Source: an uncultured virus (IMG/VR IMGVR_UViG_3300020048_000028)
Taxonomy: Duplodnaviria; Heunggongvirae; Uroviricota; Caudoviricetes
Virus record (IMG/VR): IMGVR_UViG_3300020048_000028
Direction: 5' to 3' (one strand)
Length of the DNA: 64,000 nucleotides
The notes under the pieces: model-generated
Told to the model about the DNA's origin: nothing
Seen by the model: the letters and a program-made list of their open reading frames with translations, nothing else
Databases searched by the model: none
Part shown: piece by piece, positions 1 to 64,000 of the stretch
How positions within the stretch are numbered: the first letter of the stretch is position 1
How the letters are laid out: each line of letters opens with the position of its first letter
Position numbers and translations under genes: made by a program

Positions 1-127
1 AATGAGTGGATTAACTCTGATTCAATATTGAGTGCCTTGATAGCACCTGTCAAAAAGCTAACATTTAAACAAAAAGTAGCATGAAAACAAATGTTTTAAA
101 CAATACAAATGAAAAACAATATCACAA
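1..127 (+). mobile_element. tnpB: 3' end of a second tnpB element copy (last 27 codons, stop at 82-84, plus right end), truncated by the window edge
   Basis: Near-identical to 32122-32248 (NEWINSDSILSALIAPVK.LTF.QKVA*); identity stops after ATCACAA. Confidence 0.9.
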
Positions 128-203
128 ACAATGGATAAAATCTATATGTGCAGATTTTAATAAAACGACAAGGTTGATTTTAATAAAAAAGACTTGAAAG
201 TCA

Positions 204-420
204 ATGTATTTTATGTAATACAAAATGTATTTTATATAATACAAAATGTATTTTATATAATACAAAATGTATTTTATATAATACACTCAATGTAATTAAT
301 TATAGTTTAATTTTAATCAAGATTGTAAATCAAGTGAAATGTATCGTAAATAATATAAAATGTATTTTATTTAATACAAAATGTATTTTATTTAATACAA
401 AATGTATTTTGTGTAATAAT
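204..420. repeat. Bipartite array of 4+4 copies of a 21-bp quasi-palindromic repeat (ATGTATTTT-N4-AATACAAA)
   Basis: Units start at 204, 225, 246, 267 and 339, 360, 381, 402; core TGTATT-N6-AATACA. Confidence 0.95.
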
Positions 421-425
421 TTATG

Positions 426-433
426 TAACTTTG
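426..433 (+). promoter_or_regulatory. Bacteroidota-type -7 promoter box (TAnnTTTG)
   Basis: TAACTTTG about 50 bp upstream of the operon start at 481. Confidence 0.6.
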
Positions 434-480
434 TTTTGTGGAAATTTTAGTTTAAATAATCAAGTTTTAATAATCAAAAA

Positions 481-831
481 ATGGAAAGGCAACAGGTAGT
501 AGAAAACATAACGCTTATGCTTCAGCAAGCTAAGAGTATAGCAACTGATAGAAAATACGGTTACGGAATAACCTATGTTTATTATGCAGGAGGAACTTTA
601 TGTTTAGATATTAATGATAAGTCGAATAAAAAATTTCTAATAATGGTAAATATATCTACCGAAAAGTATATGATTGAAAAAGAAAATGGAGAATTTATAT
701 CATTTCTACTTCCATTAAAAGCTTTAAGATTAGCGTTTGATATTTATGAAATAAAAAAAGGAAAGACCGAGTATTTTGAAACCTGCTTAAAAAATAGCTG
801 TCTTAGATTTTTAAACGAAAAAAACAAATAA
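481..831 (+). CDS. hypothetical protein
   Basis: 116-aa ORF, first gene after the promoter. Confidence 0.75.
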   Translation: MERQQVVENITLMLQQAKSIATDRKYGYGITYVYYAGGTLCLDINDKSNKKFLIMVNISTEKYMIEKENGEFISFLLPLKALRLAFDIYEIKKGKTEYFETCLKNSCLRFLNEKNK

Positions 832-834
832 ATA

Positions 835-1068
835 ATGGAAACACAAGAAAGTAAAATTGAAACACAAAAGCAGCAATTGGATATACCTGCTGTTATACAA
901 CGTGATATTTATCAAGAACTCAGGGTTGTGGGATTGACACACGAGCAATGTTCTGATGTGATGGATTTAATTGATACACTACCAATTCACATTAAAGATG
1001 GTATAAATAACACAAAAGTAAGTGTGTCAAATGGTATAATTACGGTAGAACCTAATCATGTTGTATAA
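835..1068 (+). CDS. hypothetical protein (cassette 1; ORF reads through the GTT junction)
   Basis: 77-aa ORF; its stop codon is the TAA of the cassette-end TAAC. Confidence 0.7.
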   Translation: METQESKIETQKQQLDIPAVIQRDIYQELRVVGLTHEQCSDVMDLIDTLPIHIKDGINNTKVSVSNGIITVEPNHVV

Positions 1069-1069
1069 C

Positions 1070-1128
1070 GTTTTGCAGCTAATAGACGGGCTTGACACTT
1101 ATATAATTCCGCCTGTTTATTAGGTGCT
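1070..1128. repeat. Cassette spacer hairpin 1 (attC-like)
   Basis: GCAGCTAATAGACGGGC...GCCTGTTTATTAGGTGC; nearly identical to 1489-1547. Confidence 0.9.
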
Positions 1129-1171
1129 GTTAGCAGTTGTGCCAAAGAAAAACAAACTAAAAATAAAATAT

Positions 1172-1471
1172 ATGTATACAGAATATTACGGTAAAGAAAA
1201 AACAATTTTAGGGCTTTTTGATGTTGATGAAAGACTTAATCATAATAGTTGGACTATTAGAGGAACTCATATTACTAATTTTAGTAAAGAAAATGTTTTA
1301 AAGTATAAATATACGATTGATGAATTTAAGAAAATTGACCCTGAAATTGTTTTGGTTATATCGGGTTTTTCGTATAATAATACAGGCAAAGCTATTGATG
1401 GATATTCATTACATAGAATTGGAGAATGTAGAGATTTAAGTGTGTTTTGGAGAATTTATGAAAGAGCGTAA
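1172..1471 (+). CDS. hypothetical protein (cassette 2)
   Basis: ORF track 1124..1471; ATG at 1172 after an A-rich leader is the more plausible start. Confidence 0.7.
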   Translation: MYTEYYGKEKTILGLFDVDERLNHNSWTIRGTHITNFSKENVLKYKYTIDEFKKIDPEIVLVISGFSYNNTGKAIDGYSLHRIGECRDLSVFWRIYERA

Positions 1472-1488
1472 ATGGCATTACTGCTAAC

Positions 1489-1547
1489 GTTTTGCAGCTA
1501 ATAGACGGGCTGAACACTTATATAATTCCGCCTGTTTATTAGGTGCT
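1489..1547. repeat. Cassette spacer hairpin 2 (attC-like)
   Basis: 59-bp copy of 1070-1128 differing only in the loop. Confidence 0.9.
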
Positions 1548-1604
1548 GTTATATTTAGTTGCCTAAAATAGCAATGCGGAGTGAAAAACATAAAATTAAA
1601 AAAT

Positions 1605-2339
1605 ATGATAAATACAAAAAAAGGAAATAGTATTGAATTACTTAAAGGATTAGAAAGTAATAGCATTGATTTAATAATTACTGACCCTCCATACAAAACG
1701 ACTAAAAGAGGAAATAGTGGAGGAACAGGCGGTATGCTAAAAGAAGATAATTTTATTAAGGGAAATGGCGGTTTTGCTAATAATGATATTAAGTTTTCAG
1801 AATGGCTACCATTATGCTATAATGTTTTAAAAGATGGTGGACACTTTTACGTTATGACTAATAATAAGTGTTTAAAGGAAATGTTAAATGAATTAGAAAA
1901 AGCAAAATTTAATGTGTTTAAAACTCTAATATGGGCTAAAGATAATTGCATTACGAATATGTATTATATGGATAGCCACGAGTATATTATTTTTGCTTAT
2001 AAAGGTAAAGCTAATAAAATAAATAACTGCGGAACGAGAAGTGTTTTAAATATACCTAATTGTAAAAACAAACTACACCCAAGCGAAAAACCTATTGATT
2101 TAATGAAGATTTTAATTGAAAATTCAAGTAAAGAAAATGATATTGTTTTAGACCCATTTATGGGAAGTGGTAGTACAGGAGTTGCTTGTTTGAAATCAAA
2201 TAGAAAATTTGTAGGTTTTGAAATAGATGAAAATTATTATCAAATTGCTACTGATAGATTTAGTTCTAAAAAAGTTGTAGCAAAAAAAATAACTCATCAA
2301 AATACAAACACAACTAATAATGAATTAACACTTTTTTAA
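1605..2339 (+). CDS. N4/N6 DNA methyltransferase, beta class (cassette 3)
   Basis: ITDPPY catalytic motif, HPSEKP, then SAM-binding VLDPFMGSGST; no cognate endonuclease nearby. Confidence 0.92.
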   Translation: MINTKKGNSIELLKGLESNSIDLIITDPPYKTTKRGNSGGTGGMLKEDNFIKGNGGFANNDIKFSEWLPLCYNVLKDGGHFYVMTNNKCLKEMLNELEKAKFNVFKTLIWAKDNCITNMYYMDSHEYIIFAYKGKANKINNCGTRSVLNIPNCKNKLHPSEKPIDLMKILIENSSKENDIVLDPFMGSGSTGVACLKSNRKFVGFEIDENYYQIATDRFSSKKVVAKKITHQNTNTTNNELTLF

Positions 2340-2386
2340 ATAACGCTATATGCCCACAGGTGCGGTGGGAGGCAATTGAATATAAC

Positions 2387-2502
2387 GGTTCGCAGCTAAA
2401 CGAGGTGGCGTTTTCCACCACAAAATATTATTAAAAACACAAATTATGAATACAGAAAAAATGCCCTTAGAAAACGAAAACGAGCCATCTTGTTTAGGTG
2501 CT
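2387..2502. repeat. Cassette spacer hairpin 3 (long-loop variant containing an ATG)
   Basis: GCAGCTAAACGAGGTGGC...GCCATCTTGTTTAGGTGC, with compensatory changes relative to spacers 1 and 2. Confidence 0.85.
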
Positions 2503-2838
2503 GTTAGCGGTAGTACGGGTTCGGAAAGAATAATATGTGCTGCAAATTACTACAATGATGGAAAAGTAGAGGTTCATAGTTGTAAAAACATAGAGGTTGG
2601 ATTTGTGATATGCGGTCATAGACATCATAACTGCATAGGAACTTTTGTTAAAATGGTTGGTTTTCCTTATTCCGATGAAGCACATAAATTACAAGATACT
2701 GAAATACAAGGGTTTTTAACTTCTAAAAACAGATTTGTAACAAGAGAAGAAGGATTGATAATTGCATTGAGAGAAAATCAGGTAATGGATATAAAGGAAA
2801 TTCGAGGGAACAGATTATTCTCGGAGGACTTATATTAG
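2446..2838 (+). CDS. phage-type hypothetical protein (cassette 4), Cys/His-rich
   Basis: CGHRHHNC, QGFLTSKNRFVTREE and LFSEDLY motifs; start codon lies inside spacer 3. Confidence 0.8.
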   Translation: MNTEKMPLENENEPSCLGAVSGSTGSERIICAANYYNDGKVEVHSCKNIEVGFVICGHRHHNCIGTFVKMVGFPYSDEAHKLQDTEIQGFLTSKNRFVTREEGLIIALRENQVMDIKEIRGNRLFSEDLY

Positions 2839-2896
2839 TATTACCGCTAACTACTCTATACAACCAACTAACCTTTAAATCACCAATAAAATCAAT

Positions 2897-3178
2897 ATGG
2901 AAAAGCCAAACAATGACTATTTTATAATTTATTCAAACTACTTAATTTTTGAAAACCAAACTTTAGCTTTTAGAAAAAAAGAACTATTTAATATTACTAA
3001 TTTGCCTATTCATATTGATTTTAATATTAACGCTAATTGTTGGATTGTAAATAGGAAGCAGCTAACTAAAAGTAAAGCAAAAGCATTAATTATAAGTGAG
3101 CCTAAAATAGTCGATGTGAGTTCCTTGCAATGGTATTATCAGGAACAGTTAAACCATGTGTTTAATTTAAAGAAATAA
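2897..3178 (+). CDS. hypothetical protein
   Basis: 93-aa ORF. Confidence 0.7.
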   Translation: MEKPNNDYFIIYSNYLIFENQTLAFRKKELFNITNLPIHIDFNINANCWIVNRKQLTKSKAKALIISEPKIVDVSSLQWYYQEQLNHVFNLKK

Positions 3179-3233
3179 ATCTCGTTGTTAATAACTTTTG
3201 CATAATATATATTGCATATTAAGTATTTATCGC

Positions 3234-3241
3234 TAATTTTG
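3234..3241 (+). promoter_or_regulatory. Bacteroidota-type -7 promoter box
   Basis: TAATTTTG in the intergenic gap before 3297. Confidence 0.55.
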
Positions 3242-3296
3242 TATCGGCTATAACAGTTATAAATTAAACTTAAAAACAACAAAAACGGTCAAATCT

Positions 3297-4598
3297 ATGA
3301 AAATTATCAAAATCACAAGTAAAGGTGAGATAGACGAAAGAGCTTTCTCATTATTAGGTGCATCTTCAAAGAGAGATGATAACACTAAAATTGGTATGTT
3401 TGGTTCAGGGTTAAAGTACTCCCTTGCCTATTTACTAAGAAAAGAAATTAAATTTAAAGTTTTTTCGGGCTACCGAGAAGTTAATTTTACTACGGAGAAA
3501 GAAGTATTTAGAGATAAATCTTTCAATCGTATTTATGTAAATGGTAAAGAAACTTCTTTGACTACCGATATGGGTATGGATTGGCAGCATTGGTTTGTAA
3601 TGCGAGAGATTTACTGTAATGCCCTCGATGAATCTGAAGGTTCTATTACTGTTGAGGAAATTGATTCTTTTGAAGATATTAAACCTATTGAAGATTTTAC
3701 ATCATTCTTTATTTCAGTTGATGATGATTTTAATACCATTATTGATAATTGGAATGATTACTTTTCTGAAAACAGAAAGGATTTGATTTTCCATGATGAT
3801 AATTTTAATCAGATTTATGCAGGCGGAGAAAAAGTATTAATTTATAGAAAAGGAATTAGATGCCATTCAAACCCATCAACTAAGGCTTTATTTCACTATG
3901 ATATGTCTTGGATTAATATTAATGAAAGCCGAATTATTGCCGATGATTATGATTTTAGGTACAATCTTGTTAAATTTTTGAAAACAATAAAAGACGAGAA
4001 AGTTATTCATAGAATTTTATATAACGTAAACGACTATTGGGAGAAAAATCTATATTGGGAGTGTTCTTTTAGTTTTGATGATGCTTGGAAAAATCTTATT
4101 GGAGATAAATATCTTATACCTTATGAAACAGCAGGTTTGTGGGATGATGAGATGAAGTTATTAAAAGGAGAGTATATTATTTTACCTCAATCTATGGTTA
4201 AATCACTTAAAATTACATTTGGAGCAGATATTAAAGTTATTGGAGAAAATGGAGTTGATTCAAAAGGGGATAAAAAGATAATTGAAGTCCTTGACAAAAA
4301 ACAAAACTTTATGATTAAAGAAGCAACCACTTTTCTTAAAGAGGCAGGTTTTGATATTAAATACCCAATAAAAATTGTTAAATTTCACAGCCCAAATATT
4401 CTTGGACAAGCTGAACATGATGTTATTTATTTGTCTGAAAAGCTTTTTAATATGGGTAAAAGAAAACTCGCTGCCGTAATTATAGAGGAAAACGAACATA
4501 ATTCAACGGGGTGGGGAGATGAAACAAGAGAATTTCAATCTCACTTTATTGACTTATATCTTGGTTCGTTAGAAGATAAAGTGGGAATTTATTTATAG
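3297..4598 (+). CDS. GHKL-type ATPase-like protein with permuted motif order
   Basis: IGMFGSGLKYSL (G2 box) followed by REIYCNALDE (N box). Confidence 0.55.
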   Translation: MKIIKITSKGEIDERAFSLLGASSKRDDNTKIGMFGSGLKYSLAYLLRKEIKFKVFSGYREVNFTTEKEVFRDKSFNRIYVNGKETSLTTDMGMDWQHWFVMREIYCNALDESEGSITVEEIDSFEDIKPIEDFTSFFISVDDDFNTIIDNWNDYFSENRKDLIFHDDNFNQIYAGGEKVLIYRKGIRCHSNPSTKALFHYDMSWININESRIIADDYDFRYNLVKFLKTIKDEKVIHRILYNVNDYWEKNLYWECSFSFDDAWKNLIGDKYLIPYETAGLWDDEMKLLKGEYIILPQSMVKSLKITFGADIKVIGENGVDSKGDKKIIEVLDKKQNFMIKEATTFLKEAGFDIKYPIKIVKFHSPNILGQAEHDVIYLSEKLFNMGKRKLAAVIIEENEHNSTGWGDETREFQSHFIDLYLGSLEDKVGIYL

Positions 4599-4601
4599 TC
4601 T

Positions 4602-4808
4602 ATGACAGTTATTCACGAATTGCAACAAATATTATGGGTTTCAACGCCTCATGGGGATGGTCAAGTATTATTCCTAATGGATTATGGGGTTCACGAAAAC
4701 ACAATATTTGTTGTAGCTCTTGAAGAAAGTGGAATAATTAAACACTACAATAGCAATGATGTAAAACTTTGTAAAAATAACACAATAAAAATAAATAATA
4801 AACAATAA
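4602..4808 (+). CDS. hypothetical protein
   Basis: 68-aa ORF within the operon. Confidence 0.7.
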   Translation: MTVIHELQQILWVSTPHGDGQVLFLMDYGVHENTIFVVALEESGIIKHYNSNDVKLCKNNTIKINNKQ

Positions 4809-4818
4809 AAATAAAAAA

Positions 4819-5079
4819 ATGGAAGAAGTGATTTTAGAATTTAATGAAGAACAGCAAATGTTTCATTATAACAGCGTAATAGACAACGCTCCAAAAGATG
4901 AGGAAAATAGATTAGGTTGGAAAACTTTAATTGTAGCAGATAGCGAAAAAGAAGCTTCTGTATATGCAGATTTTTTATATACTCAATTTTTAAAAGAAGG
5001 AAAACGAGCAAAATTTGATGAATTAGAAAAAACAGCAATGAATCTAAAAAGATTCCTTGTCCAATTTTGTAGCATTTAA
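4819..5079 (+). CDS. hypothetical protein
   Basis: 86-aa ORF within the operon. Confidence 0.7.
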   Translation: MEEVILEFNEEQQMFHYNSVIDNAPKDEENRLGWKTLIVADSEKEASVYADFLYTQFLKEGKRAKFDELEKTAMNLKRFLVQFCSI

Positions 5080-5099
5080 TCCAAATCAATAACAATAAT

Positions 5100-5780
5100 A
5101 TGCAAAAAAAAGAAGAAGAAATCTACAAAAAGATTGAGGAAATTTATGGTCAGGAAAAAGGTAAAAACTTTATAACTCATCTTTTGAGGAGTTTTTTACC
5201 AATCAATCGTTCAAAATTCATGTTTGAATTGAACAAGGATAAAAAGATGATTTGTGCTATAACAGGTTCAAAGCTAATTTGCAGAGCAGAAGTCATGAAG
5301 TTTCAGTTAGATAATGTTGATGTTATTCTTAAAAACTTTTCTGATAGATTGTTGCAAAAAACAACAGAAAATGTTGTAATTAACAACTTTAAAGGAAAGT
5401 TTATGGCTATTGAGTGCGAAAGTTCAAATAGATTATTGACTTTAACAGCAGTTGAGCAGTTGTTTAATTTTAGTGCAACGGAATTGTTAAAAGGAAACAA
5501 GCATATTGAGTTTATCCTTAGAGATGAACAAAAGAAAGAAATGGCAAAAACTAAAACAGAAACAGATTCAGAACATTACTCAGAGTGGAATAAAATTAAA
5601 CAATTTCCAACAACAGATGAAATTAAACCTAAAAAATTTAATTTAAAAACGCCTGAAAAGTTTAAAAATACTGAAAAACCTAAATTTGAAAAACCTAAAG
5701 AAAAAGAATTGGTTTCAACATTTGGAGATTTGGCAGCGTTACAAAATCTAAAGAAAAAGCTTGAAGAAGAAGGTAAATAA
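5100..5780 (+). CDS. hypothetical protein
   Basis: 226-aa ORF with a K/E/P-rich C-terminus ending TFGDLAALQNLKKKLE. Confidence 0.8.
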   Translation: MQKKEEEIYKKIEEIYGQEKGKNFITHLLRSFLPINRSKFMFELNKDKKMICAITGSKLICRAEVMKFQLDNVDVILKNFSDRLLQKTTENVVINNFKGKFMAIECESSNRLLTLTAVEQLFNFSATELLKGNKHIEFILRDEQKKEMAKTKTETDSEHYSEWNKIKQFPTTDEIKPKKFNLKTPEKFKNTEKPKFEKPKEKELVSTFGDLAALQNLKKKLEEEGK

Positions 5781-5797
5781 TAAATTAAAATAAAAAT

Positions 5798-6187
5798 ATG
5801 ATTGATATAACTACTATTCGTATTATTGATGAATGCGAAGAAAACAATAGAGATATTGTTTTAGATTCAGCTATTCAGGTTTACGGAATTTTAAATCAGC
5901 TTGATATGGCTATTGAGGAGTGTGCAGAATTAATACAAGCAATTAATAAGATAAAAAGAAGCTTCACTATTGATGAAATAAAAAACATTAAAAATGGGAA
6001 TCATATCTTTAAAAGCACAGAAGATGCTATTGTTTATAATAATGTGTGCAGCGAGATTGCCGATGTTAAAATAATGCTATATCAACTTGAAAAAATATTT
6101 GATAAAAATAATATAGATATATCTGAAGAAAGAAAGCTTATTAGATTAGAAGAAAGACTATTAAAATATAAACCAAAAAACAAATAA
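5798..6187 (+). CDS. MazG-like all-alpha NTP pyrophosphohydrolase
   Basis: IEECAELIQAI...SEIADVKIM (EExxE...ExxD). Confidence 0.75.
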   Translation: MIDITTIRIIDECEENNRDIVLDSAIQVYGILNQLDMAIEECAELIQAINKIKRSFTIDEIKNIKNGNHIFKSTEDAIVYNNVCSEIADVKIMLYQLEKIFDKNNIDISEERKLIRLEERLLKYKPKNK

Positions 6188-6188
6188 A

Positions 6189-6590
6189 ATGAGAAGAATA
6201 ACAGTAGTAGGAAATCTTACGGCAGATGCCGAAGTAAAAGATGTAAGTAACAAGAAGGTCATAAACTTTTCCATTGGAATGAGTGAGAAATTTAAAGACC
6301 AACAAGGAAATGTTACAGAAAAACCATATTATTATAATTGCTCTATATGGAGAGATTCAAATGTTAAAATAGCAGATTATTTAAAAAAAGGAACTAAAGT
6401 TTTAATTGAGGGAAGTCCTGATACCGATTTATATCAAGACAAAGAAGGTAAGTGGAAAGCTGCTATAAAAATTTCAGTTTCTAATTTAGAGTTAATGGGT
6501 GGGGGAAATAGAGATAATCAATCAGCTTCTTCAGACTCAGCTTCTACATCTAATGATAGCGAAATAGAGAATGTTTTTGGTAGACAATAA
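6189..6590 (+). CDS. ssb: single-stranded DNA-binding protein
   Basis: VVGNLTADAE, YLKKGTKVLIEG; acidic tail lacks the canonical DxPF end. Confidence 0.9.
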   Translation: MRRITVVGNLTADAEVKDVSNKKVINFSIGMSEKFKDQQGNVTEKPYYYNCSIWRDSNVKIADYLKKGTKVLIEGSPDTDLYQDKEGKWKAAIKISVSNLELMGGGNRDNQSASSDSASTSNDSEIENVFGRQ

Positions 6591-6602
6591 ATACGATAAA
6601 AA

Positions 6603-6875
6603 ATGGAAAAACGAAAATTTTGGAAATCAGTTGCTTTAAGAGCTTTGATTGTTTTCTTAACAGCTTTATTTACTCTTAAGATTATTTTAATTTCATTTGG
6701 TTTTATGACAAATCACTCAAGCACATTGTTTTTATTGTTGGGTATTTTATTAATAGCATTTTCAATACTTATATTAATAATTGTTTGTGAACATCAAGCA
6801 AATGCAATTAGATGGAAAAAAAGAGCATTACGGTTTTCTGACATAGAAGAAAATAAACAAGAAATTGATAAGTAA
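6603..6875 (+). CDS. small membrane protein (2 TM segments)
   Basis: Two long hydrophobic stretches. Confidence 0.7.
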   Translation: MEKRKFWKSVALRALIVFLTALFTLKIILISFGFMTNHSSTLFLLLGILLIAFSILILIIVCEHQANAIRWKKRALRFSDIEENKQEIDK

Positions 6876-6888
6876 AAACATAAAAAAT

Positions 6889-7182
6889 ATGGCAAAAGTA
6901 TATATATCAGGAGCAATAACAGGATTAGAGTATGACGCAGCGTTTCAAAATTTTGAAAATGCTGAACAAGAAGTAAAAGAAATGGGAGGAGTTCCTATAA
7001 ACCCAATGAAGCTTGACCATAAAGAAAATTCAGATTGGTATGATTTTATGGAAAAAGACATTGCTGCTCTTTTAAGGTGTGAGGGAATCTATATGTTAAA
7101 AAATTGGGGGAAATCTAAAGGTGCAAGATGCGAATATGTCCTCGCTAAAGAACTTGGTTTAAATGTTGTTTTTCAAAAATAA
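6889..7182 (+). CDS. DUF4406-like (nucleoside deoxyribosyltransferase-fold) protein
   Basis: KVYISGAITG...INP...CEGIYMLKNWGKSKGARCE. Confidence 0.8.
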   Translation: MAKVYISGAITGLEYDAAFQNFENAEQEVKEMGGVPINPMKLDHKENSDWYDFMEKDIAALLRCEGIYMLKNWGKSKGARCEYVLAKELGLNVVFQK

Positions 7183-7196
7183 ATAATAAAATAATT

Positions 7197-7502
7197 ATGG
7201 CTACATATAAACAAAAATCAGAAATTCATGGAATTGGATTATTTACTTATGAAAATATAAAAGAAGGAGATGTAATTATGGAGGTTGCAGATTTAAACAG
7301 GTTTTATAAAAACATGGAATTTATAACAAATAAAGGCAAATTAGTTAATCATAAAAAAGATTGCAATTGCTACATAAATCTTGTTATAGACAAGTATTAT
7401 CTATTGGCAAATCGTGATATAGAACCAAATGAAGAATTAACTGCCGATTATTCTGTTTTAGAATATCCTTTTAAAAGTGATGTAACGGGTTATAAAAATT
7501 AA
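7197..7502 (+). CDS. minimal SET-domain protein (putative lysine methyltransferase)
   Basis: SEIHGIGLF, VNHKKDCN and EELTADY match the SET motifs GxG, NHxxxxN and ELxxDY. Confidence 0.8.
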   Translation: MATYKQKSEIHGIGLFTYENIKEGDVIMEVADLNRFYKNMEFITNKGKLVNHKKDCNCYINLVIDKYYLLANRDIEPNEELTADYSVLEYPFKSDVTGYKN

Positions 7503-7506
7503 AATA

Positions 7507-8472
7507 ATGGATAAAATAAAAGTAATAGTTCCTCCTGTTATTAATATTGGTGGAAATAGCGTAACTCTAAATGAGGAACAAAATAAAATGCTCTCTGAAA
7601 AAATAAAGCTTTTTGGTACTGAAGGTATAGAAACGAAAGCTTGTATTATGCAGATTGTTGACGAGAATAGAAATTCTGAATCAATACCTGAAAACAGTAT
7701 CGTTTCAGCTATTAAGGCTCTTAATTTACCAAAACCTATTATATTCTTTGATACCGAAACTACGGGATTAGATGTAGGAAACGACAGAATAGTTGCTATT
7801 GCAGTTACTAAAGTCATGCCTGATGGAGAAATGATTTCAAAAGATTATTTAATAAATCCTATTATTCCTATTAGTAAAGAGGCAAGCGATATTCATGGAA
7901 TTACAAATGATATGGTTGTTGATAAACCTAAATTTAATCAACTTGCAAAATCTATGTATTCTTTTATTAAAGATTGTTACTTGGGAGGTTACAATAACAA
8001 TTATTTTGATAATCAATTACTGCAAGAAGAATTTTTAAGATGTGGAATAGAATATCCTCCTTATGATATAGTAAGCATAGATGCTTGTTCTATTTTTAAA
8101 ACTTATGAAAAAAGAGATTTAACATCTGCTCTTAAATTTTATTGTGATAAGGAAATGGAAAATGCACATGATGCTATGGCTGATAACAATGCTACATTAG
8201 AAATTTTCTTAGGTCAAATCAAAAAATATGACGATTTGAAAAGTATGACTATTGAGGAAATAGCTAAAATTGGCAAACCTGAAAATCAAGTTGATTTCGC
8301 AGGCAGAATTTTAAAAGATGCCGAAGGAGATTATATTTGGAATTTCGGAAAGCCTAAAGGAAAAAAAATAAGACTTGAAATGGGTTTTGGAGATTGGGTT
8401 TTAACAAATCAGTTTCCCCAAAGTTTTAAAAACTTGGTTTCTAAAATATTAGTTGAAATAAGAAAAAAATAA
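7507..8472 (+). CDS. DEDDh 3'-5' exonuclease (DnaQ-like)
   Basis: FFDTETTG, IHGIT, YFD, AHDAMAD. Confidence 0.9.
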   Translation: MDKIKVIVPPVINIGGNSVTLNEEQNKMLSEKIKLFGTEGIETKACIMQIVDENRNSESIPENSIVSAIKALNLPKPIIFFDTETTGLDVGNDRIVAIAVTKVMPDGEMISKDYLINPIIPISKEASDIHGITNDMVVDKPKFNQLAKSMYSFIKDCYLGGYNNNYFDNQLLQEEFLRCGIEYPPYDIVSIDACSIFKTYEKRDLTSALKFYCDKEMENAHDAMADNNATLEIFLGQIKKYDDLKSMTIEEIAKIGKPENQVDFAGRILKDAEGDYIWNFGKPKGKKIRLEMGFGDWVLTNQFPQSFKNLVSKILVEIRKK

Positions 8473-8476
8473 TAAA

Positions 8477-8629
8477 ATGTATCCTTATTATCATTATAAA
8501 TACTCAAATGGATTACAATTTGTATCAAGAGCAAGTTTAACATTATTGAAAATGGCACTTATGAATAAAAACATTGAAATACCTAAACTTATAGGAGTTT
8601 GGAGATTTAAAGAAATAAGAAAAAAATAA
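8477..8629 (+). CDS. small hypothetical protein (50 aa)
   Basis: Read manually (MYPYYHYKYS...EIRKK*); fills the operon gap. Confidence 0.55.
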   Translation: MYPYYHYKYSNGLQFVSRASLTLLKMALMNKNIEIPKLIGVWRFKEIRKK

Positions 8630-8632
8630 AAT

Positions 8633-8770
8633 ATGATGGGAAAGATATTATATTACGCATGGATAGGTTTTTGGATAATCATAGGAACTCCAATAGTTTT
8701 ATTAATTATATTATGCCTTTGGATTCACGATAAAATCCATAAATTAACTTGTAAAAAATGCAGATATTAA
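8633..8770 (+). CDS. small membrane peptide (45 aa)
   Basis: Read manually (MMGKILYYAWIGFWIIIGTPIVLLIILCLW...). Confidence 0.55.
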   Translation: MMGKILYYAWIGFWIIIGTPIVLLIILCLWIHDKIHKLTCKKCRY

Positions 8771-9387
8771 AAAAAATACAAAAAGCCAAAAAGTTAAAAG
8801 CTTTAGCTGATGGAGGCTATGGGGGTGAGAAAGAAAGTGCAAGGTCTTTTTATGAAGATTATCTTAAAAAGCATAATTTAACAGAAGATGATATTGAACC
8901 TAAGAATCATAACAGGAAAATTAATATTAAGAATAAAGATTATGAAGTTCTTTTAAGTCATGTTATTTTGTCAGTAAATCCATTTATTAATATAAATAAA
9001 AAAAAGGGATATTATGAGGTTTTATTAGATGATGCCGATTACATAGAGGTTATTGAAAGGGTTAATTTTTATTATAAAGCATTTATTAGAGAGAAAGAAT
9101 TTTTCTTTATAGCATTTATGGATAAGTTTAGAATTAGTTTTATGCCTGATGAAGAAGCTGTAAATAAACATTCGGATGCTGCAATGAAAATGGCTGAAGA
9201 TGCTGAAAGGTTATTTAAAAAGAGCAATCCTGAAAAAAACAAAAGCAAAATTATTGAGGATATAAAAAATGAACCTCCTGCTCCTAATAGCAATATGGAT
9301 AGTAGAACATTACAGAAAATAGATTACTACAAAAAACTAATTGACAATTTAAGATATACAAAAGCAAACCGAAGATTAACAAAATAA
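8758..9387 (+). CDS. DUF2786-like protein; paralog of 12489..13016
   Basis: KKLKALADGGYGGEKESAR...LKKHNL. Confidence 0.6.
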   Translation: MQILKKIQKAKKLKALADGGYGGEKESARSFYEDYLKKHNLTEDDIEPKNHNRKINIKNKDYEVLLSHVILSVNPFININKKKGYYEVLLDDADYIEVIERVNFYYKAFIREKEFFFIAFMDKFRISFMPDEEAVNKHSDAAMKMAEDAERLFKKSNPEKNKSKIIEDIKNEPPAPNSNMDSRTLQKIDYYKKLIDNLRYTKANRRLTK

Positions 9388-9392
9388 ACAAC

Positions 9393-9878
9393 ATGAAAAA
9401 TATAAGTAAAAAAGAAAAAACCGTTTTAGACAATTTAATAGAAATAGAGTTACGTCACAAAAAATGGGATGAGGATGATAATAAAAAAGCAAGTGTGAAA
9501 ACAAAAGCCAATACTTGTAGAAAAATAGATATGAAGGACATATTTGAGGTAAAAGGTTCAAATGAAAAGTGGGATAAAGAATCTTCTGCCGCTACAAAAA
9601 AAATAGGTGTTAAAAATATTAAAAAGACTGTTAGAACTTTTATTAAGGGTAAGGAGGTTAAAAATAATGATGTTCCTTCAGGTCAAACTGAATTTGAGAA
9701 AAAGAAAAATATTGAAAACTTGAATAATATATTTGATAATGTTGATAATGAATATTCTGTTTTTAAACAAATAAAAAAACTTGCATCAAAAGATAAAAAG
9801 GAAATTCAGAAAATTATTTTAAATATTGATATTTCCAAAATAGATAAAAACGTTGATTTAACTTTAAATATTTTTTAA
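9393..9878 (+). CDS. hypothetical Lys-rich protein
   Basis: 161-aa ORF. Confidence 0.7.
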   Translation: MKNISKKEKTVLDNLIEIELRHKKWDEDDNKKASVKTKANTCRKIDMKDIFEVKGSNEKWDKESSAATKKIGVKNIKKTVRTFIKGKEVKNNDVPSGQTEFEKKKNIENLNNIFDNVDNEYSVFKQIKKLASKDKKEIQKIILNIDISKIDKNVDLTLNIF

Positions 9879-9886
9879 TAAAACGA

Positions 9887-10092
9887 GTGTATTTTTAGTA
9901 ATACAAAATGTATTTTTAGTAATACAAAATGTATTTTATATAATACAAAATGTATTTTAAATAATACTTTCTATGCTTTTAATCTTAATCAAGATTTAAA
10001 ATTAAAGAAGATGTATTTTAGGTAATACATAATGTATTTTGCGAAATACAAAAAGTATTTTTAATAATACAAAATGTATTTTATATAATAAT
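9887..10092. repeat. Second bipartite 4+4 array of the 21-bp repeat
   Basis: Units start at 9887, 9908, 9929, 9950 and 10011, 10032, 10053, 10074. Confidence 0.95.
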
Positions 10093-10124
10093 AAAATAAT
10101 TTTATTTTTTATCTAAAATTATTG

Positions 10125-10132
10125 TATTTTTG
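10125..10132 (+). promoter_or_regulatory. Bacteroidota-type -7 promoter box
   Basis: TATTTTTG just upstream of 10145. Confidence 0.5.
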
Positions 10133-10144
10133 TAAAAAAGCATT

Positions 10145-10525
10145 ATGTTTATCGTTACAGGAAAATTGTCGGGAAAATCTGTTGTTAAGTCAGGTCAGTC
10201 AGAAAATGGCACTTGGAGAATAATTCAATTTCTAATAAAAAAAACGAGAAATAAAAAACTTGAAAATATACCATTTACTGCAAAAGGTAAATTAGCGGAA
10301 AAAATAGATGGCATTCTTTTAGGAGAAAGAATAACTATTAGGTTTTTTATAGAGGGAAGTAAGTATGGGGATAAGTATTTTACAAACTGTATTGCCACAG
10401 AAGTTGAAAAGTATGTTAAGAAAGATAAGTACAAATATGGCAGCGTATCTTTTGGAAACGATTTATATAATGATGAAACAGAAAATTTACTAAAAGATAA
10501 TAATTTATTTAATCAACAAGCATAA
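10145..10525 (+). CDS. DUF3127-like OB-fold (SSB-like) protein
   Basis: VTGKL...SG.S.NGTW...GERITIRFFIEGSKYGDKYFTN. Confidence 0.7.
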   Translation: MFIVTGKLSGKSVVKSGQSENGTWRIIQFLIKKTRNKKLENIPFTAKGKLAEKIDGILLGERITIRFFIEGSKYGDKYFTNCIATEVEKYVKKDKYKYGSVSFGNDLYNDETENLLKDNNLFNQQA

Positions 10526-10526
10526 C

Positions 10527-10739
10527 ATGGAAATAATATATAAAGAAAGAACGACAAGACTAAAGGTTATACTTGCAAAAAAAGGATATACTCAAGCTGA
10601 TTTAGCATCTTTAACGGGTATTCAGAGGTATCAAATAAGTCAAATATGTTCGGGAAGAAGGACAAATATCTATTTAGATACTGCAAGGAAGATTGCATCA
10701 GCTTTAGAGGTTACTCTTGACGAGGCTTTTGGAGATTAA
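10527..10739 (+). CDS. XRE/Cro-C1 helix-turn-helix regulator
   Basis: TQADLASLTGIQRYQISQICSG...KIASALEVTLDE. Confidence 0.9.
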   Translation: MEIIYKERTTRLKVILAKKGYTQADLASLTGIQRYQISQICSGRRTNIYLDTARKIASALEVTLDEAFGD

Positions 10740-10765
10740 TTTACAAAAAACCAAAGACATAAAAA

Positions 10766-12217
10766 ATGAAAGCAGTTTTAGATTTAACAAAAGCTATTAC
10801 CGACAAACGCTATTATAAAGAGCAGTTTGACGGAAGTGGTACTGAAAAGAATATTCTTTTCATTGAACCTCAATTAGCATCAGAGCATCTTTATAAGTAC
10901 ATATTACCTTTTTTCTCTTTTTACAATGAGAAAATTTATACAGCAATAACAAGTCTTGAAAAATATAGTCCTTTTGAGCAGTTAGTAATTATAAAAAATT
11001 TACCTACTGAAAAAGAAATAATGTGGGCTAACTATATTGTTTTTCCTTTTACAACAATGGATTTATCAAAAAATTATGGTTTATATGAAGCTATAAGAGA
11101 AGTGAACCCTAATTGTAAAATAGTGTTTTTTGTAGATTTTAACTTTTATGAAGTTCCTGAAGGGCATCCTCATAAAGAGTTATTCGATTTTGAAAATATA
11201 ATAGAGGCAACTGAAATGAATATTATGCTTTCAGACCTATGCCTTACCTCTAATATTCATTTATGTAATATGTTATTAGAAAAGTTTACAGAATTGTCAG
11301 AAACTAAGTATAAGGACATACAAAACATATCTGTTAATTTTGGTGCTATACCTTATTTAATTGATGAGCAGATTGTTTTACAAAACGTAGAATTTGAATT
11401 TAGTAAACCTGCACCTGTAATTAATAGAGATATTTTTAAAAAAGTGGCAGAAGTTGCTGATGAGATTAAAAAAGAGGATTTGGAGAATAATAAGGAGAAA
11501 GCCGTAAAGCTTTCTAATAAAAAACAAACTCCTAAAAAAGCTCCTAAGACAAAAAAAGTTGTTGCTGATAAAAATAAACCGACAAGGGGAAGGAAACCTA
11601 AATTAGAACCCGAAAAAGAAGAAATTAAAGTAGAGGCGGAGGTTGAAAAACCAAAGGTTGAAATAAAGCCTTTACCTAAAAAATATAATATAGGAATTAT
11701 TTGCTCTACCAATAATATTCACGATATACAGAGTTATAATAACGAGTTTCAAATGATAAATGAAACCTATGGAGATAATATTAATTTGATATTTATCAAT
11801 TACGACTATGAAAACGACCAAAAAAAGATTTTAGATGGTGTTAATTTTGAGTATGTAAAAGTTTCAATGATTCATTTCTTTAAAGAGTTACAGCTTTTAA
11901 ATTTAGATTTAATCTTTGTTCCTTTAATGAAGAATAATTTTAATATTACAAGTGAAAATACGGATAAGTATTTGGAGAGTAGTATATTTAAGATACCTTT
12001 AATCGTAGATGATATGTTTCCATACAATCAGATTATTGTTCATCAAAGAAACGGATTTCTGTATAAGGGCAAAGAGAATTTCATGCAAGAGCTTGATATT
12101 ATTTTAAATAATCCTGATTTGATTAAAAATGTGGGAGAGCAGTCTAAAATAGATACAAGACGTAATTATACTTTTACTCAAAATAACATAAATTTAATAG
12201 CATCAATTTATATTTAA
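10766..12217 (+). CDS. GT-B-type glycosyltransferase-like protein with an internal basic linker
   Basis: LDLIFVPLMKNNFN...KYLESS.FKIPLIV...NGFL; K/P-rich insert at about aa 240-305. Confidence 0.65.
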   Translation: MKAVLDLTKAITDKRYYKEQFDGSGTEKNILFIEPQLASEHLYKYILPFFSFYNEKIYTAITSLEKYSPFEQLVIIKNLPTEKEIMWANYIVFPFTTMDLSKNYGLYEAIREVNPNCKIVFFVDFNFYEVPEGHPHKELFDFENIIEATEMNIMLSDLCLTSNIHLCNMLLEKFTELSETKYKDIQNISVNFGAIPYLIDEQIVLQNVEFEFSKPAPVINRDIFKKVAEVADEIKKEDLENNKEKAVKLSNKKQTPKKAPKTKKVVADKNKPTRGRKPKLEPEKEEIKVEAEVEKPKVEIKPLPKKYNIGIICSTNNIHDIQSYNNEFQMINETYGDNINLIFINYDYENDQKKILDGVNFEYVKVSMIHFFKELQLLNLDLIFVPLMKNNFNITSENTDKYLESSIFKIPLIVDDMFPYNQIIVHQRNGFLYKGKENFMQELDIILNNPDLIKNVGEQSKIDTRRNYTFTQNNINLIASIYI

Positions 12218-12228
12218 AATTAAAAAAA

Positions 12229-12477
12229 ATGATAGAGCAAATAATAGAACAATATTCAGAAGAAACTTTTTTAAAAGCTGATGGATTTGACAAGGCTATA
12301 ATTGGGGTTGAAGAAAATTCGATGAAGCTTATTTATTCGGTGTCAAAATGTCTTGCTATACTTTGTGAGGATATGAGTCAAGAAGATGCTATTGAGCATT
12401 TTGAATATAATGTAAAAGGCTCGTATATGGGAGAAAAAACTCCTATTTGGTGCGAAGATAACTTTGTAGAACTTTAA
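12229..12477 (+). CDS. phage-type hypothetical protein
   Basis: ADGFDKAIIG...EHFEYNVKGSYMGEKTP. Confidence 0.75.
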   Translation: MIEQIIEQYSEETFLKADGFDKAIIGVEENSMKLIYSVSKCLAILCEDMSQEDAIEHFEYNVKGSYMGEKTPIWCEDNFVEL

Positions 12478-12488
12478 GAAATAAAAAC

Positions 12489-13016
12489 ATGAAAAATTGC
12501 GACAGCAAAAAAATAAAACAACTTATAGCAAAAGTTAAAACATTAGCAGAGCGTGGAGAAAAAGGGGAGCGTGAAAACGCTAAAAATAAATTAAAGATGT
12601 TATTGGATAAATACAATATTACTAAGTTTGAAGAATCTAAATATAAAGAGCGTTGTTTTAAATTAACCAATTTTGATGATTGTAAAACAATTATGGTTCA
12701 TTGTATTATTGACACTAATAAAGACGCTGAAATTAGTGGAGATGCAAAAAAAGAGCTTTATTGTAAATTAACCGATAAGGAATATGTTGATGTTTGCGAG
12801 AAATTCAGACATTATTATCCTGAATATTACAGACAAAAAGAGTTTTTGATTAAAGCTTTTATAATTAAAAATGATTTGGGAATTAATGGAGTTGAAGATG
12901 ATGAGATGATTATATCCGAAGATGAAATTAATGGAATTAATGAAATTATAAATTCTATCGTTAAAAAACCTTATAAGTACAAAGCAGAATTTGATTTGTT
13001 TTTAAATGCTTGTTAA
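12489..13016 (+). CDS. DUF2786-like protein; paralog of 8758..9387
   Basis: KVKTLAERGEKGERENAKNKLKMLLDKYNI. Confidence 0.6.
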   Translation: MKNCDSKKIKQLIAKVKTLAERGEKGERENAKNKLKMLLDKYNITKFEESKYKERCFKLTNFDDCKTIMVHCIIDTNKDAEISGDAKKELYCKLTDKEYVDVCEKFRHYYPEYYRQKEFLIKAFIIKNDLGINGVEDDEMIISEDEINGINEIINSIVKKPYKYKAEFDLFLNAC

Positions 13017-13056
13017 TTTTAATGTAATGAAAGAAGTAGAGCAAAGAATTTAAGAT

Positions 13057-13089
13057 AAAAAAACCCAACCTATAAGATTGGGTTTTTTT
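13057..13089. terminator. Bidirectional intrinsic terminator
   Basis: A7-CCCAA...TTGGG-T7 between convergent genes. Confidence 0.85.
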
Positions 13090-13103
13090 GTTAGATTAAT
13101 TTA

Positions 13104-14186
13104 CTATTGTACTGCAAACTTTTCGCTTTCAATAGTTTGTGTTGCATCAGATATTATTAAATAGCTTTCTTTTCCATTCAGTACGATGTCGTATCTAAAA
13201 GATTTGTCGCTACCTGATAAAATACTATTAAGTACGTCTAATGGAATATATCCCCAATGATTCATTTGGAATGTAGACTTAATTGATTCTATGATACTTG
13301 AAGCGTAATTACTTAAAAAGTTTTTCATATCAATAGGCTCAGGAGTGTATGCGTGATTTTGCTGTGCCGTATTACCTGCTAATATAGATGGAGCTGCTGC
13401 GGTCATCATTTCGTGATGTGCATTTTTGTTTTCTCCAACAATAGGTAATGAATTATTTGTATGTTGATAAGTGCCAACAGGTTCTCTTGGAACAAATGGA
13501 TTAACATTATGTACGGCAAGGTTTTGAGGTTGTTGGTATTGTAAATGTACATTCTCAGGCGTAACAACATTATTTCCGTTATTTAAAGCGGCAGGATTCG
13601 ATGGCAAAGAATTAATATTTACATTACTATTATTCACAACTACATTACTTACCCCTCCCGAATTTGTCGCTCCTTCAATTACATCTCCGCCATTTTCTTT
13701 TTTCAATTCTAATAATAATGAAGTATTAGGTTGAATCCATTGCTTTAATAAATTCAATGCTACCAAGTCCTTGTCCATAATAACAGAAATCATATTTACC
13801 ATGTTTTTGTTATTTACGAAATAAGTGAAATCTCTTACGAGGTCATTAACCGAATTAAGTACGTTTTCAGGAAGATGTGATAATTTAATATCATATTCTT
13901 TAACGATATTTCTCGTCTGCGTTTGTAATTCTGAATCAGGAAAAGGAATTGATTCTTTTTCAACTTCTTCTCCATAAATTTTTTGAAATAAAGTAGGTTC
14001 AACAGGTTCAGGCATAACTAATACCTCTTTAACTTCCTTTACTTTTGTTTTTGTTGCAGCTTTTTTAGGTGCAGCTTTTTTAGTTTCAGCTACTTTTGGT
14101 ACATCCAATTTAGCTACTTCTACTTTAGGTACATCTACTTTAGGTGCATCTTTTTCAGTATTTTTTTTGATATTAGTCTTTGCCAT
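13104..14186 (-). CDS. hypothetical protein with a K/A/P-rich N-terminus and an N-rich linker
   Basis: 360-aa ORF; the only credible minus-strand gene, ending at the terminator. Confidence 0.85.
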   Translation of the reverse strand: MAKTNIKKNTEKDAPKVDVPKVEVAKLDVPKVAETKKAAPKKAATKTKVKEVKEVLVMPEPVEPTLFQKIYGEEVEKESIPFPDSELQTQTRNIVKEYDIKLSHLPENVLNSVNDLVRDFTYFVNNKNMVNMISVIMDKDLVALNLLKQWIQPNTSLLLELKKENGGDVIEGATNSGGVSNVVVNNSNVNINSLPSNPAALNNGNNVVTPENVHLQYQQPQNLAVHNVNPFVPREPVGTYQHTNNSLPIVGENKNAHHEMMTAAAPSILAGNTAQQNHAYTPEPIDMKNFLSNYASSIIESIKSTFQMNHWGYIPLDVLNSILSGSDKSFRYDIVLNGKESYLIISDATQTIESEKFAVQ

Positions 14187-14273
14187 AATCTTTGGTTTGT
14201 TTACAGTTTTTTTGTAAAGATAAAAAATATTTTGATTATACGACTTTGTTGATAATTTTTTATTATTATTCCC

Positions 14274-14281
14274 TATATTTG
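14274..14281 (+). promoter_or_regulatory. Bacteroidota-type -7 promoter box
   Basis: TATATTTG 20 bp before 14302. Confidence 0.6.
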
Positions 14282-14301
14282 TTTATTAAAAAAAGTATTA
14301 A

Positions 14302-15585
14302 ATGAGTAATTCTGATATAAAAAATAAAGGTGGTATGTTTCGTGGTAATTTACACTCTGAGGGAGGTATACCATTGGTCGTTAAAGGTAGTGGACAAAGC
14401 ATAGAAGTCGAAAAAGACGAGCCATTAATACCCTCAGAAGCTATGCAGGATAAGTCTGTAAAAAAGATAACAGGAACTAACGTAGAGATATTAAATAAGC
14501 TAAATAAAGACGTTGGTGCAAAAGGAATGAATGATAAAGCCACAGAAGTTTCTGTTGGTGATGCTATTGTTTGTAGAAAATCAGCTTATGATAAAACTAA
14601 AAGAACATATATAGGAACTCCTAAGCAAATTGTATCTGCCATCAATGAAAGTGGTGGATGTAAAGAAATTGAAAGTGGAGGTAAATCTATTGAACCTGAC
14701 GGTACTATTAGGCAATATGATAATGGCGGAGCAGTAAATGCTCGTTGGGATAAGAAGAAAAAAAACATTGAAGAACTTGCGAATAACATACAAAGATTAA
14801 GATTTAATCTAACAAAGGATTTGAAATCTGATAATGAAAAAGATTTTCTTAATGCTTTAGTTATTTCAATTATGATGAAAACAGGTGAGCGTATTGGTAA
14901 TAATACTTCAGCTTCAAACAATCATGTGGGAGTAACGGGCTTTAAAAAGAAACATATCAAAATTGATGGAACAACTGTTTATTTAAAATATACAGGTAAA
15001 TCAGGCGTTGAGCATGAAAAATCTTTTACCGATAAAATACTATCAGCTCATTTAAAGAGGGCTATTAAAAATTCTCCTAATAGTTATGTATTTTGCACTT
15101 CAGATGGTTTTAGAATTAAAGGCGACAAAGTAAATCGCTACTTAGAAGATTATGGCGTTTCAAACAAGGCTATCAGAGGCTTTTCCGCTAATAAATGGAT
15201 AGTTGATAAATTAGAAAAAATAGAAATTCCTGATACCGAAAAGAAAAGAAGAACTGTTTTTAATAAGGTTGCTAAACAAGTTGCTCAAAAAATAGGGCAT
15301 GGTACTGCTACTTTAAAAAAGCACTATATGATGCCTGAGCTTTCTGATAATTATATTTTTGATAAAGAAATTATTGATGTTAAAGAAGCGACTGTTTTTG
15401 CAACAGGTGGCGAATTAGTAGGCGAATCTTTAGAAAAAAGAGTTAAGAATAGATTAACCGATAATAGAATTTCATTAAAAGATTTAGCTGAAATAGTTGG
15501 TAGAGAGCCGAACTATCCAAATGAATATGTTGGAGATTTGAAACTTCAAAAATGTTTTCTTTTACCTTATTATAAATTATTATAA
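14302..15585 (+). CDS. modular protein with a type IB topoisomerase catalytic domain
   Basis: TGERIGN, YTGKSG, KAIRG and IGHGTATLKKHYM give the R-K-R-H-Y pentad; flanked by YDNGG and FATGG. Confidence 0.85.
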   Translation: MSNSDIKNKGGMFRGNLHSEGGIPLVVKGSGQSIEVEKDEPLIPSEAMQDKSVKKITGTNVEILNKLNKDVGAKGMNDKATEVSVGDAIVCRKSAYDKTKRTYIGTPKQIVSAINESGGCKEIESGGKSIEPDGTIRQYDNGGAVNARWDKKKKNIEELANNIQRLRFNLTKDLKSDNEKDFLNALVISIMMKTGERIGNNTSASNNHVGVTGFKKKHIKIDGTTVYLKYTGKSGVEHEKSFTDKILSAHLKRAIKNSPNSYVFCTSDGFRIKGDKVNRYLEDYGVSNKAIRGFSANKWIVDKLEKIEIPDTEKKRRTVFNKVAKQVAQKIGHGTATLKKHYMMPELSDNYIFDKEIIDVKEATVFATGGELVGESLEKRVKNRLTDNRISLKDLAEIVGREPNYPNEYVGDLKLQKCFLLPYYKLL

Positions 15586-15605
15586 AGAAATTAAAAAACA
15601 AAAAA

Positions 15606-16619
15606 ATGGAAAATGAAAATGATAGCTTTTTATCAAAATTTGAATGGAATAACTTTAATATTACAGCATTAAACATATTGTTAAGTGAATTATCTCAAAA
15701 TGGAGAAGTTTTTTTAGTCGGCATTTTTGATAATCAAATGCGTCCAATCAGAAATGTTTCTTTTGCGAATACTTTTAGGGTTAATGATATGGGTTTAAAA
15801 GTAGTTCCAACTAAAACTAAAGAAATGCAGATGATAGGAATTGATGTATTTGACAATAGCAATAATAATTATACAATATTTTTAGGAACAAAAACTAATA
15901 TTGATGCTTTAAGGTCTGTTTATAGTAAAATAGTGCCACCGTTTTCAGAAGGCGGTGGGGTTGGTAGCGAAATAACCCTTACAACCGAACAAGTTGAAAA
16001 TAAATTAGGCAGAGAACTACATTGGTGGAAAGATGATGTTGTTACTATTAATGGAACTGAATATAAAAAAATATTCTTAAAACCTGAATACAAGAGATTA
16101 TATGCTCTCGGAGGCAAAGTAAATGAAGAAAACGAGGATTTAGATTTATCTAAAGATTTTGCAATAAGAAATTTGTTTTATAAATATGAAAAACAATATC
16201 AAGATGAGTATAATGAAGATAATTGGATAAAATTCCATTATGGTGGTGAACGTAAAGGTGGTATTAAAGCACTTAAAGAATCACTTGAATTAATAGGTGA
16301 TGGTGAAATAACTGATAAAGGTGATAAACATTTTATGTATAAAGAAATGTTAAAGAATGATTCATTAATTTTAGTTGTTCACGCAATTTTAAAAAAACCT
16401 CCTTATGGTGGAATGGAAGGTTATAAATATAGTTTAGGCGTATATAGAAACAATCCAAGAACACAGCAAATTGGTGGTGGTTATGGTACAAGCGGTATAA
16501 TGAGTATTGAACATCCGATATTATTATCTTATGACGATTATGATATAGTACATCACAATCGTATTATTATATCTAAAGTATGTAACGATATTAAAAAATA
16601 TGCAGAAAAGTATTTTTAA
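15606..16619 (+). CDS. modular hypothetical protein (FSEGG and YALGG junctions, internal GRE-tag)
   Basis: Shares the EQVENKLGRE.HWW.DD...KK..L.PEYK segment with 16733 and 21040. Confidence 0.8.
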   Translation: MENENDSFLSKFEWNNFNITALNILLSELSQNGEVFLVGIFDNQMRPIRNVSFANTFRVNDMGLKVVPTKTKEMQMIGIDVFDNSNNNYTIFLGTKTNIDALRSVYSKIVPPFSEGGGVGSEITLTTEQVENKLGRELHWWKDDVVTINGTEYKKIFLKPEYKRLYALGGKVNEENEDLDLSKDFAIRNLFYKYEKQYQDEYNEDNWIKFHYGGERKGGIKALKESLELIGDGEITDKGDKHFMYKEMLKNDSLILVVHAILKKPPYGGMEGYKYSLGVYRNNPRTQQIGGGYGTSGIMSIEHPILLSYDDYDIVHHNRIIISKVCNDIKKYAEKYF

Positions 16620-16732
16620 AATATAAAAAATATATCCTAATTATATACATATAACAATATAGACAAGAAGAAGTATGAATTTGGAGGCTTAACAATGCGT
16701 AAGCCAAAAATGAGTTTTAAAAGAATAAATAA

Positions 16733-19700
16733 ATGAAATTATTAGCACCCAACGGAAAGCCGAGCAATCTAACTCCCGAACAATATCGTTTGGTTCGCAC
16801 TCCTGCGTTCAAAGCGTGGTTTGGGGATTGGGAAAACTCACCTGAAACAGCAAGTAAGGTTGTTGATTCTAATGGAGAGCCTAAAGTAATGTATCATGGA
16901 AGTATATCAAAGTTTACTATTTACGATACAAAAAGAACTGATTCTGATTGGAGAAGTCCATTTGTATTTATAACAGATAGAAAGGAAATCGCAGAAATTT
17001 TCGCTAAACAACACAAAACAGAAAGAAAACAATCAGTAAAAGTATATGAACTTTTTGTTAATATGAAAAATCCATTTGATATTTTCAATAAAGTAGAACA
17101 TTATAATATCGCAACAAAAATAAATAAAAAATTATTTAATAAGAGCGAAGATACTTGGGCTTTTTTAGAAACGACAGAAATTACAAGAGCCATAAAAAAA
17201 GGAAATTTTGACGGAATACACACTACTGAAACAGTTACTATTGGAAAAAATAAAAATGGTGATTATGTCCATGAATTGATAGAAAACATTGGTGTATTCA
17301 AATCAAACCAAATAAAACTCGCAGACGGCACAAACACTACTTTTGATTCTAACAATCCTGATATTCGTTATAACAATGGTGGTTTAACAATGAAAGCACC
17401 AAAACTATTAGCACCCAATGGACAGCCAAGTAACCTAACTCCCGAACAATACCGACTTGTTCGCACTCCTGCTTTTAAAGCGTGGTTTGGAGATTGGGAA
17501 AATTCTCCCGAAACTGCAAGTAAGGTTATTGATGAAGAAACTAAAGAGCCTTTGGTGGTTTATCATGGTTATATGGTAGGTGGTGGTGCAGGAAACAAGT
17601 TTTATGAATTTAAAAATCTACCTGCCTTTTTTTCTAAAAATAGAGATTTTGCAGAACAATACGCTTCAACTAAAAGCATGGATGCAGGGCTTGATGCCGA
17701 TATTTATTCTTATGCTTGTTTCTTAAATATTAGAAAACTATTTGACTCAAAAGATAAATCTATAATTGATTTAGCTAATGATAAATTGCCCGAAAAAATA
17801 AGAGTATCTCACGGAACTATGTGGTTTTTAAGTGCTGATATGCCAAAAGAAGAAGTGTTAGAGCTAATGAATGGAATTATAACTATTCCAACTGATGATA
17901 TGGCAGAAGATATTTTAGCGTCTAATATTGGCGATGTTATTGCCGAAAAAGTTTCGGCTTCACAATACGAAGATAAAATTTTATTATACAAGGATAACGA
18001 TTGGGCTTATATAACTGATAAGAAATATTTTAATGAAGTTGTTGAATATGAAGTTGCTGAATATATTTATAATTCTTACTCAAGACCATACGAAAAAAAA
18101 ATAACATATCGAGGTAAGAATTTAGCTATGTTCATTTTAAATGAAGAAACATACTCATACGAATTTAATAAAGACACTTTGTTTTTAGAATATCTTGATG
18201 AAGTTGAAAAAATAAAAAAATACTACATTGACAATATTTTATATTTATTGGATAATGCTAAAAAAAGATTAACAATAGAAGTAACAAATAAAGCAGGTAA
18301 TAAAAAAAATTTTTATGTTAGAAAAATAAACTTAAAAACATATAAAACAACTACAAATAATAATTGGACAATGTTTGAAAATGATACTGTGCAAAAATTT
18401 TTAATTGACAATAATTTTGGGGGTTGGATTGCTTTGGAAAAAGGAGATAAGACTTACGCAGTTTATGATAATAAAAACATTAAACTTGCAGATGGTACAA
18501 ACACTACCTTTGATTCTAACAATCCTGATATAAGATACGAAATCGGTGGAATTTTTCAAGGAACTCCACATGAATTTGATAAATACTCTACTGATTATAT
18601 GGGAACAGGCGAAGGGCAGCAAGTTTTTGGTTGGGGATTGTATTTTACTGATATTAAAGATATTGCCAAGCAGTATGCTAAAAATGAATTATTGATTGAA
18701 AAAGAAATAGCTAAAAAATCAAATGATTCTGCTCATCTATGGATTTACTCAAATGTACCAAGCCAAGTTAAAGATAAATTAGCTTATTTAAAAAACGAGT
18801 TAAATGATTTGGAAGAAAAACAAAGTCAATATACTAAGTTAGATTTAGCTGATAAAATTAAAACTTATAGAGATTTAATTGATATAATTGAAAATTATAA
18901 AGGAAAGGTATATTCCGTAACTTTATTTAAAGGAGAGAATGAAAGTGATTATGATTTATTGCTATGGGATAGTCCTGTAAATGTTGAGCAATTAGAAAAG
19001 ATATTTATAGAAGCTGAAAAAATAGGAGGTATTCCTTTAAAAGAAGGGTGGTATTTTAGTGAAACTAAATATGGAATTACTCCTAAATTATTGGAAGCAG
19101 GATATAGTAATGTTAATTTATTTGATGAAAGAAGTTCAGTAGTAAGAGGAGATAGATTATATAGTCATTTAGCAAAAGAATTAGGTTCTGATAAAGAAGC
19201 AAGTTTGTTTCTTCTTCGTGCAGGTATTGATGGAATTAAATATAAGTCGGGAACTTTATCGGGCATGGAAGATAAAGAAGGATATAATTATGTTATTTTT
19301 GATGATGATGATGTTACTATTGAAAATAAGGAACTATATAAGAATGGAGGTTTAACAATGAAAAAAACTAAAGCTGAATTATTAGCACCTAACGGAAAGC
19401 CGAGCAACTTAGCTCCCGAACAATATCATTTGGTTCGCACCCCTGCATTTAAGGCATGGTTTGGCGATTGGGAAAATTTACCTGAAACGGCAAGTAAAAT
19501 ACTTGACGATAACGGAGAGCCTTTAGTTTGCTATCATGGAAGTAATAATGATTTCAATGAATTTAGGAGTGATGTTGGTTATTCGCATGATAAGGGTTTT
19601 TATGGTCGTGGGTTTTATTTTACATTTAATACTGATACTAAATGGATGAGCTATGCAAAAGGCGAGGCAGGTTATTATGGTTCAAAAATTAAAGATTTTT

Positions 19701-21040
19701 TTATTCAGTCTTATAATCCATTTGATATTAGTGAATTATCAGTATATAAAGGAGTTAGGATTAATTATGTTGGAGCTGAATCAATAGTTTTTTTGAGTAA
19801 TATTGCAAAAATGTTTCCTCAGCTTTCTGATAAAATAAAAGTTGAGCAAAAAAAATGGAATAGAAATACTCAAGAATATGATTTTATTGATTTACCAATA
19901 AGTGTTTTACCTAATCTTATAGAAGAATATAGTAAAAAAGTGAAAACTTTCATTACTGATGATAATTGGGGAAATAGAAATAAAGTAAGCGGTTATGTGA
20001 AAGCTGAAATAGTAGAATACGACTATACAAGTACGGGAGGAACTAAAGGTTCTTATGAAAGTATTGACACTTTAGACACTTATGATGATAAACTAAAAAA
20101 AGAAGAAATTGAAATTCTTTTGATTTGTGCTGCAATAGAAAAATATGACGGCATAGAAGCTCGTTATAATCCTGAAGGATATATGACAAGACTTCCTGAA
20201 ATTACAGATGCTATAAAAGAAAATCACGATAGTATTTTGCAAACTAAGTATGGAGATGAATTAGTTGCGTTTAAACCAACACAAATAAAGCTTGCTGACG
20301 GAACAAACACTACTTTTGATTCTAACAATCCTGATATAAGATACGCTCAAGGAGGTGGATTAGATAATGATGTTAAAGTGAAAATAATTGAAGATGATAG
20401 TTTAGCTGAAAAAGTTTACGATATTGTTCAAGATGATTTATCTGTCGCAGTACCAAGATTAGCACTTATTGAAAATGGTAAAGTTATCGGAGGAATATAT
20501 TTAGAACCTGCTCATGTTTTAGATGGCAAGAGAGAGCCTTTATGGGAATATAAGTTTGATATTTATATTAAGAGAAGTAAAAGAAAAAAAGGTTATTCAA
20601 AAATTCTTTTAGATGCTATGATTAAGGATTTTGTGGATAATTTCCATGATGCCGACCAAATAAGAGGAGAGGTTATTAACAATAGACTTGAAAAATCACT
20701 TATTAAAAATTATGGTTTTCATTGCGATAGTGGAAATCAAGAAGAAATTACTTATTGTTATTTATCAAGAGAAGATGCTATTGATTATTTAAAAAGAGGT
20801 AAATTTTCAAATGGAGGAAATACCAAAACATTACTTGAAATAATAAATACTGACGGAGAGCCGAATATTATAAATGATATTATTGATATAGGTGGATTTG
20901 ATGAGGTTTTATCAATAGAACAAGTAGAAAATAAATTAGGCAGAGAGATACATTGGTGGAACGATGATATTGTTTACCTTAGTGGCATAAAATATAAAAA
21001 AGTTTATTTACGTCCTGAATATAAAAAAGTTGTTGAATAA
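16733..21040 (+). CDS. polyvalent protein: 3 ART-like modules, one GxGxxxxGWGLYF ART-like module, GNAT-like module, C-terminal tag
   Basis: Repeated LAPNGKPSNL...WFGDWE...YHG...QIKLADGTNTTFDSNNPDIRY; KRKKGYSKILL acetyl-CoA-type motif. Confidence 0.8.
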   Translation: MKLLAPNGKPSNLTPEQYRLVRTPAFKAWFGDWENSPETASKVVDSNGEPKVMYHGSISKFTIYDTKRTDSDWRSPFVFITDRKEIAEIFAKQHKTERKQSVKVYELFVNMKNPFDIFNKVEHYNIATKINKKLFNKSEDTWAFLETTEITRAIKKGNFDGIHTTETVTIGKNKNGDYVHELIENIGVFKSNQIKLADGTNTTFDSNNPDIRYNNGGLTMKAPKLLAPNGQPSNLTPEQYRLVRTPAFKAWFGDWENSPETASKVIDEETKEPLVVYHGYMVGGGAGNKFYEFKNLPAFFSKNRDFAEQYASTKSMDAGLDADIYSYACFLNIRKLFDSKDKSIIDLANDKLPEKIRVSHGTMWFLSADMPKEEVLELMNGIITIPTDDMAEDILASNIGDVIAEKVSASQYEDKILLYKDNDWAYITDKKYFNEVVEYEVAEYIYNSYSRPYEKKITYRGKNLAMFILNEETYSYEFNKDTLFLEYLDEVEKIKKYYIDNILYLLDNAKKRLTIEVTNKAGNKKNFYVRKINLKTYKTTTNNNWTMFENDTVQKFLIDNNFGGWIALEKGDKTYAVYDNKNIKLADGTNTTFDSNNPDIRYEIGGIFQGTPHEFDKYSTDYMGTGEGQQVFGWGLYFTDIKDIAKQYAKNELLIEKEIAKKSNDSAHLWIYSNVPSQVKDKLAYLKNELNDLEEKQSQYTKLDLADKIKTYRDLIDIIENYKGKVYSVTLFKGENESDYDLLLWDSPVNVEQLEKIFIEAEKIGGIPLKEGWYFSETKYGITPKLLEAGYSNVNLFDERSSVVRGDRLYSHLAKELGSDKEASLFLLRAGIDGIKYKSGTLSGMEDKEGYNYVIFDDDDVTIENKELYKNGGLTMKKTKAELLAPNGKPSNLAPEQYHLVRTPAFKAWFGDWENLPETASKILDDNGEPLVCYHGSNNDFNEFRSDVGYSHDKGFYGRGFYFTFNTDTKWMSYAKGEAGYYGSKIKDFFIQSYNPFDISELSVYKGVRINYVGAESIVFLSNIAKMFPQLSDKIKVEQKKWNRNTQEYDFIDLPISVLPNLIEEYSKKVKTFITDDNWGNRNKVSGYVKAEIVEYDYTSTGGTKGSYESIDTLDTYDDKLKKEEIEILLICAAIEKYDGIEARYNPEGYMTRLPEITDAIKENHDSILQTKYGDELVAFKPTQIKLADGTNTTFDSNNPDIRYAQGGGLDNDVKVKIIEDDSLAEKVYDIVQDDLSVAVPRLALIENGKVIGGIYLEPAHVLDGKREPLWEYKFDIYIKRSKRKKGYSKILLDAMIKDFVDNFHDADQIRGEVINNRLEKSLIKNYGFHCDSGNQEEITYCYLSREDAIDYLKRGKFSNGGNTKTLLEIINTDGEPNIINDIIDIGGFDEVLSIEQVENKLGREIHWWNDDIVYLSGIKYKKVYLRPEYKKVVE

Positions 21041-23964
21041 TGAATTTAGCACCCAACGGAAAGCCGAGCAATCTTAATCCCGAACAATACCGACTTGTTC
21101 GCACTCCTGCATTTAAAGAATGGTTTGGAGATTGGGAAAGTGCCTATGAAACAGGAAATTATGATAATGTTTCAAAAGTTATTGATAAAAACGCAGAGCC
21201 TAAAGTATTGTTTCATGGTTCACCTGATATTGATAAAATTAATGTTTTCAAATCAAGTAAAGGTTTTGATTATAGTTTTTTTGCAAATGATTTTCATGAA
21301 GCATTAAGATATACTCCTAATGGTAATGATAGAAATAAAGTAAAATCATTTTTTGTAAATTCATTAAAAAAATTCGATTGTGAAAATCTAAATGAAAAAG
21401 AAATAAATGATATAAAAAAATTACTAAATATTGACTCTGTTAAAGAAGTTTTTTTTAAACATATTAAAGATATAGGTTTTAGTAAAGATTCATATAAGGA
21501 AGAATTGGGATATGAGCGATTAAATGATGATGATTTTTTATTTAAAATATTTATACAGGGTGGTGATAATTGGGTTATAATTGAACATCCTATAATTCAG
21601 AATTATATAAAATCAAACGGTTATGATTCTTTTACAACTTTAGAAGGTGATAATGGTAATATTGCTGTTTATAATCCTAATCAAATAAAGCTTTCCGATG
21701 GTACTAATACTACATTTGATTCTAACAATCCTGACATAAGATATAATAATGGTGGAGATATTGAAGAACCTACTGAGTTTTGGGGAGAATCGGCAGCAGG
21801 AGTATTATTAATTTGTAATAAAACAAATAGAGTTTTATTGTTTCATAGAAGTGAAGATGTTTACGAGCCTGAAACTTGGGGAATTATAAGTGGTAAAATA
21901 GATGAAGATGAAAATCCTAAAGAGGCTATTTTAAGAGAGCTTATTGAGGAAACGAAATTTAGTGAAAAAGAAGTAAAAAGTATTGTTTTAAAGCCGTCTT
22001 ATGTTTATAAAAAAGGAAGCTTTACTTTTTATAATTACTTAGGTTTTGTTGATAGTGAATTTACTCCAACTCTTAATTGGGAAAATACCGATTATAAATG
22101 GTGCGACATAGGAGATTATCCTCAGCCATTACATTTTGGCGTTTCGTTATTATTAAAAAATATTGATTTAAAAAAAGAGTTATACAAAAAAACAATAAAA
22201 AAGAAATTATTAGCACCCAACGGAAAGCCGAGCAATCTAAATGAAGTTCAACATTATTTGGTTCGCACCCCTGAATTTAAAAAATGGTTTGGTGATTGGG
22301 AATTATTGTATCAATACAAAGACAGATACACATACGAAGGACATGATAGATTATTTGGGCAACCAAAAATAGGAAATGAATACGATTTAGTTGATGGTAC
22401 AAAAGCAAAATTGTTAAGTTTAGATAAAGAAAAAGGACAATATGAAGTTTTAATTTATGGAAAAAAACAATTCATTTCTTTCAGAAGAATGCTTTATTTG
22501 TATTCAGGAATACCTGATGTTTTTACTGAAGAACGACTATTAGAAATAAGTAAAGTCGTTGATTCTAACGGAGAGCCTTTAGTGGTATATCATGCAACTG
22601 ATAATAAATTTTGGGAATTTAAAAAAGAAAAACAAATTGTTGGCTATTATGGAAAAGGCTTTTATTTTTCAAGTAGTTTGGAAAAATCAAAAGATTATGG
22701 CAAAAGAGTAATACCTGCATTTTTAAATATAAAATCTGTTTTCACTTTATCTGATGAAACTCCACAAGAATTATTAAATGAATTAGCAGAAACAGATTTT
22801 GAAGTTCCATCATCTCCATCGCAATTAGGTTGGCGTGAAGAAAACGACATAGAACAAAGGTCAAAATATACTTTTGGGTATGCTTCTGAAAATTCAGATG
22901 TGTTTATGAGGAATCTTATTAAGAATGGTTTCTATGGTATAAAAATGACTTATGACTTTAAAAATGAAATAAATTTTTTTATTGCATTTGAACCCAATCA
23001 AATTAAATTAGCAGATGGCACTAATACTACCTTTGATTCTAATAATAATGATATAAGATACAAAAAAGGAGGAGAATTAGAACTATATCATGGAGGTCAA
23101 AAGGTTTTTAAGAAATTTAAAACCAATTTAGTTGATAGAATTGATTACGGTTGGGGTTTATATTTTTCTGATTCCGAAGAAGTTGCAAAATATTATGCAA
23201 GACGACCTTTTGATAGACCATTAATATTTAAAACTATATGGGATTCTGATTTAAGTTTAGATGAAAAAGGTGATGTATTATATTGCGTTAGGCAAAATCT
23301 ACTTGATATTCAAAAATCAAAAAAAGAATTAAATGAAAAGTTTTATCCATTATTAGATAAAATAGAACAAATTGTAAAAAACAAAGGAGTTGTTTATAAG
23401 GTAGATGTAGAAAAAGGAAGGTGGCTTGATTGGGATAAAAAAGTTCCTGAATACATACGTTTAATGTTTGCTGATATTAAGTCCGAATTTTTTGAAAGTG
23501 GAGAAGATTTATATAACTATTTAAGTAGAAAAGAACAATCCGAAAAAAAAGCTTCTATTATTTTACTTAATAAAGGTATTGAAGGCATAAAATATAAAAT
23601 ATCTAATAATATAACTAATACCAATATAAAAGGTTATAATTATGTAATCTTTGACGATGATTATATTAAAGTAAAAGAAGTTTTTAGATATAATAACGGA
23701 GGAGAATTTAAAGAAGTAGTATGCAGCTCATGTGGTTGGGGTTGGAATAAGCACGAAAGTGAAGAAGATGAAATATATGTGTGCCATAAATGCGGAACTG
23801 ATAATAACCCTGCTCATAAAGTTTCCGATTTACTTTCTTCACAAGAAGTTGAGTATAAGTTAGGCAGAAAGCTTGATTGGTGGAACGATGATATTGTTTA
23901 CCTTAGTGGCATAAAATACAAAAAAGTTTACTTACGACCTGAATATAAAAAAGTTATTGAATAA
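21040..23964 (+). CDS. polyvalent protein: ART-like, Nudix, ART-like, ART-like, Zn ribbon, C-terminal tag
   Basis: Nudix box GKIDEDENPKEAILRELIEET; CSSC...CHKC; same ART flanks as 16733. Confidence 0.8.
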   Translation: MNLAPNGKPSNLNPEQYRLVRTPAFKEWFGDWESAYETGNYDNVSKVIDKNAEPKVLFHGSPDIDKINVFKSSKGFDYSFFANDFHEALRYTPNGNDRNKVKSFFVNSLKKFDCENLNEKEINDIKKLLNIDSVKEVFFKHIKDIGFSKDSYKEELGYERLNDDDFLFKIFIQGGDNWVIIEHPIIQNYIKSNGYDSFTTLEGDNGNIAVYNPNQIKLSDGTNTTFDSNNPDIRYNNGGDIEEPTEFWGESAAGVLLICNKTNRVLLFHRSEDVYEPETWGIISGKIDEDENPKEAILRELIEETKFSEKEVKSIVLKPSYVYKKGSFTFYNYLGFVDSEFTPTLNWENTDYKWCDIGDYPQPLHFGVSLLLKNIDLKKELYKKTIKKKLLAPNGKPSNLNEVQHYLVRTPEFKKWFGDWELLYQYKDRYTYEGHDRLFGQPKIGNEYDLVDGTKAKLLSLDKEKGQYEVLIYGKKQFISFRRMLYLYSGIPDVFTEERLLEISKVVDSNGEPLVVYHATDNKFWEFKKEKQIVGYYGKGFYFSSSLEKSKDYGKRVIPAFLNIKSVFTLSDETPQELLNELAETDFEVPSSPSQLGWREENDIEQRSKYTFGYASENSDVFMRNLIKNGFYGIKMTYDFKNEINFFIAFEPNQIKLADGTNTTFDSNNNDIRYKKGGELELYHGGQKVFKKFKTNLVDRIDYGWGLYFSDSEEVAKYYARRPFDRPLIFKTIWDSDLSLDEKGDVLYCVRQNLLDIQKSKKELNEKFYPLLDKIEQIVKNKGVVYKVDVEKGRWLDWDKKVPEYIRLMFADIKSEFFESGEDLYNYLSRKEQSEKKASIILLNKGIEGIKYKISNNITNTNIKGYNYVIFDDDYIKVKEVFRYNNGGEFKEVVCSSCGWGWNKHESEEDEIYVCHKCGTDNNPAHKVSDLLSSQEVEYKLGRKLDWWNDDIVYLSGIKYKKVYLRPEYKKVIE

Positions 23965-23976
23965 ATTAAGATTATT

Positions 23977-24591
23977 ATGTATAAACCTGTATTATTACCC
24001 TACTCATATTCGGACTTAGAGCCGTCTATTGATGCTGAAACAATGAATGTTCATTATAATAAGCACTATTTAGGCTATCTAAATAATTTGAATGATGAAT
24101 TTAAAAAGTATGATTTACCTATTTTACCTATTCAAACATTAATTAAGAATATTGATGATTTTTCGCAAAATGTTCGTAATAATGCAGGTGGGTATTATAA
24201 TCACTCTTTGTTTTGGAAAATGCTAACTCCTATAAACAATAAATCTAACAATTTACCAATAGGTATTTCCAAAAATATAATTGATAGAGATTTCGGTAGC
24301 TTTGCAATGTTTAAAAAATTAATTGAAAATACTGCGAAAAAAAGATTTGGTTCGGGGTGGGTATGGTGGATAGTTATGCCTAATGGACATACAAAAATTG
24401 TTGAAACTCCTTATCAAGATAATCCACAAATGTATTATAATTGTCATATATTATTAGGTATTGATGTTTGGGAACACGCTTATTACTTAAAATATAAAGC
24501 AGATAGAATGAAATATGTAAACAATATTTTTGATATAATTAATTGGGATTATTGTAATAAAATTCTTTCACTTTTTTTATATAAAAAATAA
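23977..24591 (+). CDS. sod: Fe/Mn superoxide dismutase
   Basis: HYNKH, NHSLFW, FGSGW, DVWEHAYY. Confidence 0.95.
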   Translation: MYKPVLLPYSYSDLEPSIDAETMNVHYNKHYLGYLNNLNDEFKKYDLPILPIQTLIKNIDDFSQNVRNNAGGYYNHSLFWKMLTPINNKSNNLPIGISKNIIDRDFGSFAMFKKLIENTAKKRFGSGWVWWIVMPNGHTKIVETPYQDNPQMYYNCHILLGIDVWEHAYYLKYKADRMKYVNNIFDIINWDYCNKILSLFLYKK

Positions 24592-27500
24592 TGAATTTAG
24601 CACCCAACGGAAAACCTACAAATCTAACTCCCGAACAATACCGACTTGTTCGCACTCCTGCGTTTAAAGAATGGTTTGGCGATTGGGAAAATTCTCCCGA
24701 AACTGCAAGTAAAGTAGTTGATGAGAATGGTGAGCCTCTCGTAGTATATCATGGAACAACAAATAAAAACATTAACATATTTAGACCATTATCATATTTT
24801 ACTGAAAACTATTCGTATGCGAAAGTGTATGGACTTGGATTACAATATTCTGATGAAATGGATGATGAAGAATATGATGAAATAATAAATAGAGGTGAAG
24901 AAAATGTTTATAGTGTTTTTTTAAATATCGTTAATCCCCTTAAAGTAGACAGGGATTTTTTTACTGATAATTTTGAAGGTAGCACTAAAGTAAAAATATC
25001 AAAAATAGATGGGTATGATGGAATGATTAACACTATACCAAAAACGTATAGTCCATTTTATAAAGAAAATGAAAATCAATTTTTGATATTTAATTCTAAC
25101 CAAATAAAACTCGCAGATGGCACAAACACTACCTTTGATTCTAACAATCCTGATATAAGATACTCTAATGGAGGTGGCATAAGACCATTTACCTATGATG
25201 GAAATAAAAATGTTGTTTATTCAACAAGAGATTATAAGATAGCCGTAGATAATGTTAATAATGCAAGATATATTACTCTTTGGTTTGTTAATTCATTATA
25301 TGATTTAGATGTTAAAGTCGGTTCGTTGGCATTATATAAAACCGAAGATGATTTTTTAAAAGTTAGTGAAATTGATATTCAAAAATCGCATAGAGGTAAA
25401 GGCATGGCGACTAAAATGTATTTAATGGCTTTAAAATATTCTGCCGATAATATTAAAGGAATTAAATCCTATCTACCTGATAGAGTTAATAAAAGACAAA
25501 TACCAAAAATATACAAGGCTTTAAATGCAAAGAATGGAGATGATGATTACGCTTATATATATAAAGCTGATAATTTAGGTAAATTTAAAAAAGGAGGTTC
25601 TGTGAATTTATCAAAAACTCCTGCACCAAAGAAAGATAGAATTTATGGTTCAAGTAAAAACAAGCCAAAATCTTCTGAAAGTAAATCTAAGGCGAGTTCA
25701 ATTATTTTAAACCCTACTGTACTAAAGTCAATTAATACTATTCTAAAAGAGCATAATGAAGATTTCCCAAAGAAAAAAGTTCCTTTATCTACTGCAAAAG
25801 CTGTTGTAAGGAGAGGTATGGGAGCTTTTAGTTCAAGTTATAGACCTACAATAAGTGGAGGGAAACCTAATTCAAGAGTTGCTTGGGGATTGGCAAGATT
25901 AAAAGCGTTTGTTTATAAAATTCAAAAAGGTTATTCTAAATCAGGTAAATACAAACAAGATAACGATTTGATAGAGGAGCTTGGTTACAAGTATAATGAA
26001 TATAAAAACGGAGGACAAATGGAAGATGATAAAACTTTTGAATTAATTACTTATTTTGTAACAGCAGAAACAGATAGGGATTCAAGTAATATTTATAAAG
26101 GAACAGACTACGAAAGAGCTAAATTGGAATTTGATAGTGCTAATATTAGTGATTTTGATGGAGGAAACGGTGGAATGGTTTTATTTCAAAAAGTACTAAA
26201 TAAATATAAGTTTATAGGAGATTTAGAAGATGGGTATTATGAGCTTTCAGATTTTCCTATTGAAGATTATTATAAGGATAAAGATTATTATGAAATAATA
26301 GAAAATGGAGAATTTGAGCATATTGATTCTAAAGATGTAACTCATATAAACTATGAAAGCAATGATTTATTGCATGATGTAGAATCTTATTATCAAAAAA
26401 CTTATGGCAAATGGAAATACAATGAAATTACAGTTGACAATGGTAAAGATGAAAATGACGATGATTATAAAGAATATGGCTGTATTCAATTAAGAATAAC
26501 TAATCATTCTGAAAATGTAAATAATAATGATAAATTTGGTCGTTGTGATTATTATATATCTGTTGTTATTGCAAATAGAAATCCAACAAAAGACAAATTT
26601 TTAACGTCAATGTATGAAAGGAGAAGAAACGAAATAGAACTAAATTTTGATAGTGATGATTCTTTTGATGAAATAATTAATGAAATTGATTCTGAAATTG
26701 CTAATGGTAAATTATATATTGCAGAAAAATTAGACATATCAGTTAATGATGTATATAAAAATGGTGGAGAAATGAAAAAATTAGATGATTTATATAAAGA
26801 CCATCATAACGTTTGGGCTATATCGGAAAAAATTATAAAAAACGTATGTGAAGAAAACTGCTCAAAGTATTCTGATGAAATACATTATTTATATGAATTA
26901 GAGCTTAAACCTCATTTTATTGAGGAGGAGAAAGTATTTTTTCCGAGTGTTATCAATGAAAATAACAAAGATTTAATTAAAGAATTAATAAAAGAGCATC
27001 ATTTAATTAAGTTCTTAGCACAAAAAATTAAATTAAGTAAAAAAACTAAGGACATAAAAGATTTTTGTAACCTGATGATTGAGCATATCAGGAAGGAAGA
27101 ATTGATAATGAAAACTATATCTAATGACCCTTATAAAAATACGGCTTTTAGAAACGGTGGCTTAACAATGAAAGCACCAAGCCAAATAAATAAAATGCCA
27201 AGTTTTATTGCACCAAACGGGAATACAAGTAATCTTATAAGTATTAAAGCAGAAGATGAAAATGGTAGATGGGTTTATTTATACGATATAGTAAGAACTC
27301 CTGCATTTAAAAATTGGTTTGGAGATTGGGAAGAAGCTTATGCAACAAAAGATTATGAGGGAGTTTCTAAAATAATTGACGAAAATGGAGAACCGAGTGT
27401 GTGCTATCATGCTACGTCAAATGAATTTTTTGAATTTGATGAAAATTATATTGGTAGTAAAACTGATTCAGGCTATTACGGAAAGGGTTTCTATTTTACC

Positions 27501-29141
27501 GAAGGAACTTATGATTCACATTATGGCGAAAGAGAAATACCTTGTTTCTTAAATATAATGAATCCTCTTAGTTATAAGAGTATAAATAGGACTAATGTAT
27601 TAGATACAAATGAGCTTAAAGAAAAAGGGTATGATGGAGTTCTTGTGTTTCCTAATTATGTAGATGTTGAAAGTATTGATTTAACAAAAGGCTTAGGTTA
27701 TCATGGTAATAACATACAAGAAATAGTCGCTTATTATCCCGAACAAATTAAACTTGCAGATGCTACAAATAGAACTTTTAACAAATACGATTCTGATATA
27801 AGATATAAAAATGGTGGTAATATACCAAAATTTAATATTGAATCAAGTGAAGGAGAAGAAGATAGAACTACAATATCTTTAAAAGGAATAGGGAAAGTAG
27901 TTTTAGTTGAAACATTTCCTGAATATGAATTTACGGAAGATATTGATGAAGATAATCTTAATGATTTAGGCTTGTCGGAGAGTGATATGATTGGTAAAAT
28001 AGAGCATATTGAAATAAAAGACGAATATAAGGGCAAGGGATACGCTAAATTGTTAATGAAAAAAGCAATAGAATTAGCAAAACAAAAAGGTTTAATGCCT
28101 TTATATCTTAATGCTTCGCCTATGGGTTCAAAAAGATATGGTTTAAGCCTTGAAGATTTGACGGATTTTTACGAATCTTTTGGTTTTAAAGTTTTTTTAA
28201 ATCAAGGAAATAACAATCTTATGATTTTAAAAGAGGAAGATGTTAAATTTAACGAAGGTGGAAATATACCTATGAAAGAAGAATATAAATACTTTTTGGT
28301 TTTAAAGCTTGGGAAACCTGTTTTTAAAGTTAAGTTTTCTAAGTACAATAAGGAAACTGAAAGAGATATGTCTGATATGTTAGACAAATTGAATGATATG
28401 GATTATAGCTTAAAGCCTATTACTCAGCAAGAATATAAAGACTTTGATTATAGTAAGGTAAATAAAGAAGATATTCTTGAATTTACTAAAAATTGGACTT
28501 ACTTAAAAAATGGTGGAGTAGTAGAAAAGTCTAATAAGATTGAATTTAGGCGAAACCGATTGCCGAGAAATGATATTTATGAATTTGCTAAAATGGTAAA
28601 GTCTAAATATCCGAAAGTTTGGGACAAAGGAGGAAACATATTTGGAAACGAGGCATTTGTTAATCTTGAAAGAGTTTTAAAGCGTGGGTATTGGTTGCCT
28701 AATGAGGAGTGGATGCAGATTAAATGGCAAAGCTATATTGCTCGACATCATAAAGATTTTAGAATCGAAGGAGTTGTGGCTATGTTGAAATGGATTGGTA
28801 CTGTTGATAAAGGTTGGGCTTATATGAAAAAGCTAATTAATGAGGAAATTGAAAAAAAATATCCTGAAGTTAATGAGAAGTATAAAAACGGAGGTCAACT
28901 TGGAGGTAAATGTCCTGTTGGTACTGAAGTTCAAAGCTTGTTGTTTTCAAAAGATGAGTTTTCTATGGAAGATGCAAAGGAATGGGCAAAGTCACATGGT
29001 TATAAATACGATTATGTTGATGAAAAAGAAAATACTTTTAGAATAAGACAAGAAAATCCGAGTAAATTTGTAAAAGATATATTTAGAACTATTGAATTTA
29101 AAAAAGGATTAAAGGCTATCGTTGCTTGTCCTAAAAATTAA
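24591..29141 (+). CDS. polyvalent protein: 2 ART-like, 2 GNAT, hemerythrin-like and several unknown modules
   Basis: HRGKGMA and YKGKGYA GNAT motifs; DHH...HFIEEE...EHH...HIRKEE hemerythrin pattern; nine xxGG junctions. Confidence 0.8.
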   Translation: MNLAPNGKPTNLTPEQYRLVRTPAFKEWFGDWENSPETASKVVDENGEPLVVYHGTTNKNINIFRPLSYFTENYSYAKVYGLGLQYSDEMDDEEYDEIINRGEENVYSVFLNIVNPLKVDRDFFTDNFEGSTKVKISKIDGYDGMINTIPKTYSPFYKENENQFLIFNSNQIKLADGTNTTFDSNNPDIRYSNGGGIRPFTYDGNKNVVYSTRDYKIAVDNVNNARYITLWFVNSLYDLDVKVGSLALYKTEDDFLKVSEIDIQKSHRGKGMATKMYLMALKYSADNIKGIKSYLPDRVNKRQIPKIYKALNAKNGDDDYAYIYKADNLGKFKKGGSVNLSKTPAPKKDRIYGSSKNKPKSSESKSKASSIILNPTVLKSINTILKEHNEDFPKKKVPLSTAKAVVRRGMGAFSSSYRPTISGGKPNSRVAWGLARLKAFVYKIQKGYSKSGKYKQDNDLIEELGYKYNEYKNGGQMEDDKTFELITYFVTAETDRDSSNIYKGTDYERAKLEFDSANISDFDGGNGGMVLFQKVLNKYKFIGDLEDGYYELSDFPIEDYYKDKDYYEIIENGEFEHIDSKDVTHINYESNDLLHDVESYYQKTYGKWKYNEITVDNGKDENDDDYKEYGCIQLRITNHSENVNNNDKFGRCDYYISVVIANRNPTKDKFLTSMYERRRNEIELNFDSDDSFDEIINEIDSEIANGKLYIAEKLDISVNDVYKNGGEMKKLDDLYKDHHNVWAISEKIIKNVCEENCSKYSDEIHYLYELELKPHFIEEEKVFFPSVINENNKDLIKELIKEHHLIKFLAQKIKLSKKTKDIKDFCNLMIEHIRKEELIMKTISNDPYKNTAFRNGGLTMKAPSQINKMPSFIAPNGNTSNLISIKAEDENGRWVYLYDIVRTPAFKNWFGDWEEAYATKDYEGVSKIIDENGEPSVCYHATSNEFFEFDENYIGSKTDSGYYGKGFYFTEGTYDSHYGEREIPCFLNIMNPLSYKSINRTNVLDTNELKEKGYDGVLVFPNYVDVESIDLTKGLGYHGNNIQEIVAYYPEQIKLADATNRTFNKYDSDIRYKNGGNIPKFNIESSEGEEDRTTISLKGIGKVVLVETFPEYEFTEDIDEDNLNDLGLSESDMIGKIEHIEIKDEYKGKGYAKLLMKKAIELAKQKGLMPLYLNASPMGSKRYGLSLEDLTDFYESFGFKVFLNQGNNNLMILKEEDVKFNEGGNIPMKEEYKYFLVLKLGKPVFKVKFSKYNKETERDMSDMLDKLNDMDYSLKPITQQEYKDFDYSKVNKEDILEFTKNWTYLKNGGVVEKSNKIEFRRNRLPRNDIYEFAKMVKSKYPKVWDKGGNIFGNEAFVNLERVLKRGYWLPNEEWMQIKWQSYIARHHKDFRIEGVVAMLKWIGTVDKGWAYMKKLINEEIEKKYPEVNEKYKNGGQLGGKCPVGTEVQSLLFSKDEFSMEDAKEWAKSHGYKYDYVDEKENTFRIRQENPSKFVKDIFRTIEFKKGLKAIVACPKN

Positions 29142-29145
29142 TACT

Positions 29146-29367
29146 ATGGAAAATAATAACAATATTGTTTTATTTGATTCAACAGAAATTAAATTTTCTT
29201 ATAACAGAAAAGTGAAAGGAATAAATGTTGTTTTTAAATGGCAGCCTCCATCAAATAAATGGACTGATTTGAAAAATAGAGTGTTGTATTGGGAATTAAT
29301 ATTTAAAAATAAAAAAACGAACAAATCGGTTTCTATTACTGAAGGCGGTAATATAGTAGTCGAGTAA
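29146..29367 (+). CDS. small protein, C-terminal hxIxxxGxI family
   Basis: Ends SVSITEGGNIVVE. Confidence 0.65.
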   Translation: MENNNNIVLFDSTEIKFSYNRKVKGINVVFKWQPPSNKWTDLKNRVLYWELIFKNKKTNKSVSITEGGNIVVE

Positions 29368-29382
29368 TTATAATTATAGTAA

Positions 29383-29835
29383 ATGGATAAAAATGTTAGA
29401 ATAATGAATTTTAAGAATAATGGGCTTAGTTATGTGAAAACTTCGCACAGTAATTCTGACTTAAATATTCATTATGTAAGTAGAGGTTTACTTAGTATTA
29501 AATATTTTGATTTAGAAATCGGAAAAACTTATATTATATTTAATAATTCTTTGCAACATCGTGAGGCTGTATTAATAGAAATAAATAATGCACCATCACA
29601 ATCAGTAGATTATGTGTATAAATATACTAAAACAGAAAAAGGCGAAGCGGCTAATGTTTCATTTAACGTACCCGTATATAAAATATCAGGTGGTTATCCT
29701 TCAGAAGCATCTATATATAAGTATGTAGCTTACGATACAATGACATCTATTTTTTACATTCGGAACATTAAAGCTAAAAAAAATGCTTTTGAGTTATATA
29801 TAAACGACATTGGAAACATTTCATCATCAAGATAA
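29383..29835 (+). CDS. hypothetical protein, C-terminal hxIxxxGxI family
   Basis: Ends FELYINDIGNISSSR; L.IGKTY motif. Confidence 0.75.
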   Translation: MDKNVRIMNFKNNGLSYVKTSHSNSDLNIHYVSRGLLSIKYFDLEIGKTYIIFNNSLQHREAVLIEINNAPSQSVDYVYKYTKTEKGEAANVSFNVPVYKISGGYPSEASIYKYVAYDTMTSIFYIRNIKAKKNAFELYINDIGNISSSR

Positions 29836-29840
29836 ACAAA

Positions 29841-30320
29841 ATGGAAAAAAAGGGGGTTATAAAAAATTTTAACAGAGGAAATAATATTTGTTATGTTGAT
29901 AATGGGCGTAGTATGAAAGTTTCTAAATGGCTTAAACAGCTTTCTTATGGCGAATTAAAAGTTGGAGATTCATATCTTGTAGATGCTTCCTATGGTGCGA
30001 ATGCAGTAGATAATTTAAAAAAGTGTAAATTGAAAGAGATAAGAGGTCATGGCTCATCTTATAATTTTATATTTGAATTAACCGAATATGAAGAAGATTT
30101 AAAAACAATGGAATACATATCTCATTATTTATATGATAAATCAATAGCTTATACCTATGATTTTAAAGTAATAGTTTCTCCAAAAGTTTTAGATGAAATC
30201 GACATTGATACGATAGTTGTAAAACCCAAGTCAAAAGATGATGTGCTTTTTTATCTAACAATCAATAGTAATGGAGAAATTAATTCATTTAAAATTAATC
30301 GAAATAATTATTTAACATGA
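29841..30320 (+). CDS. hypothetical protein, C-terminal hxIxxxGxI family
   Basis: LKVGDSYL...CKL; ends FYLTINSNGEINSFK. Confidence 0.75.
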   Translation: MEKKGVIKNFNRGNNICYVDNGRSMKVSKWLKQLSYGELKVGDSYLVDASYGANAVDNLKKCKLKEIRGHGSSYNFIFELTEYEEDLKTMEYISHYLYDKSIAYTYDFKVIVSPKVLDEIDIDTIVVKPKSKDDVLFYLTINSNGEINSFKINRNNYLT

Positions 30321-30784
30321 AAAAAGACAATGCTATTTTTAAATTAATTAAAGAAGAGAACACAGCAAACGAAATACGTTTTTTTAATTATTTAAAGTCT
30401 ATTAATCAAGGTAGAGTCTATACAGTTGCAAAAATAAAACAAAGAGTTTCTTTAAGCAATTTGGTTGTAGGAAATTATTATTTAGCTTCTGAAAGTGTTG
30501 GCTCTACTACTGAGCAGCTTGAGCTTTGCAAATTATTGGCAGTAGAATGGACAATGGATAGTAAAAAAGTAATTTTATTATTTTCTAAACCTGAAGGAAA
30601 AAGATTTAATTTGTCGTCATATACAGTTAATATTAATAATATTGAAGTTTATAATGAAATATTTGATATTAGTTTTATAGATACTAATAATATAGATTTT
30701 GCAAAATTAAATGATAAAGACCGATTTGTTTTAAGTATTAAAGATAATGGCAGAATAAGTTGCATAAGAAAAATAAAAAAATAA
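30317..30784 (+). CDS. hypothetical protein, C-terminal hxIxxxGxI family
   Basis: LVVGNYYL...CKL; ends FVLSIKDNGRISCIRK. Confidence 0.75.
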   Translation: MKKDNAIFKLIKEENTANEIRFFNYLKSINQGRVYTVAKIKQRVSLSNLVVGNYYLASESVGSTTEQLELCKLLAVEWTMDSKKVILLFSKPEGKRFNLSSYTVNINNIEVYNEIFDISFIDTNNIDFAKLNDKDRFVLSIKDNGRISCIRKIKK

Positions 30785-30787
30785 TAA

Positions 30788-30898
30788 ATGGAATCACTAC
30801 AAAAAACAATAAAAAAACACACTTTCAAAGATGGTGGTGCTGTAAAGGAAGAATATTTAAAAGGTTATAATTTTAAAGATTACGATGATGTACAATAA
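30788..30898 (+). pseudogene. truncated paralog of 32334..34073, interrupted by the IS left end
   Basis: MESLQKTIKKHTFKDGGAVKEEYLKGYNFKDYDD versus MELTLQDTI...FKDGGSVDAEKEKEFLSGYNFKDYED. Confidence 0.75.
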
Positions 30899-32248
30899 TT
30901 TGTATATTTCATTTATTATGTTTATAATTATTATATAATTAAATACAAATGACATCAAAAGAAGTATAATTCAAAAAAAAAGACCATAATAAAAGATTTA
31001 ATAAAAGAATAGTGCAATTAGTAGAACAGCATATAATAATGGATAACCGATTCAAAGATTGGTGCATAAAGGCTAAAAACCTTTATAACCAATCCTTGTA
31101 TTATTATAGGCAGTCTATTTTTAAAAACATAGAATATTTTTCTGAATATGAATTACTTGGATTATTTCGTGAGTTCAAAGAAGAAAATTATATTAAGTTA
31201 CCATCTCATTGTGGACAAGAGATAATTAAAAATTTATTTAAGAATATTAAATCTTGGCAAAAATCAAGAAAGGAATATGAAAAGAATCCGAGTAAGTTTT
31301 TAGGTAGACCTAAGTTGCCTAAATATAAGAAAGAATTATCGGTTTTATCCTTTAATAATTGTCAAGTAAAACTAAAAAATGGCTATGTTCATTTCCCTAA
31401 AATGATTGGTATTTCTCCAATGAAAACAAATATTACTAATATACAATCTTGCAGAGTAATACCAAAGGCAAATCATTTTGTTGTTGAATTTGTTTATACC
31501 GTTGCAGATGTTCCACAAAAGGAATATAATAATAAAGCTTTAGGAATAGATTTAGGATTAAATAATATAGCTACCTGCGTTTCCACAACAGGAAGTTCAT
31601 TTATTATAAATGGTAAGCCTTTAAAGTCAATTAATTCTTTTTACAATAAACGGAAATCACAGCTACAATCAAAATCTAAAAATAAATTTTTTACTTCAAA
31701 AAGGATTGAACGACTAACATTTAGTAGGAATAATAAAATAAAAAACTACATACATCATGCAAGTAAACACATCATAAAACAAGCAGAAAAATTAGACGTA
31801 ACCAAAATTGTAATCGGTAATAATAAACATTGGAAACAAGAAATCAATATCGGTAAACGTTCTAATCAAAACTTCGTTTCAATACCACATAGCAATCTCA
31901 TAAAAACAATTGAGTACAAAGCAAAGTTGGCAGGAATTGAAGTAGTAATAACAGAAGAAAGCTATACGTCCAAATGTTCAGCGATAGACTTAGAACCAAT
32001 TAAAAAGCATGAATCATACGTTGGAAAAAGAACCAAGCGTGGACTATTCAGAACTGCTAATGGAACTAAAATCAATGCGGATGCTAATGGTGCAGCTAAT
32101 ATTCTTAGAAAAGTAATTGGAAATGAGTGGATTAACTCTGATTCAATATTGAGTGCCTTGATAGCACCTGTCAAAACGCTAACTTTTGAACAAAAAGTAG
32201 CATAAAAACAAATGTTTTAAACAATACAAATGAAAAACAATATCACAA
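30889..32248 (+). mobile_element. non-autonomous tnpB insertion sequence (IS200/IS605-IS607 group)
   Basis: tnpB with no intact tnpA; right end fixed by comparison with 1-127; left end approximate. Confidence 0.8.
31012..32205 (+). CDS. tnpB: TnpB RNA-guided nuclease
   Basis: AKNLYN, PKYKK, GIDLGLNN, EESYTSK, NADANGAANI. Confidence 0.93.
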   Translation: MQLVEQHIIMDNRFKDWCIKAKNLYNQSLYYYRQSIFKNIEYFSEYELLGLFREFKEENYIKLPSHCGQEIIKNLFKNIKSWQKSRKEYEKNPSKFLGRPKLPKYKKELSVLSFNNCQVKLKNGYVHFPKMIGISPMKTNITNIQSCRVIPKANHFVVEFVYTVADVPQKEYNNKALGIDLGLNNIATCVSTTGSSFIINGKPLKSINSFYNKRKSQLQSKSKNKFFTSKRIERLTFSRNNKIKNYIHHASKHIIKQAEKLDVTKIVIGNNKHWKQEINIGKRSNQNFVSIPHSNLIKTIEYKAKLAGIEVVITEESYTSKCSAIDLEPIKKHESYVGKRTKRGLFRTANGTKINADANGAANILRKVIGNEWINSDSILSALIAPVKTLTFEQKVA

Positions 32249-32249
32249 C

Positions 32250-32321
32250 CAAAGATTTAATTTAGAAATTAATATTAATGGTAAATTAAAATGCGTAAGA
32301 AAAACATATAAAAACAAATAA
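32250..32321 (+). pseudogene. C-terminal remnant of a 30317-like gene
   Basis: QRFNLEININGKLKCVRKTYKNK* versus DRFVLSIKDNGRISCIRKIKK*. Confidence 0.65.
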
Positions 32322-32333
32322 AAATAAATAAAA

Positions 32334-34073
32334 ATGGAATTAACGTTGCAGGATACTATATCGGGTAAAAAAAACTTAATAGGTTTAGCTTTGCCAATAC
32401 AAATGGCTGTTTATGTACCAAGTACAAAAGATGCTAATGTTCCTATTGATGAAATGGAAGTTAAAAGTAGAGTTCAAGAGGTTAGTAAGTACCTTGCAGG
32501 TTTATTTGGAGGTTTTTCTTCAGAGGAAGTTGTAGGCGGATATATTTCTAATAATAAAGAGCTTATTCGTGAAAATGTAATAAAAGTAGTTGCGTATTCT
32601 ACTAAAGCTGATTACGAAAAAAATAAAAGAAAATTAATAAATAAGATTTCTGAATGGGCTGAACAATGGTCGCAAGAAGCTATTGGTTTTGAATTTGAAA
32701 ATGACTTGTATTATATCAATAAGTCTAAAATGTTTAAAGACGGAGGTTCTGTTGATGCAGAAAAAGAAAAAGAATTTTTATCAGGTTATAATTTTAAGGA
32801 TTATGAAGATATGATTCAAACCTTAAAAGATGCTAAGGTTCAAAAATATGATATAGGGGATTCTTTTGATAATTCAATAGATTTAATAAGACTTATTAAA
32901 AAAACTACTGATAAAGCAGAGGGAATAGTTGATGAATATAAGTATAATCGTAGGCATGAAGATAGTGTGCTTGTTATTAATGTTAAGCTTCATGCTTATA
33001 TGGACAATGATAAAGCCATAGCAGAGGCAACCGAAAAGTATAAATTGAATGAAAGTCAAGTTGAGGAATTAGAATCAGAGTTTAATAATGAAAGGGTTAG
33101 TCAAATTTATCTTGATTATATCGAAATGCAAGGAATGGATATTGAAGAAAATTTTAGTGATTTTATAGAATTAAATATTTGCAAAGACGAGATTTTTTTT
33201 ACGGGAAATAGTGGGGGTTATTTGATTTTTGCTGAATCTGATTTTTTTGATTCAATGACTGAAGAATTAACTGAGTATGAAGATAATAATTTCACATCAG
33301 ATGGAGAATTTTTAGAAGATGATTATACTTCATTTGAACAGTTTATTCAAGCAGAAGGTAGAAATATAAGAAAAATAATTGGCTTAATAAATTATTACGA
33401 GTTTGCTTTTAGTGTTTTTGAGGCTTATGTTAAAAAATTAAAGAAAGGTGTTGAGGGTTATATGCAGGGTGAGCTAAATGAAAGGGTTGAAGAATATGTC
33501 CTTGAAGAAATAAAGCCTAAGCAAAAAACAATTAAAAAAGCTGCTAAGAAAAAAGTAGTTGAAGTAGTTGAAGAAACTGAATCAAAAGATGATTCTGATA
33601 GTTATAAAAATGGCGGTATTGCTGAGTCAGTTTCTAATCCAAAAAACAAGCGTATAGACGAAGTTTTAAAAGGAGGTAAGGCTGATTCTATGGATGAAAT
33701 GGCATTGGCTAAAAAACATAATGTTAGTTTAGAAACAATACAAAAACAAATCGAAAAAGGTATGGCTTTTGAAAAAGAGCATACTGATAACGTTACGGTT
33801 CAAAGAGAGATAGCCAAAGACCATGTTGAAGAATTTGTTGATTATTACGATAGGCTTAAAGAAATGGAGAAAGAGGCTGAGGTTAGGCGTACAATACTAA
33901 CTAAAAATCTATCTGCAAATAAAATTCATTCAATAAAAAAATACCTTAAGCATAAAGGCATGAGCGAAAATGATTATCATGTGTATGATTCAGGTACTAT
34001 ATTGATTTATAGTGATATAAGCGATACGACATTTAAAGAAATTTCTATTTATATTAAAAATTCATTAATTTAG
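32334..34073 (+). CDS. modular protein (FKDGG and YKNGG junctions; last module has ExEHT...IAxDH...YY, DUF5661-like)
   Basis: EKEHTDNVTVQREIAKDHVEEFVDYYDRL. Confidence 0.75.
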   Translation: MELTLQDTISGKKNLIGLALPIQMAVYVPSTKDANVPIDEMEVKSRVQEVSKYLAGLFGGFSSEEVVGGYISNNKELIRENVIKVVAYSTKADYEKNKRKLINKISEWAEQWSQEAIGFEFENDLYYINKSKMFKDGGSVDAEKEKEFLSGYNFKDYEDMIQTLKDAKVQKYDIGDSFDNSIDLIRLIKKTTDKAEGIVDEYKYNRRHEDSVLVINVKLHAYMDNDKAIAEATEKYKLNESQVEELESEFNNERVSQIYLDYIEMQGMDIEENFSDFIELNICKDEIFFTGNSGGYLIFAESDFFDSMTEELTEYEDNNFTSDGEFLEDDYTSFEQFIQAEGRNIRKIIGLINYYEFAFSVFEAYVKKLKKGVEGYMQGELNERVEEYVLEEIKPKQKTIKKAAKKKVVEVVEETESKDDSDSYKNGGIAESVSNPKNKRIDEVLKGGKADSMDEMALAKKHNVSLETIQKQIEKGMAFEKEHTDNVTVQREIAKDHVEEFVDYYDRLKEMEKEAEVRRTILTKNLSANKIHSIKKYLKHKGMSENDYHVYDSGTILIYSDISDTTFKEISIYIKNSLI

Positions 34074-34092
34074 CAAAATAAAATAAAAAATT

Positions 34093-34326
34093 ATGCAAGA
34101 AGGACAAGTTAGATTTTCGGGAGAAGATAGGTTTAATACTTTTGAAAGCAAACAAATGTTTTTGTTTTCAACTAATAAAACAAATAAATTAGACGATACT
34201 ATTGTAATTGTTGGAGATAGTGAAAAAAGCACTTATTATTTAGGTATTCCTTTAATTAAGAATTTCCTTATAAATGATAATATTACACTACGTCCTGATG
34301 GACAAATTAAAGTTTCCAACAAGTAA
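34093..34326 (+). CDS. small protein, C-terminal hxIxxxGxI family
   Basis: Ends NITLRPDGQIKVSNK. Confidence 0.65.
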   Translation: MQEGQVRFSGEDRFNTFESKQMFLFSTNKTNKLDDTIVIVGDSEKSTYYLGIPLIKNFLINDNITLRPDGQIKVSNK

Positions 34327-34360
34327 TTTTCGGTAATCAAAAAATAAAAATATAAAAATA

Positions 34361-35323
34361 ATGGAGGCAAAAGAAATCCTTAAAGATGTAAATAGCATTG
34401 TTTCAAAAGTAAACATTGATTTATCGGACTATTATAAAACATTAAAAACAGATGTAGCTTTACAAAAAGCTAAAGCTCAATCTGTAAAAGATATTAGTAG
34501 AAAGGTTAAGGCTTGCCCTATACTTGAAGAAGTAAGGGAAATTTCTGAATCTCAAAGACAAGTTGCTATATCAACCGTACAGGCTATTAAAGATATTGTT
34601 AAAAATAATAAAACAGATTTTGATGCTGTTGACATTTCTGATAGAGGAGATGATAAGGGAAGTAGCGAAAGTGGTGATGGGAAGGGTTATGAGGAGAAAA
34701 TAGTAAATGTTGGTATGCCAAAATGGGTTCAAGAGATTGAAAATTCTGTTAAAAGTAAATTTAAAAGAATTAAAAAGCGTGAGTATTTTGATGTTGAGGG
34801 TTTATTTCGTGGAGTAACACGAAAGAAAAAAGAAAAAGGAATGAAAAAAATAGATTATGTTTATTTTTTACTTGACGTTAGTGGCTCTATGTCAGGTTTT
34901 TCGTATAAAGGAGTTCCTCTTAAAAACTTATTAGCATCTTATATACCTCCTATTGCAAAGAAATATGAAGGGCAATATGTTCAGGTTGATGGTGGTAAAG
35001 TTATCCCTACTGATTTGAAAGTTTTAAGTAAGGGAGAAATTAAATCTATTATTTTAGGAGGTGGCGGTGGTGCTAATTTTCCTGAAGCTATTGAATGGAT
35101 TAAGAATGATATTATAACTCAAGGTATTACTAATCCTATTGTTATTATGGCGAGTGATGCACATGAGGACTTTGATTTTGAATTATTGCCTAATACTATT
35201 TTTGTAACTACTGATGAGGGGTGGCAGCATTCATTAAGAGGAAATAATGGGCTTATTGCTCAAGGTTTTCCGAATCCACTTAAAGGTCAAAAAGTTATTA
35301 TTATTAACGTAGACCCTAAGTAA
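34361..35323 (+). CDS. von Willebrand factor A (vWA) domain protein
   Basis: MIDAS motif LLDVSGSM, GGGGANF, MASDA. Confidence 0.8.
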   Translation: MEAKEILKDVNSIVSKVNIDLSDYYKTLKTDVALQKAKAQSVKDISRKVKACPILEEVREISESQRQVAISTVQAIKDIVKNNKTDFDAVDISDRGDDKGSSESGDGKGYEEKIVNVGMPKWVQEIENSVKSKFKRIKKREYFDVEGLFRGVTRKKKEKGMKKIDYVYFLLDVSGSMSGFSYKGVPLKNLLASYIPPIAKKYEGQYVQVDGGKVIPTDLKVLSKGEIKSIILGGGGGANFPEAIEWIKNDIITQGITNPIVIMASDAHEDFDFELLPNTIFVTTDEGWQHSLRGNNGLIAQGFPNPLKGQKVIIINVDPK

Positions 35324-35365
35324 TTTTAGATGTAAAACATGAAAAATATACAATTAAAAAATTAA

Positions 35366-35620
35366 ATGGAAGGAATTAGTTTGTTTGATAAAAAAAATGT
35401 TTTGATTGTTCCTAAAAATGAAACAATAAAATCGGGTTTTAAATATAGTATTATAGATAAAAGTCTTGTTAGGAGTGGGAAATATTTTACTGATATGGAT
35501 TTAACGGCTAATGTTATGTTCATTAGAACAAAAACAAAATATTTTGAAAGATTAGGTCAAGAGCAAGAAAGTTCTAATTTAGTAATAACAAGCGAAGGGG
35601 TAATTTTCTTTTTGTATTAA
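35366..35620 (+). CDS. small protein, C-terminal hxIxxxGxI family
   Basis: Ends NLVITSEGVIFFLY. Confidence 0.65.
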   Translation: MEGISLFDKKNVLIVPKNETIKSGFKYSIIDKSLVRSGKYFTDMDLTANVMFIRTKTKYFERLGQEQESSNLVITSEGVIFFLY

Positions 35621-35719
35621 ATTAATCAAGATTGTTAATCAAACTATCGTTTACGAAAATTATGTAAAGCTTAAATATTGTAAAAAAAAATTGATTTATC
35701 TTATTTGATTATTTTTTAT

Positions 35720-35727
35720 TATATTTG
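35720..35727 (+). promoter_or_regulatory. Bacteroidota-type -7 promoter box
   Basis: TATATTTG upstream of 35754. Confidence 0.6.
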
Positions 35728-35753
35728 TTCAATTATTATATTAATATAAAATT

Positions 35754-36314
35754 ATGTCAGAGATTTTAGGCAATTTTAATGAAGATGAATTTTCAGTCTT
35801 AGAGCCAAAACAAACAGGTGGCGGTGGTGGTGGAGAACCGCCTGAAGATGGTGGTGGAGAACCGCCTGAAGATGGTGGTGGAGAGCCTAAAGAGATTCCT
35901 TTAAAAACAAAAGAAGATATTCTTAAAGATTTAGAAAAAGCAGGTATTGATGAGGGTGGTGAAGATGTAGGTGAAGATGTTAACGACAAGCCTTTTGATA
36001 TTCCTAAAGAAGATGGAAAAGAGGGTACTGATAAAAACGGAAAGCCTAAAGATGGTGGAGATAAACCTGATGATAAAGCAGGTGATAAGCCTACAACAAA
36101 AGAAGGTAAAAAACAAGAGGCTGAAAAATTAGAAGAACAAAAACAACAGCAAAGAATAGAGCAAATAAAAGCTAAAAACTTTATTACGACTAAGATTAAT
36201 CAATACGAAGAAATATTAATAAAAAATGCCGATAGTTTACCTAACAAGGTAAAAAATACATTAGGAAATGCAATAGCAGAATTAACAACAAAACGAGATT
36301 CAATAAATATATAA
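35754..36314 (+). CDS. low-complexity G/E/P/D/K-rich protein with a C-terminal coiled coil
   Basis: GGGEPPED tandem repeat (24 bp, at about 35825-35888). Confidence 0.8.
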   Translation: MSEILGNFNEDEFSVLEPKQTGGGGGGEPPEDGGGEPPEDGGGEPKEIPLKTKEDILKDLEKAGIDEGGEDVGEDVNDKPFDIPKEDGKEGTDKNGKPKDGGDKPDDKAGDKPTTKEGKKQEAEKLEEQKQQQRIEQIKAKNFITTKINQYEEILIKNADSLPNKVKNTLGNAIAELTTKRDSINI

Positions 36315-36320
36315 AAATAA

Positions 36321-38468
36321 ATGGAAACAGTACAACTACTACCCAAAGATATGATATTATATCTTTTAAACTTGATAAGATATGATGTTCCTATCTTAAT
36401 GGCAGGTAAATCATCTATCGGTAAATCTTATACCATGTTAGAACTTTGTAAACAATGGGGTATGCCAAACAGCGTACTTTATGTAGGTTCTGAAAAAGCT
36501 GATAATATAGAGGGTTTACCTAAGCTTATTCAGACAGATGCAGAAGCCTCTACGAGTGAAAGTGTTTTAGAGTATTATAAGCCTTATTGGTTTCCTAAAA
36601 CTAATTTAATTCAAGATGCAGTACAAAGAGGTCAAGATATTTTTGATAAACAAATTGTTCCTAATTTTTCAGATAAAAGATTTTCAGATAATTTACCATA
36701 CGAAACAATTATGGGACTTTTATTCGCAATTTCTAAAATGTCATTTCAAGGAAATAGTTTATCTCAAGAATTTGATTTTGTAGATACTACAAAATATGTA
36801 TATCCTGATAATGATGCTTTTCAAATTGTAAATAAGCCAATTACGCTTACAAGGCAATTAGCAGAAAAAGGAGAAGATGCTTTAAAATATAGAAATGAGT
36901 TATATGAGTTATCTATTTACTTATGTACTTTAGTTGGACTTGGAAACTATTGGTTATTACTTGATGAGTTAGATAAAGTTGATGACTCTGAAGCTGATAA
37001 GTTTGCTCCAATGTTACATATTGTTCGTGAGCGTAGATTAAAAAACTATTCATTAAGAGAACTTAATGATGGTAAGGGTGCTGACGTTGCAATGAATGTA
37101 GTTGGAAACTCTTATCGTAAGATTTATAATAATATTAAAAATAATTTAGCTAATAACCAATCTGTACTTGATTCTCGTATCATTGGTATTTCTAATAAAA
37201 CTGATAATATTGTTCGTATATCTGATGCCTTATTTAAGCGTTTTATTCAAGTAATTATTTCTGAAATACTTGTTCTTAAGCCTATTGATTCTAAATTACA
37301 AAAAATAAGAGATTGTCTTTCTATTATTGAAACTAAGATTGAAAATGTATCACAAGGAGAATTAACTTTAGGATTCCTTGAAGAAATAAATTTACAATGG
37401 CAATTTGGTTTTTTACCAAGAATATTAAATGACCAAGATACCGCAGGTAATTTTATTAGAAATAATTATTTAACTAAAGTATCAGATGCTTTAATGATTA
37501 CCGATACCGAAGTAAGAAAAGAAAAAATACTTGAATTAAGGAGAAGAACAGCACTATGGAAACTTTGTGTTGATAATTTTGATGAAGAAACTATTATTAA
37601 AGAGGAAGATGCTGATGGAAGTATTAATAATACAACTATTCCTGCTTTAGTAATGAATTGTTTAGCAGGTCAAATTCTTGACATTAAAGCTACTGAAGAA
37701 AAAGAAATATCATCTAATCCATTAGACTTAATTAACGAAAAACTTGCAATGGGGCTTAATGATAAAGAAGCTGCTATTGAAGTGTATAATGTTTTAATGG
37801 AAAAATATAATCAATTACCTAATCCTCAAGGTTCTGAAATTGTTGATATGAATAGTAGAAGATTAGAGCTTTCTTCTTTAATTGATTACGCTTTCTCTTT
37901 CATTTCTTATACGGCATATTCTGATGGATATTCTCAAGATAAAATTAAAAATAATGAGCCATATACTCCTTTAGAGATAAATAAATACTTAATTCCATTA
38001 ATTATTAAGTTCACTCTTAAAGCGATTACTAAGGATACGATTATAAGTTTTGACGATAAAGATTTATTATTATCTCAGCACGCAAAACTTTGGGATGAAT
38101 TTTCACTTCCTGACCATATTGCTATTTTAAAAGGCGACCCTGACTTAACTAATAAATTATTCTATTCGGGAGAAGATAGTTTATGGGGAAGTTCCGACCT
38201 TAATGCTGATGATTTTCAAAAATCATTTGTAAATAGTTATAATGTAGATAATCAAGAATTATTTGAGGAATTTATTAAGGCTTATGTAGATATGGATGCA
38301 GATGAAAGAAAAGAGTTTGCTGATTTCATTGAATATATCAAAAAGTATAGACTTGATGATGTAAAAGAAATAAAAGTAAGACAAACTAAAAATTTAGTTT
38401 TAGCTAAAAAAATCGCTGAATCTCAAGTTTTAAGTAAAAAATATACAGAAGCATTTGGGAAATTATGA
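36321..38468 (+). CDS. MoxR-like AAA+ ATPase with large insertions
   Basis: Walker A GKSSIGKS, DNIEGLP, Walker B LLLDELDK, sensor ISNK, DALFKRF. Confidence 0.8.
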   Translation: METVQLLPKDMILYLLNLIRYDVPILMAGKSSIGKSYTMLELCKQWGMPNSVLYVGSEKADNIEGLPKLIQTDAEASTSESVLEYYKPYWFPKTNLIQDAVQRGQDIFDKQIVPNFSDKRFSDNLPYETIMGLLFAISKMSFQGNSLSQEFDFVDTTKYVYPDNDAFQIVNKPITLTRQLAEKGEDALKYRNELYELSIYLCTLVGLGNYWLLLDELDKVDDSEADKFAPMLHIVRERRLKNYSLRELNDGKGADVAMNVVGNSYRKIYNNIKNNLANNQSVLDSRIIGISNKTDNIVRISDALFKRFIQVIISEILVLKPIDSKLQKIRDCLSIIETKIENVSQGELTLGFLEEINLQWQFGFLPRILNDQDTAGNFIRNNYLTKVSDALMITDTEVRKEKILELRRRTALWKLCVDNFDEETIIKEEDADGSINNTTIPALVMNCLAGQILDIKATEEKEISSNPLDLINEKLAMGLNDKEAAIEVYNVLMEKYNQLPNPQGSEIVDMNSRRLELSSLIDYAFSFISYTAYSDGYSQDKIKNNEPYTPLEINKYLIPLIIKFTLKAITKDTIISFDDKDLLLSQHAKLWDEFSLPDHIAILKGDPDLTNKLFYSGEDSLWGSSDLNADDFQKSFVNSYNVDNQELFEEFIKAYVDMDADERKEFADFIEYIKKYRLDDVKEIKVRQTKNLVLAKKIAESQVLSKKYTEAFGKL

Positions 38469-39934
38469 TAATTGATACTACGCCATTTGATGATTTTAAT
38501 TTATTTTTTGCTTGGTATATGAATATTATCAAGTCAAAAGTAGATGGGTATAATGTTGCAATGAGTTCTGATGAAATTCATATTCTTTTTGGTGAATTAA
38601 ATAAAGAAGAAAAAGATTTTACTGATAGAGCTATTAGAAAAATACAAAATATACCTAAAGGTATATTTTTCACTAATGACAATACTATTGGTACATTCGC
38701 AAGTCGATGGGACTCAACTAAAAATAAGGCAGAGATACTTTATCCATCTGTTACTTATTATTGGTTAAGATTTCCCTCTATGGTTAAGGCTCTTATGCAG
38801 CATGAAATAGGTCATATTGTTAATGGAGATATTCTTTATAAAAGTGAAAACGGAGCAGATTATCAAAGAAAACATAAAAACTGTATTAATAGGTCGATGG
38901 ATTGTAGAATTAATCAAAACATCAATTACCAAACTTTAGATTATGTTAATCGTTGCTTATTTACATTTACTAATCACCCTACTGAGTTAATAGTTCCTGA
39001 ACAGTTTTTTCCTAAATGCGGTTTGCCTTTAGCTTTAAAAGGTAAAGCTAATTGGACTTATATACATACAAATTATCATAATGTAAATCCTGAGCCTCTT
39101 AATGAAAACGAAGAAAGCTTTGAATTAAAAATTGGTACTTACGTTAAAACTACCGTTGATAAAAATAAGCATCCCGTTGGAACTTATGGTAGGATTTATG
39201 ATGCTATACCAACAGGATTTGGCGTTTATGAATATTCAGTTATGAGAATTACTGATGAGGAAATTGAGGCTTTAGAAAATGATTCCTTTAAATTCTTTGA
39301 AAATTTCACTAATGACCCTATTATTGTTGTTGCAGCAGATATGGTTGTTAAATCACCTACATTTGATTTTAATGCTCATCGAATAGGAGAGTATGAATAC
39401 AATAAAGATTTAAAGGAAATAAAGGTAATTCAAAAACCAATTTCTCAAGATAATCCTCCTCCTCAAGAAGGAGATATTGCATTAGCTATTGAGAATATAG
39501 GAAGTATTGGAGAAGCTAATTTCGCTATGGTTATATCTTTAATTGATGAATCAAAAAAAGAATATAAGCTATGTGAGTTTTCTGATGAGATTCAAACAAT
39601 TATTGGTAGAGGAAAATCTAATGAATATTTTGAAAAACTTAATAGTGGGGAAAATTTATTTAAGGATGAATATACTTTTGAAACAGGTACATATCTTAAA
39701 AATTTTATTCTAAGAAATTTATCTCCTATTCCTAAAAACCCACCGCCACCGCCACCACAATCACCAAAAGATACTAAGGAAATTAAAAAACCTAAAGTTG
39801 GAAATGTTGTTGTAATTCAAAAAGGTGAGAGTAAAGGTAAATATGGGGTTATACAAGATATAGATGCAGATGGTAAATATTCTATAAAAGAAGTTTCCGA
39901 AGAAGTTGCTAAGGCAATGGTTGCTAAAAAGTAA
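38465..39934 (+). CDS. HEXXH zinc-metallopeptidase-like protein with a C-terminal KOW/SH3-like domain
   Basis: LMQHEIGH...NRSMDCRIN; KVGNVVVIQKGESKGKYGVI. Confidence 0.7.
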   Translation: MIIDTTPFDDFNLFFAWYMNIIKSKVDGYNVAMSSDEIHILFGELNKEEKDFTDRAIRKIQNIPKGIFFTNDNTIGTFASRWDSTKNKAEILYPSVTYYWLRFPSMVKALMQHEIGHIVNGDILYKSENGADYQRKHKNCINRSMDCRINQNINYQTLDYVNRCLFTFTNHPTELIVPEQFFPKCGLPLALKGKANWTYIHTNYHNVNPEPLNENEESFELKIGTYVKTTVDKNKHPVGTYGRIYDAIPTGFGVYEYSVMRITDEEIEALENDSFKFFENFTNDPIIVVAADMVVKSPTFDFNAHRIGEYEYNKDLKEIKVIQKPISQDNPPPQEGDIALAIENIGSIGEANFAMVISLIDESKKEYKLCEFSDEIQTIIGRGKSNEYFEKLNSGENLFKDEYTFETGTYLKNFILRNLSPIPKNPPPPPPQSPKDTKEIKKPKVGNVVVIQKGESKGKYGVIQDIDADGKYSIKEVSEEVAKAMVAKK

Positions 39935-39958
39935 TACAACATCATTAAAATTATTAAA

Positions 39959-40633
39959 ATGGATACGAATAGTGAAATAAGGAAACTAATAGATGCTTCT
40001 GTTAATAACCCTTACGCATATAACAAAGAAGATTTAAAATACTCTGTACTTAACTATACAGAGTGTTTTGATTTTATACTTGATGATAAAGATATTAAGT
40101 CAGGTATTAATAGGTTATACGGCTATTTAGGGATAAATGAATTTACTGAAAACATATCTTGTATCGTTTCTAATTCAGTAAATGGAAATATTGCAAAAAA
40201 TATTTCTGATAATATCCATATTCATTGTTTTGATAATGATTACTATTGTTCTATGGCAAGTCAAATTGCTAATTATGATAAAAATCAAAAAGATAAAATT
40301 GAGTTTTTATTCGGAGATATAAGTCAGTTTTTTACTTCAGATTTTAGTTCAAATTTTTATGCTGATTTTATAGTAACCTGTCCAAGTGAATTTAATTCTG
40401 CATATAAAAGTTTAGATTCTGAAATGAAGTACAGGCAAATGAATGCTCAAGAATACTATACGAAAAGAAGTATTGACCTTTTAAATAGTGGTGGTATTTG
40501 TATGTGTATAATTGCAAGTGATTTAGAGGCATTTATTAAAAATAAAATGGTATCTTTCGAGAAGAAAGTATCTATTTTAGGAAGTGTTAAATTTGATAAA
40601 GGTTATTCATTTATTTTTATAAAAAAAGCATAA
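39959..40633 (+). CDS. degenerate N6-adenine methyltransferase-like protein
   Basis: ADFIVTCPS at the NPPY position; YYTKRSIDLLNSGGICMCI. Confidence 0.6.
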   Translation: MDTNSEIRKLIDASVNNPYAYNKEDLKYSVLNYTECFDFILDDKDIKSGINRLYGYLGINEFTENISCIVSNSVNGNIAKNISDNIHIHCFDNDYYCSMASQIANYDKNQKDKIEFLFGDISQFFTSDFSSNFYADFIVTCPSEFNSAYKSLDSEMKYRQMNAQEYYTKRSIDLLNSGGICMCIIASDLEAFIKNKMVSFEKKVSILGSVKFDKGYSFIFIKKA

Positions 40634-40634
40634 T

Positions 40635-40862
40635 ATGGAATATCAAAAGCTGCCGATAAGCACAAGAAATAGTAATATTGAAAATATATCTGTTGTATTA
40701 AATACACTTGATTATATAGACTTTCCATACATGAATAATATTTGTAAGTCTGATTATGAAAGATTTAAACTAATTAATTTTATACAAAGCAAATTATCGG
40801 AACAAGCTTCTGATAAAGAAAGTATTTACAAGTTTTGTATTGCATTTGAAAAAAATATTTAA
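40635..40862 (+). CDS. hypothetical protein
   Basis: 75-aa ORF within the operon. Confidence 0.65.
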   Translation: MEYQKLPISTRNSNIENISVVLNTLDYIDFPYMNNICKSDYERFKLINFIQSKLSEQASDKESIYKFCIAFEKNI

Positions 40863-40873
40863 AATAAAAATAA

Positions 40874-43800
40874 ATGGATAAGAATTTTATACAATATCAA
40901 GCATCTTCTGTTAAAGACTTAATAGATTTATTTGATTATACATTTACATCAGATGGGAATGAATATAAGCTAATTGATTTTGTAAAGAGCCAATTAATAA
41001 CATATCCTGATTTAAGACCTTATGTTAGTCAGCTTTTTGATAAAAAAATAACAAACGATAAAGAATGGTTTACATATAATATATCTGCTGAATATGTTGA
41101 AGTTTTATTTCAAGCAGATGATTATGACGAAGTATGTTTGAATTTTGTGAAATTATATAATAGCTATGTATTATATAAAAATGATACTATTGTAATAGAA
41201 TTTGGAAGAAACAATGCTTGGGAGATAAAATCTAAAGAATTTTATTCAGATAAAAATAAATCTAATATTATTGATACTCAAAATGTAGGTTTTGTTTATA
41301 ATCCTGAGCTTTCAGAAACCGTTCAAACATCAAGAACTGAGATTGATTTCAGTTCTAATAGTGATATTGAAAGATATAGAGATATTTTAACTATTTTTAA
41401 AAACGGCATAAGTTTTTATACAAAAGATGAGGCAAGAGGAGAAAGCTCTTATTCTATCGTAGACAAAGACAGAGATAAAATTTTCGTTAGTGAGCCTGTA
41501 AAATCAATCATCATTAATCAAACTAATTTAAAAGGAGTTATTCCTTTACAAAGTAATTTTTATTTTAATCCTGAAGATGTAAATAAACAAGTTTCTGTTT
41601 CTGTAAGAGCAGATTTAGAATATGCTGAATGGAAAAGTGATGTTTCTGATATAGATATATTAAATGATAATATAGCTGTATATAATGAGGTTAATAAATT
41701 AAGAGATTTAGCTAAATCAAAAGCTAACTCTTATATAGGTGCAAATTATATTGATAAAATAAACAAGAAAGCTTTACTTAAGTCAAAGTATAAATTCTAT
41801 TCGTTAGCCTCACTAAAAGATAAAAATAATCTTTATCCTAATACGGCAGTTAATCTTGTATTTAATAAAGAGAGAACTATTTCTACTATGGTAGATGGTT
41901 ATGATTTTTATTATACAATGGCTTTGCTATGTAAAGTGGATTCCGATATAACATTTGATATTTATTACGATGAAGAAAATAAAAAAGTAGTGTTCTTAGG
42001 TAGCAGAATGATGTCGGTTAAAACTCCAATAGGATTTAACCAATCAACTATGCAGCTTGAATATGCTATAAAAGATGTTTTTCTTACCATTACGTTGCCT
42101 GTATTAGAGCAATATTATAATATTATTGATGAGGTTTGGTTATTTTCTTATTCATTATCAACTTCTTTAAGTGAAATTATTGAATATAATAAGGAATTAG
42201 ATGAGATTTCTAAAATAAAAATACCTACGGAATTTTTAAATCAGAAAGATATAATTGCTAAAGGGCAAATGGTTAAGATTGAAAGTATTGAAGAAAAAAT
42301 AAACAATACTAAATCAAAAGGTAAGGTTTTATTAAATAAAGTGGCTTCATATATTGAAGATTATATCTTAACGTATTGCCATAAAAAACAATTTGATGTA
42401 AAAGATGAAAACGGTAATGTTGTTTCTGTAAAAAATATTTACGAGCCTAATACAACTGATAAAAGATTTTTTACTCAAGGTACTCAGGAAGGTACTCAGG
42501 TAAACTACGATTATGTATGGAAAGTAAATGAACTGTTTTGGAGATATAATAATAATTTATCTATTATCGAAATGATGGCTTACTTTGTAGCAAAAGGAGA
42601 TGATTATTATTATCGTTTATTATCTTATAGAATACTTGGAGTAGATTGTTATTTATTCAAGGATTTACTTATTGAGCCGTTATTAGTAGAGGGAGTGTTA
42701 TGTATAGATGATTTCTCTATTAATGTTCAATTAAAGTCTATTGAAAAGCCATTATCTTATTCTTATAAATATGAATATGCAACAGGTAATTATTACGAGA
42801 AACGTAGAAAATTATTCAGTATAGACCAATCGGATTTAGATAATTTATCTATATATCCGATGAGAGAGTCTGTAATACTTTATTTTGGTAGAGAGATAGG
42901 TGAAAATATTATTCAAAATCAATTATTTCTATTAGAGAATAGGTTGGTTAAGCCTTCTGAAATGACATGGAACTCTAAATCTGACAACAGTAAATTGTTT
43001 TCAAATCCTTTAGACCCTATATTTTTACAAAGTGAAACTGTAAATATTAAAAATAAAAGCGGTTATTCAAATTTAGTAGTTAAAGATTTTTATGATTTCT
43101 TAGGTTCTGCAAGATTTACAAATGACCAAGTTACAAGAAAGGATTTATTATACGCTTATGTTCTTAGATTGCCCGAAAGTGTATCTATTCCATTACAATT
43201 TATAAATGAATTTAATTGTTATAAAATAGCAATTTTATCAAAAGAAAATCCTGAAAATACTAAGGGTGTCGATGTATTTGCTGTATTTGGAGCAAATGAT
43301 AATAAAAACGAAAAGCCATTATTTTTAGCAAATGATTCTATAAATTCTCAAGACTGTAAATACTATATACGAAATAAAAATTTTGCAGGAAGTATAAAGT
43401 TTAAGAGAAGAAGAAAGATGACTAAAAAAGGATATAAAGACTTGGGAACTTATGCTTTTTCTAAAAATTTAGACCATCTTGACGATGAATCTTTTATTAA
43501 TTTATTTGAAGGTGGTTTTATTTCTAAAGATGAATACGACAATAACTTAATTAATACAATAAATAGAAAAAAAATAGTTGCGGAAATATTAATTGCATTT
43601 AATACAAAACAACCTAAAGTTATTATTGAAGGGGATATTCAATTCAATAAGTATATGAATACTAAGGTTGATAATTTAGATGCTCTTAAAATGCAGCAAA
43701 TTTGGAATGAGAGATATAATTATTCTATGTATCCTAAGCAATCGGTAATGGTTGAAGGTTTTAATGAAGTTTTAAAATTAGATAATTCAAAATTTCCAAT

Positions 43801-46800
43801 ATTTATTGAGCATAGTAGATTTTTTAAAGATGAAAATTCCCAAGAATTTTTACTTAACGATAATCAAATTGACGGTATTAAATTCCATGTAGGTAATGAT
43901 AATAGCAGCTTATTAGCTCACGAGGTTGGTTTTGGAAAGACCACTACTTCTATTTGCTCACTTACACATAATTTCCTTACAGGTAAAGCTAATAGAACAA
44001 TGATTTCTGTGCCTAATCCAACTTATATAAATTGGATTTCTGAAATGAAAGGTCAAACTATTAGTGATACTAAAAAGCTTAGAGGTTTAATTCCTCACAT
44101 TAATATTGTAGAATTAAAGAATGCAAGAAAAGATGTATTTTTAAAATATGATGCTAAGACATTTACTCAAACTGAAGGTATTAAAAAATACACTAAGAGT
44201 CAAATACAAATCATTCATAACTTTGCAAGTGCAACATCAATAATAGTTGCGGAAATAAATCAAAGAGTTAAAAAGATTTATTTTACTGATTATGAATCAA
44301 AGAAAGAAAATTTTGATGCTCTTATTAAATTTATAGAAAAAACATTTGATTCCAATCTTACGGATTGGAGAAGCGAAGCTTTTTTTACTAATTATTTTGA
44401 AGAATTGGGTGAAAATAAAAATGAATATCAAAGCCAATTTAACGATAAAATTAATATAGAGAATGATTTAGAATTTAATTCAGTTCAGAAAGTTAACGAT
44501 AATCTTAATAAAACTCAAAAAGAAAAAGATGATGAAATCCTAAATATTAGAGATAAGTATAAAAAGAAAAAGATTAAAATATTTGAAGATTCTTCAAAAG
44601 ATTTCACGAGTCAGGTTATTGCTTTACTTAAATCTAAGCAAAATTCTATATTTGATGTTATTGGTGTTTATGAAGAATGTTTTTTAAGAAAATATTCAGT
44701 AATAATTTGTACGCATGAGGCAATAGGTCAATTACGAGTAAATAAGGAAGTGGCACAACAGATTTCAATGGAGTTGAAAGACAATAATAGTTTTGCTGAT
44801 GAATTAGAACGAAACGCAATAGGTTTTGATAAGTTAGATATTGATTCTATCATTGTTGATGAGGTTCATAATTTTAATGAATTATTTGCATATTCAAAAA
44901 GACAAATTTCTCAACTTATACCATCTTACAGAAGTAAATCTTATTTTATAGCATCTGATTATTCACTTAATTCTTTATCTAATATTGGTTCACCAAGATT
45001 TGCAAAGAAAGCAAGAGGTACAAATTTGAGTTCAGTTATTAAGTTTAACTTATCTTCTAAAAAAACGAGTGTTATAAAGTCAAGTTTGTTCGGTATATGT
45101 AAAACTTTACAAAATAATTTCTCTAATAAGAAGGCTATTAATATCATGTTGTTATCCGCAACTCCATTCGTTGATAATTTATTTCAGATGATAGGGGTAT
45201 TTAATATGTTAAGACCTTTTCCTTTACCAATAAACTTCTTTTCAAACTATTTATATCAAGAGTGGGATTGGGAAAATGACCATAAAGGAGAAACTGTATT
45301 AAAAGTTCAAACGTCAAACTTTAAAAATCACGATGCGAGAAATAATTGGATTAGGCTTTATAGTCAATTTTATACATTTGACCAAAGAATTAATGCAAAA
45401 AGACCTAATAAGTTTGTTTACCCTTATGATTGCAAAAACTCAGTTAATCAATATGAGGATAATTGTAATTCAAGCGTTTATCTTGACTTTTCAGAAGAAC
45501 AATACTCTATTTATAAAAACATAGGTAAGTTTGTTGATGGTGTTATTGGCAGAGATAATATAGTTAAAATTAAATTAAATACAGTTGCTGTAACTAAAGA
45601 GTTATATATAGATTCTGATAATATTACTACCTGTAAAGAATTAATTGATAAATCAGATTCTTCTTATGACTTAGAATCAGCAGCAGAGCTATTTATTCAT
45701 AATAATTGGATTCAGGTTCTACTTGATACTAAGAGTGAATATCATAAAGAAATTTCTGAAATATACGATGTTATTAAAGAAGAATATTTGAAACAAATTT
45801 CCGATGAGGAAGATGAGGATTCTAAATTAGATGACGATGGCGAAGTTAGTGTTCAAGATATAAATGATGAATCTGAAATTAGTGGAAATGGAATAAGTGA
45901 TGCAGGTACAAGAGCTTTGCAGGCACAGGATTTAGGAAAAAAATTATCATTATCTCCATACATGATTACTGCTATGGAAAATGGTGTTAATTTATTTAAA
46001 GATTCTTATATAAATTCAGATTTACCTCCTTTATATGGAATGAATACTCCTGAAAATATGCTTAAATCAGCTATTAATTTTGTGGAAACATCTCCTAAAA
46101 TATATTTTTGCGTTAAAGCTATTCAATGCTTAATTAAAAAACATATAGAAAATGGTGAGGATATTTCAGGTCAGATTATTTATATGGCTTGGGGACAATC
46201 TTTTTGGTATGGTGGTTATATGTATAATGGAATGGAATTGATAAAGGCTTATTTAGCAAATTCATTAAACTTAAATAAAACGTTTACAGTTGAAGAATCG
46301 GATGAGCTTTCACGCTCAGGAGTAGATTCTAAAAAATGTGGTGCATCTGATATTTCTGTAAAAGCTAAAAAAGAAAATGTATTAAAGAGTTATAATTTAA
46401 GTGAAATACAAATTGTTAGTGGAAAAAGTCAAGATGCTTTGAAAAAAAGTGCTATATCTAAATCTTTCAACAATGGTAAAATTAAAGTATTAATTGGTTC
46501 AGGTACAATTAAAGAAGGTATAAATTTACAGGGTGAAAAAAATCATGGAAACTCTACTATTTATGTACTGACTGCTGAATATGCTCCAATGGCAATGATG
46601 CAATTAGAGGGCAGAATTTGGCGACAAGGAAATCCTCTTGAGAATGTTAGAATGGTTTATCCTTTAATTAAAAACTCTATTGACTCTCATATTTATTCTA
46701 AATTGAACGAGAAAATTAAAAAAGTGAAAAATATGCTTGAGGCAGGTATTTACGATTTTAAAGAAACTCAATTTGATAAAGATATTGAGGGAGTTTCTCT

Positions 46801-48058
46801 TGCTTTAAATACAAATATTGAAGAAAAAATTAAAATATTATGGGGTAAGGAAACTCGCTCTATTAATAAAGAAGCTGCAATATTTGATTCGTATAAAACA
46901 AGAGTTCAAGATGTTAAGAAAAAATATAGTAATTCTATATCGTTATTGGATGACTTGGTTACTGTTTTTAACTCTGTAAGTAAAGCTGTTCAAGATTATT
47001 ATTTAGGTACTTTTATTAAAAATGATTTTCGTATTGAAAGTGCTAATATAAAAGATAGATTTAAGGCTGAAAGAGTTGCATTAGTAGATAGCATAAATAA
47101 AACTTATGATGCTGATTTATTAGAGTGGGAAAGATTGAAAGAGGAAAATGAAAAATTAAATAAGGAAAATGAAAAGAAAAATAAAGCTAATGATAAGTTT
47201 ATCAAAGAAGGTAAAATTAAAAAAATAGCTAAAATTGAATTTACTTTAGATAAACCTCTTAAAAAAGATGAAAAATATCAACCTGATTACGGTTTAATTG
47301 ATTTACAAGAAGAAAATTCTTTAATTGAAGCTAAACAAAAAGCTATTGATATTAATTTGAAAAAAGCGGAAGATGGTATATTTACTGAAGATGAAATAAT
47401 TTATTATACTCCTATTAATAACACTATGGCTTATTCTGATATTTCAGCTATTGTAAATAAGTTATTATCTCAATTATCAGCTTTATGGATTTCTATTATT
47501 CCTAATGATGAAATGATGGTTTATAACGGTAGAATAAAAGTTAGCGGATATTATTGGGTAGCAGAAAGTAAAGGTTTAATGGTAGATTATAATTTAACAT
47601 CTACGTTAAACTCAGATACAATGCTTTCTTCAAGAATGTCAACAGCTATAAAGGAAAATAATATGCAAAATGTATATGGTGGTTTTTCTTTATTCAAAGA
47701 CTTCTGTAAATTGTTTACAGGTGGAGGAGGAATAGAAGGCGTACTTTCTGATTACCAATCACTTGTTACCGTAAATGGAAAGGATATAACTACCATTGAT
47801 GATTTAATCAATGATTACGAAATTAAGATTAGAGAGTACAACGATAAACTTAATAACAAGGATGCGTTTTTTGCTAAATATAGAACTATGTTTGTTGAGC
47901 AAGAAGAAAAAATTAAAAAAGAAAGAGAGTCTTTGACAAATATGAAACAATATGTATTGCTTGATGTAAATAAGTTCTGTGAAACGAACAAATTTATATA
48001 CATAAAAGGTTCATTGTCTGAAGATGAAAAAAAAATAATGTTTAAAATAAAAGAATAA
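40874..48058 (+). CDS. giant SF2 (SNF2/DarB-like) helicase
   Basis: LAHEVGFGKT (I), IVDEVHNF (II), LSATPF (III), EGINLQ (V), QLEGRIWRQGN (VI). Confidence 0.9.
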   Translation: MDKNFIQYQASSVKDLIDLFDYTFTSDGNEYKLIDFVKSQLITYPDLRPYVSQLFDKKITNDKEWFTYNISAEYVEVLFQADDYDEVCLNFVKLYNSYVLYKNDTIVIEFGRNNAWEIKSKEFYSDKNKSNIIDTQNVGFVYNPELSETVQTSRTEIDFSSNSDIERYRDILTIFKNGISFYTKDEARGESSYSIVDKDRDKIFVSEPVKSIIINQTNLKGVIPLQSNFYFNPEDVNKQVSVSVRADLEYAEWKSDVSDIDILNDNIAVYNEVNKLRDLAKSKANSYIGANYIDKINKKALLKSKYKFYSLASLKDKNNLYPNTAVNLVFNKERTISTMVDGYDFYYTMALLCKVDSDITFDIYYDEENKKVVFLGSRMMSVKTPIGFNQSTMQLEYAIKDVFLTITLPVLEQYYNIIDEVWLFSYSLSTSLSEIIEYNKELDEISKIKIPTEFLNQKDIIAKGQMVKIESIEEKINNTKSKGKVLLNKVASYIEDYILTYCHKKQFDVKDENGNVVSVKNIYEPNTTDKRFFTQGTQEGTQVNYDYVWKVNELFWRYNNNLSIIEMMAYFVAKGDDYYYRLLSYRILGVDCYLFKDLLIEPLLVEGVLCIDDFSINVQLKSIEKPLSYSYKYEYATGNYYEKRRKLFSIDQSDLDNLSIYPMRESVILYFGREIGENIIQNQLFLLENRLVKPSEMTWNSKSDNSKLFSNPLDPIFLQSETVNIKNKSGYSNLVVKDFYDFLGSARFTNDQVTRKDLLYAYVLRLPESVSIPLQFINEFNCYKIAILSKENPENTKGVDVFAVFGANDNKNEKPLFLANDSINSQDCKYYIRNKNFAGSIKFKRRRKMTKKGYKDLGTYAFSKNLDHLDDESFINLFEGGFISKDEYDNNLINTINRKKIVAEILIAFNTKQPKVIIEGDIQFNKYMNTKVDNLDALKMQQIWNERYNYSMYPKQSVMVEGFNEVLKLDNSKFPIFIEHSRFFKDENSQEFLLNDNQIDGIKFHVGNDNSSLLAHEVGFGKTTTSICSLTHNFLTGKANRTMISVPNPTYINWISEMKGQTISDTKKLRGLIPHINIVELKNARKDVFLKYDAKTFTQTEGIKKYTKSQIQIIHNFASATSIIVAEINQRVKKIYFTDYESKKENFDALIKFIEKTFDSNLTDWRSEAFFTNYFEELGENKNEYQSQFNDKINIENDLEFNSVQKVNDNLNKTQKEKDDEILNIRDKYKKKKIKIFEDSSKDFTSQVIALLKSKQNSIFDVIGVYEECFLRKYSVIICTHEAIGQLRVNKEVAQQISMELKDNNSFADELERNAIGFDKLDIDSIIVDEVHNFNELFAYSKRQISQLIPSYRSKSYFIASDYSLNSLSNIGSPRFAKKARGTNLSSVIKFNLSSKKTSVIKSSLFGICKTLQNNFSNKKAINIMLLSATPFVDNLFQMIGVFNMLRPFPLPINFFSNYLYQEWDWENDHKGETVLKVQTSNFKNHDARNNWIRLYSQFYTFDQRINAKRPNKFVYPYDCKNSVNQYEDNCNSSVYLDFSEEQYSIYKNIGKFVDGVIGRDNIVKIKLNTVAVTKELYIDSDNITTCKELIDKSDSSYDLESAAELFIHNNWIQVLLDTKSEYHKEISEIYDVIKEEYLKQISDEEDEDSKLDDDGEVSVQDINDESEISGNGISDAGTRALQAQDLGKKLSLSPYMITAMENGVNLFKDSYINSDLPPLYGMNTPENMLKSAINFVETSPKIYFCVKAIQCLIKKHIENGEDISGQIIYMAWGQSFWYGGYMYNGMELIKAYLANSLNLNKTFTVEESDELSRSGVDSKKCGASDISVKAKKENVLKSYNLSEIQIVSGKSQDALKKSAISKSFNNGKIKVLIGSGTIKEGINLQGEKNHGNSTIYVLTAEYAPMAMMQLEGRIWRQGNPLENVRMVYPLIKNSIDSHIYSKLNEKIKKVKNMLEAGIYDFKETQFDKDIEGVSLALNTNIEEKIKILWGKETRSINKEAAIFDSYKTRVQDVKKKYSNSISLLDDLVTVFNSVSKAVQDYYLGTFIKNDFRIESANIKDRFKAERVALVDSINKTYDADLLEWERLKEENEKLNKENEKKNKANDKFIKEGKIKKIAKIEFTLDKPLKKDEKYQPDYGLIDLQEENSLIEAKQKAIDINLKKAEDGIFTEDEIIYYTPINNTMAYSDISAIVNKLLSQLSALWISIIPNDEMMVYNGRIKVSGYYWVAESKGLMVDYNLTSTLNSDTMLSSRMSTAIKENNMQNVYGGFSLFKDFCKLFTGGGGIEGVLSDYQSLVTVNGKDITTIDDLINDYEIKIREYNDKLNNKDAFFAKYRTMFVEQEEKIKKERESLTNMKQYVLLDVNKFCETNKFIYIKGSLSEDEKKIMFKIKE

Positions 48059-48061
48059 AAT

Positions 48062-49921
48062 ATGACCTTAGATAGAGATTCTATATCCTTAATAGTTGGT
48101 GAAGAAAATGCTGATTTCTTAGAAACGGCATTTAAACAATCTACTGATTATAATTTTATAAATAAGTATCTTAAAAACTTAAAAAAGCAGATTACAACTG
48201 CTATTAATTTAGATATGCTTATTGATAATCAAATAACATTAGATGAATTTGATGAAACTTTAAAATCAGATATTGCTATTGATTCTAAATATAATGGATT
48301 TTTCATTAAAGGATTGATTAATGAGAGGGATTTTTACGCCATGCTTAGTTTTTTTAATTGTAATGTTATTCCAAGAGTACTTACTATTAATGATGGGCTT
48401 GTATTTCATAATTCTGATATTAGAATATTTGTAAATGATTTAAAATCTGATAATAAAAACATAGCAATACTTTTTAAATCAAACATAGCTGACGGCATTA
48501 CTTATGCTTCAAATGTTTATTTCAGTAATATTGATGAAATAAATAAAATGAATAATGATGAGGCTTTTAATCTGTCTTATGATTTGAATGATTTAGATTA
48601 TAAATCTGAATACTTTGATTATAATTCAGGAGCTAACTTATACGAAGTGCAAGATGCCTTATTTAAGACATACACTTTGAATCCTGCTGATTATTTAATC
48701 ACATTGGGGGTTTTGTATAGATTGAAGAACTTAGGTTGGGATAAGTCCTATATAGACTTTATTGCTTCTAAAAATAGAGCATTTAATGTTTTAAATTCAG
48801 ATATAAATATAACTTTAAATAGTTTGTATATAGATGATTTACTTAATCTTGAATTTATAGACGAAAGTTATTCGATTACTGATTTAGGTAGAAGTGCTTT
48901 ATTATTATTAAGCTATGCTACACCGATTAATTCAAATAACTATGGTAATTTTTATGTTACTATAAGCGAATTGATAAGCTCTCAAAAAATTAAAAAAGAA
49001 GATTTAGTCTATGTTAGTGCAGATAACACTTCTTTTTATGGTATAAAAAATGAGTTTTTTGTAGATGAAAAATGCTTATTTGGTATGCCTACGGGATTAT
49101 TCACTTTAAATTCAGATTATGCTATTACTGTGAAAAATTCATTTGATAATTTAGTTTTATCAAGAGCTGTTGGTTATTCTACAAATATTAAAATATCTAA
49201 TGCCGATACTCTCGAATTGGAAATATGTAATGAATTATATAATACGTTTAACAATGATACCCTTAATGTGTTAGGAGGTCTTGTTTCTATTCAGCCATAC
49301 AATTCAAAAGAGGTTGTGTATGTAAATTCATTAACTTATTCATTAATTAAAGTATCCCATAAGAATATTTATCCTTATATATCAAAGGATGATTCATCTT
49401 ATGTGTTTTTTAAAAATGATTTAGATAAAATAGTTGGATTTATTAAAACTAAAAAATTCTCTTGCTATAAAGAAGATATTGGTACTCAAGACTTATCAGT
49501 TTTATTTAATAAAATAAATAAAAATTATAGTGGCAAATTGATAAAAGGTTTAGATATAGGTGAAAATAAGCCTGTAATTATAGGGGTTGGATTTGTTGAA
49601 AAAGCAGAATTAAGTGTTGAAGATTACAATAAGTTACTTACCGTTTCCTTTGTCGAATTAAAATCTACGTTAAATTCTTTAAATAAAGATGTATATTTTA
49701 GCGACCTTGATGAAAAATCAGTAATTGAAAAGATTCTAAAACAAAGAAACAAAGAATATCAAAAATATTTAGATTCCGTTAAATCTGAAATGAATGATAA
49801 ATTATTGGCATTAGAATTATTGAAAGAATACTTTATTTCAGTAGGTAATGGAGATAAGACAATTTATTATTTAGGATTAATCGAGTCTTATAAAGAAAAA
49901 ATAACTAATTTTATATTATAA
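48062..49921 (+). CDS. hypothetical protein
   Basis: 619-aa ORF; no motif recognised. Confidence 0.85.
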   Translation: MTLDRDSISLIVGEENADFLETAFKQSTDYNFINKYLKNLKKQITTAINLDMLIDNQITLDEFDETLKSDIAIDSKYNGFFIKGLINERDFYAMLSFFNCNVIPRVLTINDGLVFHNSDIRIFVNDLKSDNKNIAILFKSNIADGITYASNVYFSNIDEINKMNNDEAFNLSYDLNDLDYKSEYFDYNSGANLYEVQDALFKTYTLNPADYLITLGVLYRLKNLGWDKSYIDFIASKNRAFNVLNSDINITLNSLYIDDLLNLEFIDESYSITDLGRSALLLLSYATPINSNNYGNFYVTISELISSQKIKKEDLVYVSADNTSFYGIKNEFFVDEKCLFGMPTGLFTLNSDYAITVKNSFDNLVLSRAVGYSTNIKISNADTLELEICNELYNTFNNDTLNVLGGLVSIQPYNSKEVVYVNSLTYSLIKVSHKNIYPYISKDDSSYVFFKNDLDKIVGFIKTKKFSCYKEDIGTQDLSVLFNKINKNYSGKLIKGLDIGENKPVIIGVGFVEKAELSVEDYNKLLTVSFVELKSTLNSLNKDVYFSDLDEKSVIEKILKQRNKEYQKYLDSVKSEMNDKLLALELLKEYFISVGNGDKTIYYLGLIESYKEKITNFIL

Positions 49922-49932
49922 AAAATACAAAT

Positions 49933-50415
49933 ATGACACATTCGGTTTTTATTGATAAAATAGGTAGAATATTTCAAGGTGATTTGTCAGAATCTATTGA
50001 AAATTACGATAGATATAAAGATTTATCTCAAATGGGAGTTGGTAGATTTTCTGAAAAGAATGTTTACCTATTAGATGAATCAAATAACATTATTAAAAGT
50101 TTTGGAACTACAAGGTTTGATAATGGCGGAGCTGTTAAAGACAATATAGATGTTGTAAAATACTTTTTATTAGGAAAAAAAATAGATAAAATGCCTGATG
50201 AGTTTTCTGTATTAGAAAACCCAATAGGTTCTGATAACTCATCTGTTTTAATATATAAAACGCTTGACGGTCATTATCCTTTAATTGAAAAAAAGTCTAA
50301 GAAAGAGGCTAATTTTAATAAAAGTAATTTTTTATCTAATGATTATATCAATGAATTAGAAAGTAGATTTAAGAATATTTGTGTTACAAATGCAATTAAG
50401 TTTGAGGTTAAGTAA
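49933..50415 (+). CDS. hypothetical protein with an FDNGG junction
   Basis: RFDNGGAVK. Confidence 0.75.
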   Translation: MTHSVFIDKIGRIFQGDLSESIENYDRYKDLSQMGVGRFSEKNVYLLDESNNIIKSFGTTRFDNGGAVKDNIDVVKYFLLGKKIDKMPDEFSVLENPIGSDNSSVLIYKTLDGHYPLIEKKSKKEANFNKSNFLSNDYINELESRFKNICVTNAIKFEVK

Positions 50416-50417
50416 AA

Positions 50418-50873
50418 ATGGATAAGGCTAATATATTTTTATTTAATTATTTAAAAGATAATATCATATATAAACCTGAAATTCCAATAATATATAACAG
50501 AAAAAGTGATTTTATAACTTTGCAAAGAAAGCTTGTTACTTGGAGAGAAAATGGAATAAGTTATAATGAAAAATACAAAAATAATTCTCTTACTAAAAAT
50601 GAAGTTTGGAATATATTGAAAAGTTTAGGATATAAAGTAAATGAATTTAATTTTAAAGAATTGCATAAAAAAGAACATTTTGATTACATAGGTAAAGAAA
50701 TCTCTTATTACAGAAATGATGTAAACGATTCTGATGATAAATCTAAGTTATCTCCTGAATTAGTTAATAAATATAATAAAGACGGTTTAAATACTGTAAT
50801 TATATTTGCATTAAGATTTCCTGAAAAAAGAGGATTTATTTTGCATTCTGATGGACGAATAGAACAACATTAA
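50418..50873 (+). CDS. hypothetical protein, C-terminal hxIxxxGxI family
   Basis: Ends GFILHSDGRIEQH. Confidence 0.7.
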   Translation: MDKANIFLFNYLKDNIIYKPEIPIIYNRKSDFITLQRKLVTWRENGISYNEKYKNNSLTKNEVWNILKSLGYKVNEFNFKELHKKEHFDYIGKEISYYRNDVNDSDDKSKLSPELVNKYNKDGLNTVIIFALRFPEKRGFILHSDGRIEQH

Positions 50874-50877
50874 AAAA

Positions 50878-51567
50878 ATGGAAATAGTAGAAAAATTAAA
50901 AAAAGACATTGAATTACTTACGGTATTAAGTACTGATTTATCATTCGATGATGCGGTATTGGAAGATGCAAATTCTTTAATATCAATAAAAAATAATGAG
51001 ATAATCGACTTAGGAGCAACTCCTTATGTCGAACCTGTTAAAAACATTGGTATCAGCGTTAGTGATGCTGTAAATATCATTCTTAAAAAGATTAAATCTA
51101 TCTATAAGTTTAAAGATATGAATGATAAATCTAAGAAGAAATATAAAACTCTTAATTTATTATTGAGAATTAATACTAAAATGACTTATGAGGATTATCT
51201 TAATAATGGAGAAAAGTTTGAAGGAGGTGGAGCTGTAAAGAATTTCTCTAATGATACGATTTCTAAACTTGAAAGTGGAAATCAATTTTATAAATTGATG
51301 GAAACTTCAGAAAGCCCTATTTTAAAATATAAAACTCCTGATAACTCGTATTTGTATCAAGTTCTTTTAGAAAGTGGAAATTTAGCTTTTGCTTTAATTT
51401 ACCGTATTGAAAATAATACTATTGTTGACTTTTATCAAGATGAAGATTTAAGTCAAAGTATAAATTTAATATCTTCTTTTGAAGATGAATTAGCTGAAGA
51501 ATCCTTTAAATTAAAGTATGACGACATGATGAGGTCGCTTTATGAGGCTGAAAAAAAATATTATTAA
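50878..51567 (+). CDS. hypothetical protein with an FEGGG junction
   Basis: KFEGGGAVK. Confidence 0.75.
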   Translation: MEIVEKLKKDIELLTVLSTDLSFDDAVLEDANSLISIKNNEIIDLGATPYVEPVKNIGISVSDAVNIILKKIKSIYKFKDMNDKSKKKYKTLNLLLRINTKMTYEDYLNNGEKFEGGGAVKNFSNDTISKLESGNQFYKLMETSESPILKYKTPDNSYLYQVLLESGNLAFALIYRIENNTIVDFYQDEDLSQSINLISSFEDELAEESFKLKYDDMMRSLYEAEKKYY

Positions 51568-51589
51568 TTTTTTGAATTAAAAAATACAC

Positions 51590-51597
51590 TATATTTG
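51590..51597 (+). promoter_or_regulatory. Bacteroidota-type -7 promoter box
   Basis: TATATTTG before 51623, followed closely by AATCAAGATT. Confidence 0.6.
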
Positions 51598-51622
51598 TAA
51601 TCAAGATTAAAAATCAAACGAA

Positions 51623-52606
51623 ATGGAAAATAAAATAAAAGAATTAAAAAAAGACATAGCTGAAGCTGAAGCTCAGTTAAAAGACCCTGATATTAACTCG
51701 GATGCTGAAATTGTTGACTTACTTAATGATGCAATTCAACAATTACATAAAGAGATTGCTGAATTAGAAGCCCAATCTACAAAAGAAGTTTTTATTGCTG
51801 AAAAGAAAGTGATGCAAGCTGAAAAGAAAGTAAATCAGGCTGAAACTAAAACTGAAAAGGTTGAGGCTAAAGAGCAGCTTAAAGAGGCTAAAGAAGTAAA
51901 AAAAGAAGCAGAAAAAGATGTAAAGGAAGTTGAGAAAATTGCTGAAAAAGTAGATAAAGTTGCTGATAAAGTAGAAGCTATTTCAGCTAAAGGCGGTGTC
52001 CGTACAGGAGCAGGTCGCCCAAAAGTAATAGGTCGTATGGAAAAACCTAAAGCTACTTGGGGTGGTGGAAATAGAGGTGCAGGTCGTAAAAAAGCTTCAA
52101 CCGCTAAAACCATGACAGTTCCTAAAGGTGTTAAAACTGAAAAATTAGTTGTTAGTAAGCGTAAGCTTAAGGCGAAAGTAAAAGCAAAACCTGAAGTGCA
52201 AGCTGTTGCTAAAACTAAAATAAAAACAGCAAGAGCATTTGGACAAGTTATAGAATATAAAAACGATGCAGAATTTTGTTCTAAATTAAAAGCAGCTTTC
52301 AGAAAACGTAGAGCAGCAGCTAAATTAGGAGGGAAAACAAGAAAAACTAAACCTGTGTTTGGTGTAATTACTACAAGCGTTAAAAATGCAGTTTCTAAAG
52401 CTTTACATAGTGTTTCTACTAAAGAAATAGAGAAAAATCCTAAGCAGTTCCTTGTTAAATCTGAAAGACTTGAGAAATCAGCTATAAGATTCCTTGAAGA
52501 TTTTAAAGCTATTCTTGGTTCAGATTTTAAAAAATCAGAAATTACTTCTGAGTTTGGAGAATTAGAAAAAGCGATTAAGCAATTTGTTGCGAAAGTCACA
52601 AAATAA
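51623..52606 (+). CDS. coiled-coil plus highly basic protein with AT-hook-like motifs (putative DNA-condensing protein)
   Basis: GGVRTGAGRPK, GGGNRGAGRKK; K/A-rich. Confidence 0.6.
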   Translation: MENKIKELKKDIAEAEAQLKDPDINSDAEIVDLLNDAIQQLHKEIAELEAQSTKEVFIAEKKVMQAEKKVNQAETKTEKVEAKEQLKEAKEVKKEAEKDVKEVEKIAEKVDKVADKVEAISAKGGVRTGAGRPKVIGRMEKPKATWGGGNRGAGRKKASTAKTMTVPKGVKTEKLVVSKRKLKAKVKAKPEVQAVAKTKIKTARAFGQVIEYKNDAEFCSKLKAAFRKRRAAAKLGGKTRKTKPVFGVITTSVKNAVSKALHSVSTKEIEKNPKQFLVKSERLEKSAIRFLEDFKAILGSDFKKSEITSEFGELEKAIKQFVAKVTK

Positions 52607-52611
52607 AAAAA

Positions 52612-52635
52612 AGCGGTGGAGTAAAATCCACCGCT
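52612..52635. terminator. GC-rich hairpin; U-tract present only on the minus strand
   Basis: AGCGGTGGA-GTAAAA-TCCACCGCT preceded by an A-run. Confidence 0.55.
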
Positions 52636-52666
52636 ATAAAAATAAAAACCAACCAAAACATAAATT

Positions 52667-53311
52667 ATGAAAAAAGACAACAACAACAACAACAATGACA
52701 ATGACAATAACGAAAGTAGAGAAATCGAAATTGAACACAGAGTAGTTATTGAAGAAGAAAAAATTGAAATCTCTGAACTTCCTAAAGAAATCAGACAAGC
52801 CATGAGAGGCTTTAATCAGAAGCTTGCCAAATACGAAGAAACAGGAGATGATAACTTGTATTATGAATTGCAGCAAGATGATGTCGCAATAGCTGATGGT
52901 ATTGAAAATTGGATTGAAGATAACGCATCAGATGATGATGATGAAGATGATTCTTATTTAGAAGATGAAAAAGTAAAAGCACAAGCACAAGCACAAGCAC
53001 AAGCTCAAGCACAAGCTCAAGCACAAGCACAAGCACAAGCACAAGCTCAAGCACAAGCACAAGCACAAGCTGATGCTAATGTTGCAGCCGATAAGGCACA
53101 AGCTGATGCTGACGCTGCTGCTGCCGCTGCTGCTGCTGCTGCCGTACCTCCATCAATTAAGGATAAAGTGTTATTGGCAATTAAGAATAATATTATTAGT
53201 GTAAAAGAATTAGAAAGTATTATAGGCAGAGAGCCTGATTATCCTACTGAAAAAATAAATGATTTGGTTTTAAGAAAACAATACATGAAACCTTTTTATG
53301 AATTAATTTAA
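52667..53311 (+). CDS. acidic protein with (AQ)n/poly-Ala linker and C-terminal GRE-tag
   Basis: Ends ISVKELESIIGREPDYP...RKQYMKPFYELI. Confidence 0.8.
   Translation: MKKDNNNNNNDNDNNESREIEIEHRVVIEEEKIEISELPKEIRQAMRGFNQKLAKYEETGDDNLYYELQQDDVAIADGIENWIEDNASDDDDEDDSYLEDEKVKAQAQAQAQAQAQAQAQAQAQAQAQAQAQAQADANVAADKAQADADAAAAAAAAAAVPPSIKDKVLLAIKNNIISVKELESIIGREPDYPTEKINDLVLRKQYMKPFYELI
52979..53070 (+). repeat. coding hexamer microsatellite (GCWCAA)n encoding (AQ)n
   Basis: About 15 tandem GCACAA/GCTCAA units. Confidence 0.95.
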
Positions 53312-53333
53312 TTATATCTTTTAAATTTAAAAG

Positions 53334-53359
53334 GAGAGATTTTATCTCTCTTTTTTTTT
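53334..53359 (+). terminator. intrinsic terminator
   Basis: GAGAGAT-TTT-ATCTCTC followed by T9. Confidence 0.85.
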
Positions 53360-53455
53360 GTTAAATAATTTGTTAATAAATAAGTGTGTTTAAATTAAGA
53401 TAATTCAATAATATTTACAATTTTTGTGTAAAGTATAAACCAAAGACTTTATTTA

Positions 53456-53914
53456 ATGATAAACGAAGAAAAAGAACTTTACGAACTTATTCGTAATTTA
53501 ACTAAAGGCTTGAAGCGACATGGCATACGGAAAGTTACAAAAGCTTTAAAGCAGATAAATTTAGACAACGAAGATGAAGTTAATTTTTCTATAATTGATT
53601 TTATAGAAAATGCCGTATGTACTAAACTTGGCGTTCCCAAAGATGAAATATTTGGCTTTAAATCAAGAGGCGAAATTACAATAGCAAGAAAATTCTGTAT
53701 TCTTTTGGTTAGACGGTTTATCTCAAATATTTCTGATGAAGAATTAGGTAATCATTATAATAGAAGTAGACAAGTCGTTCATACTACCGAAAAAGAACTT
53801 AGGTTATTAAAGAGTGGTAAAAAGAATAAATTTCATATTGATTTTATATCTATTTATGATGATTTAGAAATACAGACAGAAAAATTCATTAATGTTTTAA
53901 AGAAAGGTAAATGA
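53456..53914 (+). CDS. DnaA C-terminal (domain IV)-like HTH protein
   Basis: KSRGEITIARKFCILLVRR...LGNHYNRSRQVVH. Confidence 0.65.
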   Translation: MINEEKELYELIRNLTKGLKRHGIRKVTKALKQINLDNEDEVNFSIIDFIENAVCTKLGVPKDEIFGFKSRGEITIARKFCILLVRRFISNISDEELGNHYNRSRQVVHTTEKELRLLKSGKKNKFHIDFISIYDDLEIQTEKFINVLKKGK

Positions 53915-55353
53915 TAGATTTTGATAAAAAAGGTAGAGGCAGACCAAAAAAAACAGATGCTACTGTAATTCAAAAAAACACATTCGATGAAACTAATACA
54001 AATAATAATTCTGTAAATAATAGCGATATAAATAATAGCGATATAAATAATGATGTTGATATTGATGCGGATGAAGATGCAGACCTTAAACAGTATTTAA
54101 AAAATAAAGTTAAAAATAAAACGGAAATGAGCAATCCAATAGCAAATATTGACGAGGAAATTCTAAAAGAAATAGAGGATATTGATAAGAAAAGCACTAT
54201 TCAAAATGATGATATTCCCGATTCTGATTATAATCCACTTGAAGAAGCTGTTGAGGATAGAGGTTATACAAAGGGTATGAATCATCAAGCTAATATTGGA
54301 GTTGAAAGAATTATAGACGAGCCTACTTATATGTCGGGTTCATCTGTAAGACCTGATGTTGATGAGAGGCTTTTAAATCCCGACATGGGAAATAATACTA
54401 CTACTAAATCAAATTCAGGCGGAAGTAGTAATTCAGGAGGCGGTAATTCAGGTAATTCAGGAGGCGGTAATTCAGGTAATTCGGGTAATGCTAATTCGGG
54501 AGGTAATTCAGTAGGAAATTCAGGAAATGACTTTAGTAGTAATTCAAGTCAAAATTCTGATAATGTATCAAGTTCAAGTAACGGAGAAAAGGGAGGTAAT
54601 GAAAAAAAATTAACTCTTAAAGAACAGAGAGATGGTGCTGAGAAAACTGCCGAGATAGCTTTAATGGCTTATAAAAACTATGTTCCATTACCATTTATTT
54701 ATTTCAGTAAATTTAATGTAAAGAAATTAAAAGAATCTGAAAAAGCAGGTGAGATTGATTTACAAACTCCTTTTGATAGAAAAGGAACTAAATTCATAGA
54801 CCATGTAAATAAATTTAATAAAGAAGTAGAAAATTCTTTTGAAGTTAGTGAAGAAGAAATTGAAGCTCTAAGAGAGCCTTTGATTGATGTCTTAATGGAA
54901 AAAGAAGTCAGTTTAACTCCAACTCAGCGATTAATATTTGTTGCAGGTCAATTTACAGTAGCCAAGATTATTAATGTCGTTAGATTGGTTTCTCAGCAAA
55001 AAGAAGATATTGCTGATATGAAACAGATGCACAAAGAAAGAATGGAATCTGATAGATTAAATAGAGAGGTTACTGTTAATTCTCAAAAAACAAGAGTAGT
55101 AGTAAATAGAGAAAAAAACAGACCTACTGCTTCTGAAAAAATACAAGAAGTAGAAGTTGAAGAAGTTATAGCAAGAAACAATCCTACTATGGATGAGGTT
55201 ATTAATATGGTAGCAGAAGAAGAACAAGAAGAACAGGAAGAAGAAGAACAAGAAGAAGAACAAGAAGAACAAGAAGAACAAGAAGAACAAGAAGAACAAG
55301 AAGAAGAACAAAAGTTATTAGATGATGATGATGACAATGATATTCCTGATTAA
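53911..55353 (+). CDS. low-complexity protein: N-terminal AT-hook, S/G/N linker, hydrophobic segment, acidic EQE tail
   Basis: KGRGRPKK; NSGGGNSG repeats; (GAACAAGAA)n at about 55218-55311. Confidence 0.8.
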   Translation: MIDFDKKGRGRPKKTDATVIQKNTFDETNTNNNSVNNSDINNSDINNDVDIDADEDADLKQYLKNKVKNKTEMSNPIANIDEEILKEIEDIDKKSTIQNDDIPDSDYNPLEEAVEDRGYTKGMNHQANIGVERIIDEPTYMSGSSVRPDVDERLLNPDMGNNTTTKSNSGGSSNSGGGNSGNSGGGNSGNSGNANSGGNSVGNSGNDFSSNSSQNSDNVSSSSNGEKGGNEKKLTLKEQRDGAEKTAEIALMAYKNYVPLPFIYFSKFNVKKLKESEKAGEIDLQTPFDRKGTKFIDHVNKFNKEVENSFEVSEEEIEALREPLIDVLMEKEVSLTPTQRLIFVAGQFTVAKIINVVRLVSQQKEDIADMKQMHKERMESDRLNREVTVNSQKTRVVVNREKNRPTASEKIQEVEVEEVIARNNPTMDEVINMVAEEEQEEQEEEEQEEEQEEQEEQEEQEEQEEEQKLLDDDDDNDIPD

Positions 55354-55366
55354 TTAATTATAATTT

Positions 55367-56218
55367 ATGAGAGAGCCACAATTAATAATAGCTACGGGAA
55401 CAAAGGGTGTTGGAAAAACTTACAAAACTTGTGAGCTTGTTCAAGAATACCTTACTCCTAATATTAAAATAGGAAAGAAACCAAGAAAAGTTTTAATATT
55501 TGATGTAAATGGAGAATATACAAATGATGAAATTGTTAAAAATGGTTTTAGATTTAGAATAAAAACACTTGCTCTAAGAGATTTAGAGGAATGGTCTAAA
55601 CAAAAAAGAGTTGAAGTAAGAAGGATTCTTCCTGTTGATGCAAAAGGCAACGAATTAGGTACAGAGCAATATCCCGAAGTGCTTGAGGTAATATTACATT
55701 ATTTTAAAGGTGGTATGCTTATATTAGAAGATATTAATAAATACCTTACAGAAACAAGAAACGCTAAAATAATTGGAGCTTTAACAACAAACAGACATAG
55801 AGATTTAGATATATACATACACTTGCAATCACTTTCTCCTTTGACAACAAGGATGTGGCAAAATGCAAACGTAATTAGATTTCACTATCAATTAGATGAT
55901 ATTGATAGATATAAAGCAAGGATACCAAATTATGAACTTTTTAAAGTTGCTCAATTAATGGTAAACGAAAAATATATGTCGGGTGATATAAGGTTTTTTT
56001 GTTATGTATTAAATCAAGGGAATAAGATTATAGGTAATTTTTCAAAAGAAGATTTTATTTTAGCTTGCAGGCATTATCTTGAATTGCATGGTTCTAAACT
56101 TAAATTAGTTCAGCAGAAGTATGGTAAAGATTACGATTCTCAAATTAAAGCTATGAAAGAATGTATAGTAGAGCTTTATAAAAAATATTACGGAAATAAT
56201 AAAAAAGCAATTAGCTAA
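55367..56218 (+). CDS. FtsK/HerA-superfamily ATPase resembling A32-type viral packaging ATPases
   Basis: GTKGVGKT, LIFDVNGEY, LILED, NRHRDLDIYIHLQS...RMWQN. Confidence 0.7.
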   Translation: MREPQLIIATGTKGVGKTYKTCELVQEYLTPNIKIGKKPRKVLIFDVNGEYTNDEIVKNGFRFRIKTLALRDLEEWSKQKRVEVRRILPVDAKGNELGTEQYPEVLEVILHYFKGGMLILEDINKYLTETRNAKIIGALTTNRHRDLDIYIHLQSLSPLTTRMWQNANVIRFHYQLDDIDRYKARIPNYELFKVAQLMVNEKYMSGDIRFFCYVLNQGNKIIGNFSKEDFILACRHYLELHGSKLKLVQQKYGKDYDSQIKAMKECIVELYKKYYGNNKKAIS

Positions 56219-56273
56219 ATAAACAATCAAAACCAAAACAACCAAAAAAACCAAATCAAATAAACCAAAGACT

Positions 56274-57233
56274 ATGACAACACTAACAACATTATTATTA
56301 TTTAATTTTCCATTAGTATTTTTTTCTATTATAGCTATTATATTATTTGTATCGTCTGTGTACGGTAATATAAATAAAGACGATAATATTGAGGTTGATG
56401 AAGAAACAAGTTATTTAAAAGAATATTTAGATAATGAAACTAAGAGTTTTACTTTTTATTTGGAAAATACAAGTAATATTGAGTTAGAATTGGATTTATG
56501 TAATTTAGAAAATAGTGTTTTATATAAATTTGACACTCCTTCTACCGACTATAAAAAATTAGTTGAATATTTAAAAGTTAATAGTTTTAATGTTAATTTA
56601 ACGAGAGTATCATATAACAACGCTTCGTGGAAAAAAGATATTATTAGAAGTTTACAATATACTCCTTTTCGTATTATCGAAAATCCTATTTTTCATGGTT
56701 ATAATAATATGAGTCCTTTTCAATTTCAGAGTAATCTTGTAGATACTGCCGAGCCTTATAAATTTAATTATTTCAATAGCTTAAAAGTTAAATTAAATCC
56801 CTCTGACAAAAAAATTATCACCTTGTTTGTAACTGACGATGATAATTCTGTAATAGATAATACTAAATATTTAGCCTGTTTGTCAATAACTAACAATACC
56901 AATGAGGATAAAATGGTAAAGCTTTTTGATAGAAAGTTTTTTTCTGAAATAAAAGATAATGAGATAGAGATTGAATCTATTTATAAAAAAGGAGAGTATC
57001 CTGTTGTTATGGATGTATATTGTTCAAGACCTTTGATTGCAAAATATATAAAGTTTTTGACTGAATATTCATTTATTAAATGTAAAATAAATAAAAATGT
57101 TCATAATGTTATTCCAAATATAAATGCTTTTCAGACGAATATTTTAGAGCTTGATATGGCAGAACCTTTATTTATTGGAGAATTTGAAATAAATGTTGAG
57201 GCAAATAGTGAGTTACTTGTTTCTTTTTATTAA
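56274..57233 (+). CDS. membrane-anchored protein with an internally duplicated beta-rich domain
   Basis: N-terminal TM segment; two halves with the pattern (L/I)xN(T/N)...Y...FQ(S/T)N(L/I)...AEP. Confidence 0.7.
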   Translation: MTTLTTLLLFNFPLVFFSIIAIILFVSSVYGNINKDDNIEVDEETSYLKEYLDNETKSFTFYLENTSNIELELDLCNLENSVLYKFDTPSTDYKKLVEYLKVNSFNVNLTRVSYNNASWKKDIIRSLQYTPFRIIENPIFHGYNNMSPFQFQSNLVDTAEPYKFNYFNSLKVKLNPSDKKIITLFVTDDDNSVIDNTKYLACLSITNNTNEDKMVKLFDRKFFSEIKDNEIEIESIYKKGEYPVVMDVYCSRPLIAKYIKFLTEYSFIKCKINKNVHNVIPNINAFQTNILELDMAEPLFIGEFEINVEANSELLVSFY

Positions 57234-57253
57234 ATTTAAAAGACAAAAATAAC

Positions 57254-57940
57254 ATGAAATCTAAAATACTATTTAAGTTTGCAACAAGGTCAAGACCTGA
57301 TAAATTCATTACGGGAATTAATAACATATTCGCTAAGGTTTCAGATAAAGAAAACTTTCAGGTTTTAGTTAGTGCCGATAGTAATGATACATCTATGTAT
57401 AACCAAGAGGTTATGAATAAGATTAAAGACCACTTAGATTCGGGAAAGATTATAATGTCTTTCGGAGAAAGTAAATCAAAGATTGACGCTATTAATAGAG
57501 ATATGGAGTTGGTTAATGATTGGCATATATTAATGAATTTTTCTGATGATATGGAGTTTATTACAGATGGCTTTGATGAAATAGTTCGTTCTCATTTCGC
57601 TACTCACTTTCCTGACTATAACGGTAATATGTATTACAATGATGGATTTGTCGGAGATAAATTAAGTACTATGTCAATTATAGGTAAAACTTATTTTGAT
57701 ACAGTTCTTAATAAGAGAATATACAATGATGAATATATGTCGCTTTTTTGTGATAATGAATACACAGAAGTTGCTAAAAAATTAAATAAAATTCAGTATT
57801 ATAATATGATTCTTTACAAACATAATCATCCATCTAATAATGGAAGTATGTTAGATGAGCAATATAGAAGAACAGAATCTTATTGGGAACAAGATAAATT
57901 AGTATATGAAAAACGCTCTAAAATCAACTTTGGATTATGA
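57254..57940 (+). CDS. GT-A fold glycosyltransferase-like protein
   Basis: ATRSRP, SKIDAIN, NFSDDM, FCDNE, HNHP. Confidence 0.75.
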   Translation: MKSKILFKFATRSRPDKFITGINNIFAKVSDKENFQVLVSADSNDTSMYNQEVMNKIKDHLDSGKIIMSFGESKSKIDAINRDMELVNDWHILMNFSDDMEFITDGFDEIVRSHFATHFPDYNGNMYYNDGFVGDKLSTMSIIGKTYFDTVLNKRIYNDEYMSLFCDNEYTEVAKKLNKIQYYNMILYKHNHPSNNGSMLDEQYRRTESYWEQDKLVYEKRSKINFGL

Positions 57941-58218
57941 AAATATTAATTACTTTAAAAAGAATATTCTTTTTGCCTCATATAATTACGACAGCAATTA
58001 TTTTAGTTATTTATTATTATTTTATATTTAGAAACGCTATAAAAAATAGCCCTGAATATAATAGTGAAACGATTCAATTGGATACTATTGATTATTTTAA
58101 AAAATATTTCCCTGAAATTAAAACTGACATAGATATATATAACGAAAAATACTTTTTTATTAAATATGTTTTTTCTTTGTTATTTTGGCTTTTCATTATC
58201 AACATAATAATTTTTTAA
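57937..58218 (+). CDS. small membrane protein
   Basis: Hydrophobic termini. Confidence 0.65.
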   Translation: MKILITLKRIFFLPHIITTAIILVIYYYFIFRNAIKNSPEYNSETIQLDTIDYFKKYFPEIKTDIDIYNEKYFFIKYVFSLLFWLFIINIIIF

Positions 58219-58234
58219 TAAATAAATTTCAAAT

Positions 58235-58858
58235 ATGTCTTACACACAAAACAACGAAGAAGCATTAATACTTAATCACTTCTCAAACAGAAACCCTTCA
58301 GATTTAACCGTACTTGATATTGGTGCTAATGATGGAAAAACATTTAGTAACTCGCTTAAAGTAATTGAGCTTGGGTGGTATGGTTTATTAGTTGAGCCAT
58401 CTCCAAAAGCATTTAAGATGCTTACTGAATTACATGGTTTTAAAAATAATGTAATGTGTTTCCCTATTGCTATAACCAATCAAAATGGTATGTTTCAATT
58501 ACAAGAAAGTTCTTCAATATTAAATCAGGGAGATACCTCGCTTGTATCATCTTTAAAACAAGAAGAAACAGTAAAATGGGCAAATAACAATGTTCGTTTT
58601 AATGAAGTAAATGTTATGGGTATGGACTTTAAATCATTCCAAGCAACTGCTACTCGTAACCGATTTAATCTTATCTCTATTGATGTAGAGGGTTATGATT
58701 ATGAAGTTTTATCTCAAATAGATTTAGCTTCAGTTGGCTGCGAAATGCTTATTGTAGAATTTAATGGAAAAGATGAAGCATTATTTACTGATTATGCTAA
58801 TAAGTTTGGTATGAAATTAATTTCTAAAAATCCTGAAAATCTTATATTTGTAAAATAA
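58235..58858 (+). CDS. FkbM-family methyltransferase
   Basis: VLDIGANDG, LLVEPSP, ISIDVEGYD. Confidence 0.9.
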   Translation: MSYTQNNEEALILNHFSNRNPSDLTVLDIGANDGKTFSNSLKVIELGWYGLLVEPSPKAFKMLTELHGFKNNVMCFPIAITNQNGMFQLQESSSILNQGDTSLVSSLKQEETVKWANNNVRFNEVNVMGMDFKSFQATATRNRFNLISIDVEGYDYEVLSQIDLASVGCEMLIVEFNGKDEALFTDYANKFGMKLISKNPENLIFVK

Positions 58859-58869
58859 ATAATAACGAC

Positions 58870-59115
58870 ATGGCAGATTTTATGTATTTAATCTTTATAA
58901 TTTGGAATTACTTATGGATATTAGGAATACTGTGTATTTTTCTAAGAAGTGATTATAAAGAAGTGCTTATTGAAATATTTTCAATGCCGCTTCAAAATAA
59001 TTTATTCTTAATAATTGTTTCGGGGCTAATAATATATGTATTTATTCCTTTAACTATTCCTTACAGCATGAAGGAAATTATATATAATAAAAACAACGAC
59101 AACGACAAAAAATAG
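58870..59115 (+). CDS. small membrane protein
   Basis: Two hydrophobic segments. Confidence 0.65.
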   Translation: MADFMYLIFIIWNYLWILGILCIFLRSDYKEVLIEIFSMPLQNNLFLIIVSGLIIYVFIPLTIPYSMKEIIYNKNNDNDKK

Positions 59116-59118
59116 AAA

Positions 59119-59472
59119 ATGAATTTAAAAGATTTAAAAGATAACATAACTATAAAAATGGTAGCTGACGATTTCGGAGTTTTACAACGGAATGGATATG
59201 ACTTAACTTGCCCTATTATACCACCTCAGACAGTAAGGCAGGTTGTTAAAGGAGCTTTAGGTCAACAGCAAGAGCAAATTTCAATACAAAAAGTAGCTTG
59301 TAATACTATTTGCCCACTTTTAAAAATTAATGGAAATGATACCGTTTCTGTTTGTTGTGGAGCTATTGAGGTTGTTCACCAAATAAATAAAGTAATCGAG
59401 CTTTTAGATTCAAATGAGCAAGAAAATAAAAAAATAATTAATTTAAACATAAATAAAACTGATATTAATTAA
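59119..59472 (+). CDS. hypothetical Cys-containing protein
   Basis: CP...CNTICP...CC. Confidence 0.7.
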   Translation: MNLKDLKDNITIKMVADDFGVLQRNGYDLTCPIIPPQTVRQVVKGALGQQQEQISIQKVACNTICPLLKINGNDTVSVCCGAIEVVHQINKVIELLDSNEQENKKIINLNINKTDIN

Positions 59473-59477
59473 ATTAA

Positions 59478-60164
59478 ATGAATAAGAGAATTTGTATTAT
59501 AAATTTTTCTGATGATGCAGGAAATTTCAAAAGTGGACAATGGAGATTAGTTGAATCTTTAAAAAACGTAGGTTATGAAGGGGATATTCAATTATACAAT
59601 AGTCATTATCAATTAGGATGTAAGCCTCATGCAGAAGTACCTTATCAGTTTAAGGCATACGCTATTCATAAAGCATATAAAGATGGTTATGATGTTGTTC
59701 TATATTGTGATTCATCAATTTTTCCAATTAAAAATATTACTCCATGCTTAGAGTATATTGAGCAAAATGGGTACTTACTTGAAAGTTGCGGATTCCATCT
59801 TGGTCAATGGTGCAGCGATATAGCATTAAATAAATTCGGTATAACAAGAGATGAAGCATTTCAAATGCGAATGCACTCAGCAGGTTTTACGGGATTAGAT
59901 TTTAGTAACGAAAAATCTAAACAATTTATTGAACAATGGTATGAGTATGCTAAGGCTGAAGAAACATTTAAGGGAGCGTGGAGAAATGATAATAATGAAG
60001 TTTCAGCCGACCCAAGATGTAGTGGGCATAGGCACGACCAATCTGTTGCAACTTATTTAGCAAATAAATTAGAAATGAAAGCTATTAAACCTCATTTTAT
60101 GCAATATAAATATGAAAATTCAGTAATTAAGGAATCTTCAATATTTTTGTGTCAGGGGATATAA
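59478..60164 (+). CDS. putative glycosyltransferase (GT-A-like)
   Basis: FKAYAI, VLYCDSS, HRHDQS. Confidence 0.65.
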   Translation: MNKRICIINFSDDAGNFKSGQWRLVESLKNVGYEGDIQLYNSHYQLGCKPHAEVPYQFKAYAIHKAYKDGYDVVLYCDSSIFPIKNITPCLEYIEQNGYLLESCGFHLGQWCSDIALNKFGITRDEAFQMRMHSAGFTGLDFSNEKSKQFIEQWYEYAKAEETFKGAWRNDNNEVSADPRCSGHRHDQSVATYLANKLEMKAIKPHFMQYKYENSVIKESSIFLCQGI

Positions 60165-60185
60165 TAATAAATAAATAATAATAAT

Positions 60186-60725
60186 ATGGAAAAAGTGTTT
60201 TTGTTTTCACAGGGTGGTTCGGGTACAGGGTACACTTTGAAAAATTTTGATTGGCATGAAGGTATTTATGGTCGCCATGATAGAAATCCAACATTTAAAA
60301 ATATAGATGATAAATTTGTTTATTTATTTAATAACCCCATAGATATATTATTGTCATTTCAAAGAAGAAATTTTTTAAAAGGCAGAGAGGCTATTAAAAA
60401 TCTACAAGGAGATTTATCTTACAATGTTAATGATATTGTAGAATATGCGAGAAATAATAAAGATTATTTTCTGTTTGAAAATCACTTTAATTCTTTTTTT
60501 AATCAGGAAAACAAAGGTTTATTTATAAAATTTGAAGGTCTTGATAAAGGTTGGGATGAAATTGAAAGTTTTACAAAAATGAAAAGAAAAAATAATTTTG
60601 AATGGCTTAAAAAACTAAGCAATCCTAACATATTAAATGATGTTCAATATAATATGTTGCACTATATATATAAAGATTGGATTGCGAGATACAATGAAAT
60701 GCCTAACTTTTTTTACAATAAATAA
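60186..60725 (+). CDS. sulfotransferase-like P-loop protein
   Basis: SQGGSGT, YLFNNPIDILLSF, FIKFE resemble PAPS-binding motifs. Confidence 0.5.
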   Translation: MEKVFLFSQGGSGTGYTLKNFDWHEGIYGRHDRNPTFKNIDDKFVYLFNNPIDILLSFQRRNFLKGREAIKNLQGDLSYNVNDIVEYARNNKDYFLFENHFNSFFNQENKGLFIKFEGLDKGWDEIESFTKMKRKNNFEWLKKLSNPNILNDVQYNMLHYIYKDWIARYNEMPNFFYNK

Positions 60726-60742
60726 ATAATAAAATAAATAAC

Positions 60743-61432
60743 ATGACACAAGAACAAATCAATGAGATGTTTAAATACATCGGGAATTTTGTTTACTCAA
60801 CAACGGATACTCAAAAGCATAGCTTTGAGATGGGTAAATATGTAGTTAATAACAACATCGAAGGAGATATTGTAGAATGCGGCATCGCATCAGGAGCAAA
60901 CTTTGCTACAATGATGCTTGGAGCTATCACAAATCAAGCAGGGTACGACAGAACCTTTTGGGGATTTGATAGCTTTGTAGGTATTCAATTAGCAGGAAAA
61001 AAAGATACTGTTCAAGCAGGTATTGGTGCAATTACACACAATGTTAATGTTCCCGAAGAACAACTTTTAGTTTCAAGTGGAATTACAGTTCATCCTAAAT
61101 CTCAAGTTATTGGTCATTTGACTAATTGGGGATTAATGCCAAGATTGAAAATTAATCTTGTAGAAGGGTGGGTTCAAAATAGTATTCCAACTGTTTTAGC
61201 TCAAATGAATAAAATTTCTATTTTACGTTTAGATATGGATATTTACGAGCCTACTAAATTTACATTAAAACATTTATATCCTTTAATTAGCAAAGGTGGC
61301 GTTATTATTATTGATGATTGGGCTTTAGATGGTGCAAGATTAGCTTGTACTGAATATCTTGAGGAAAATAATATTAAAGTTGATATTCTTGATATACCCA
61401 ATTCTACTCCGAAATTCTTCTTTAAACCATAA
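60743..61432 (+). CDS. TylF/MycF-family O-methyltransferase
   Basis: GDIVECG, GFDSFVG, LRLDMDIYE, GGVIIIDDW. Confidence 0.9.
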   Translation: MTQEQINEMFKYIGNFVYSTTDTQKHSFEMGKYVVNNNIEGDIVECGIASGANFATMMLGAITNQAGYDRTFWGFDSFVGIQLAGKKDTVQAGIGAITHNVNVPEEQLLVSSGITVHPKSQVIGHLTNWGLMPRLKINLVEGWVQNSIPTVLAQMNKISILRLDMDIYEPTKFTLKHLYPLISKGGVIIIDDWALDGARLACTEYLEENNIKVDILDIPNSTPKFFFKP

Positions 61433-61443
61433 AAATAGCTAAA

Positions 61444-62028
61444 ATGACCAAAGACTTAGCTATACTAATTCCAACATTACCCGAAAGACTTGACAACTAT
61501 TGTGGGTTAATGAACGAATTAAAAAATCAAAGAGAAAGGTTTGGACTTCAAGATAAAGTTCAAATACTTTCTTTATTGGACACAAAAGAAATGACTGTTG
61601 GAGAAAAGCGTAATTGGCTTTTGGATATGTCGTATAACGCAAAATATATTCAGTTTCTTGATGATGATGATAAAGTAGCTAATGATTATTTATTAAAGAT
61701 GCAACAAGGTACTTTATACGATAGAGATGTTGTAACTTTTAATGGCGAATATCACGAAGCAGGATTACATAATTGTGATTTTTTAATATCAACTATGGTA
61801 TTAAATGATTCAAATGAAGCAGGTATGATGTACAGAAAACCAAATCATATTTGTGCGGTTAAACGTAGTATAGCTGTTCAATGTCGCTTTCCAATTAAAA
61901 ATTTTGGAGAAGATAGTGAATACGCATCACTTATTAACAAATTGATAAAATCTGAGCATCATATCAATGAAAAATTATACTTTTATATGTTTGATAAAAA
62001 TACATCTCAAACTCACGCATTCAAATAA
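61444..62028 (+). CDS. GT2-like glycosyltransferase
   Basis: ILIPT, GEKRN, FLDDDD, GEDS. Confidence 0.85.
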   Translation: MTKDLAILIPTLPERLDNYCGLMNELKNQRERFGLQDKVQILSLLDTKEMTVGEKRNWLLDMSYNAKYIQFLDDDDKVANDYLLKMQQGTLYDRDVVTFNGEYHEAGLHNCDFLISTMVLNDSNEAGMMYRKPNHICAVKRSIAVQCRFPIKNFGEDSEYASLINKLIKSEHHINEKLYFYMFDKNTSQTHAFK

Positions 62029-62052
62029 TTAAAACTAAAAACCAAAGACCAA

Positions 62053-62580
62053 ATGAAAGAAAAACAAGCAGTACAAAACAGCGAAAATGCTCAAATGTTA
62101 GCGTTAGATTTACAGCAAAAAGAGCAAATTGACAACAAACTTAATTTCTATAAGACTATGCTGAAAGCGTATGAGGACTTATCGGAAGTAATTAGCAAAA
62201 AAGTTTTATTTATTGATAGTATTGAACTTAGTCAAAAAAGTCTTGATGATATTTATGAAAAAAACAAACTTATCTTAGAAAAATTAGAAATTGAAAATAC
62301 TATTTTTAATAAAAAACAATTCTTTGAGATGTGGTTAAAGCGTTCTGCTGATTATGAGCAAAAATTTGCTATGATTACTGCCGAGTCTAATGAGAAATTT
62401 GATGAGGTAGAAGCACAAGCTAAAGAAATCGCTTTGGGAAATATCAAATTAAAGAGTTATATGGATAAGTATGATAAAGAAGAAAATAAAGAACAAAGAA
62501 TTAAAAACGAATACTATCTTCTTTTGAAATATGAGATTACTAAATTAACAGGTAAAGGCAAATTTGAAGTTGTAAAATAA
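62053..62580 (+). CDS. coiled-coil hypothetical protein
   Basis: 175-aa ORF. Confidence 0.75.
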   Translation: MKEKQAVQNSENAQMLALDLQQKEQIDNKLNFYKTMLKAYEDLSEVISKKVLFIDSIELSQKSLDDIYEKNKLILEKLEIENTIFNKKQFFEMWLKRSADYEQKFAMITAESNEKFDEVEAQAKEIALGNIKLKSYMDKYDKEENKEQRIKNEYYLLLKYEITKLTGKGKFEVVK

Positions 62581-62583
62581 TTC

Positions 62584-62693
62584 GTGCCTATGGAGGTGTC
62601 CTAATTATTGCCCTCACAATAATCCTGAAATAACGATTTCAGGCACTCTGACGGAGCATAACCCGTTAATACATAGGATAAACCAATAGGCAC
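62584..62693 (+). ncRNA. candidate structured RNA (multi-branch junction)
   Basis: Closing stems GTGCCTAT/ATAGGCAC and TGTCCTA/TAGGATA enclose three hairpins. Confidence 0.5.
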
Positions 62694-62710
62694 TTACTTT
62701 TTAATTATTT

Positions 62711-63334
62711 ATGAACTTAAAAGAGTTTGAGCCGATATTTAAAAATGACATAGCTCCTATTTATGTTAAACACAAAAAAGAATTTGACGAGTTCGGAATA
62801 CATGGCTGTTTACATATATCAAGGTCTTTAATTATAAGTAGATTGCTTTTTAAACAATTAACTAATTTAGGTTTTTTACTCGATATAGATAAAATAACTT
62901 ATGCAGTTGCTTTTCACGATAGTGGTAGAAAGGCTAATGGAATTGATTATTGGGAGGCAAATAGTTTTTATATATGCTCAAACTATCTTGATAATAAAAA
63001 CATACCTGATTCAAATTATATATCTTCTTTAATTATAAAAGATAATAATAAGAATGACTACAACTACTTTTGTGTTTATGATACCGATGTTTTAGAAATA
63101 GCCCGACCATGCACAGGTGTAGGCGTTTATAATTTCAATCCTACATTCCTAAAACTAAAAGATATATTTTCAAATCATTATACTACTATTCAAAATGAGG
63201 TTTTTAGCTTTATATTAGATACTGAAAATATAAAAGATAATTTTTCAAATGAAAACTCTTTAATTAACTTAATAGAATATTTAGAAAACAAAAAAGAATT
63301 ATATCCTTTGCTATATGATGCAAGTATTTCCTAA
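62711..63334 (+). CDS. HD-domain phosphohydrolase
   Basis: HGCLHISR, AFHDSGR, YDTDVLE. Confidence 0.8.
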   Translation: MNLKEFEPIFKNDIAPIYVKHKKEFDEFGIHGCLHISRSLIISRLLFKQLTNLGFLLDIDKITYAVAFHDSGRKANGIDYWEANSFYICSNYLDNKNIPDSNYISSLIIKDNNKNDYNYFCVYDTDVLEIARPCTGVGVYNFNPTFLKLKDIFSNHYTTIQNEVFSFILDTENIKDNFSNENSLINLIEYLENKKELYPLLYDASIS

Positions 63335-63818
63335 AATAATAAATGATAATTTTTACAAATGGTTTGATAGCTCTAAGGCTATTGATGGTAATGGAAAGTA
63401 TCAAATATATTATCATAAAAGTAGGTCTAAAGAATTATTTGAAGTTTTTAAAAGTAATGAAGTAGATAAAAATGTATATAACGATTCTTGTTATGGTTTT
63501 TACTTTGTAGCTGATTATCACAAATCTCATGTCGAATATATGGGAGATGGCGTTGAATATTATGTTTTTCTGAATTATAAAAAGCCGTTCTACGTTTACG
63601 ATAATGGATTGGGCGAGATAAAAGATATGGAGGGTAATTTATATCCCTATTTGGATATAAATAAAACCTTTTGCGAAAATTTAGAGTTAAAGGGTTATGA
63701 TGCTATTATTATAGAGTGCCATAGATATTACACTCAATATGTAGTTTTTCATAGTCATCAAATTAAGAGCATAGATAACAATGGAGATTATTCCGAAAAT
63801 TTAAACATATTCAAGTAA
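63315..63818 (+). CDS. stand-alone ART-like domain (same family as the polyvalent modules)
   Basis: FYKWF...G...YYH...GFYF...FLN...P...GYDAI...VVF...QIKS. Confidence 0.7.
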   Translation: MMQVFPKIINDNFYKWFDSSKAIDGNGKYQIYYHKSRSKELFEVFKSNEVDKNVYNDSCYGFYFVADYHKSHVEYMGDGVEYYVFLNYKKPFYVYDNGLGEIKDMEGNLYPYLDINKTFCENLELKGYDAIIIECHRYYTQYVVFHSHQIKSIDNNGDYSENLNIFK

Positions 63819-64000
63819 TGAAACTATCAATATTAATTTTATCCATTACGGACAGAGCAGAACAGCTTAAAAAACTTACTGATGAATTAGATATTCAAAT
63901 TGAATTGTATAATTTAAAAGATTCCGTTGAGGTATTGACTGAAATTGATAACAAAGAAAAAACAATAGGGGAAAAAAGAAATATCATTAAGGCAAAAGCT
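63818..64000 (+). CDS. GT2-like glycosyltransferase, partial (paralog of 61444)
   Basis: MKLSILILSITDR...KEKTIGEKRN runs off the window edge. Confidence 0.75.
   Translation, partial: MKLSILILSITDRAEQLKKLTDELDIQIELYNLKDSVEVLTEIDNKEKTIGEKRNIIKAKA

Follow-up and report, generated by a model that had tools for sequence, protein, structure and literature searches.

Near the start of the 64,000-nucleotide stretch of DNA analysed here (the window; IMG/VR virus record IMGVR_UViG_3300020048_000028, from an uncultured member of the Caudoviricetes), four gene-bearing bodies follow one another on the + strand. Each is bounded by two arms that can pair with one another and each is preceded by a hairpin. 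The features are as follows.

796-891, +: worn hairpin that leads cassette unit 1; its 3' half, GCAATTGGATATACCTGCT, lies at 873-891; its former loop holds the start codon of ORF 835-1068, and the variable region begins at 848
892-1069, +: cassette 1 body, arms 892-906 and 1055-1069; holds the 3' part of ORF 835-1068 (77 aa, + strand, without family match)
1070-1128, +: attC-like hairpin 1, the 5' part of unit 2 (1070-1488); full site with R cores 1066-1132
1129-1488, +: cassette 2 body, arms 1129-1144 and 1473-1488
1172-1471, +: cassette 2 ORF, 99 aa, without family match
1489-1547, +: attC-like hairpin 2, 97% identical to hairpin 1; the 5' part of unit 3 (1489-2386)
1548-2386, +: cassette 3 body, arms 1548-1564 and 2370-2386
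1605-2339 (or from a GTG start at 1581), +: cassette 3 gene, an orphan N6/N4 DNA methyltransferase (PF01555, 1.4e-42; phrog_67)
2387-2502, +: attC-like hairpin 3, of the long-loop type, the 5' part of unit 4 (2387-2851); its loop contains the start codon (2446) of the cassette 4 ORF
2503-2851, +: cassette 4 body, arms 2503-2516 and 2838-2851
2446-2838, +: cassette 4 ORF, 130 aa, matching phrog_839, function unknown
2852-2896, +: remnant of an insertion site (putative attI analogue) and of a recombinase-gene leader
2897-3178, +: 93-aa ORF, not a recombinase, in the position of the recombinase gene of relatives

The borders of units 2-4 were inferred from those seen in a comparison of two related loci, L096 and L097 (see below). 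A motif search found full attC-like sites at 1066-1132, 1485-1551 and 2383-2506, all on the + strand, and none besides. By reading, the worn hairpin is homologous to the long-loop hairpin before the body at 1020-1422 of the related locus L004, and 2852-2896 is similar to the stretch of 53-68 nt that separates the recombinase ATG from the last TAAC in loci L093-L116, where the pattern is TAAC↓TAYTATATGTA...AAAATCAAT (here and below the arrow marks a unit border). The 16-nt end arms of cassette 3 recur on a body that stands behind a different hairpin and closes the array of locus L073; the longest ATG ORF of that body belongs to the Dam family (PF05869) and not to PF01555.

An earlier sequence-only reading had described this region, at 892-2851, as an integron-like array in which each gene is bracketed by its own GTTA...TAAC inverted repeat. 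The four private end-pairs are all where that reading placed them, both by reading and in a repeat scan. When GTTA...TAAC 16-mers able to pair were sought across the whole window, with G.T counted as a pair, only the four cassette arm pairs on the + strand reached 15-16/16 together with a G.T at position 11; matches of 14/16 were at chance level (14 on the + strand and 13 on the - strand, against 8-29 in 20 shuffles). The bracketing holds for the ORFs of cassettes 2 and 3. It fails for ORFs 835-1068 and 2446-2838, which begin upstream of the left arm, within the loop of the preceding hairpin.

The spacers between the bodies are equally distinctive. Their motif TAACGKTYNGCAGCTAA occurs three times in the window against 0.14 expected, and TTAGGTGCTGTTA three times exactly, or ten times with up to two mismatches against 1.58 expected. 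As the sequence-only reading had proposed, all three spacers proved by reading and folding to be covarying top-strand hairpins with a single G/G mismatch. The mismatch follows a 3-bp helix, and the stem interior of copy 3 differs from that of copies 1 and 2, with pairing and G.T positions kept. The asymmetry in G-T mismatches that it had noticed on the top strand is genuine. Folded as DNA, the top strands reach -10.7, -12.8 and -14.5 kcal/mol (z -3.5, -4.3 and -2.0) and the bottom strands -4.8, -6.9 and -8.1 kcal/mol (z -0.3, -1.4 and +0.7). ARAGORN detected no tRNA or tmRNA gene in the window. Several other roles for the hairpins were dropped on reading, namely intrinsic terminators (no T run follows the hairpins), sigma-70-type or Bacteroidota-type promoters (the spacing in the loops is wrong, and neither promoter spacing was seen in the hairpins), N4-type hairpin promoters, and RNase III punctuation as the main role. 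A MITE-like insertion of the hairpin alone was rejected too, since it leaves the pairing of arms across a gene unexplained.

The same family of sites was found in 81 IMG/VR loci and in Bacteroidota MAGs. Arm stems in the 81 loci number 179 on the element strand and 29 on the other, and a G.T wobble at base pair 11 is present in 174 of the 179 end-pairs on the element strand but in none of the 29 on the other strand, a figure obtained without filtering. Among 185 distinct bodies, positions 5-15 are paired in 86-99%, with all four types of Watson-Crick pair, and pairing ends at position 16; in this set of 185 the values for positions 1-4 and 11 follow from the filter, because the stem finder demands GTTA/TAAC and accepts G.T as a pair. 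Of 70 distinct spacers, 69 have a G directly after TAAC, 65 a 5' linker of 5-6 nt, 62 a 3' linker of 1-2 nt, and 45 a helix of 3-4 bp followed by a mismatch; over all 70, at the first break of the outer helix the facing bases are G/G in 27 and C/A in 21. Where the hairpin pattern matched outside the Bacteroidota, in Alkalibacillus, in Clostridium and in archaeal MAGs, the TAAC-G flank and cassettes were both missing, and these matches were read as chance.

Set beside attC, these sites show AAC...GTT cores, a conserved inner box of 8 bp that contains one mismatch, a covarying variable stem and a preference for folding on one strand. attC sites are known for bulged bases, whereas the linker of the phage sites is asymmetric (5 nt against 1 nt) and carries a base-base mismatch, with no bulged bases seen. 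The R stems also depart from those of integrons in being 15 bp long and private to each cassette, with an invariant G.T.

The strand that folds well is also the sense strand. When the junction of an excised circle was folded, the top strand was more stable than the bottom in 64 of 65 units (means -25.2 and -19.1 kcal/mol), and the longest open frame lies on the well-folding strand in 169 of 185 bodies. Among the distinct long-loop hairpins, five of seven have an ORF that starts in the loop and runs in frame through the 3' half, where GGT GCT GTT encodes G A V and leads into different bodies. An explanation in which mRNA structure is primary would account for these observations: a 5'-3' stem would close the transcript of each gene, a polycistronic early mRNA would be punctuated by the hairpins to serve its processing, its stability or the start of translation, and DNA exchange would be a side effect. 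It would also suit the non-Watson-Crick pairs, which are G.T and so G.U in RNA. Nevertheless, the stems stand in no fixed relation to start codons, Rfam at gathering thresholds gave no match in the whole window, and RNA structure can yield neither the reordering and replacement of identical DNA cassettes at TAAC↓G nor the fixed link to a recombinase and an upstream site that are described below. We regard mRNA structure as a very unlikely primary explanation. The sequence-only reading had taken the asymmetry to imply selection on one folded single strand; the asymmetry stands, but since transcripts have the sequence of the strand that folds, some of the conservation could act at the RNA level.

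Movement of cassettes is apparent from L096 and L097, whose recombinase regions are 99.9% identical over 975 nt. These phages have four cassettes in common (98-100% identity) in differing order, and in the shared units identity begins at (C)TAAC and stops at TAAC(G). For one cassette the neighbour is a hairpin in one phage but the insertion site in the other, and the two junctions share nothing beyond TAAC; three different arrays adjoin recombinases of 97-100% identity. Because order differs beside recombinase genes that are about 100% identical, the relatives support the integron-like reading. Gain, loss or reordering at the AAC/GTT borders, for which the sequence-only reading said relatives should be compared, was thus found, with the borders inside TAAC↓G. 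Read on the other strand, the border is C↓GTTA, which would fit G↓TTA; like integron cassettes, these move as units with a crossover in the conserved core (G↓TT). One correction follows. The mobile unit is not the GTTA...TAAC body but a hairpin plus its downstream body, with TAAC↓G at both sides. Body GTTATAAGCTGTAAAA was found behind different hairpin types in L004, L017 and L025, which implies either that exchange also occurs at the GTTA side or that homologous recombination takes place in the conserved TTAGGTGCTGTTA.

A search for a tyrosine recombinase, also proposed by that reading, led to an Xer-like enzyme of 277 aa (277-301 aa in relatives), encoded directly behind the arrays of relatives and on the same strand. 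Around its homologues at 34 loci there are 73 cassettes upstream on the same strand, none downstream and none on the other strand; 22 of the 34 loci have cassettes upstream. The distance from the last TAAC to the recombinase ATG is 53, 54 or 68 nt in 13 loci, and different cassettes abut a conserved site, TAAC↓TAYTATATGTA, situated 53-68 nt ahead of that ATG. The array of one 169-kb record comprises about 33 cassettes, extends over 81.2-115.66 kb and ends at the recombinase gene.

The window itself has no such enzyme, in agreement with the sequence-only reading, which saw no integrase. tblastn with the recombinase of relatives against the whole window gave nothing better than E = 3, and blastn of positions 2781-4700 against the recombinase loci gave nothing. 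ORF 2897-3178 has no Pfam, NCBIfam or PHROG match; a homologue (72% identical) lies 52 nt behind the end of the array in L032, a record that also lacks PF00589. As a lead only, Atlas features point for this ORF, with a high score, to the ferredoxin-like N-domains of THUMP/RlmL-type methyltransferases. A TopoIB-like gene at 14302-15585 (PF01028, 4e-20; weak PF00589) was rejected as the array enzyme because PF01028 occurs in 0 of 20 array-bearing records. Synteny through a 433-aa neighbour was also tried and abandoned; it gave 10 loci at 35-41% identity, with cassettes in just two of them, elsewhere in the locus. As the insertion-site remnant is kept and there is no recombinase, the array is an orphan and CALIN-like: if its three sites are taken for attC analogues, they form a cluster on a single strand that lacks an integrase in its vicinity. 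Of the 20 array-bearing records, PF00589 is present in six, adjoining the array in four, and a tyrosine recombinase is absent from 14, including six of the eight records that are at least 90% complete.

The content of this locus nonetheless varies. Lake metagenomes from three other studies contain near-identical window flanks that break off at 847 and 2848, in a comparison made on assembled contigs, which cannot show rare forms. A 15.8-kb contig (X4) covers 400-847 and 2848-3600 with four differences each, and 1,098 nt replace the 2,000 nt of the window. Contigs of X3 and X5 diverge at the same position 847, and one X3 contig resumes at 2848. A contig of X2 has a variant interior of hairpin 2 before the same gene (cassette 3). 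X2 and X3 contigs also show other neighbours or loose ends at 1476/1483 and at 2381/2383; the ends at 2381 and 2383 (X2 and X3) fall at TAAC, and those at 1476 and 1483 include X2. Reordering in relatives and array replacement between near-identical flanks thus support the capture and shuffling of cassettes that had been proposed from the sequence. With 14 of 20 records lacking the enzyme, arrays evidently persist, and here even vary, without one encoded in cis.

This last point bears on whether a dedicated recombinase is needed at all. The promoter-stem-loop cassettes of T4-type phages (PeSLs) are held to be exchanged when a promoter-terminator motif undergoes homologous recombination, and the conserved hairpin flanks TAACGTTTTGCAGCTAA and TTAGGTGCTGTTA could likewise provide short portable homology, the neighbouring recombinase then being an ordinary phage integrase. 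Homologous recombination alone would be consistent with the missing recombinases, with the variation at this recombinase-less locus, with the finding that hairpin interiors reassort independently of both flanking bodies, and with the left break at 847, which lies inside a hairpin loop and not at TAAC↓G. However, the TAAC that cassette/insertion-site junctions have in common is too short for it, and unrelated hairpin types have their borders at the same 4-5 nt. It would also leave unexplained the private 15-bp arms, the invariant G.T and the fixed mismatch at the fourth position, and it does not predict that cassettes lie only upstream of the recombinase gene, on its strand and at a fixed distance from its ATG. 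We therefore consider it unlikely that homologous recombination acts alone, and favour site-specific exchange of cassettes.

The nature of the relatives' enzyme separates the system from integrons proper. Its catalytic domain aligns full-length to XerC-like, XerA and XerD proteins. Alignment with IntI4 (2a3v) covers residues 17-172 (16-175 of IntI4) and 202-274 (248-319); in between, 29 residues stand opposite 72 of IntI4, and about 43 residues of IntI4 176-247 have no counterpart. Scores are 164.5 for TIGR02249 (cut-off 265, in two stretches) and 86 for NF011946 (cut-off 435), and the best model is XerA_Arch (198, cut-off 220). An integron integrase is defined by the IntI-specific additional domain (intI_Cterm profile); the enzyme of relatives lacks the corresponding insert, and the window has no tyrosine recombinase related to that enzyme. 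The likeness to integrons claimed by the sequence-only reading therefore holds for how the system works but not for its recombinase, and, since this lacks the IntI-specific insert, we speak of an integron analogue and not of an integron.

The arrays can be set beside the known features of integrons (Cury 2016; Qi et al. 2023, PMC9892861). Like classical integrons, above all the sedentary chromosomal ones, they combine a tyrosine recombinase of the Xer/IntI branch with an adjoining insertion site and with cassettes that mostly hold a single gene and form a one-way array. Each site is an imperfect hairpin whose cores read AAC...GTT and whose tip varies, and the conserved core is where crossover occurs. 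The far core of a cassette is complementary to the first bases of the same cassette, such that a circle rebuilds the complete site. Folding favours one strand, and this is the integron bottom strand when the locus is oriented by the recombinase gene. Unlike integrons, the system is carried by phages, the genes in its cassettes face the recombinase gene, and DNA methyltransferases are its main cargo.

Qi et al. 2023 (Front Microbiol, PMC9892861) report CALINs in virulent phages such as Polaribacter phage P12002L and treat the sites as parts of bacterial integrons, tested with IntI1. P12002L_attC1, as given there, belongs to the same hairpin family as ours (TAAC, then a linker of 5 nt, the hairpin and finally GTTA) and has a methyltransferase gene on either side; we located it in L126 at ~7520-7580. 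Like that of the window, the P12002L array has no integrase and carries an N6_N4 methyltransferase. The parts of the paper covered here differ from the present account in having no phage recombinase, private arms or unit borders. Ordinary bacterial integron pieces, that is true attC served by a host IntI and picked up by phages, could indeed supply hairpin sites, AAC...GTT cores and the single ORFs that separate them; P12002L_attC1 was classed by HattCI as an attC, and true elements are present in Bacteroidota MAG contigs. This origin is nevertheless highly improbable, given a recombinase that lacks the IntI insert and scores below both integron-integrase cut-offs, cassette genes oriented opposite to the integron rule, and arrays of up to ~34 kb that sit inside phage records beside a phage-borne recombinase. 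P12002L_attC1, the one hairpin of this family to have been assayed in a publication, is moreover the only one of six sites for which Qi et al. 2023 (PMC9892861) give no verified IntI1 recombinant, although that result is neither informative about the phage enzyme nor support for our reading.

Other mobile systems resemble the phage arrays in part. Acinetobacter plasmid pdif modules are gene modules bounded by short Xer-type recombinase sites in varying contexts. A pdif site is a double-stranded XerC/XerD site of 28 bp on which the host's Xer acts, and the orientation of the sites alternates; unlike the phage arrays, these modules have no hairpins and form no one-way array. PeSL cassettes (Arbiol et al. 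2010, PMC2839356; Comeau et al. 2014, PMC4122927) are likewise small accessory phage genes flanked by repeated stem-loops and shuffled between related phages. The arrays here differ from them in having private covarying arms, 4-nt junctions and a linked recombinase; an extended shared promoter/stem-loop without a site-specific junction would mark a PeSL, and these junctions share as little as TAAC. IS200/IS605 elements have hairpins inside both ends and a Y1 HUH TnpA, whereas each unit here has one hairpin at one end. The sole IS605-type gene in the window is a TnpB at 31012-32205, 28 kb away, and no TnpA was present among the window proteins scanned.

Taken with a probability of roughly 85%, positions 848-2851 are four mobile gene cassettes of an integron-like system carried by Bacteroidota phages. 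Comparison of related sequences establishes structure, covariation, strand asymmetry, unit borders, reordering and replacement, and recombinase linkage; we infer that the recombinase would catalyse the exchange, with folded single-stranded DNA as its substrate and circles as the intermediate. On the gene-sense strand, a unit consists of G plus four linker bases, an imperfect hairpin, 1-2 bases, a GTTA arm, an ORF and a second arm ending in TAAC, and units are swapped at TAAC↓G. On excision as a circle, the two private arms would meet around their own hairpin to form one long hairpin. At its base would stand a 15-bp stem in which base pair 11 is the invariant G.T; next would come an asymmetric loop (5 nt against 1 nt), a helix of 3 bp, a single G/G or C/A mismatch and a long stem that covaries, with a variable loop at the tip. 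Such a hairpin would be the analogue of an attC site, with the private arms as R boxes, and TAAC↓TAYTATATGTA would be the attI analogue. Turned round, the layout is that of a classical integron: a recombinase gene pointing away, an insertion site, and cassettes that each carry their hairpin distally. The strand that folds better then matches the 'bottom' strand of an integron. Because the cassette genes point towards the recombinase, they are presumably read from upstream promoters of the phage, with no Pc-type arrangement. An orphan array such as this one would change only through recombinase supplied in trans or through homologous exchange. The annotation we propose for the window is accordingly four cassettes, three sites, one insertion-site remnant and no recombinase.

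With less assurance, we lean on balance towards a broader proposal, in which phages of Bacteroidota would encode an integron counterpart of their own, with a plain Xer-like recombinase, devoid of the IntI insert, that recombines gene-sense-strand hairpins. Its R box would be a 15-bp private stem with an obligatory G.T, its arrays of up to ~34 kb (a fifth of a phage genome) would be libraries of DNA-modification and anti-defence genes, and its orphans would be serviced in trans at co-infection. In the relatives, most of the cargo consists of genes for DNA modification and anti-defence; of 150 cassette ORFs, 34 encode DNA-modification enzymes and one is Tad2-like. Bacterial integrons have lately been reported to stock anti-phage defence cassettes, and the phage system would be their phage-side mirror. 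Our literature search, with most subscription journals outside its coverage, returned no description of a phage-encoded Xer-like cassette system, and the only publication found to touch the site family was Qi et al. 2023.

The broader interest lies in what an integron requires. Integrons are regarded as bacterial devices defined by IntI, and here a phage family appears to run integron cassette logic with a simpler Xer-like enzyme, differently shaped sites and counter-defence cargo. If the enzymology holds, single-strand hairpin recombination would not require the IntI insert, and current integron finders would miss a large class of cassette arrays. The recombinase and its site would then offer engineering a compact pair with a built-in check of strand and partner, and the phages would have a mechanism for the fast turnover of their accessory genes.

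On reading nucleotides 1-4200, we found the small ORFs of the + strand to be separated by a junction consisting, in order, of TAAC, a G-led 5-nt linker, GCAGCTAA, a variable stem and loop, TTAGGTGC, T and GTTA. Between junctions, segments open with GTTA plus 12 nucleotides and close with the complement of this stretch plus TAAC:

1066-1132, + strand, junction copy
1485-1551, + strand, junction copy
2383-2506, + strand, junction copy
892/1069, + strand, segment with paired GTTA...TAAC arms
1129/1488, + strand, segment with paired GTTA...TAAC arms
1548/2386, + strand, segment with paired GTTA...TAAC arms
2503/2851, + strand, segment with paired GTTA...TAAC arms

Each flank motif is present in three copies (0.14 expected for the left one in the 64-kb window), with no further exact copies elsewhere in the 64 kb. 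A whole-window scan for arms pairing at 15-16 of 16 positions with a G.T wobble at position 11 returned only these four on the + strand; pairs at 14/16 were about as frequent as chance predicts (14 and 13, vs 8-29 in shuffles). As single-stranded DNA, all three hairpins fold well when formed from the top strand (z-scores -3.5, -4.3 and -2.0), which is at the same time the mRNA strand, whereas the bottom strand does not fold well (z-scores -0.3, -1.4 and +0.7). Thus, what the sequence-only reading described is borne out, as four arm pairs and three top-strand hairpins, with one exception. Its claim that each gene is bracketed by its own repeat fails for ORFs 835-1068 and 2446-2838, which start upstream of their left arm, inside a hairpin loop. 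The third cassette encodes an orphan N6/N4 DNA methyltransferase, and no known function was found for the other three cassette ORFs in the window.

The window is phage-like, with almost all long ORFs on one strand, and encodes an SSB and an exonuclease. Immediately upstream of the first ORF, an AT-rich stretch (190-425) contains, by reading, two blocks of ~22-23-nt direct repeats, AATACAAAATGTATTTTATATAAT-like, with about three copies per block, possibly serving as iterons, operators or early promoters. Four 'polyvalent' ART-PolyVal ADP-ribosyltransferase-domain proteins (1435, 974, 1516 and 167 aa; 16733-29141 and 63315-63818), some with additional NUDIX, DUF3990, hemerythrin or GNAT domains, are accompanied by an Fe/Mn superoxide dismutase gene lying between their genes (23977-24591). 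A TnpB-like gene (31012-32205) has OrfB_IS605 and Cas12f1-like TNB domains, and no TnpA was found among the window ORFs scanned. The 2,394-aa product of 40874-48058 has SNF2-type helicase motifs, its C-terminal part resembling phage methylase/helicase proteins (27-32% identity). A type IB topoisomerase-like protein (14302-15585; PF01028, 4e-20) gives a weak Phage_integrase match; it was ruled out as a partner of the array, being present in 0/20 array-bearing records.

An exact-pattern scan of IMG/VR yielded 81 loci in many contigs, between which the hairpin interiors vary but keep pairing; TAAC-GKTTT and T-GTTA are retained as flanks. GTTA...TAAC stems at these loci number 179 on the element strand (the top, gene-sense strand of the array) versus 29 on the opposite strand, with the wobble at base pair 11 in 174/179 and 0/29, respectively. 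Over 185 distinct bodies, in which positions 1-4 and 11 were preset by the search filter, the stem is 15 bp long and pairing ends at 16; positions 5-15 are paired in 86-99% of bodies, using all four Watson-Crick types. Median body length is 353 nt, and the longest open frame is on the element strand in 169/185. Of 70 distinct spacers, 69 have a G directly after TAAC. A 5' linker of 5-6 nt is seen in 65, a 3' linker of 1-2 nt in 62, and a 3-4-bp helix followed by a single mismatch in 45. Where the outer helix is first interrupted, the opposed bases are G/G in 27 of all 70 spacers and C/A in 21. Among genomes, true elements occurred only in Bacteroidota MAG contigs; pattern matches in non-Bacteroidota genomes were without the flank and were discounted.

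Closely related loci indicate what moves. Two relatives, L096 and L097, whose recombinase regions show 99.9% identity over 975 nt, have four cassettes in common (98-100% identity) in a different order. At all borders of these cassettes identity starts at (C)TAAC and stops at TAAC(G); one of them lies ahead of a hairpin in L096 and ahead of the insertion site in L097, with TAAC alone in common. Since the borders fall at TAAC|G, the mobile unit comprises G-linker, hairpin, GTTA-arm, ORF and arm'-TAAC, and the hairpin moves together with the downstream gene. Cassette maps show three unlike arrays (G..M-H-F-E-N, D-E-F-G..H and A-B-C) beside recombinases that are 97-100% identical. An excised one-unit circle would join its two arms around its own hairpin. 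Such circle-junction strings fold as one long hairpin (mean -25.2 kcal/mol top, -19.1 bottom; top better in 64/65), compared with a mean of -16.5 kcal/mol in array context, although the advantage of the circle form is a consequence of how the arms were selected.

Variation is also apparent at this locus itself. We compared window 400-3600 with assembled contigs from four metagenome runs (X2-X5), which make alternative adjacency, and not rare intermediates, visible. One 15.8-kb contig from X4 (lake water, another study) spans 400-847 and 2848-3600 with 4 differences each, and carries 1,098 nt between these flanks, against 2,000 in the window. Contigs from X3 and X5, two further studies, also break at 847, and a contig of X3 picks up again at 2848, where the last TAAC begins. 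In contigs of X2 and X3, the cassette borders at 1476/1483 and 2381/2383 have other neighbours; the left border, at 847, does not coincide with TAAC|G.

Hairpins reassort relative to bodies too. In addition, near-identical arm pairs, GTTAGCAGTAGTGCC.../...GGCATTACTGCTAAC, enclose bodies of very different length and content, for example at window 1129-1488 and in relatives' loci L004 3545-3753, L051 3050-3912 and L059 3435-3529; an X5 contig links window 1141 to 1476. With similar arms on unlike bodies, the arms therefore behave as types common to unrelated cassettes, which a simple cassette model does not explain.

PF00589 recombinases were found in 6/20 array-bearing records (2/8 of those at least 90% complete), most such records having none, and in 4 of the 6 the gene comes immediately after the array, in the same orientation. 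Searching with the 277-aa recombinase of L004 (4995-5825) retrieved 34 loci, 22 of which have same-strand upstream cassettes at a strict threshold; at least 6 of the other 12 have <900 nt upstream. All 73 cassettes around these homologues lie upstream, with none downstream and none on the opposite strand. In 13 loci, 53, 54 or 68 nt separate the last TAAC from the recombinase ATG, and TAYTATATGTA comes directly after this TAAC. The 169-kb IMG/VR record of locus L013 carries ~33 non-nested cassettes (a manual count from 40 rows) on a single strand between 81.2 and 115.66 kb, ending at the recombinase gene, with at least 13 cassette ORFs being N6_N4 DNA methyltransferases. This ~34-kb array (loci L147 and L148) is one fifth of the record.

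The recombinase of the relatives is Xer-like, with XerC-like 4a8e, XerA 5hxy and XerD 1a0p as its best PDB matches and XerA_Arch as its best NCBIfam model (198 bits, under the 220 cut-off). Its alignment with IntI4, an integron integrase, breaks into two blocks; ~43 residues of IntI4 176-247, which we take to be the location of the integron-specific insert, have no counterpart. The system probably works like an integron, but the missing IntI-defining insert places it outside the integron family. When the locus is reversed (recombinase left, pointing left), the insertion site comes next, then cassettes with the hairpin at the far end, as in the classical integron layout. There is one inversion: in the phage arrays, the cassette genes are read in the direction of the recombinase gene. 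The phage crossover falls inside ..C|GTTA, which fits integron G|TTA, and the better-folding strand runs towards the recombinase gene, in agreement with the integron 'bottom-strand' rule (for this rule and G|TTRRRY, see Qi et al, 2023, section 3.4; PMC9892861). The same paper describes CALINs in virulent phages, and its P12002L_attC1 oligo, the only one of six sites for which IntI1 recombinants were not verified, is a hairpin of the phage site family that we located in L126. The sections of that paper used here make no mention of a phage recombinase, and our literature search found no other account of the system.

Of the 151 cassette ORFs that reach 60 aa, 150 were searched against Pfam; 44 matched at E <= 1e-5 and 106 had no match. 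DNA-modification enzymes account for 34 of the 44: 21 N6_N4_Mtase (13 from one record, the ORFs being non-independent), 4 Dam, 3 C5 methylases, 3 Mom, 1 MT-A70, 1 D12 and 1 TET-associated glycosyltransferase. One ORF is Tad2-like. Defence cassettes in bacterial integrons have reportedly been the subject of 2024 preprints.

In 5/7 distinct long-loop hairpins (window 2392-2506, L003 2175-2291, L004 1898-2014, L017 and L052) the loop contains an ATG from which a frame runs through the hairpin 3' half (..PSCLGAV, with GGT GCT GTT = G A V) and, in frame, into four different bodies. Thus, the recombination site seems to supply a start codon and short leader peptide.

No recombinase homologue was found in the window. 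By reading of the aligned rows, 2852-2896 resembles the relatives' stretch from the last TAAC to the recombinase ATG, after which comes a 93-aa ORF (2897-3178) that has no family match and is not related to the recombinase. Its Atlas features suggest, as a lead only, ferredoxin-like N-domains of THUMP/RlmL-type methyltransferases. In L032 a homologue (72% identity; 2336-2602 on the - strand in stored coordinates) likewise comes after the array, and PF00589 is absent from that 97% complete record. The right flank, including this ORF, is kept in the X3 and X4 contigs, and those relatives are therefore without the recombinase as well. With no recombinase of its own, the array in the window is an orphan, made up of four cassettes and belonging, very probably, to an integron analogue carried by phages.

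Follow-up and report, generated by a model that had tools for sequence, protein, structure and literature searches.

A clade-restricted Gly-Gly motif marks module junctions in polyvalent proteins of an uncultured phage and may act as a processing signal

Polyvalent protein genes and their neighbours

The DNA analysed here, referred to as the window, is a stretch of 64,000 nt from an uncultured member of the Caudoviricetes. All genes described lie on its plus strand. Between positions 14302 and 34073 it contains six ORFs encoding phage "polyvalent proteins" of the type described for phages and conjugative elements by Iyer, Burroughs, Anand, de Souza and Aravind (2017, PMC5512222), with ART-PolyVal, NUDIX, GNAT, hemerythrin and topoisomerase IB domains. 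The first of these proteins (14302..15585, 427 aa) consists of an 'HSEGG' anchor module (residues 1–143), a topoisomerase IB domain (residues 151–342; Pfam Topoisom_I, 4.4e-20) and a C-terminal tail, and carries the motifs YDNGG (14716) and FATGG (15397). Of the pooled sequences searched, 128 carry the anchor module, usually at one end of the protein: it lies at the extreme N-terminus in 64 carriers and at the extreme C-terminus in 40. The second protein (15606..16619, 337 aa) harbors FSEGG (15942) and YALGG (16101), and its residues 120–165 resemble the C-terminal module shared by the two ORFs that follow. The 1435-aa protein encoded at 16733..21040 contains internal repeats and several ART-PolyVal copies (Pfam 1.9e-44, four stretches), with junction motifs at 17369, 18536, 19337, 20342 and 20804. 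It is followed by a protein of 974 aa (21040..23964) composed of ART, NUDIX (residues 252–362), ART (508–665), DUF3990-like and C-terminal modules, with junction motifs at 21742, 23059 and 23689.

A gene for an Fe/Mn superoxide dismutase (23977..24591; Pfam Sod_Fe_C 9.8e-32, Sod_Fe_N 1.3e-22) lies between the polyvalent genes; its product possesses one GG and no junction motif. The largest polyvalent protein (24591..29141, 1516 aa), for which 280 large relatives were found, is built of ten segments (ART, GNAT-like, DUF3140-like, an unknown module of 251 aa, hemerythrin, ART, GNAT and three small modules), and its motifs are located at 25161, 25584, 26001, 26754, 27147, 27804, 28248, 28503 and 28881. 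Further downstream, a gene for an IS605-type TnpB (OrfB) is inserted in the cluster (31012..32205; Pfam OrfB_IS605 8.3e-24, Cas12f1-like_TNB 2e-11). Upstream of it lies an ORF of 36 codons containing FKDGGAV (30788..30898, motif at 30824), which, from a comparison of the translations by eye and without a score, is a partial duplicate of residues ~131–165 of the last polyvalent protein. This last protein (32334..34073, 579 aa) carries DUF5661 at residues 458–514 and the motifs FKDGG (32733) and YKNGG (33603).

The junction motif and its position

A first-pass annotation of the window had listed 26 matches to a [YF]xxGG-type motif as marks of domain junctions, and all 26 of them were recovered at the coordinates given. 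The six polyvalent ORFs (5,268 aa) contain 25 copies of [YF]xxGG where 2.6 are expected from 2,000 composition-preserving shuffles (mean 2.6, sd 1.6, maximum 11), and the remaining 38 ORFs of the window (12,401 aa) contain six against an expectation of 2.6. A tyrosine or phenylalanine stands three residues ahead of 25 of the 48 GG runs in the polyvalent ORFs (background 0.109; binomial p 2e-12) and of 4 of 37 elsewhere in the window. The full motif reads [KR]-[YFML]-x-x-G-G-x-[IVLTM]: I, V, L, T or M is found two residues past the GG in 1,369 of 1,571 motifs (background 0.26), and K or R precedes the hydrophobic residue in 814 of 1,578 (52%; background 0.14). The strict motif occurs 19 times in the polyvalent ORFs of the window versus three times in its other ORFs, and in the related G001, a 102-kb record rated 100% complete, 39 times in 6,610 aa of polyvalent sequence versus five times in 23,313 aa elsewhere. 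As the annotation had anticipated, some matches fall inside domains (YMVGG 17570, FIQGG 21550, FHYGG 16233 and LYHGG 23083); all four are devoid of the extended motif, and none has I, V, L, T or M two residues past the GG, a feature present in 23 of the 26 annotated sites. The glycine codons of the motif vary and are close to bulk usage (GGT 12+14, GGA 12+10, GGC 3+3), and hence selection acts on the protein, in line with the conservation at protein level proposed earlier.

Not all instances are independent, as about eight in the window stand at the end of an ART module that is repeated (...NPDIRYxxGG) and two come after a repeated GYNYVIFDDD module. These roughly ten of 25 speak for chance or an artefact of paralogous repeats as the origin of the motif. 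At least 14 window instances, however, come after unrelated sequence, none of the 2,000 shuffles exceeded 11 copies, unrelated modules are flanked by the motif across hundreds of proteins, and the motif is kept in orthologues down to 48% identity. Shuffles, homology breakpoints, module borders and orthologue conservation all contradict an origin by chance or paralogy, which is refuted and retains next to no probability. Conservation is also seen outside the six polyvalent ORFs, where a two-part protein of 160 aa (49933..50415) contains RFDNGGAV at 50116. In an alignment of this protein with nine homologues, down to 48% identity (ten sequences in total), G65 and G66 are invariant, F62 is retained in at least 90%, and V or I stands two residues past the GG. 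This site and KFEGGGAV at 51217 in a protein of 229 aa (50878..51567) both fit the strict motif.

The motifs bracket every Pfam domain found in the polyvalent ORFs of the window, and none of the eight best Pfam domain stretches contains one. For BLAST alignments among 125 related proteins, 53.6% of 31,125 internal ends lie at most five residues from a motif versus 5.1% for random positions, with peaks at 0, +2 and +3 past the second glycine for alignment ends and at −4 to −6 for alignment starts. The association with domain boundaries asserted by the annotation is borne out, and the motif is supported as a marker of module junctions. Of the best 150 of 814 matches to the DUF3140-like module, 87 are bordered upstream by [YF]xxGG, 38 by another GG that mostly has M or L at −3, 19 by the N-terminus and six by none of these; downstream, 110 are bordered by [YF]xxGG, 31 by another GG, three by the C-terminus and six by none of these.

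Motifs also occur where no domains need separating. Among 248 relatives, about 25 proteins have the motif right behind an N-terminal leader of 0–24 residues, 16 terminate at most three residues past the GG, 17 terminate in GG-L[MI]KRRS[RQ]KRNQ after unrelated modules and two further ones in a similar, shorter basic tail. Short terminal tags near the motif (LMKRRSRKRNQ, PDYLKMFLGK) are conserved, tandem motifs enclose spacers of 10–21 aa, and two giant proteins of G001 carry 20 and 12 copies per chain. The motif is restricted to the present phage clade: in ART-PolyVal tails of other clades, GG follows within nine residues in none of 34 pattern matches (~29 real tails), and these tails retain NxDIR[FY]. 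In two module types the spacing between the module core and the hydrophobic motif residue is constant (NPDIR-Y and ELGY-x4-Y). Judged from these sequences, the motif appears to be under selection of its own, whatever modules flank it. Within this already described class of proteins, the motif is a new feature.

Search for a processing enzyme

Neither a clan CE protease nor any other known protease family was detected in the window with Pfam and PHROGs. Protease families were likewise absent from 66 ORFs of G001 scanned with PHROGs, a set leaving out ~25 ORFs of 100–140 aa, from the ORFs of the L008 stretch and from 14 ORFs scanned with Pfam. The annotation, which had recognised no Ulp1/adenain-like protease, overlooked a zincin-like protein of 489 aa (38465..39934), a candidate zinc metallopeptidase encoded by a standalone gene. 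In 13 aligned homologues QHE[IL]GH and D122 are invariant, followed by a 'DxRIN' motif. The protein has no match in a Pfam hmmscan, and a PDB profile search gives weak KOW likeness, located at the C-terminus. PF13203 (DUF2201_N) is assigned to 27 of its 30 nearest named ESM Atlas clusters (best score 0.91), which we treat as a lead.

Upstream, and likewise inside the cargo cluster, lie genes for an AAA+ ATPase-like protein of 715 aa (36321..38468; Walker A GKSSIGKS and Walker B LLLDELDK read in the sequence) and a vWA-like protein of 320 aa (34361..35323; a DVSGS MIDAS-type motif read in the sequence). The former has no Pfam or PHROG match, is MoxR-like by context and is conserved in position in L090 and L092–L096. 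The latter has no significant Pfam match itself; its positional counterparts in L093 and L096 match Pfam VWA (5.3e-5) and DUF2201 (1.9e-4 and 8.7e-4), all except VWA below the curated cut-offs. The three genes, whose order is the same in L090 and L092, form a candidate MoxR-vWA-type set, a membership suggested by motifs, the ESM lead and weak Pfam matches in relatives.

A second candidate is a zincin module of 233 aa (HE[LI]GH...GETFAENF) that is embedded in 17 of 248 relatives, flanked by the motif on both sides, and is absent from the window. Neither zincin candidate tracks the motif strictly. The motif-rich G001 has no PF13203 match and no embedded zincin module, and the AAA+/HExxH/vWA set is also present in L093–L096, which lack a motif-rich ORF in the 10 kb upstream and carry an adjacent ORF of ~2,500 aa devoid of the motif. 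Hence, it is the DarB-like gene and not the motif that the set accompanies. In the window this gene (40874..48058) encodes a multidomain SNF2 giant of 2394 aa (PHROG DarB-like 5.2e-17; Pfam SNF2-rel_dom and Helicase_C) with no motif at any recognised junction and one strict-pattern match, FTGGGGI at residue 2281, near the C-terminus. When compared by hhalign, the HExxH protein showed no relation to the one relative carrying MPTase-PolyVal (probability 0.2%).

Possible functions and comparison with known systems

Our leading, still tentative interpretation, to which we give a little less than an even chance, is that the motif represents a recognition and processing signal with a putative protease cut at or next to the Gly-Gly. 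On this view each polyvalent protein is a chain of exchangeable effector modules linked through a single short linear motif, and the chains are probably packaged in the particle for delivery alongside the DNA. A terminal anchor module or tag may first serve to target the whole chain, after which a protease would cut at or beside the Gly-Gly and release the enzymes from one another. Among enzyme classes, a zincin metallopeptidase would be the likeliest, either the standalone HExxH protein acting with its AAA+ and vWA neighbours or the module embedded in sister polyvalent proteins. Enrichment, junction position, two-sided specificity, clade restriction, terminal and tandem motifs and the protease candidates count in favor of this proposal. 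Against it stand the lack of a protease that tracks the motif, the lack of a PF13203 match and of the embedded zincin module in motif-rich G001, and the fixed spacing from the module core in two module types, by which the hydrophobic residue could serve as a structural cap and not as a protease subsite. The view of the annotation that these ORFs are polyprotein cargo holds insofar as the class is predicted to be virion-borne (PMC5512222) and was seen to be so by mass spectrometry in one cultured phage (phi24B preprint), while the cut itself stays putative.

Processing has to be weighed against two possibilities in which the chains remain uncut. The motif may be a hinge and swap joint, a fixed flexible link of five residues (x-x-G-G-x) between the buried hydrophobic residue that ends one module and the one that opens the next, which would persist because in-frame exchange of cassettes succeeds at such joints alone; the chains would stay whole as beads on a string, a form that may ease threading through the tail. 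We regard this as a real possibility, if on the unlikely side. Homology breakpoints fall exactly on the motif, its spacing from the module core is fixed, and clades without GG still keep the aromatic residue in their ART tails, which makes it part of the module. Moreover, the search for a motif-linked protease found none, the motif codons give some built-in microhomology in an AT-rich genome, and N4 virion RNA polymerase, a polyvalent-type protein packaged uncut, is transferred in this state like ArdC and TraC1 (PMC5512222), which also counts against processing. A joint of this kind leaves unexplained, however, the motifs after N-terminal leaders or 0–3 residues before stop codons, the K/R preference ahead of the hydrophobic residue and the tandem motifs around 10-aa spacers; codon choice equals bulk usage and thus preserves no signal at the DNA level, and the multidomain DarB-like proteins of the same phages do without the motif.

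Alternatively, the motif might be bound by a partner in the capsid, portal or scaffold or by a chaperone, perhaps the AAA+/vWA proteins, that loads the cargo intact, with many copies per chain, as in the two G001 giants, providing avidity. Leader and tail motifs fit such docking about as well as cleavage, the motif lies at protein termini alongside the conserved tags, the terminal anchor module suggests organised loading, and a chaperone-type AAA+/vWA pair is located inside the cluster. Docking nevertheless appears unlikely: the partner is hypothetical, precise placement at every module border is not required of a docking motif, presumed structural proteins lack it, and the anchor module has no Pfam match, its likeness to a crAss cargo domain being an ESM lead (rank 29, score 0.89). 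Very doubtful is cutting after GG by an adenain-, ASFV- or Ulp1-type clan CE cysteine protease encoded outside the window. The Gly-Gly core and the 89 kb of the 153-kb contig that lie outside speak for it; the missing family in the window, the protease-free scans of G001 and L008 ORFs and a hydrophobic residue at −3 from the first glycine (phi-x-x-G-G) rather than the consensus phi-x-G-G argue against it. The motif gives exact places for testing whether giant multi-enzyme proteins are split into separate enzymes.

The proteins share with those of PMC5512222 their multi-module effector architecture (ART-PolyVal, NUDIX, GNAT, topoisomerase IB, LPD11), mosaic module shuffling and predicted delivery with DNA, and peptidase release of polyvalent domains is proposed there. 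Unlike in those systems, the hub MPTase is absent from the window proteins and one clade-specific peptide delimits nearly every module; PMC5512222 names no junction or cleavage motif, 'junction' referring only to Holliday junctions.

Adenovirus protease and ASFV pS273R process virion polyproteins at GG-X. Their sites resemble the motif in the Gly-Gly core, the upstream hydrophobic residue and the use on virion proteins, a location that is presumed here. The analogy drawn by the annotation is not supported, since the hydrophobic residue lies one position further from the GG than in (M/I/L)xGG-X, the search of the window for a clan CE protease found none, and cleavage of the present proteins is putative. 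In T4, packaged effectors carry a capsid-targeting sequence, and the gp21 head protease trims internal proteins and Alt at (L/I)xE sites after loading. Our phage may likewise load effectors, an ADP-ribosyltransferase among them, by means of a short terminal signal and trim them at a short motif; T4 cargo, by contrast, consists of single proteins instead of long module strings, and no gp21-like protease was seen here. The site of potyvirus HC-Pro has the form YxVG/G, with the same spacing of Tyr to Gly-Gly, but P2 is polar in our motif (D/N/K/E) and not Val. HC-Pro cleaves itself between paired glycines, within a consensus that includes Tyr (review PMC3509676); it is a papain-like protease with a single cut at its own C-terminus, and none of the modules upstream of the present sites was identified as a cysteine protease.

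The tape-measure protein pb2 of phage T5 is cut after R1127 (Linares et al. 2023, PMC10038345). This cut (...SFVPR|AEGGMMYPG) lies one residue upstream of A-E-G-G-x-M, resembling x-x-G-G-x-[IVLTM], with R where our motif has the hydrophobic residue; there is just one such site, at one of five GG in 1,219 aa, a proximity with a chance of ~5%, and no homology of pb2 to the anchor module was found. Finally, group 2.2 jumbo phages encode paired MoxR AAA+ and vWA proteins, the latter including a metallopeptidase domain (Iyer et al. 2021, PMC7824862). In our phage the peptidase and vWA domains reside in separate genes and the set follows the DarB-like giant gene, the related Pfam pair being DUF2201_N and DUF2201. 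In both cases a phage brings together AAA+, vWA and HExxH proteins, and for the MoxR-vWA pair a role in virion assembly with peptidolytic processing of virion proteins is proposed in PMC7824862.

The polyvalent cluster and its phage setting

The polyvalent cluster consists of six ORFs on the + strand (14302-15585, 15606-16619, 16733-21040, 21040-23964, 24591-29141 and 32334-34073), in which Pfam recognizes, within ORFs of 427-1516 aa, ART-PolyVal, NUDIX, GNAT, hemerythrin, topoisomerase IB and DUF5661 domains and which the motif [YF]xxGG divides into 4-10 segments each. ART-PolyVal (PF18760) is matched with E-values of 1.9e-44, 6.6e-33 and 2.3e-28 in these ORFs. In the accessible text of Iyer et al. 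2017 (PMC5512222), polyvalent proteins are defined by two to fifteen disparate effector domains within one polypeptide, and ART-PolyVal and the LPD domains are named as signature domains of the class. The proteins of the window carry several disparate effector domains per chain, contain signature domains and are phage-encoded, and they are members of this class as it is described there.

The element itself is phage-like. Its GC content is 25-32%, nearly all of its genes lie on the + strand, and the relatives of its proteins are found on IMG/VR viral contigs; the 1516-aa protein of ORF 24591-29141 is recorded from a contig of 153,097 bp. The closest relative among those compared, G001 (IMG/VR; 102,228 bp), is rated 100% complete and has PHROG matches to tail-fibre, baseplate-hub and tail-lysozyme families. 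The product of ORF 55367-56218 is 38% identical to that of a G001 ORF with a weak large-terminase match, and neither Pfam nor PHROGs recognized a capsid, portal or head-protease family within the window. Downstream of the polyvalent cluster, ORF 40874-48058 (+ strand) codes for a 2,394-aa protein that is DarB-like and of the SNF2 type (Pfam, PHROGs). According to the available part of a preprint, a polyvalent protein of phage phi24B is detected in virions by mass spectrometry; for the polyvalent proteins of the window, we infer packaging in the virion and transfer to the host.

The cluster also holds genes of other kinds. A complete Fe/Mn superoxide dismutase gene (23977-24591) is located between two polyvalent genes, its stop overlapping the start of the next one, and an IS605-type TnpB gene lies at 31012-32205 inside the cargo cluster. 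Just upstream of the latter, a 36-codon ORF (30788 on) repeats about 26 residues (HTFKDGGAVKEEYLKGYNFKDYDDVQ) of ORF 32334, which could reflect partial duplication or truncation of a paralogue where TnpB inserted. An acidic AQ-repeat protein (52667-53311) ends in about 35 residues (..IIGREPDYPTEKINDLVLRKQYMKPFYELI) that by eye resemble the C-terminus (..IVGREPNYPNEYVGDLKLQKCFLLPYYKLL) of the topoisomerase-bearing ORF 14302-15585. Further downstream, glycosyltransferase and methyltransferase genes of the FkbM and TylF types form a run at 57254-62028, which hints at modification of a sugar or of the phage DNA. A 167-aa ART-PolyVal ORF at the 3′ end (63315-63818; Pfam 3.7e-12) hints at another polyvalent region starting beyond the window.

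The Gly-Gly motif at module junctions

The motifs listed by the first-pass annotation are all present at their positions. The six polyvalent ORFs contain 25 copies of [YF]xxGG, compared to 2.6 ± 1.6 in 2,000 shuffles (maximum 11), and the other 38 ORFs of the window contain 6 where 2.6 are expected. Tyrosine or phenylalanine occupies position -3 of 25 of the 48 GG runs in the polyvalent ORFs (p 2e-12) versus 4 of 37 elsewhere. About ten instances follow two repeated modules and are hence not independent, the remaining ones following unrelated sequence. In a strict form, the motif occurs 19 times in 5,268 polyvalent residues versus 3 times in the other 12,401 residues of the window, and in G001 39 times in 6,610 versus 5 times in 23,313. 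Two of the three strict motifs outside the polyvalent ORFs of the window are sites 50116 and 51217, which had also been on the earlier list. The motif at 50116 is real: its GG is invariant in 10 aligned sequences of the 160-aa family of 49933-50415, down to 48% identity.

A logo of 221 non-redundant sites yields the consensus [KR]-[YF]-[KEA]-[DNK]-G-G-x-[IVTL], with the hydrophobic residue three before the first glycine and polar residues at positions -2 and -1; M or L may substitute at the Y/F position. Among the pooled relatives, I, V, L, T or M stands two residues after GG in 1,369 of 1,571 motifs (background 0.26). A basic residue, K or R, is found immediately before the hydrophobic one in 814 of 1,578 (background 0.14). 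As previously proposed, conservation acts at the protein level, with motif codons varying as in bulk usage. A DNA-level recombination signal was thus rejected, and so was a Shine-Dalgarno sequence or internal start (GGAGG in the glycine codons), because GGA occurs at about its bulk frequency in the motif and a downstream methionine is inconsistent.

Splitting the ORFs at the motif yields domain-sized pieces (e.g. ART, 195 and 219 aa; GNAT-like, 141 aa; DUF3140-like, 139 aa; hemerythrin, 131 aa; GNAT, 148 aa), and each of the best eight Pfam stretches lies between motifs with none spanning one. With residues 196-860 of ORF 24591 as query, 280 large relatives were retrieved; the 120 listed contain 734 [YF]xxGG in 165,865 aa, and 42% of their GG runs have Y/F at -3. 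When 125 relatives were compared all against all by BLAST, 53.6% of the 31,125 internal alignment ends fell within 5 residues of a motif, compared to 5.1% at random; ends peak at the second glycine and 2-3 residues beyond it, and starts 4-6 residues before. As alignment ends and starts cluster on the motif, it is the exchange point of modules. The claim of the first-pass annotation that the motif sits between recognizable domains is thereby borne out, both by the bracketed Pfam stretches and by the concentration of breakpoints, and the enrichment at boundaries that it had proposed as a check is seen in these 125 proteins.

The same borders recur when a single module is followed. The DUF3140-like module has 814 matches among 1.84 billion representatives, and among the best 150 of these the module begins after [YF]xxGG in 87, after another GG in 38, at the protein N-terminus in 19 and after neither in 6, the corresponding numbers for its downstream border being 110, 31, 3 (C-terminus) and 6. 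In IMG/VR loci of other phage clades, NxDIR[FY] is retained in the ART-PolyVal tails, and none of the 34 pattern matches examined (about 29 real tails) has a GG within 9 residues; the Gly-Gly part is a clade-specific addition outside the ART domain. The motif is real and conserved; specific to its clade, it tags both the junctions and the ends of phage polyvalent proteins.

In addition to a polyvalent cluster (19419-28964), G001 has two adjacent giant ORFs (L088; L084:1987-5526), one of 2,267 aa containing 20 motifs and one of 1,179 aa containing 12, which are strings of 10-436-aa pieces between Gly-Gly motifs that include repeated spacers of 10 aa (FMNNVYAKGG) and 21 aa (AFAPSVSNGTEFMSGVYANGG). 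The 1,179-aa protein carries LPD11 (3.6e-31) and DUF2958, each within its own motif-delimited segment. Between the polyvalent cluster and a MoxR-like AAA+ gene lies a 586-aa ORF (G001 28973-30733), composed largely of a (GQ/GE)n repeat some 250 residues long.

Protein ends and candidate proteases

The motif also marks protein ends, at which there is no pair of domains to be joined. Among 248 relatives, surveyed with the motif taken as [YFML]xxGG, about 25 have it right after an N-terminal leader of 0-24 residues (e.g. MKKGG, MPKQFEDGG), and 16 end within 3 residues after GG. The C-terminal tag GG-L[MI]KRRS[RQ]KRNQ follows unrelated modules in 17 proteins, two more having a shorter basic tail of the same type, and at least 9 of the 248 carry a 16-19-residue tail after GG that ends in YL[KR]MFL. 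Tails of these two kinds, the basic 11-aa LMKRRSRKRNQ and the longer one ending in PDYLKMFLGK, stand after the last Gly-Gly, behind unrelated modules, in P0026, P0032, P0077, P0081 and other relatives, and may be targeting peptides. Tandem motifs enclose spacers of 10 aa (FMNNVYAKGG), 18 aa (DIQAYEEAMGISEFDEGG) and 21 aa.

Residues 1-143 of ORF 14302 form a terminal 'HSEGG' module of about 130 aa with two repeats (G-x-L-H-S-E-G-G...E-V-E-x-D-E), which is present in 128 pooled sequences, 64 of which have it at their very N-terminus and 40 at their very C-terminus. It had no match in Pfam or PHROG, its profile found nothing in the T5 tape-measure protein pb2, and the ESM comparison gave a crAss cargo domain as a lead at rank 29 (score 0.89). 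We consider the module a candidate loading or ejection anchor. Another module of about 45 aa (EQVENKLGRE..YKKVYLRPEYK) is C-terminal in 9 of 10 occurrences. Taken together, the terminal leaders, tags and anchors look like loading signals for whole chains.

The first-pass annotation had recognized no Ulp1/adenain-like protease, and indeed none was detected in the window by Pfam (E<=0.1) or PHROGs (E<=1e-5); no clan CE or other known protease family appeared in the ORFs of the window or in the scanned G001 ORFs. Among the 44 window ORFs examined, HExxH occurs only in the standalone zincin candidate at 38465-39934 (+ strand), which is not a polyvalent ORF. Q112, H113, E114, G116, H117 and D122 are invariant in 13 sequences of this family, which shows QHE[IL]GH and a DxRIN motif. 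Of its 30 nearest named clusters in the ESM Atlas, 27 carry PF13203 (DUF2201_N, a putative metallopeptidase; best score 0.91, 165 shared features), which we treat as a lead only, and hmmscan gave no PF13203 match at E<=0.1. A PDB sequence search with the family returned nothing beyond a weak KOW likeness, and one with ORF 24591 no match; a relation to MPTase-PolyVal, as represented by the relative P0025, was rejected (hhalign probability 0.2%).

Upstream of the zincin candidate lie a vWA-like gene (34361-35323) with a MIDAS-type DVSGS and an AAA+ ATPase-like gene (36321-38468) with Walker A and B motifs, both assigned by eye. Relatives of 34361-39934 and 36321-38468 were found neither in GenBank phages (blastn, tblastn) nor in IMG/VR. 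The region 34361-40633 has counterparts in six metagenome loci (L090, L092-L096; 27-41% GC), where a conserved set of vWA-like, ~700-aa AAA+ ATPase-like, HExxH (DUF2201_N-like by the ESM lead) and ~240-aa proteins stands directly upstream of a DarB-like SNF2 gene of ~2,400-2,500 aa. The order polyvalent, vWA, AAA+, HExxH, 245 aa and ~2,400-aa giant is shared by L090 and the window, and L092 follows it as far as the locus reaches, to the start of the HExxH gene. In L093 and L096 the vWA neighbours have weak matches to PF09967 (DUF2201, VWA-like domain; 1.9e-4 and 8.7e-4, below cut-off). A second zincin candidate, a module of 233 aa (YYFLHE[LI]GH..GETFAENF) with the motif on both sides, is embedded in 17 of the 248 relatives; by tblastn and profile search it was not found in the window, G001 and the metagenome loci, bar one 13.7-bit match to a 147-aa G001 ORF.

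Several findings speak against a simple link of either zincin candidate to the motif. In L093-L096 the AAA+/HExxH/vWA set neighbours a SNF2 protein of ~2,500 aa, and the flanks retrieved contain no motif-rich ORF; the motif-rich G001 contains neither PF13203 (unmatched in G001-G003) nor the embedded module, and the latter is also missing from the window. The function of the conserved set may be tied to the giant protein and not to the Gly-Gly motif.

Readings of the motif and known systems

We tentatively prefer to read the motif as a processing site, to which we give somewhat less than an even chance. It is possible, if doubtful, that it rather constitutes an uncut hinge or swap joint, a reading supported by the analogous VENN in CdiA and DPxGL in Rhs, the conserved junction motifs that demarcate swappable toxin domains. 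A role as docking signal appears improbable to us. That it is a clan CE cleavage site, as the first-pass annotation proposed by analogy to adenovirus and ASFV, is very unlikely, as the family was not found in the ORFs of the window or the scanned G001 ORFs and the logo of 221 sites mismatches (M/I/L)-x-G-G-X. Chance is hardly credible as an explanation for the motif.

Within the preferred reading of the motif as a processing site, a fuller proposal, which taken as a whole we hold to be rather unlikely, is that cargo-carrying phages use clade-own 'junction codes', here [KR]-[YFML]-x-x-G-G-x-[IVLTM], which would direct a dedicated zinc protease and an AAA+/vWA chaperone pair to cut giant module strings after these have been loaded by a terminal anchor. 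If this were true, one gene would give rise to ten or more separate anti-host enzymes together with small released peptides, and recombination at the code could bring in further modules while the protease stayed as it is. Few phage proteins are as large and as varied as the polyvalent ones. Across hundreds of these, the junction peptide is found at almost all module borders, and in other clades the same modules lack it; it provides a practical rule for dividing giants into modules in annotation and structure prediction, and points to the short terminal tags and the terminal anchor module as candidate packaging signals.

The release of polyvalent domains by a peptidase was already proposed in 2017, with no site named in the accessible text (Iyer et al. 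2017, PMC5512222), and the eight-residue junction peptide makes this proposal directly testable at named residues. We found no mapped cut site for it in the open-access literature and no description of the motif there. According to the same text, a zincin-like MPTase hub is embedded in about 36% of polyvalent proteins; unlike these, the polyvalent ORFs of the window are devoid of the hub, which is not obligatory for the class.

The analogy to the adenovirus and ASFV proteases is supported neither by the enzyme nor by the site: no clan CE protease was found in the ORFs of the window or the scanned G001 ORFs, and in the (M/I/L)-x-G-G-X consensus, as quoted by the first-pass annotation, one residue fewer separates the hydrophobic position from GG. 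The spacing is instead shared with the site of potyvirus HC-Pro, where cleavage falls between the two glycines of a consensus that contains Tyr (review PMC3509676, in its accessible part); HC-Pro, however, is a self-cleaving cysteine protease, of which no counterpart was found here. For pb2, the available text of Linares et al. 2023 (PMC10038345) reports a cut after R1127, in the context ...SFVPR/AEGGMMYPG (slash marking the cut). The AEGG beside the cut is a loose match at a single site, and may be called suggestive by analogy. In group 2.2 jumbo phages, a MoxR-vWA pair has its vWA fused to a metallopeptidase domain, and its proposed role is in the assembly of virions, with processing by peptidolysis (PMC7824862, accessible part), and the conserved vWA/AAA+/HExxH set looks like a split form of this system. 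The glycine-rich crAss001 cargo protein gp45 was rejected as a motif carrier: F stands at -3 of 3 of its 20 GG runs, by a rough estimate not above chance, and gp45 is therefore not counted as sharing the motif. Phage T4 combines a capsid-targeting sequence with trimming by gp21, and by analogy this system would be the closest functional counterpart of the polyvalent chains described here.

Follow-up and report, generated by a model that had tools for sequence, protein, structure and literature searches.

A candidate FtsK-HerA-type packaging ATPase in a putative lineage of large tailless viruses of bacteria

Introduction

The closest structural counterpart of the ATPase described here is B204 of STIV and STIV2 (Turriviridae; PDB 4KFR, 4KFS and 4R2H), a compact single-domain protein of the FtsK-HerA type with its Walker A motif at the extreme N-terminus. 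STIV infects an archaeal host and has a genome of about 17 kb. In the bacterial viruses PRD1 (P9, P20, P3; 14.9 kb) and PM2 (P9, P7, P2; 10.1 kb) the ATPase gene is annotated ahead of the capsid gene, which encodes a double jelly-roll protein. P23-77-type viruses are also tailless and contain a membrane, and they build their capsids from two single-jelly-roll proteins. SSIP-1 infects a Bacteroidota-type host and is likewise tailless with a membrane; its circular genome of 43,788 bp is comparatively large. It is described as having a PRD1-type architecture and two capsid protein types (PMC6356626).

According to a 2021 comparative review of jumbo phages, no prokaryotic virus that combines an internal membrane with an A32/FtsK/HerA-like ATPase is known to reach a large genome size, whereas in eukaryotes the giant viruses arose from this plan (PMC7824862). 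A literature search, with subscription journals outside its range, found no published description of large bacterial viruses with this kind of ATPase. If the lineage presented here is what it appears to be, this asymmetry in gigantism between viruses of prokaryotes and eukaryotes is false, and genome gigantism on a terminase-free packaging plan would become open to study in bacteria.

The stretch of DNA analyzed, referred to here as the window, comprises 64,000 nucleotides and is part of a freshwater virus genome of more than 64 kb, probably with a host in the Bacteroidota. Near-identical DNA was found mainly in lake-water metagenomes, where 13 runs had a share of at least 0.20, two of these runs belonging to the study that is the probable source; no RNA sequencing run with near-identical sequence was among the runs listed. 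An earlier note on this DNA had proposed that an ATPase gene in the window belongs to a large tailless bacterial virus. The main lines of that proposal hold, and it is partly supported. No tailed-phage genes were detected, and no double jelly-roll capsid protein was found. We consider it likely, with some reservation, that the protein is an A32/P9/B204-like genome-packaging ATPase of a tailless virus of the membrane-containing type, belonging to an undescribed lineage with large genomes.

Properties of the ATPase gene

The gene occupies positions 55367 to 56218 of the plus strand, starts with ATG and encodes a P-loop ATPase of the FtsK-HerA superfamily with 283 aa. Used as a query against a collection of 5.8 billion proteins, it returned 540 candidates, 192 of which had E <= 0.001 (best 5.4e-176). 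This number of metagenomic homologues is far beyond that of a chance open reading frame, and the gene is real. As reported earlier, Walker A (GTKGVGKT, residues 11-18) lies near the N-terminus, Walker B reads LILED (residues 118-122), and an R-x3-N motif is present as R162-M-W-Q-N166. The RH-x7-Q motif requires correction: R143-H144 is found, but nine residues separate it from Q154 and the x7 spacing leads to H152. In an alignment of 41 homologues with 48-91% identity to the window protein, the Walker residues G11, G16, K17, T18, E121 and D122 do not vary, and the same holds for H144, D148, H152, Q154, R171, H173 and Q175. R143, R145 and R162 are conserved as well and are candidate arginine fingers. 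Walker A and Walker B sit on a RecA-like core, the defining feature of the superfamily, and structural alignment places this core from residue 2 of 283, so that the protein is compact and stands alone. A hydropathy scan found no hydrophobic or transmembrane segment in it, and a Pfam scan no second domain.

The AlphaFold2 model of the ATPase (pLDDT 91.3, pTM 0.87) matched B204 best in both structural aligners used. In Foldseek searches against the PDB, ranks 1-10 were all STIV2 or STIV B204 packaging NTPase chains (E 1.8e-8 to 1.7e-7, TMt up to 0.69), followed by the Zot N-domain (4.7e-7) and SIR2/HerA (5.7e-6). VIA-align over 48,161 chains also ranked B204 first (Z 18.2, rmsd 2.6, 187/204 residues), ahead of DndH-C (Z 17.4), HerA (16.1), TdpAB (15.4) and VirB4 (15.2), with TrwB (12.8), Zot (11.4) and FtsK (10.9) lower; B204, DndH-C, HerA, VirB4, TrwB and FtsK, at Z 10.9-18.2, are all members of the FtsK-HerA superfamily. 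Compared with B204, the modeled protein has an identity of only 15-18% and is about 80 residues longer; among the extra residues is a helical stretch towards the C-terminus (about 227-274) that has no counterpart. On the model, DndH-C is statistically tied with B204 in VIA-align, within 1 Z, and HerA falls about 2 Z below. As DndH-C is tied and HerA, TdpAB and VirB4 follow closely, structure alone does not put the ATPase in the A32-like branch.

The viral structural matches of the model are mostly A32-like, although on fold evidence this does not amount to proof of membership in the A32-like clade. In BFVD, packaging ATPases from jelly-roll viruses prevail among the top 50 matches, with a Corticoviridae NTPase first (2.9e-7), and A32-like ATPases of Nucleocytoviricota, virophages, polintons and adenovirus (IVa2) account for many of the best. 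Among these 50 are giant-virus proteins from mimivirus, klosneuvirus, medusavirus and tupanvirus, proteins of STIV, PH1, Sputnik V3, mavirus and adintovirus, and adenovirus IVa2, ASFV B354L and cowpox protein CPXV151. Pox_A32 gave no Pfam match to the ATPase at E <= 1, and hhalign assigned the family a probability of only 10.8% against PRD1 P9 and 12.1% against PM2 P9, so that there is no confident profile link. The 157-column alignment with PM2 P9 brings together Walker A, 'RKVLIYDVNxEY' versus 'ARVLAWDVDEDY', and 'IHLQS' versus 'VATQS'. No terminase family of Pfam or PHROGs matches the window ATPase, and its structural matches are not terminases; the ATPase of one relative has a weak match to phrog_2666 'terminase large subunit' (2.8e-6). 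Searches of PDB sequences by phmmer and hmmsearch returned only marginal HerA-type matches (E 0.0057 or weaker) amid antibody noise. By tblastn, neither the ATPase nor the beta-sandwich protein described below matched any GenBank phage.

Just two Pfam families score above their cut-offs, Zot (PF05707; 24.3 bits against 20.3, E 2.4e-5, residues 13-176) and, at the borderline, DUF87/HerA (PF01935; 23.3 bits against 23.2, E 7.7e-5, residues 11-70). Together with the structural likeness to Zot, DndH-C and HerA and weak matches to PHROG 'Zot-like toxin' (0.0061), PADLOC mad8 (8.8e-5) and PADLOC HerA (0.0024), these raise the prospect that the gene encodes an assembly-secretion ATPase similar to Zot/pI, or a defence ATPase of the HerA type carried as cargo. 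We regard this as very improbable. The proteins share the superfamily fold, but the window ATPase has neither the C-terminal transmembrane and periplasmic part of the inovirus proteins nor the HAS-barrel N-domain of HerA, and no inovirus genes accompany it in its dsDNA context of more than 64 kb. Zot lies below B204 in both aligners (TMt 0.46 versus 0.69; Z 11.4 versus 18.2). PADLOC scans of the neighbors showed no defence partner, such as Sir2, NurA or Dnd, and no partner nuclease; the invariant neighbors are HTH, helical and beta-sandwich proteins, and PADLOC and NCBIfam scans of these cassette genes gave nothing meaningful. The question of an A32-like or a HerA-like protein, posed earlier, is thus answered in part: B204 is the best match in Foldseek and VIA-align and the extra domains of HerA are absent, but DndH-C is tied with B204 and the profile link to P9 is weak.

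A conserved gene cassette

The ATPase gene is part of a cassette with the order DnaA-C-like HTH protein, helical partner, ATPase and then, usually, a jelly-roll-like beta-sandwich protein. In the window the first gene (53456 to 53914, plus strand) encodes a small protein of 152 aa that resembles the C-terminal domain of DnaA (PF08299, Bac_DnaA_C; E 6.8e-7, 29.7 bits, under the cut-off of 31.5). A homologue of it lies two genes upstream of the ATPase in 38/49 related loci. The second gene (53911 to 55353, plus strand) encodes a partner of 480 aa, found directly upstream of the ATPase in all six genomes compared. Its N-terminal half is of low complexity. Some 160 aa (residues about 232-381) form a helical domain that is conserved, and the hydropathy scan shows one hydrophobic helix near residue 341; no family in Pfam, PHROG, NCBIfam or PADLOC matches it.

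In genomes of the type of G001, a viral contig of 84.7 kb, the beta-sandwich gene follows the ATPase gene directly, the same order as in PRD1 and PM2. The one candidate that was folded is a single beta-sandwich (pLDDT 89.5, core near 97). Its best fold matches are weak and generic, namely a nepovirus coat protein (Z 6.1), a carbohydrate-binding module (Z 5.9) and the second jelly roll of PRD1 P3 (Z 5.3); its BFVD matches have E >= 2.5e-4. ESM Atlas searches with the protein gave scores of 0.76 or less, to unnamed clusters. The family is large, with 2840 cluster representatives at E <= 0.001, and some of them occur in 2-4 tandem copies; a basic C-terminal tail is present in some members, and multidomain forms of 699-770 aa also occur. 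The single-jelly-roll candidates, often paralogues, recall the P23-77 plan. Neither Pfam nor PHROGs recognized a double jelly-roll capsid protein in the window, in G001 or in a related contig of 375 kb, a difference from PRD1 and PM2. A Pfam search for the NCLDV capsid gave no match either, but the control genomes were equally silent, which makes the result little informative. On the choice between jelly-roll and HK97 capsids that the earlier note had singled out, no HK97 capsid was detected, and the jelly-roll side offers a candidate with weak fold matches (Z <= 6.1). Another conserved protein (39776-40558 in G001, with homologues) was considered as a capsid protein and rejected, as it carries a metalloprotease-type HExxH motif.

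The gene downstream of the ATPase in the window (56274 to 57233, plus strand) encodes a protein of 319 aa that begins with a transmembrane helix at its N-terminus. This protein is the top match of the beta-sandwich family HMM among 426 six-frame segments of the window, although a weak one (E 3e-5, one domain of 17.6 bits). The search of 5.8 billion proteins with this protein found only itself, and a homologue occupies the same position in the related L101 (E 1.7e-41). As judged from sequence, it appears to be a divergent, fast-evolving member of the jelly-roll-like family, with the canonical copy beyond the window.

The cassette suggests how packaging could proceed. The HTH protein, encoded two genes upstream, would mark viral DNA for packaging. 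The helical partner, by means of its hydrophobic helix, may dock the ATPase at a special vertex or at the internal membrane of a tailless, membrane-lined particle. The ATPase could then form a ring and pump dsDNA into a preformed shell by ATP hydrolysis, with K17 and T18 of Walker A, E121 and D122 of Walker B, the conserved R143, R145 and R162, and Q154 as the predicted residues for hydrolysis. The shell itself would be built from the jelly-roll-like family whose gene usually adjoins that of the ATPase. If this is correct, the virus toolkit gains an unnamed capsid-candidate family of the size given above (2840 cluster representatives) and a three-gene packaging cassette.

Relatives and shared gene content

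A scan of viral contigs with the single ATPase protein found no relatives, whereas the ATPase alignment used as a query did. The relatives examined were G001, a genome of 69 kb and the contig of 375 kb; six genomes were used to compare the core. G001 is an IMG/VR viral record with a CheckV completeness of 100% and 84 scanned ORFs, the 69-kb relative has inverted terminal repeats of 4.66 kb, and the 375-kb contig carries 33 tRNAs and a tmRNA, with large proteins of no known family at about 117-147 kb. Genome sizes in the lineage most likely range from some 60 kb up to at least 375 kb. They far exceed those of described bacterial viruses with such a motor and are 4 to 37 times those of PRD1 and PM2. 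At least one of them is linear with long inverted repeats, unlike the circular SSIP-1, and HMMs of the ATPase, the beta-sandwich and the partner found no match in SSIP-1, PRD1 or PM2. Compared with STIV, the host is bacterial and the window genome exceeds 64 kb.

The six-genome core contains the ATPase, its partner, a cluster of topoisomerase IB and polyvalent proteins, the HExxH protein, a LEA_2-like protein, the beta-sandwich, an SLT transglycosylase, a small membrane protein and a giant SNF2-type protein. Beyond the cassette, the shared core consists of small, partly membrane-associated proteins and lysis-type enzymes, and none of the conserved proteins matches a portal, terminase or capsid model. 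Scans with Pfam and PHROGs detected no terminase, portal or HK97 capsid gene in the 56 ORFs of the window, in the ORFs of G001 or in the 98 + 13 ORFs of the 375-kb contig, which cover all those of at least 250 aa. None of the three relatives, the 69-kb genome included, matched the terminase, portal, HK97-capsid or NCLDV-capsid models used. Six-frame Pfam searches with PF03237, PF17289, PF03354, PF05065 and PF04860 matched 0/5 records each. These are the genes (TerL, portal and the HK97 major capsid protein) whose presence, according to the earlier note, would speak against a tailless virus. As the window is only part of its own genome, genome-wide absence rests on the relatives; being profile-based, it would also be compatible with very divergent HK97, portal or terminase proteins that escape detection.

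Such divergence is the basis of the strongest competing explanation, a tailed jumbo phage with hallmark genes beyond current profiles, in which the ATPase would be an accessory pump or remodeller for replication, segregation or counter-defence. Much of the auxiliary gene content would suit it: polyvalent ART proteins, DarB-like SNF2 giants, tRNA arrays, tmRNA, many homing endonucleases, and RNA-ligase, RtcB and NAD-salvage genes are all typical of huge tailed phages. Auxiliary genes are shared with tailed Cellulophaga phages, including a 709-aa protein with 51.7% identity to theirs and 68% to that of a 462-kb uncultured phage record. There are also weak structural-protein matches, to T4_gp9_10_N in a collagen-like protein (24.4 bits, under the cut-off of 25), to phrog_4577 'tail protein' on the 375-kb contig (7.7e-7) and to 'tail fiber' families. 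The 'tail fiber' matches, however, all fall within collagen-type repeats, and the terminase, normally the easiest tailed-phage gene to detect, is absent from the six-frame Pfam searches (three families, 10 records in total) and from the PHROG scans of 84 ORFs of G001 and of the 112 ORFs of at least 250 aa on the 375-kb contig. The conserved virion-type genes are small. No other gene of the lineage is as well conserved as that of the ATPase, which is fixed beside the beta-sandwich gene, as the ATPases of PRD1 and PM2 are beside their capsid genes. We consider a tailed jumbo phage unlikely. A protein of G001 matches phrog_6126 'virion structural protein' at 7.3e-7.

Cassette copies occur in bacterial chromosomes, namely in a complete genome labeled Glaciecola, a Fluviicola isolate and a Parvicellaceae chromosome; the two cultured strains with chromosomal relatives, Fluviicola chungangensis MAH-3 and the strain filed as Glaciecola amylolytica THG-3.7, have both the cassette and the beta-sandwich gene and provide a direct experimental entry point. 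The ATPase was found in 0 of 400 further genomes sampled in the phylum, which argues that it is not a cellular gene, and the distribution of the family is sporadic, mobile and linked to viruses. Alternatively, the element could be mobile without being viral, for example a giant linear plasmid or an integrative element, and the cassette would then serve DNA segregation or DNA transfer between cells, of the FtsK/TraB or TrwB/VirB4 type. The chromosomal copies, the structural likeness to VirB4, TrwB and FtsK, a weak TrwB_AAD_bind Pfam match (E 0.019), a ParB gene on the 375-kb contig and the long terminal repeats of one relative agree with this idea. Linear plasmids also bear long terminal inverted repeats, and polyvalent proteins occur in conjugative elements; polyvalent ART proteins, the DarB-like protein and ParB are shared features of such elements and tailed jumbo phages. 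Against it, Pfam and NCBIfam detected no relaxase or type IV secretion component in the window, and the ATPase is without the membrane anchor of coupling proteins. The relatives have lysozyme, amidase and SLT enzymes, collagen-like fibres, RNA-repair genes, tRNA arrays and homing endonucleases, and IMG/VR lists them as viral, with a CheckV completeness of 100% for one of them. A mobile element of this kind seems to us improbable, and a packaging ATPase of a tailless virus remains our preferred reading.

Themes of the Nucleocytoviricota also recur in the lineage: the genomes are large and have tRNAs, topoisomerase IB and genes for glycosylation and for collagen-like proteins, and one relative has long inverted terminal repeats. 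A eukaryotic giant virus mis-binned with bacteria was considered and rejected. The tmRNA, a bacterial SSB, RusA, RecT and the cassette copies in bacterial chromosomes point to bacterial hosts. We can go further and suppose that these are the first large-to-giant bacterial viruses on a terminase-free A32-type plan, a bacterial counterpart of the eukaryotic giant viruses, with tRNA arrays, a tmRNA and a capsid made of a new single jelly-roll family that has expanded into many paralogues, some members being linear with kb-long inverted terminal repeats and the small chromosomal relatives of the Fluviicola type representing a temperate minimal form. This wider picture is possible, but we hold it only tentatively. 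In this picture, inverted terminal repeats of this length, together with topoisomerase IB and a RusA-type resolvase, would suggest poxvirus-like telomere handling.

Other genes of the window

The type IB topoisomerase noted earlier is encoded at 14302 to 15585 of the plus strand (PF01028, 4.4e-20), and its cluster is present in 6/6 compared genomes. A giant SNF2/DarB-like protein of 2394 aa is encoded at 40874 to 48058, plus strand (SNF2-rel_dom 2.5e-7; phrog_10089, DarB-like, 5.2e-17). Homologues of it lie less than 10 kb from the ATPase in 14/49 loci and occur in four of the six genomes. A QA-repeat protein of the window scores 6.9e-4 with phrog_156 'portal'.

The glycosylation genes mentioned in the earlier note are likewise confirmed by Pfam and PHROGs, as a plus-strand glycosylation/methylation cluster downstream of the cassette (57254 to 62028). 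It comprises two glycosyltransferase genes (57254-57940 and 61444-62028), methyltransferase genes of the FkbM (58235-58858) and TylF (60743-61432) types and a conserved unknown gene (59478-60164). Homologues of the cluster are found in G001, on the 375-kb contig and in L101.

The ATPase gene and its homologues

The ATPase gene (55367-56218, +) begins with ATG and encodes 283 residues. Walker A (GTKGVGKT, residues 11-18) lies near the N-terminus, and Walker B (LILED, 118-122) is followed by NRHRD (142-146), HLQS (152-155), RMWQN (162-166) and RFHYQ (171-175). The reading frame, its motifs and their conservation bear out the pattern described in the earlier note, R-x3-N included; the note's RH-x7-Q was wrong, as the actual spacing is RH-x9-Q and the x7 position is occupied by H152. 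In a collection of 5.8 billion proteins, 192 of 540 candidates were homologous at E ≤ 0.001, on contigs reaching 238 kb. Across 41 aligned homologues, which are 48-91% identical to the window protein, G11, G16, K17, T18, E121, D122, H144, D148, H152, Q154, R171, H173 and Q175 are invariant. The ATPase is real and conserved. No relative was found among GenBank phages by tblastn, and a search of 400 other genomes sampled from the phylum did not find the gene. Near-identical DNA occurs mainly in lake-water metagenomes from several studies.

Pfam profiles gave borderline matches to Zot (24.3 bits, cut-off 20.3) and DUF87/HerA (23.3 bits, cut-off 23.2), weaker ones to TrwB_AAD_bind and generic AAA families, and none to Pox_A32 at E ≤ 1. 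The PHROGs match was 'Zot-like toxin' (0.0061), PADLOC returned mad8 (8.8e-5) and HerA (0.0024), and no NCBIfam family was found. From sequence alone, the protein can be assigned to the FtsK-HerA/Zot neighbourhood but to nothing narrower.

Predicted fold of the ATPase

The AlphaFold2 model, built from the 41-sequence alignment, is confident (pLDDT 91.3, pTM 0.87), and neither a membrane segment nor an extra N-terminal domain was found in the protein. In a Foldseek search of the PDB, ranks 1-10 were all chains of the B204 packaging NTPase of the tailless membrane-containing viruses STIV2 and STIV (E 1.8e-8 to 1.7e-7, TMt ≤ 0.69), followed by the Zot N-domain (4.7e-7) and a SIR2/HerA complex (5.7e-6). 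B204 was also the top match of VIA-align among 48,161 representative chains (Z 18.2, rmsd 2.6, 187/204 residues), ahead of DndH-C (17.4), HerA (16.1), TdpAB (15.4), VirB4 (15.2), TrwB (12.8), Zot (11.4) and FtsK (10.9), with B204 and DndH-C tied under the program's own rule. Among predicted viral structures, the matches were mostly packaging ATPases of jelly-roll viruses. They included a Corticoviridae NTPase (2.9e-7), A32-like ATPases of mimi-, klosneu-, medusa- and tupanviruses, proteins of STIV, PH1, Sputnik (V3), mavirus and adintovirus, and adenovirus IVa2, ASFV B354L and cowpox CPXV151.

In its fold, and most likely in the way it works, the ATPase is closest to the compact packaging ATPases of viruses, a resemblance that is not proof of membership in that clade. 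An A32-like packaging ATPase had been proposed; the lead of B204 in both structure searches supports this, whereas the tie with DndH-C and the low hhalign probabilities of the ATPase family against PRD1 P9 (10.8%) and PM2 P9 (12.1%, over 157 columns in which the motifs correspond) do not. A Zot- or HerA-type cargo gene, which would agree with the borderline profiles and disagree with the ranking of B204 above Zot in both structure searches and with the lack of an extra N-terminal domain, is a very improbable reading.

Gene content of the window and its relatives

The window has a G+C content of 28% and almost all of its genes lie on the + strand. It encodes a DNA methylase, SSB, an exonuclease, a 101-residue SET-domain protein (7197-7502; PF00856, 8.4e-12; homologue on the 375-kb contig, 1.2e-29), a 2394-residue SNF2/DarB-like protein and methyltransferases, and profile searches confirmed the topoisomerase IB and glycosylation genes listed in the earlier note, among them glycosyltransferases. 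Three giant polyvalent proteins encoded in succession (1435, 974 and 1516 residues; 16733-29141) and a 167-residue protein (63315-63818) carry ART-PolyVal ADP-ribosyltransferase domains, with additional NUDIX, hemerythrin, GNAT and DUF3990 domains. The row of giant genes is interrupted by one for an Fe/Mn superoxide dismutase (23977-24591), and a TnpB/IS605 OrfB-type gene lies at 31012-32205 (PF01385, 8.3e-24; Cas12f1-like TNB domain, 2e-11). No tRNA was found.

Among 56 window ORFs, head, portal, terminase and tail families were absent apart from a 'portal' match (6.9e-4) within a QA-repeat protein and 'endolysin' matches within polyvalent proteins. Long low-complexity runs of poly-N/D, (QA)n, G/S/N-rich and (EEQ)n type at 52667-53311 and 53911-55353 produce spurious family matches, the 'portal' one included.

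Genome-wide content was examined in relatives of the window. An IMG/VR record of 84,705 bp with 100% CheckV completeness (G001) carries an ATPase about 38% identical to that of the window (locus L013). Its 84 ORFs matched PHROGs for glycosyltransferases, FkbM methyltransferases, a replication initiator, RecT, RusA and an AAA ATPase, and none for terminase, portal, capsid, sheath or tube; there was a single 'virion structural protein' match (7.3e-7), and 'tail fiber' matches were confined to collagen repeats. A 5338-residue protein (52323-68339, L057) consists almost wholly of such repeats. Smaller collagen-like proteins in this genome and the 375-kb contig adjoin many glycosyltransferases, recalling the glycosylated fibrils of giant viruses.

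The 375-kb contig (G006 contig 16; 375,071 bp, uniform 31% G+C) carries an ATPase 53% identical to that of the window and homologues of 25 of the 68 window ORFs, dispersed between 1.7 and 315 kb. A tmRNA and 33 tRNAs are encoded, three of the tRNAs at the contig start and the rest clustered with the tmRNA at ~243-272 kb (L071-L072). PHROGs searches of 98 + 13 ORFs, which take in all 112 of at least 250 residues, returned RNA ligases, RtcB, thymidylate synthase, NAMPT, PRPP synthetase, a CCA-adding enzyme, ParB, a helicase and many homing endonucleases, and no terminase, portal or capsid. A PurZ-like adenylosuccinate-synthetase homologue (L072:5845-7050; phrog_1211, 1.8e-58) may indicate modified (2-aminoadenine) DNA.

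In 113 ORFs of putative morphogenesis blocks, Pfam detected lysozyme, SLT, amidase, GDSL hydrolase, PAP2, LEA_2 and collagen, and no structural family, one T4_gp9_10_N match falling below the cut-off. Six-frame Pfam searches, which are independent of gene calling and introns, found Terminase_6N, Terminase_6C, TerL_ATPase, Phage_capsid and Phage_portal in none of five records each, with control genomes positive. TerL, portal and HK97 major capsid protein were detected nowhere in the window, G001, the 375-kb contig or the six-frame searches.

A core of ATPase, its partner and a topoisomerase IB/polyvalent-protein cluster is present in all six genomes compared. Five of the six each have an HExxH protein, a LEA_2-like protein and the beta-sandwich protein (the window by a weak match only); four each have an SLT transglycosylase, a small membrane protein, proteins of 74-155 and 70-131 residues, and a giant SNF2-type protein. 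No protein conserved across the six matched portal, terminase or capsid models. The strongly conserved HExxH protein (~260-284 residues; G001 39776-40558, 375-kb contig 128680-129534) has a metalloprotease-type motif and may be a maturation protease or lysis factor. The main rival, a tailed jumbo phage of very divergent type whose ATPase has an accessory role, could account for the isolated structural matches in the relatives and sits poorly with these searches; we regard it as unlikely. With moderate confidence, we favour a role of the ATPase as packaging motor in a bacterial virus that is large and terminase-free and is probably tailless and membrane-containing.

The gene cassette and a candidate capsid protein

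The partner gene (53911-55353) lies directly upstream of the ATPase gene, an adjacency seen in all six genomes, and encodes a conserved helical domain with one hydrophobic helix. It is preceded by a gene for a DnaA-C-like HTH protein (53456-53914), of which 38 of 49 related loci have a homologue at the equivalent place. Most relatives encode a beta-rich protein of ~230-290 residues just after or close to the ATPase (jackhmmer, 50 matches). This family comprises 2840 cluster representatives at E ≤ 0.001, of which 1268 reach at least 1e-10 and 247 at least 1e-30; some members occur in 2-4 tandem copies and some have a strongly basic C-terminal tail.

In the window, the ORF that directly follows the ATPase (56274-57233) carries a membrane helix at its N-terminus and was the best match to the family HMM among 426 six-frame segments, but a weak one (E 3e-5); in the large protein search it matched only itself. 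L101, a metagenome contig collinear with positions 55367-63818 of the window, has a homologue of this ORF (1.7e-41) and a canonical family member (E 3e-81) 14.7 kb downstream of the ATPase, so the canonical copy of the window's genome probably lies just past the window end.

The model of the beta-rich protein is confident (pLDDT 89.5, core ~97) and comprises an N-terminal helix, a disordered acidic linker and a beta-sandwich. Fold matches include many viral jelly rolls: nepovirus coat protein (Z 6.1), PR772 and PM2 vertex proteins, the second jelly roll of PRD1 P3 (5.3), PBCV-1, faustovirus and EhV capsid proteins, and picorna-, como-, gemini-, nano- and satellite-virus coats. Scores just as high come from carbohydrate-binding modules, nucleoplasmin and TNF/C1q domains, and BFVD matches are weak (E ≥ 2.5e-4). 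The predicted fold class is jelly-roll-like, and from linkage, abundance and paralogy we infer a capsid role. The proposal of a large Varidnaviria-like virus accordingly gains from the B204-like fold and the lack of detected terminase, portal and HK97 genes in relatives, but not from the weak jelly-roll match of its capsid candidate.

PRD1 and PM2 carry their capsid gene a short way downstream of the gene for the packaging ATPase, separated from it by genes for small membrane proteins, and the cassette here is arranged on the same logic. SSIP-1, another tailless virus, has a circular genome of 43,788 bp, in which HMMs of the ATPase, beta-sandwich and partner proteins found nothing similar. A review attributes to it a PRD1-type architecture with two types of capsid protein (PMC6356626). 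According to a 2021 comparative review of jumbo phages, large genomes were not known from any prokaryotic virus that combines an internal membrane with an A32/FtsK/HerA-like packaging ATPase (PMC7824862). No published description of the present lineage was found in the literature.

Genome ends and chromosomal copies

A related contig of 69,028 bp (G011, L089-L092) has inverted terminal repeats of 4.66 kb with 99.8% identity, which suggests a complete linear genome, at a CheckV completeness of 39%. Together with the topoisomerase IB of the lineage and the RusA-type resolvase of G001, these repeats suggest that the genomes are linear and that their telomeres are handled in a special way.

Bacterial chromosomes, too, contain the ATPase, HTH, partner and beta-sandwich genes together: a complete genome labelled Glaciecola amylolytica, a Fluviicola chungangensis isolate and a Parvicellaceae chromosome. 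Around these copies lie Abi, PLD, RadC and Cro/CI-type genes, the setting one would expect for integrated elements. A non-viral mobile element would suit such chromosomal residence and sits less well with the filing of relatives as viral in IMG/VR and with their lysozyme, amidase and SLT genes, tRNA arrays and homing endonucleases; we hold it to be improbable, and the viral packaging motor stays the preferred reading.

The ATPase and beta-sandwich modules of the Glaciecola-filed genome (Gammaproteobacteria) and the Fluviicola isolate (Bacteroidota), at loci L044 and L047, share ~75% DNA identity, and the RiPP and ABC-transporter genes beside them are also alike (67%), which points to cross-phylum transfer or a mislabelled genome. 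A 48-kb contig (L021) in a 'Candidatus Pacearchaeota' MAG carries the ATPase, HTH, glycosylation and two beta-sandwich genes, and its placement there is probably a binning artefact.
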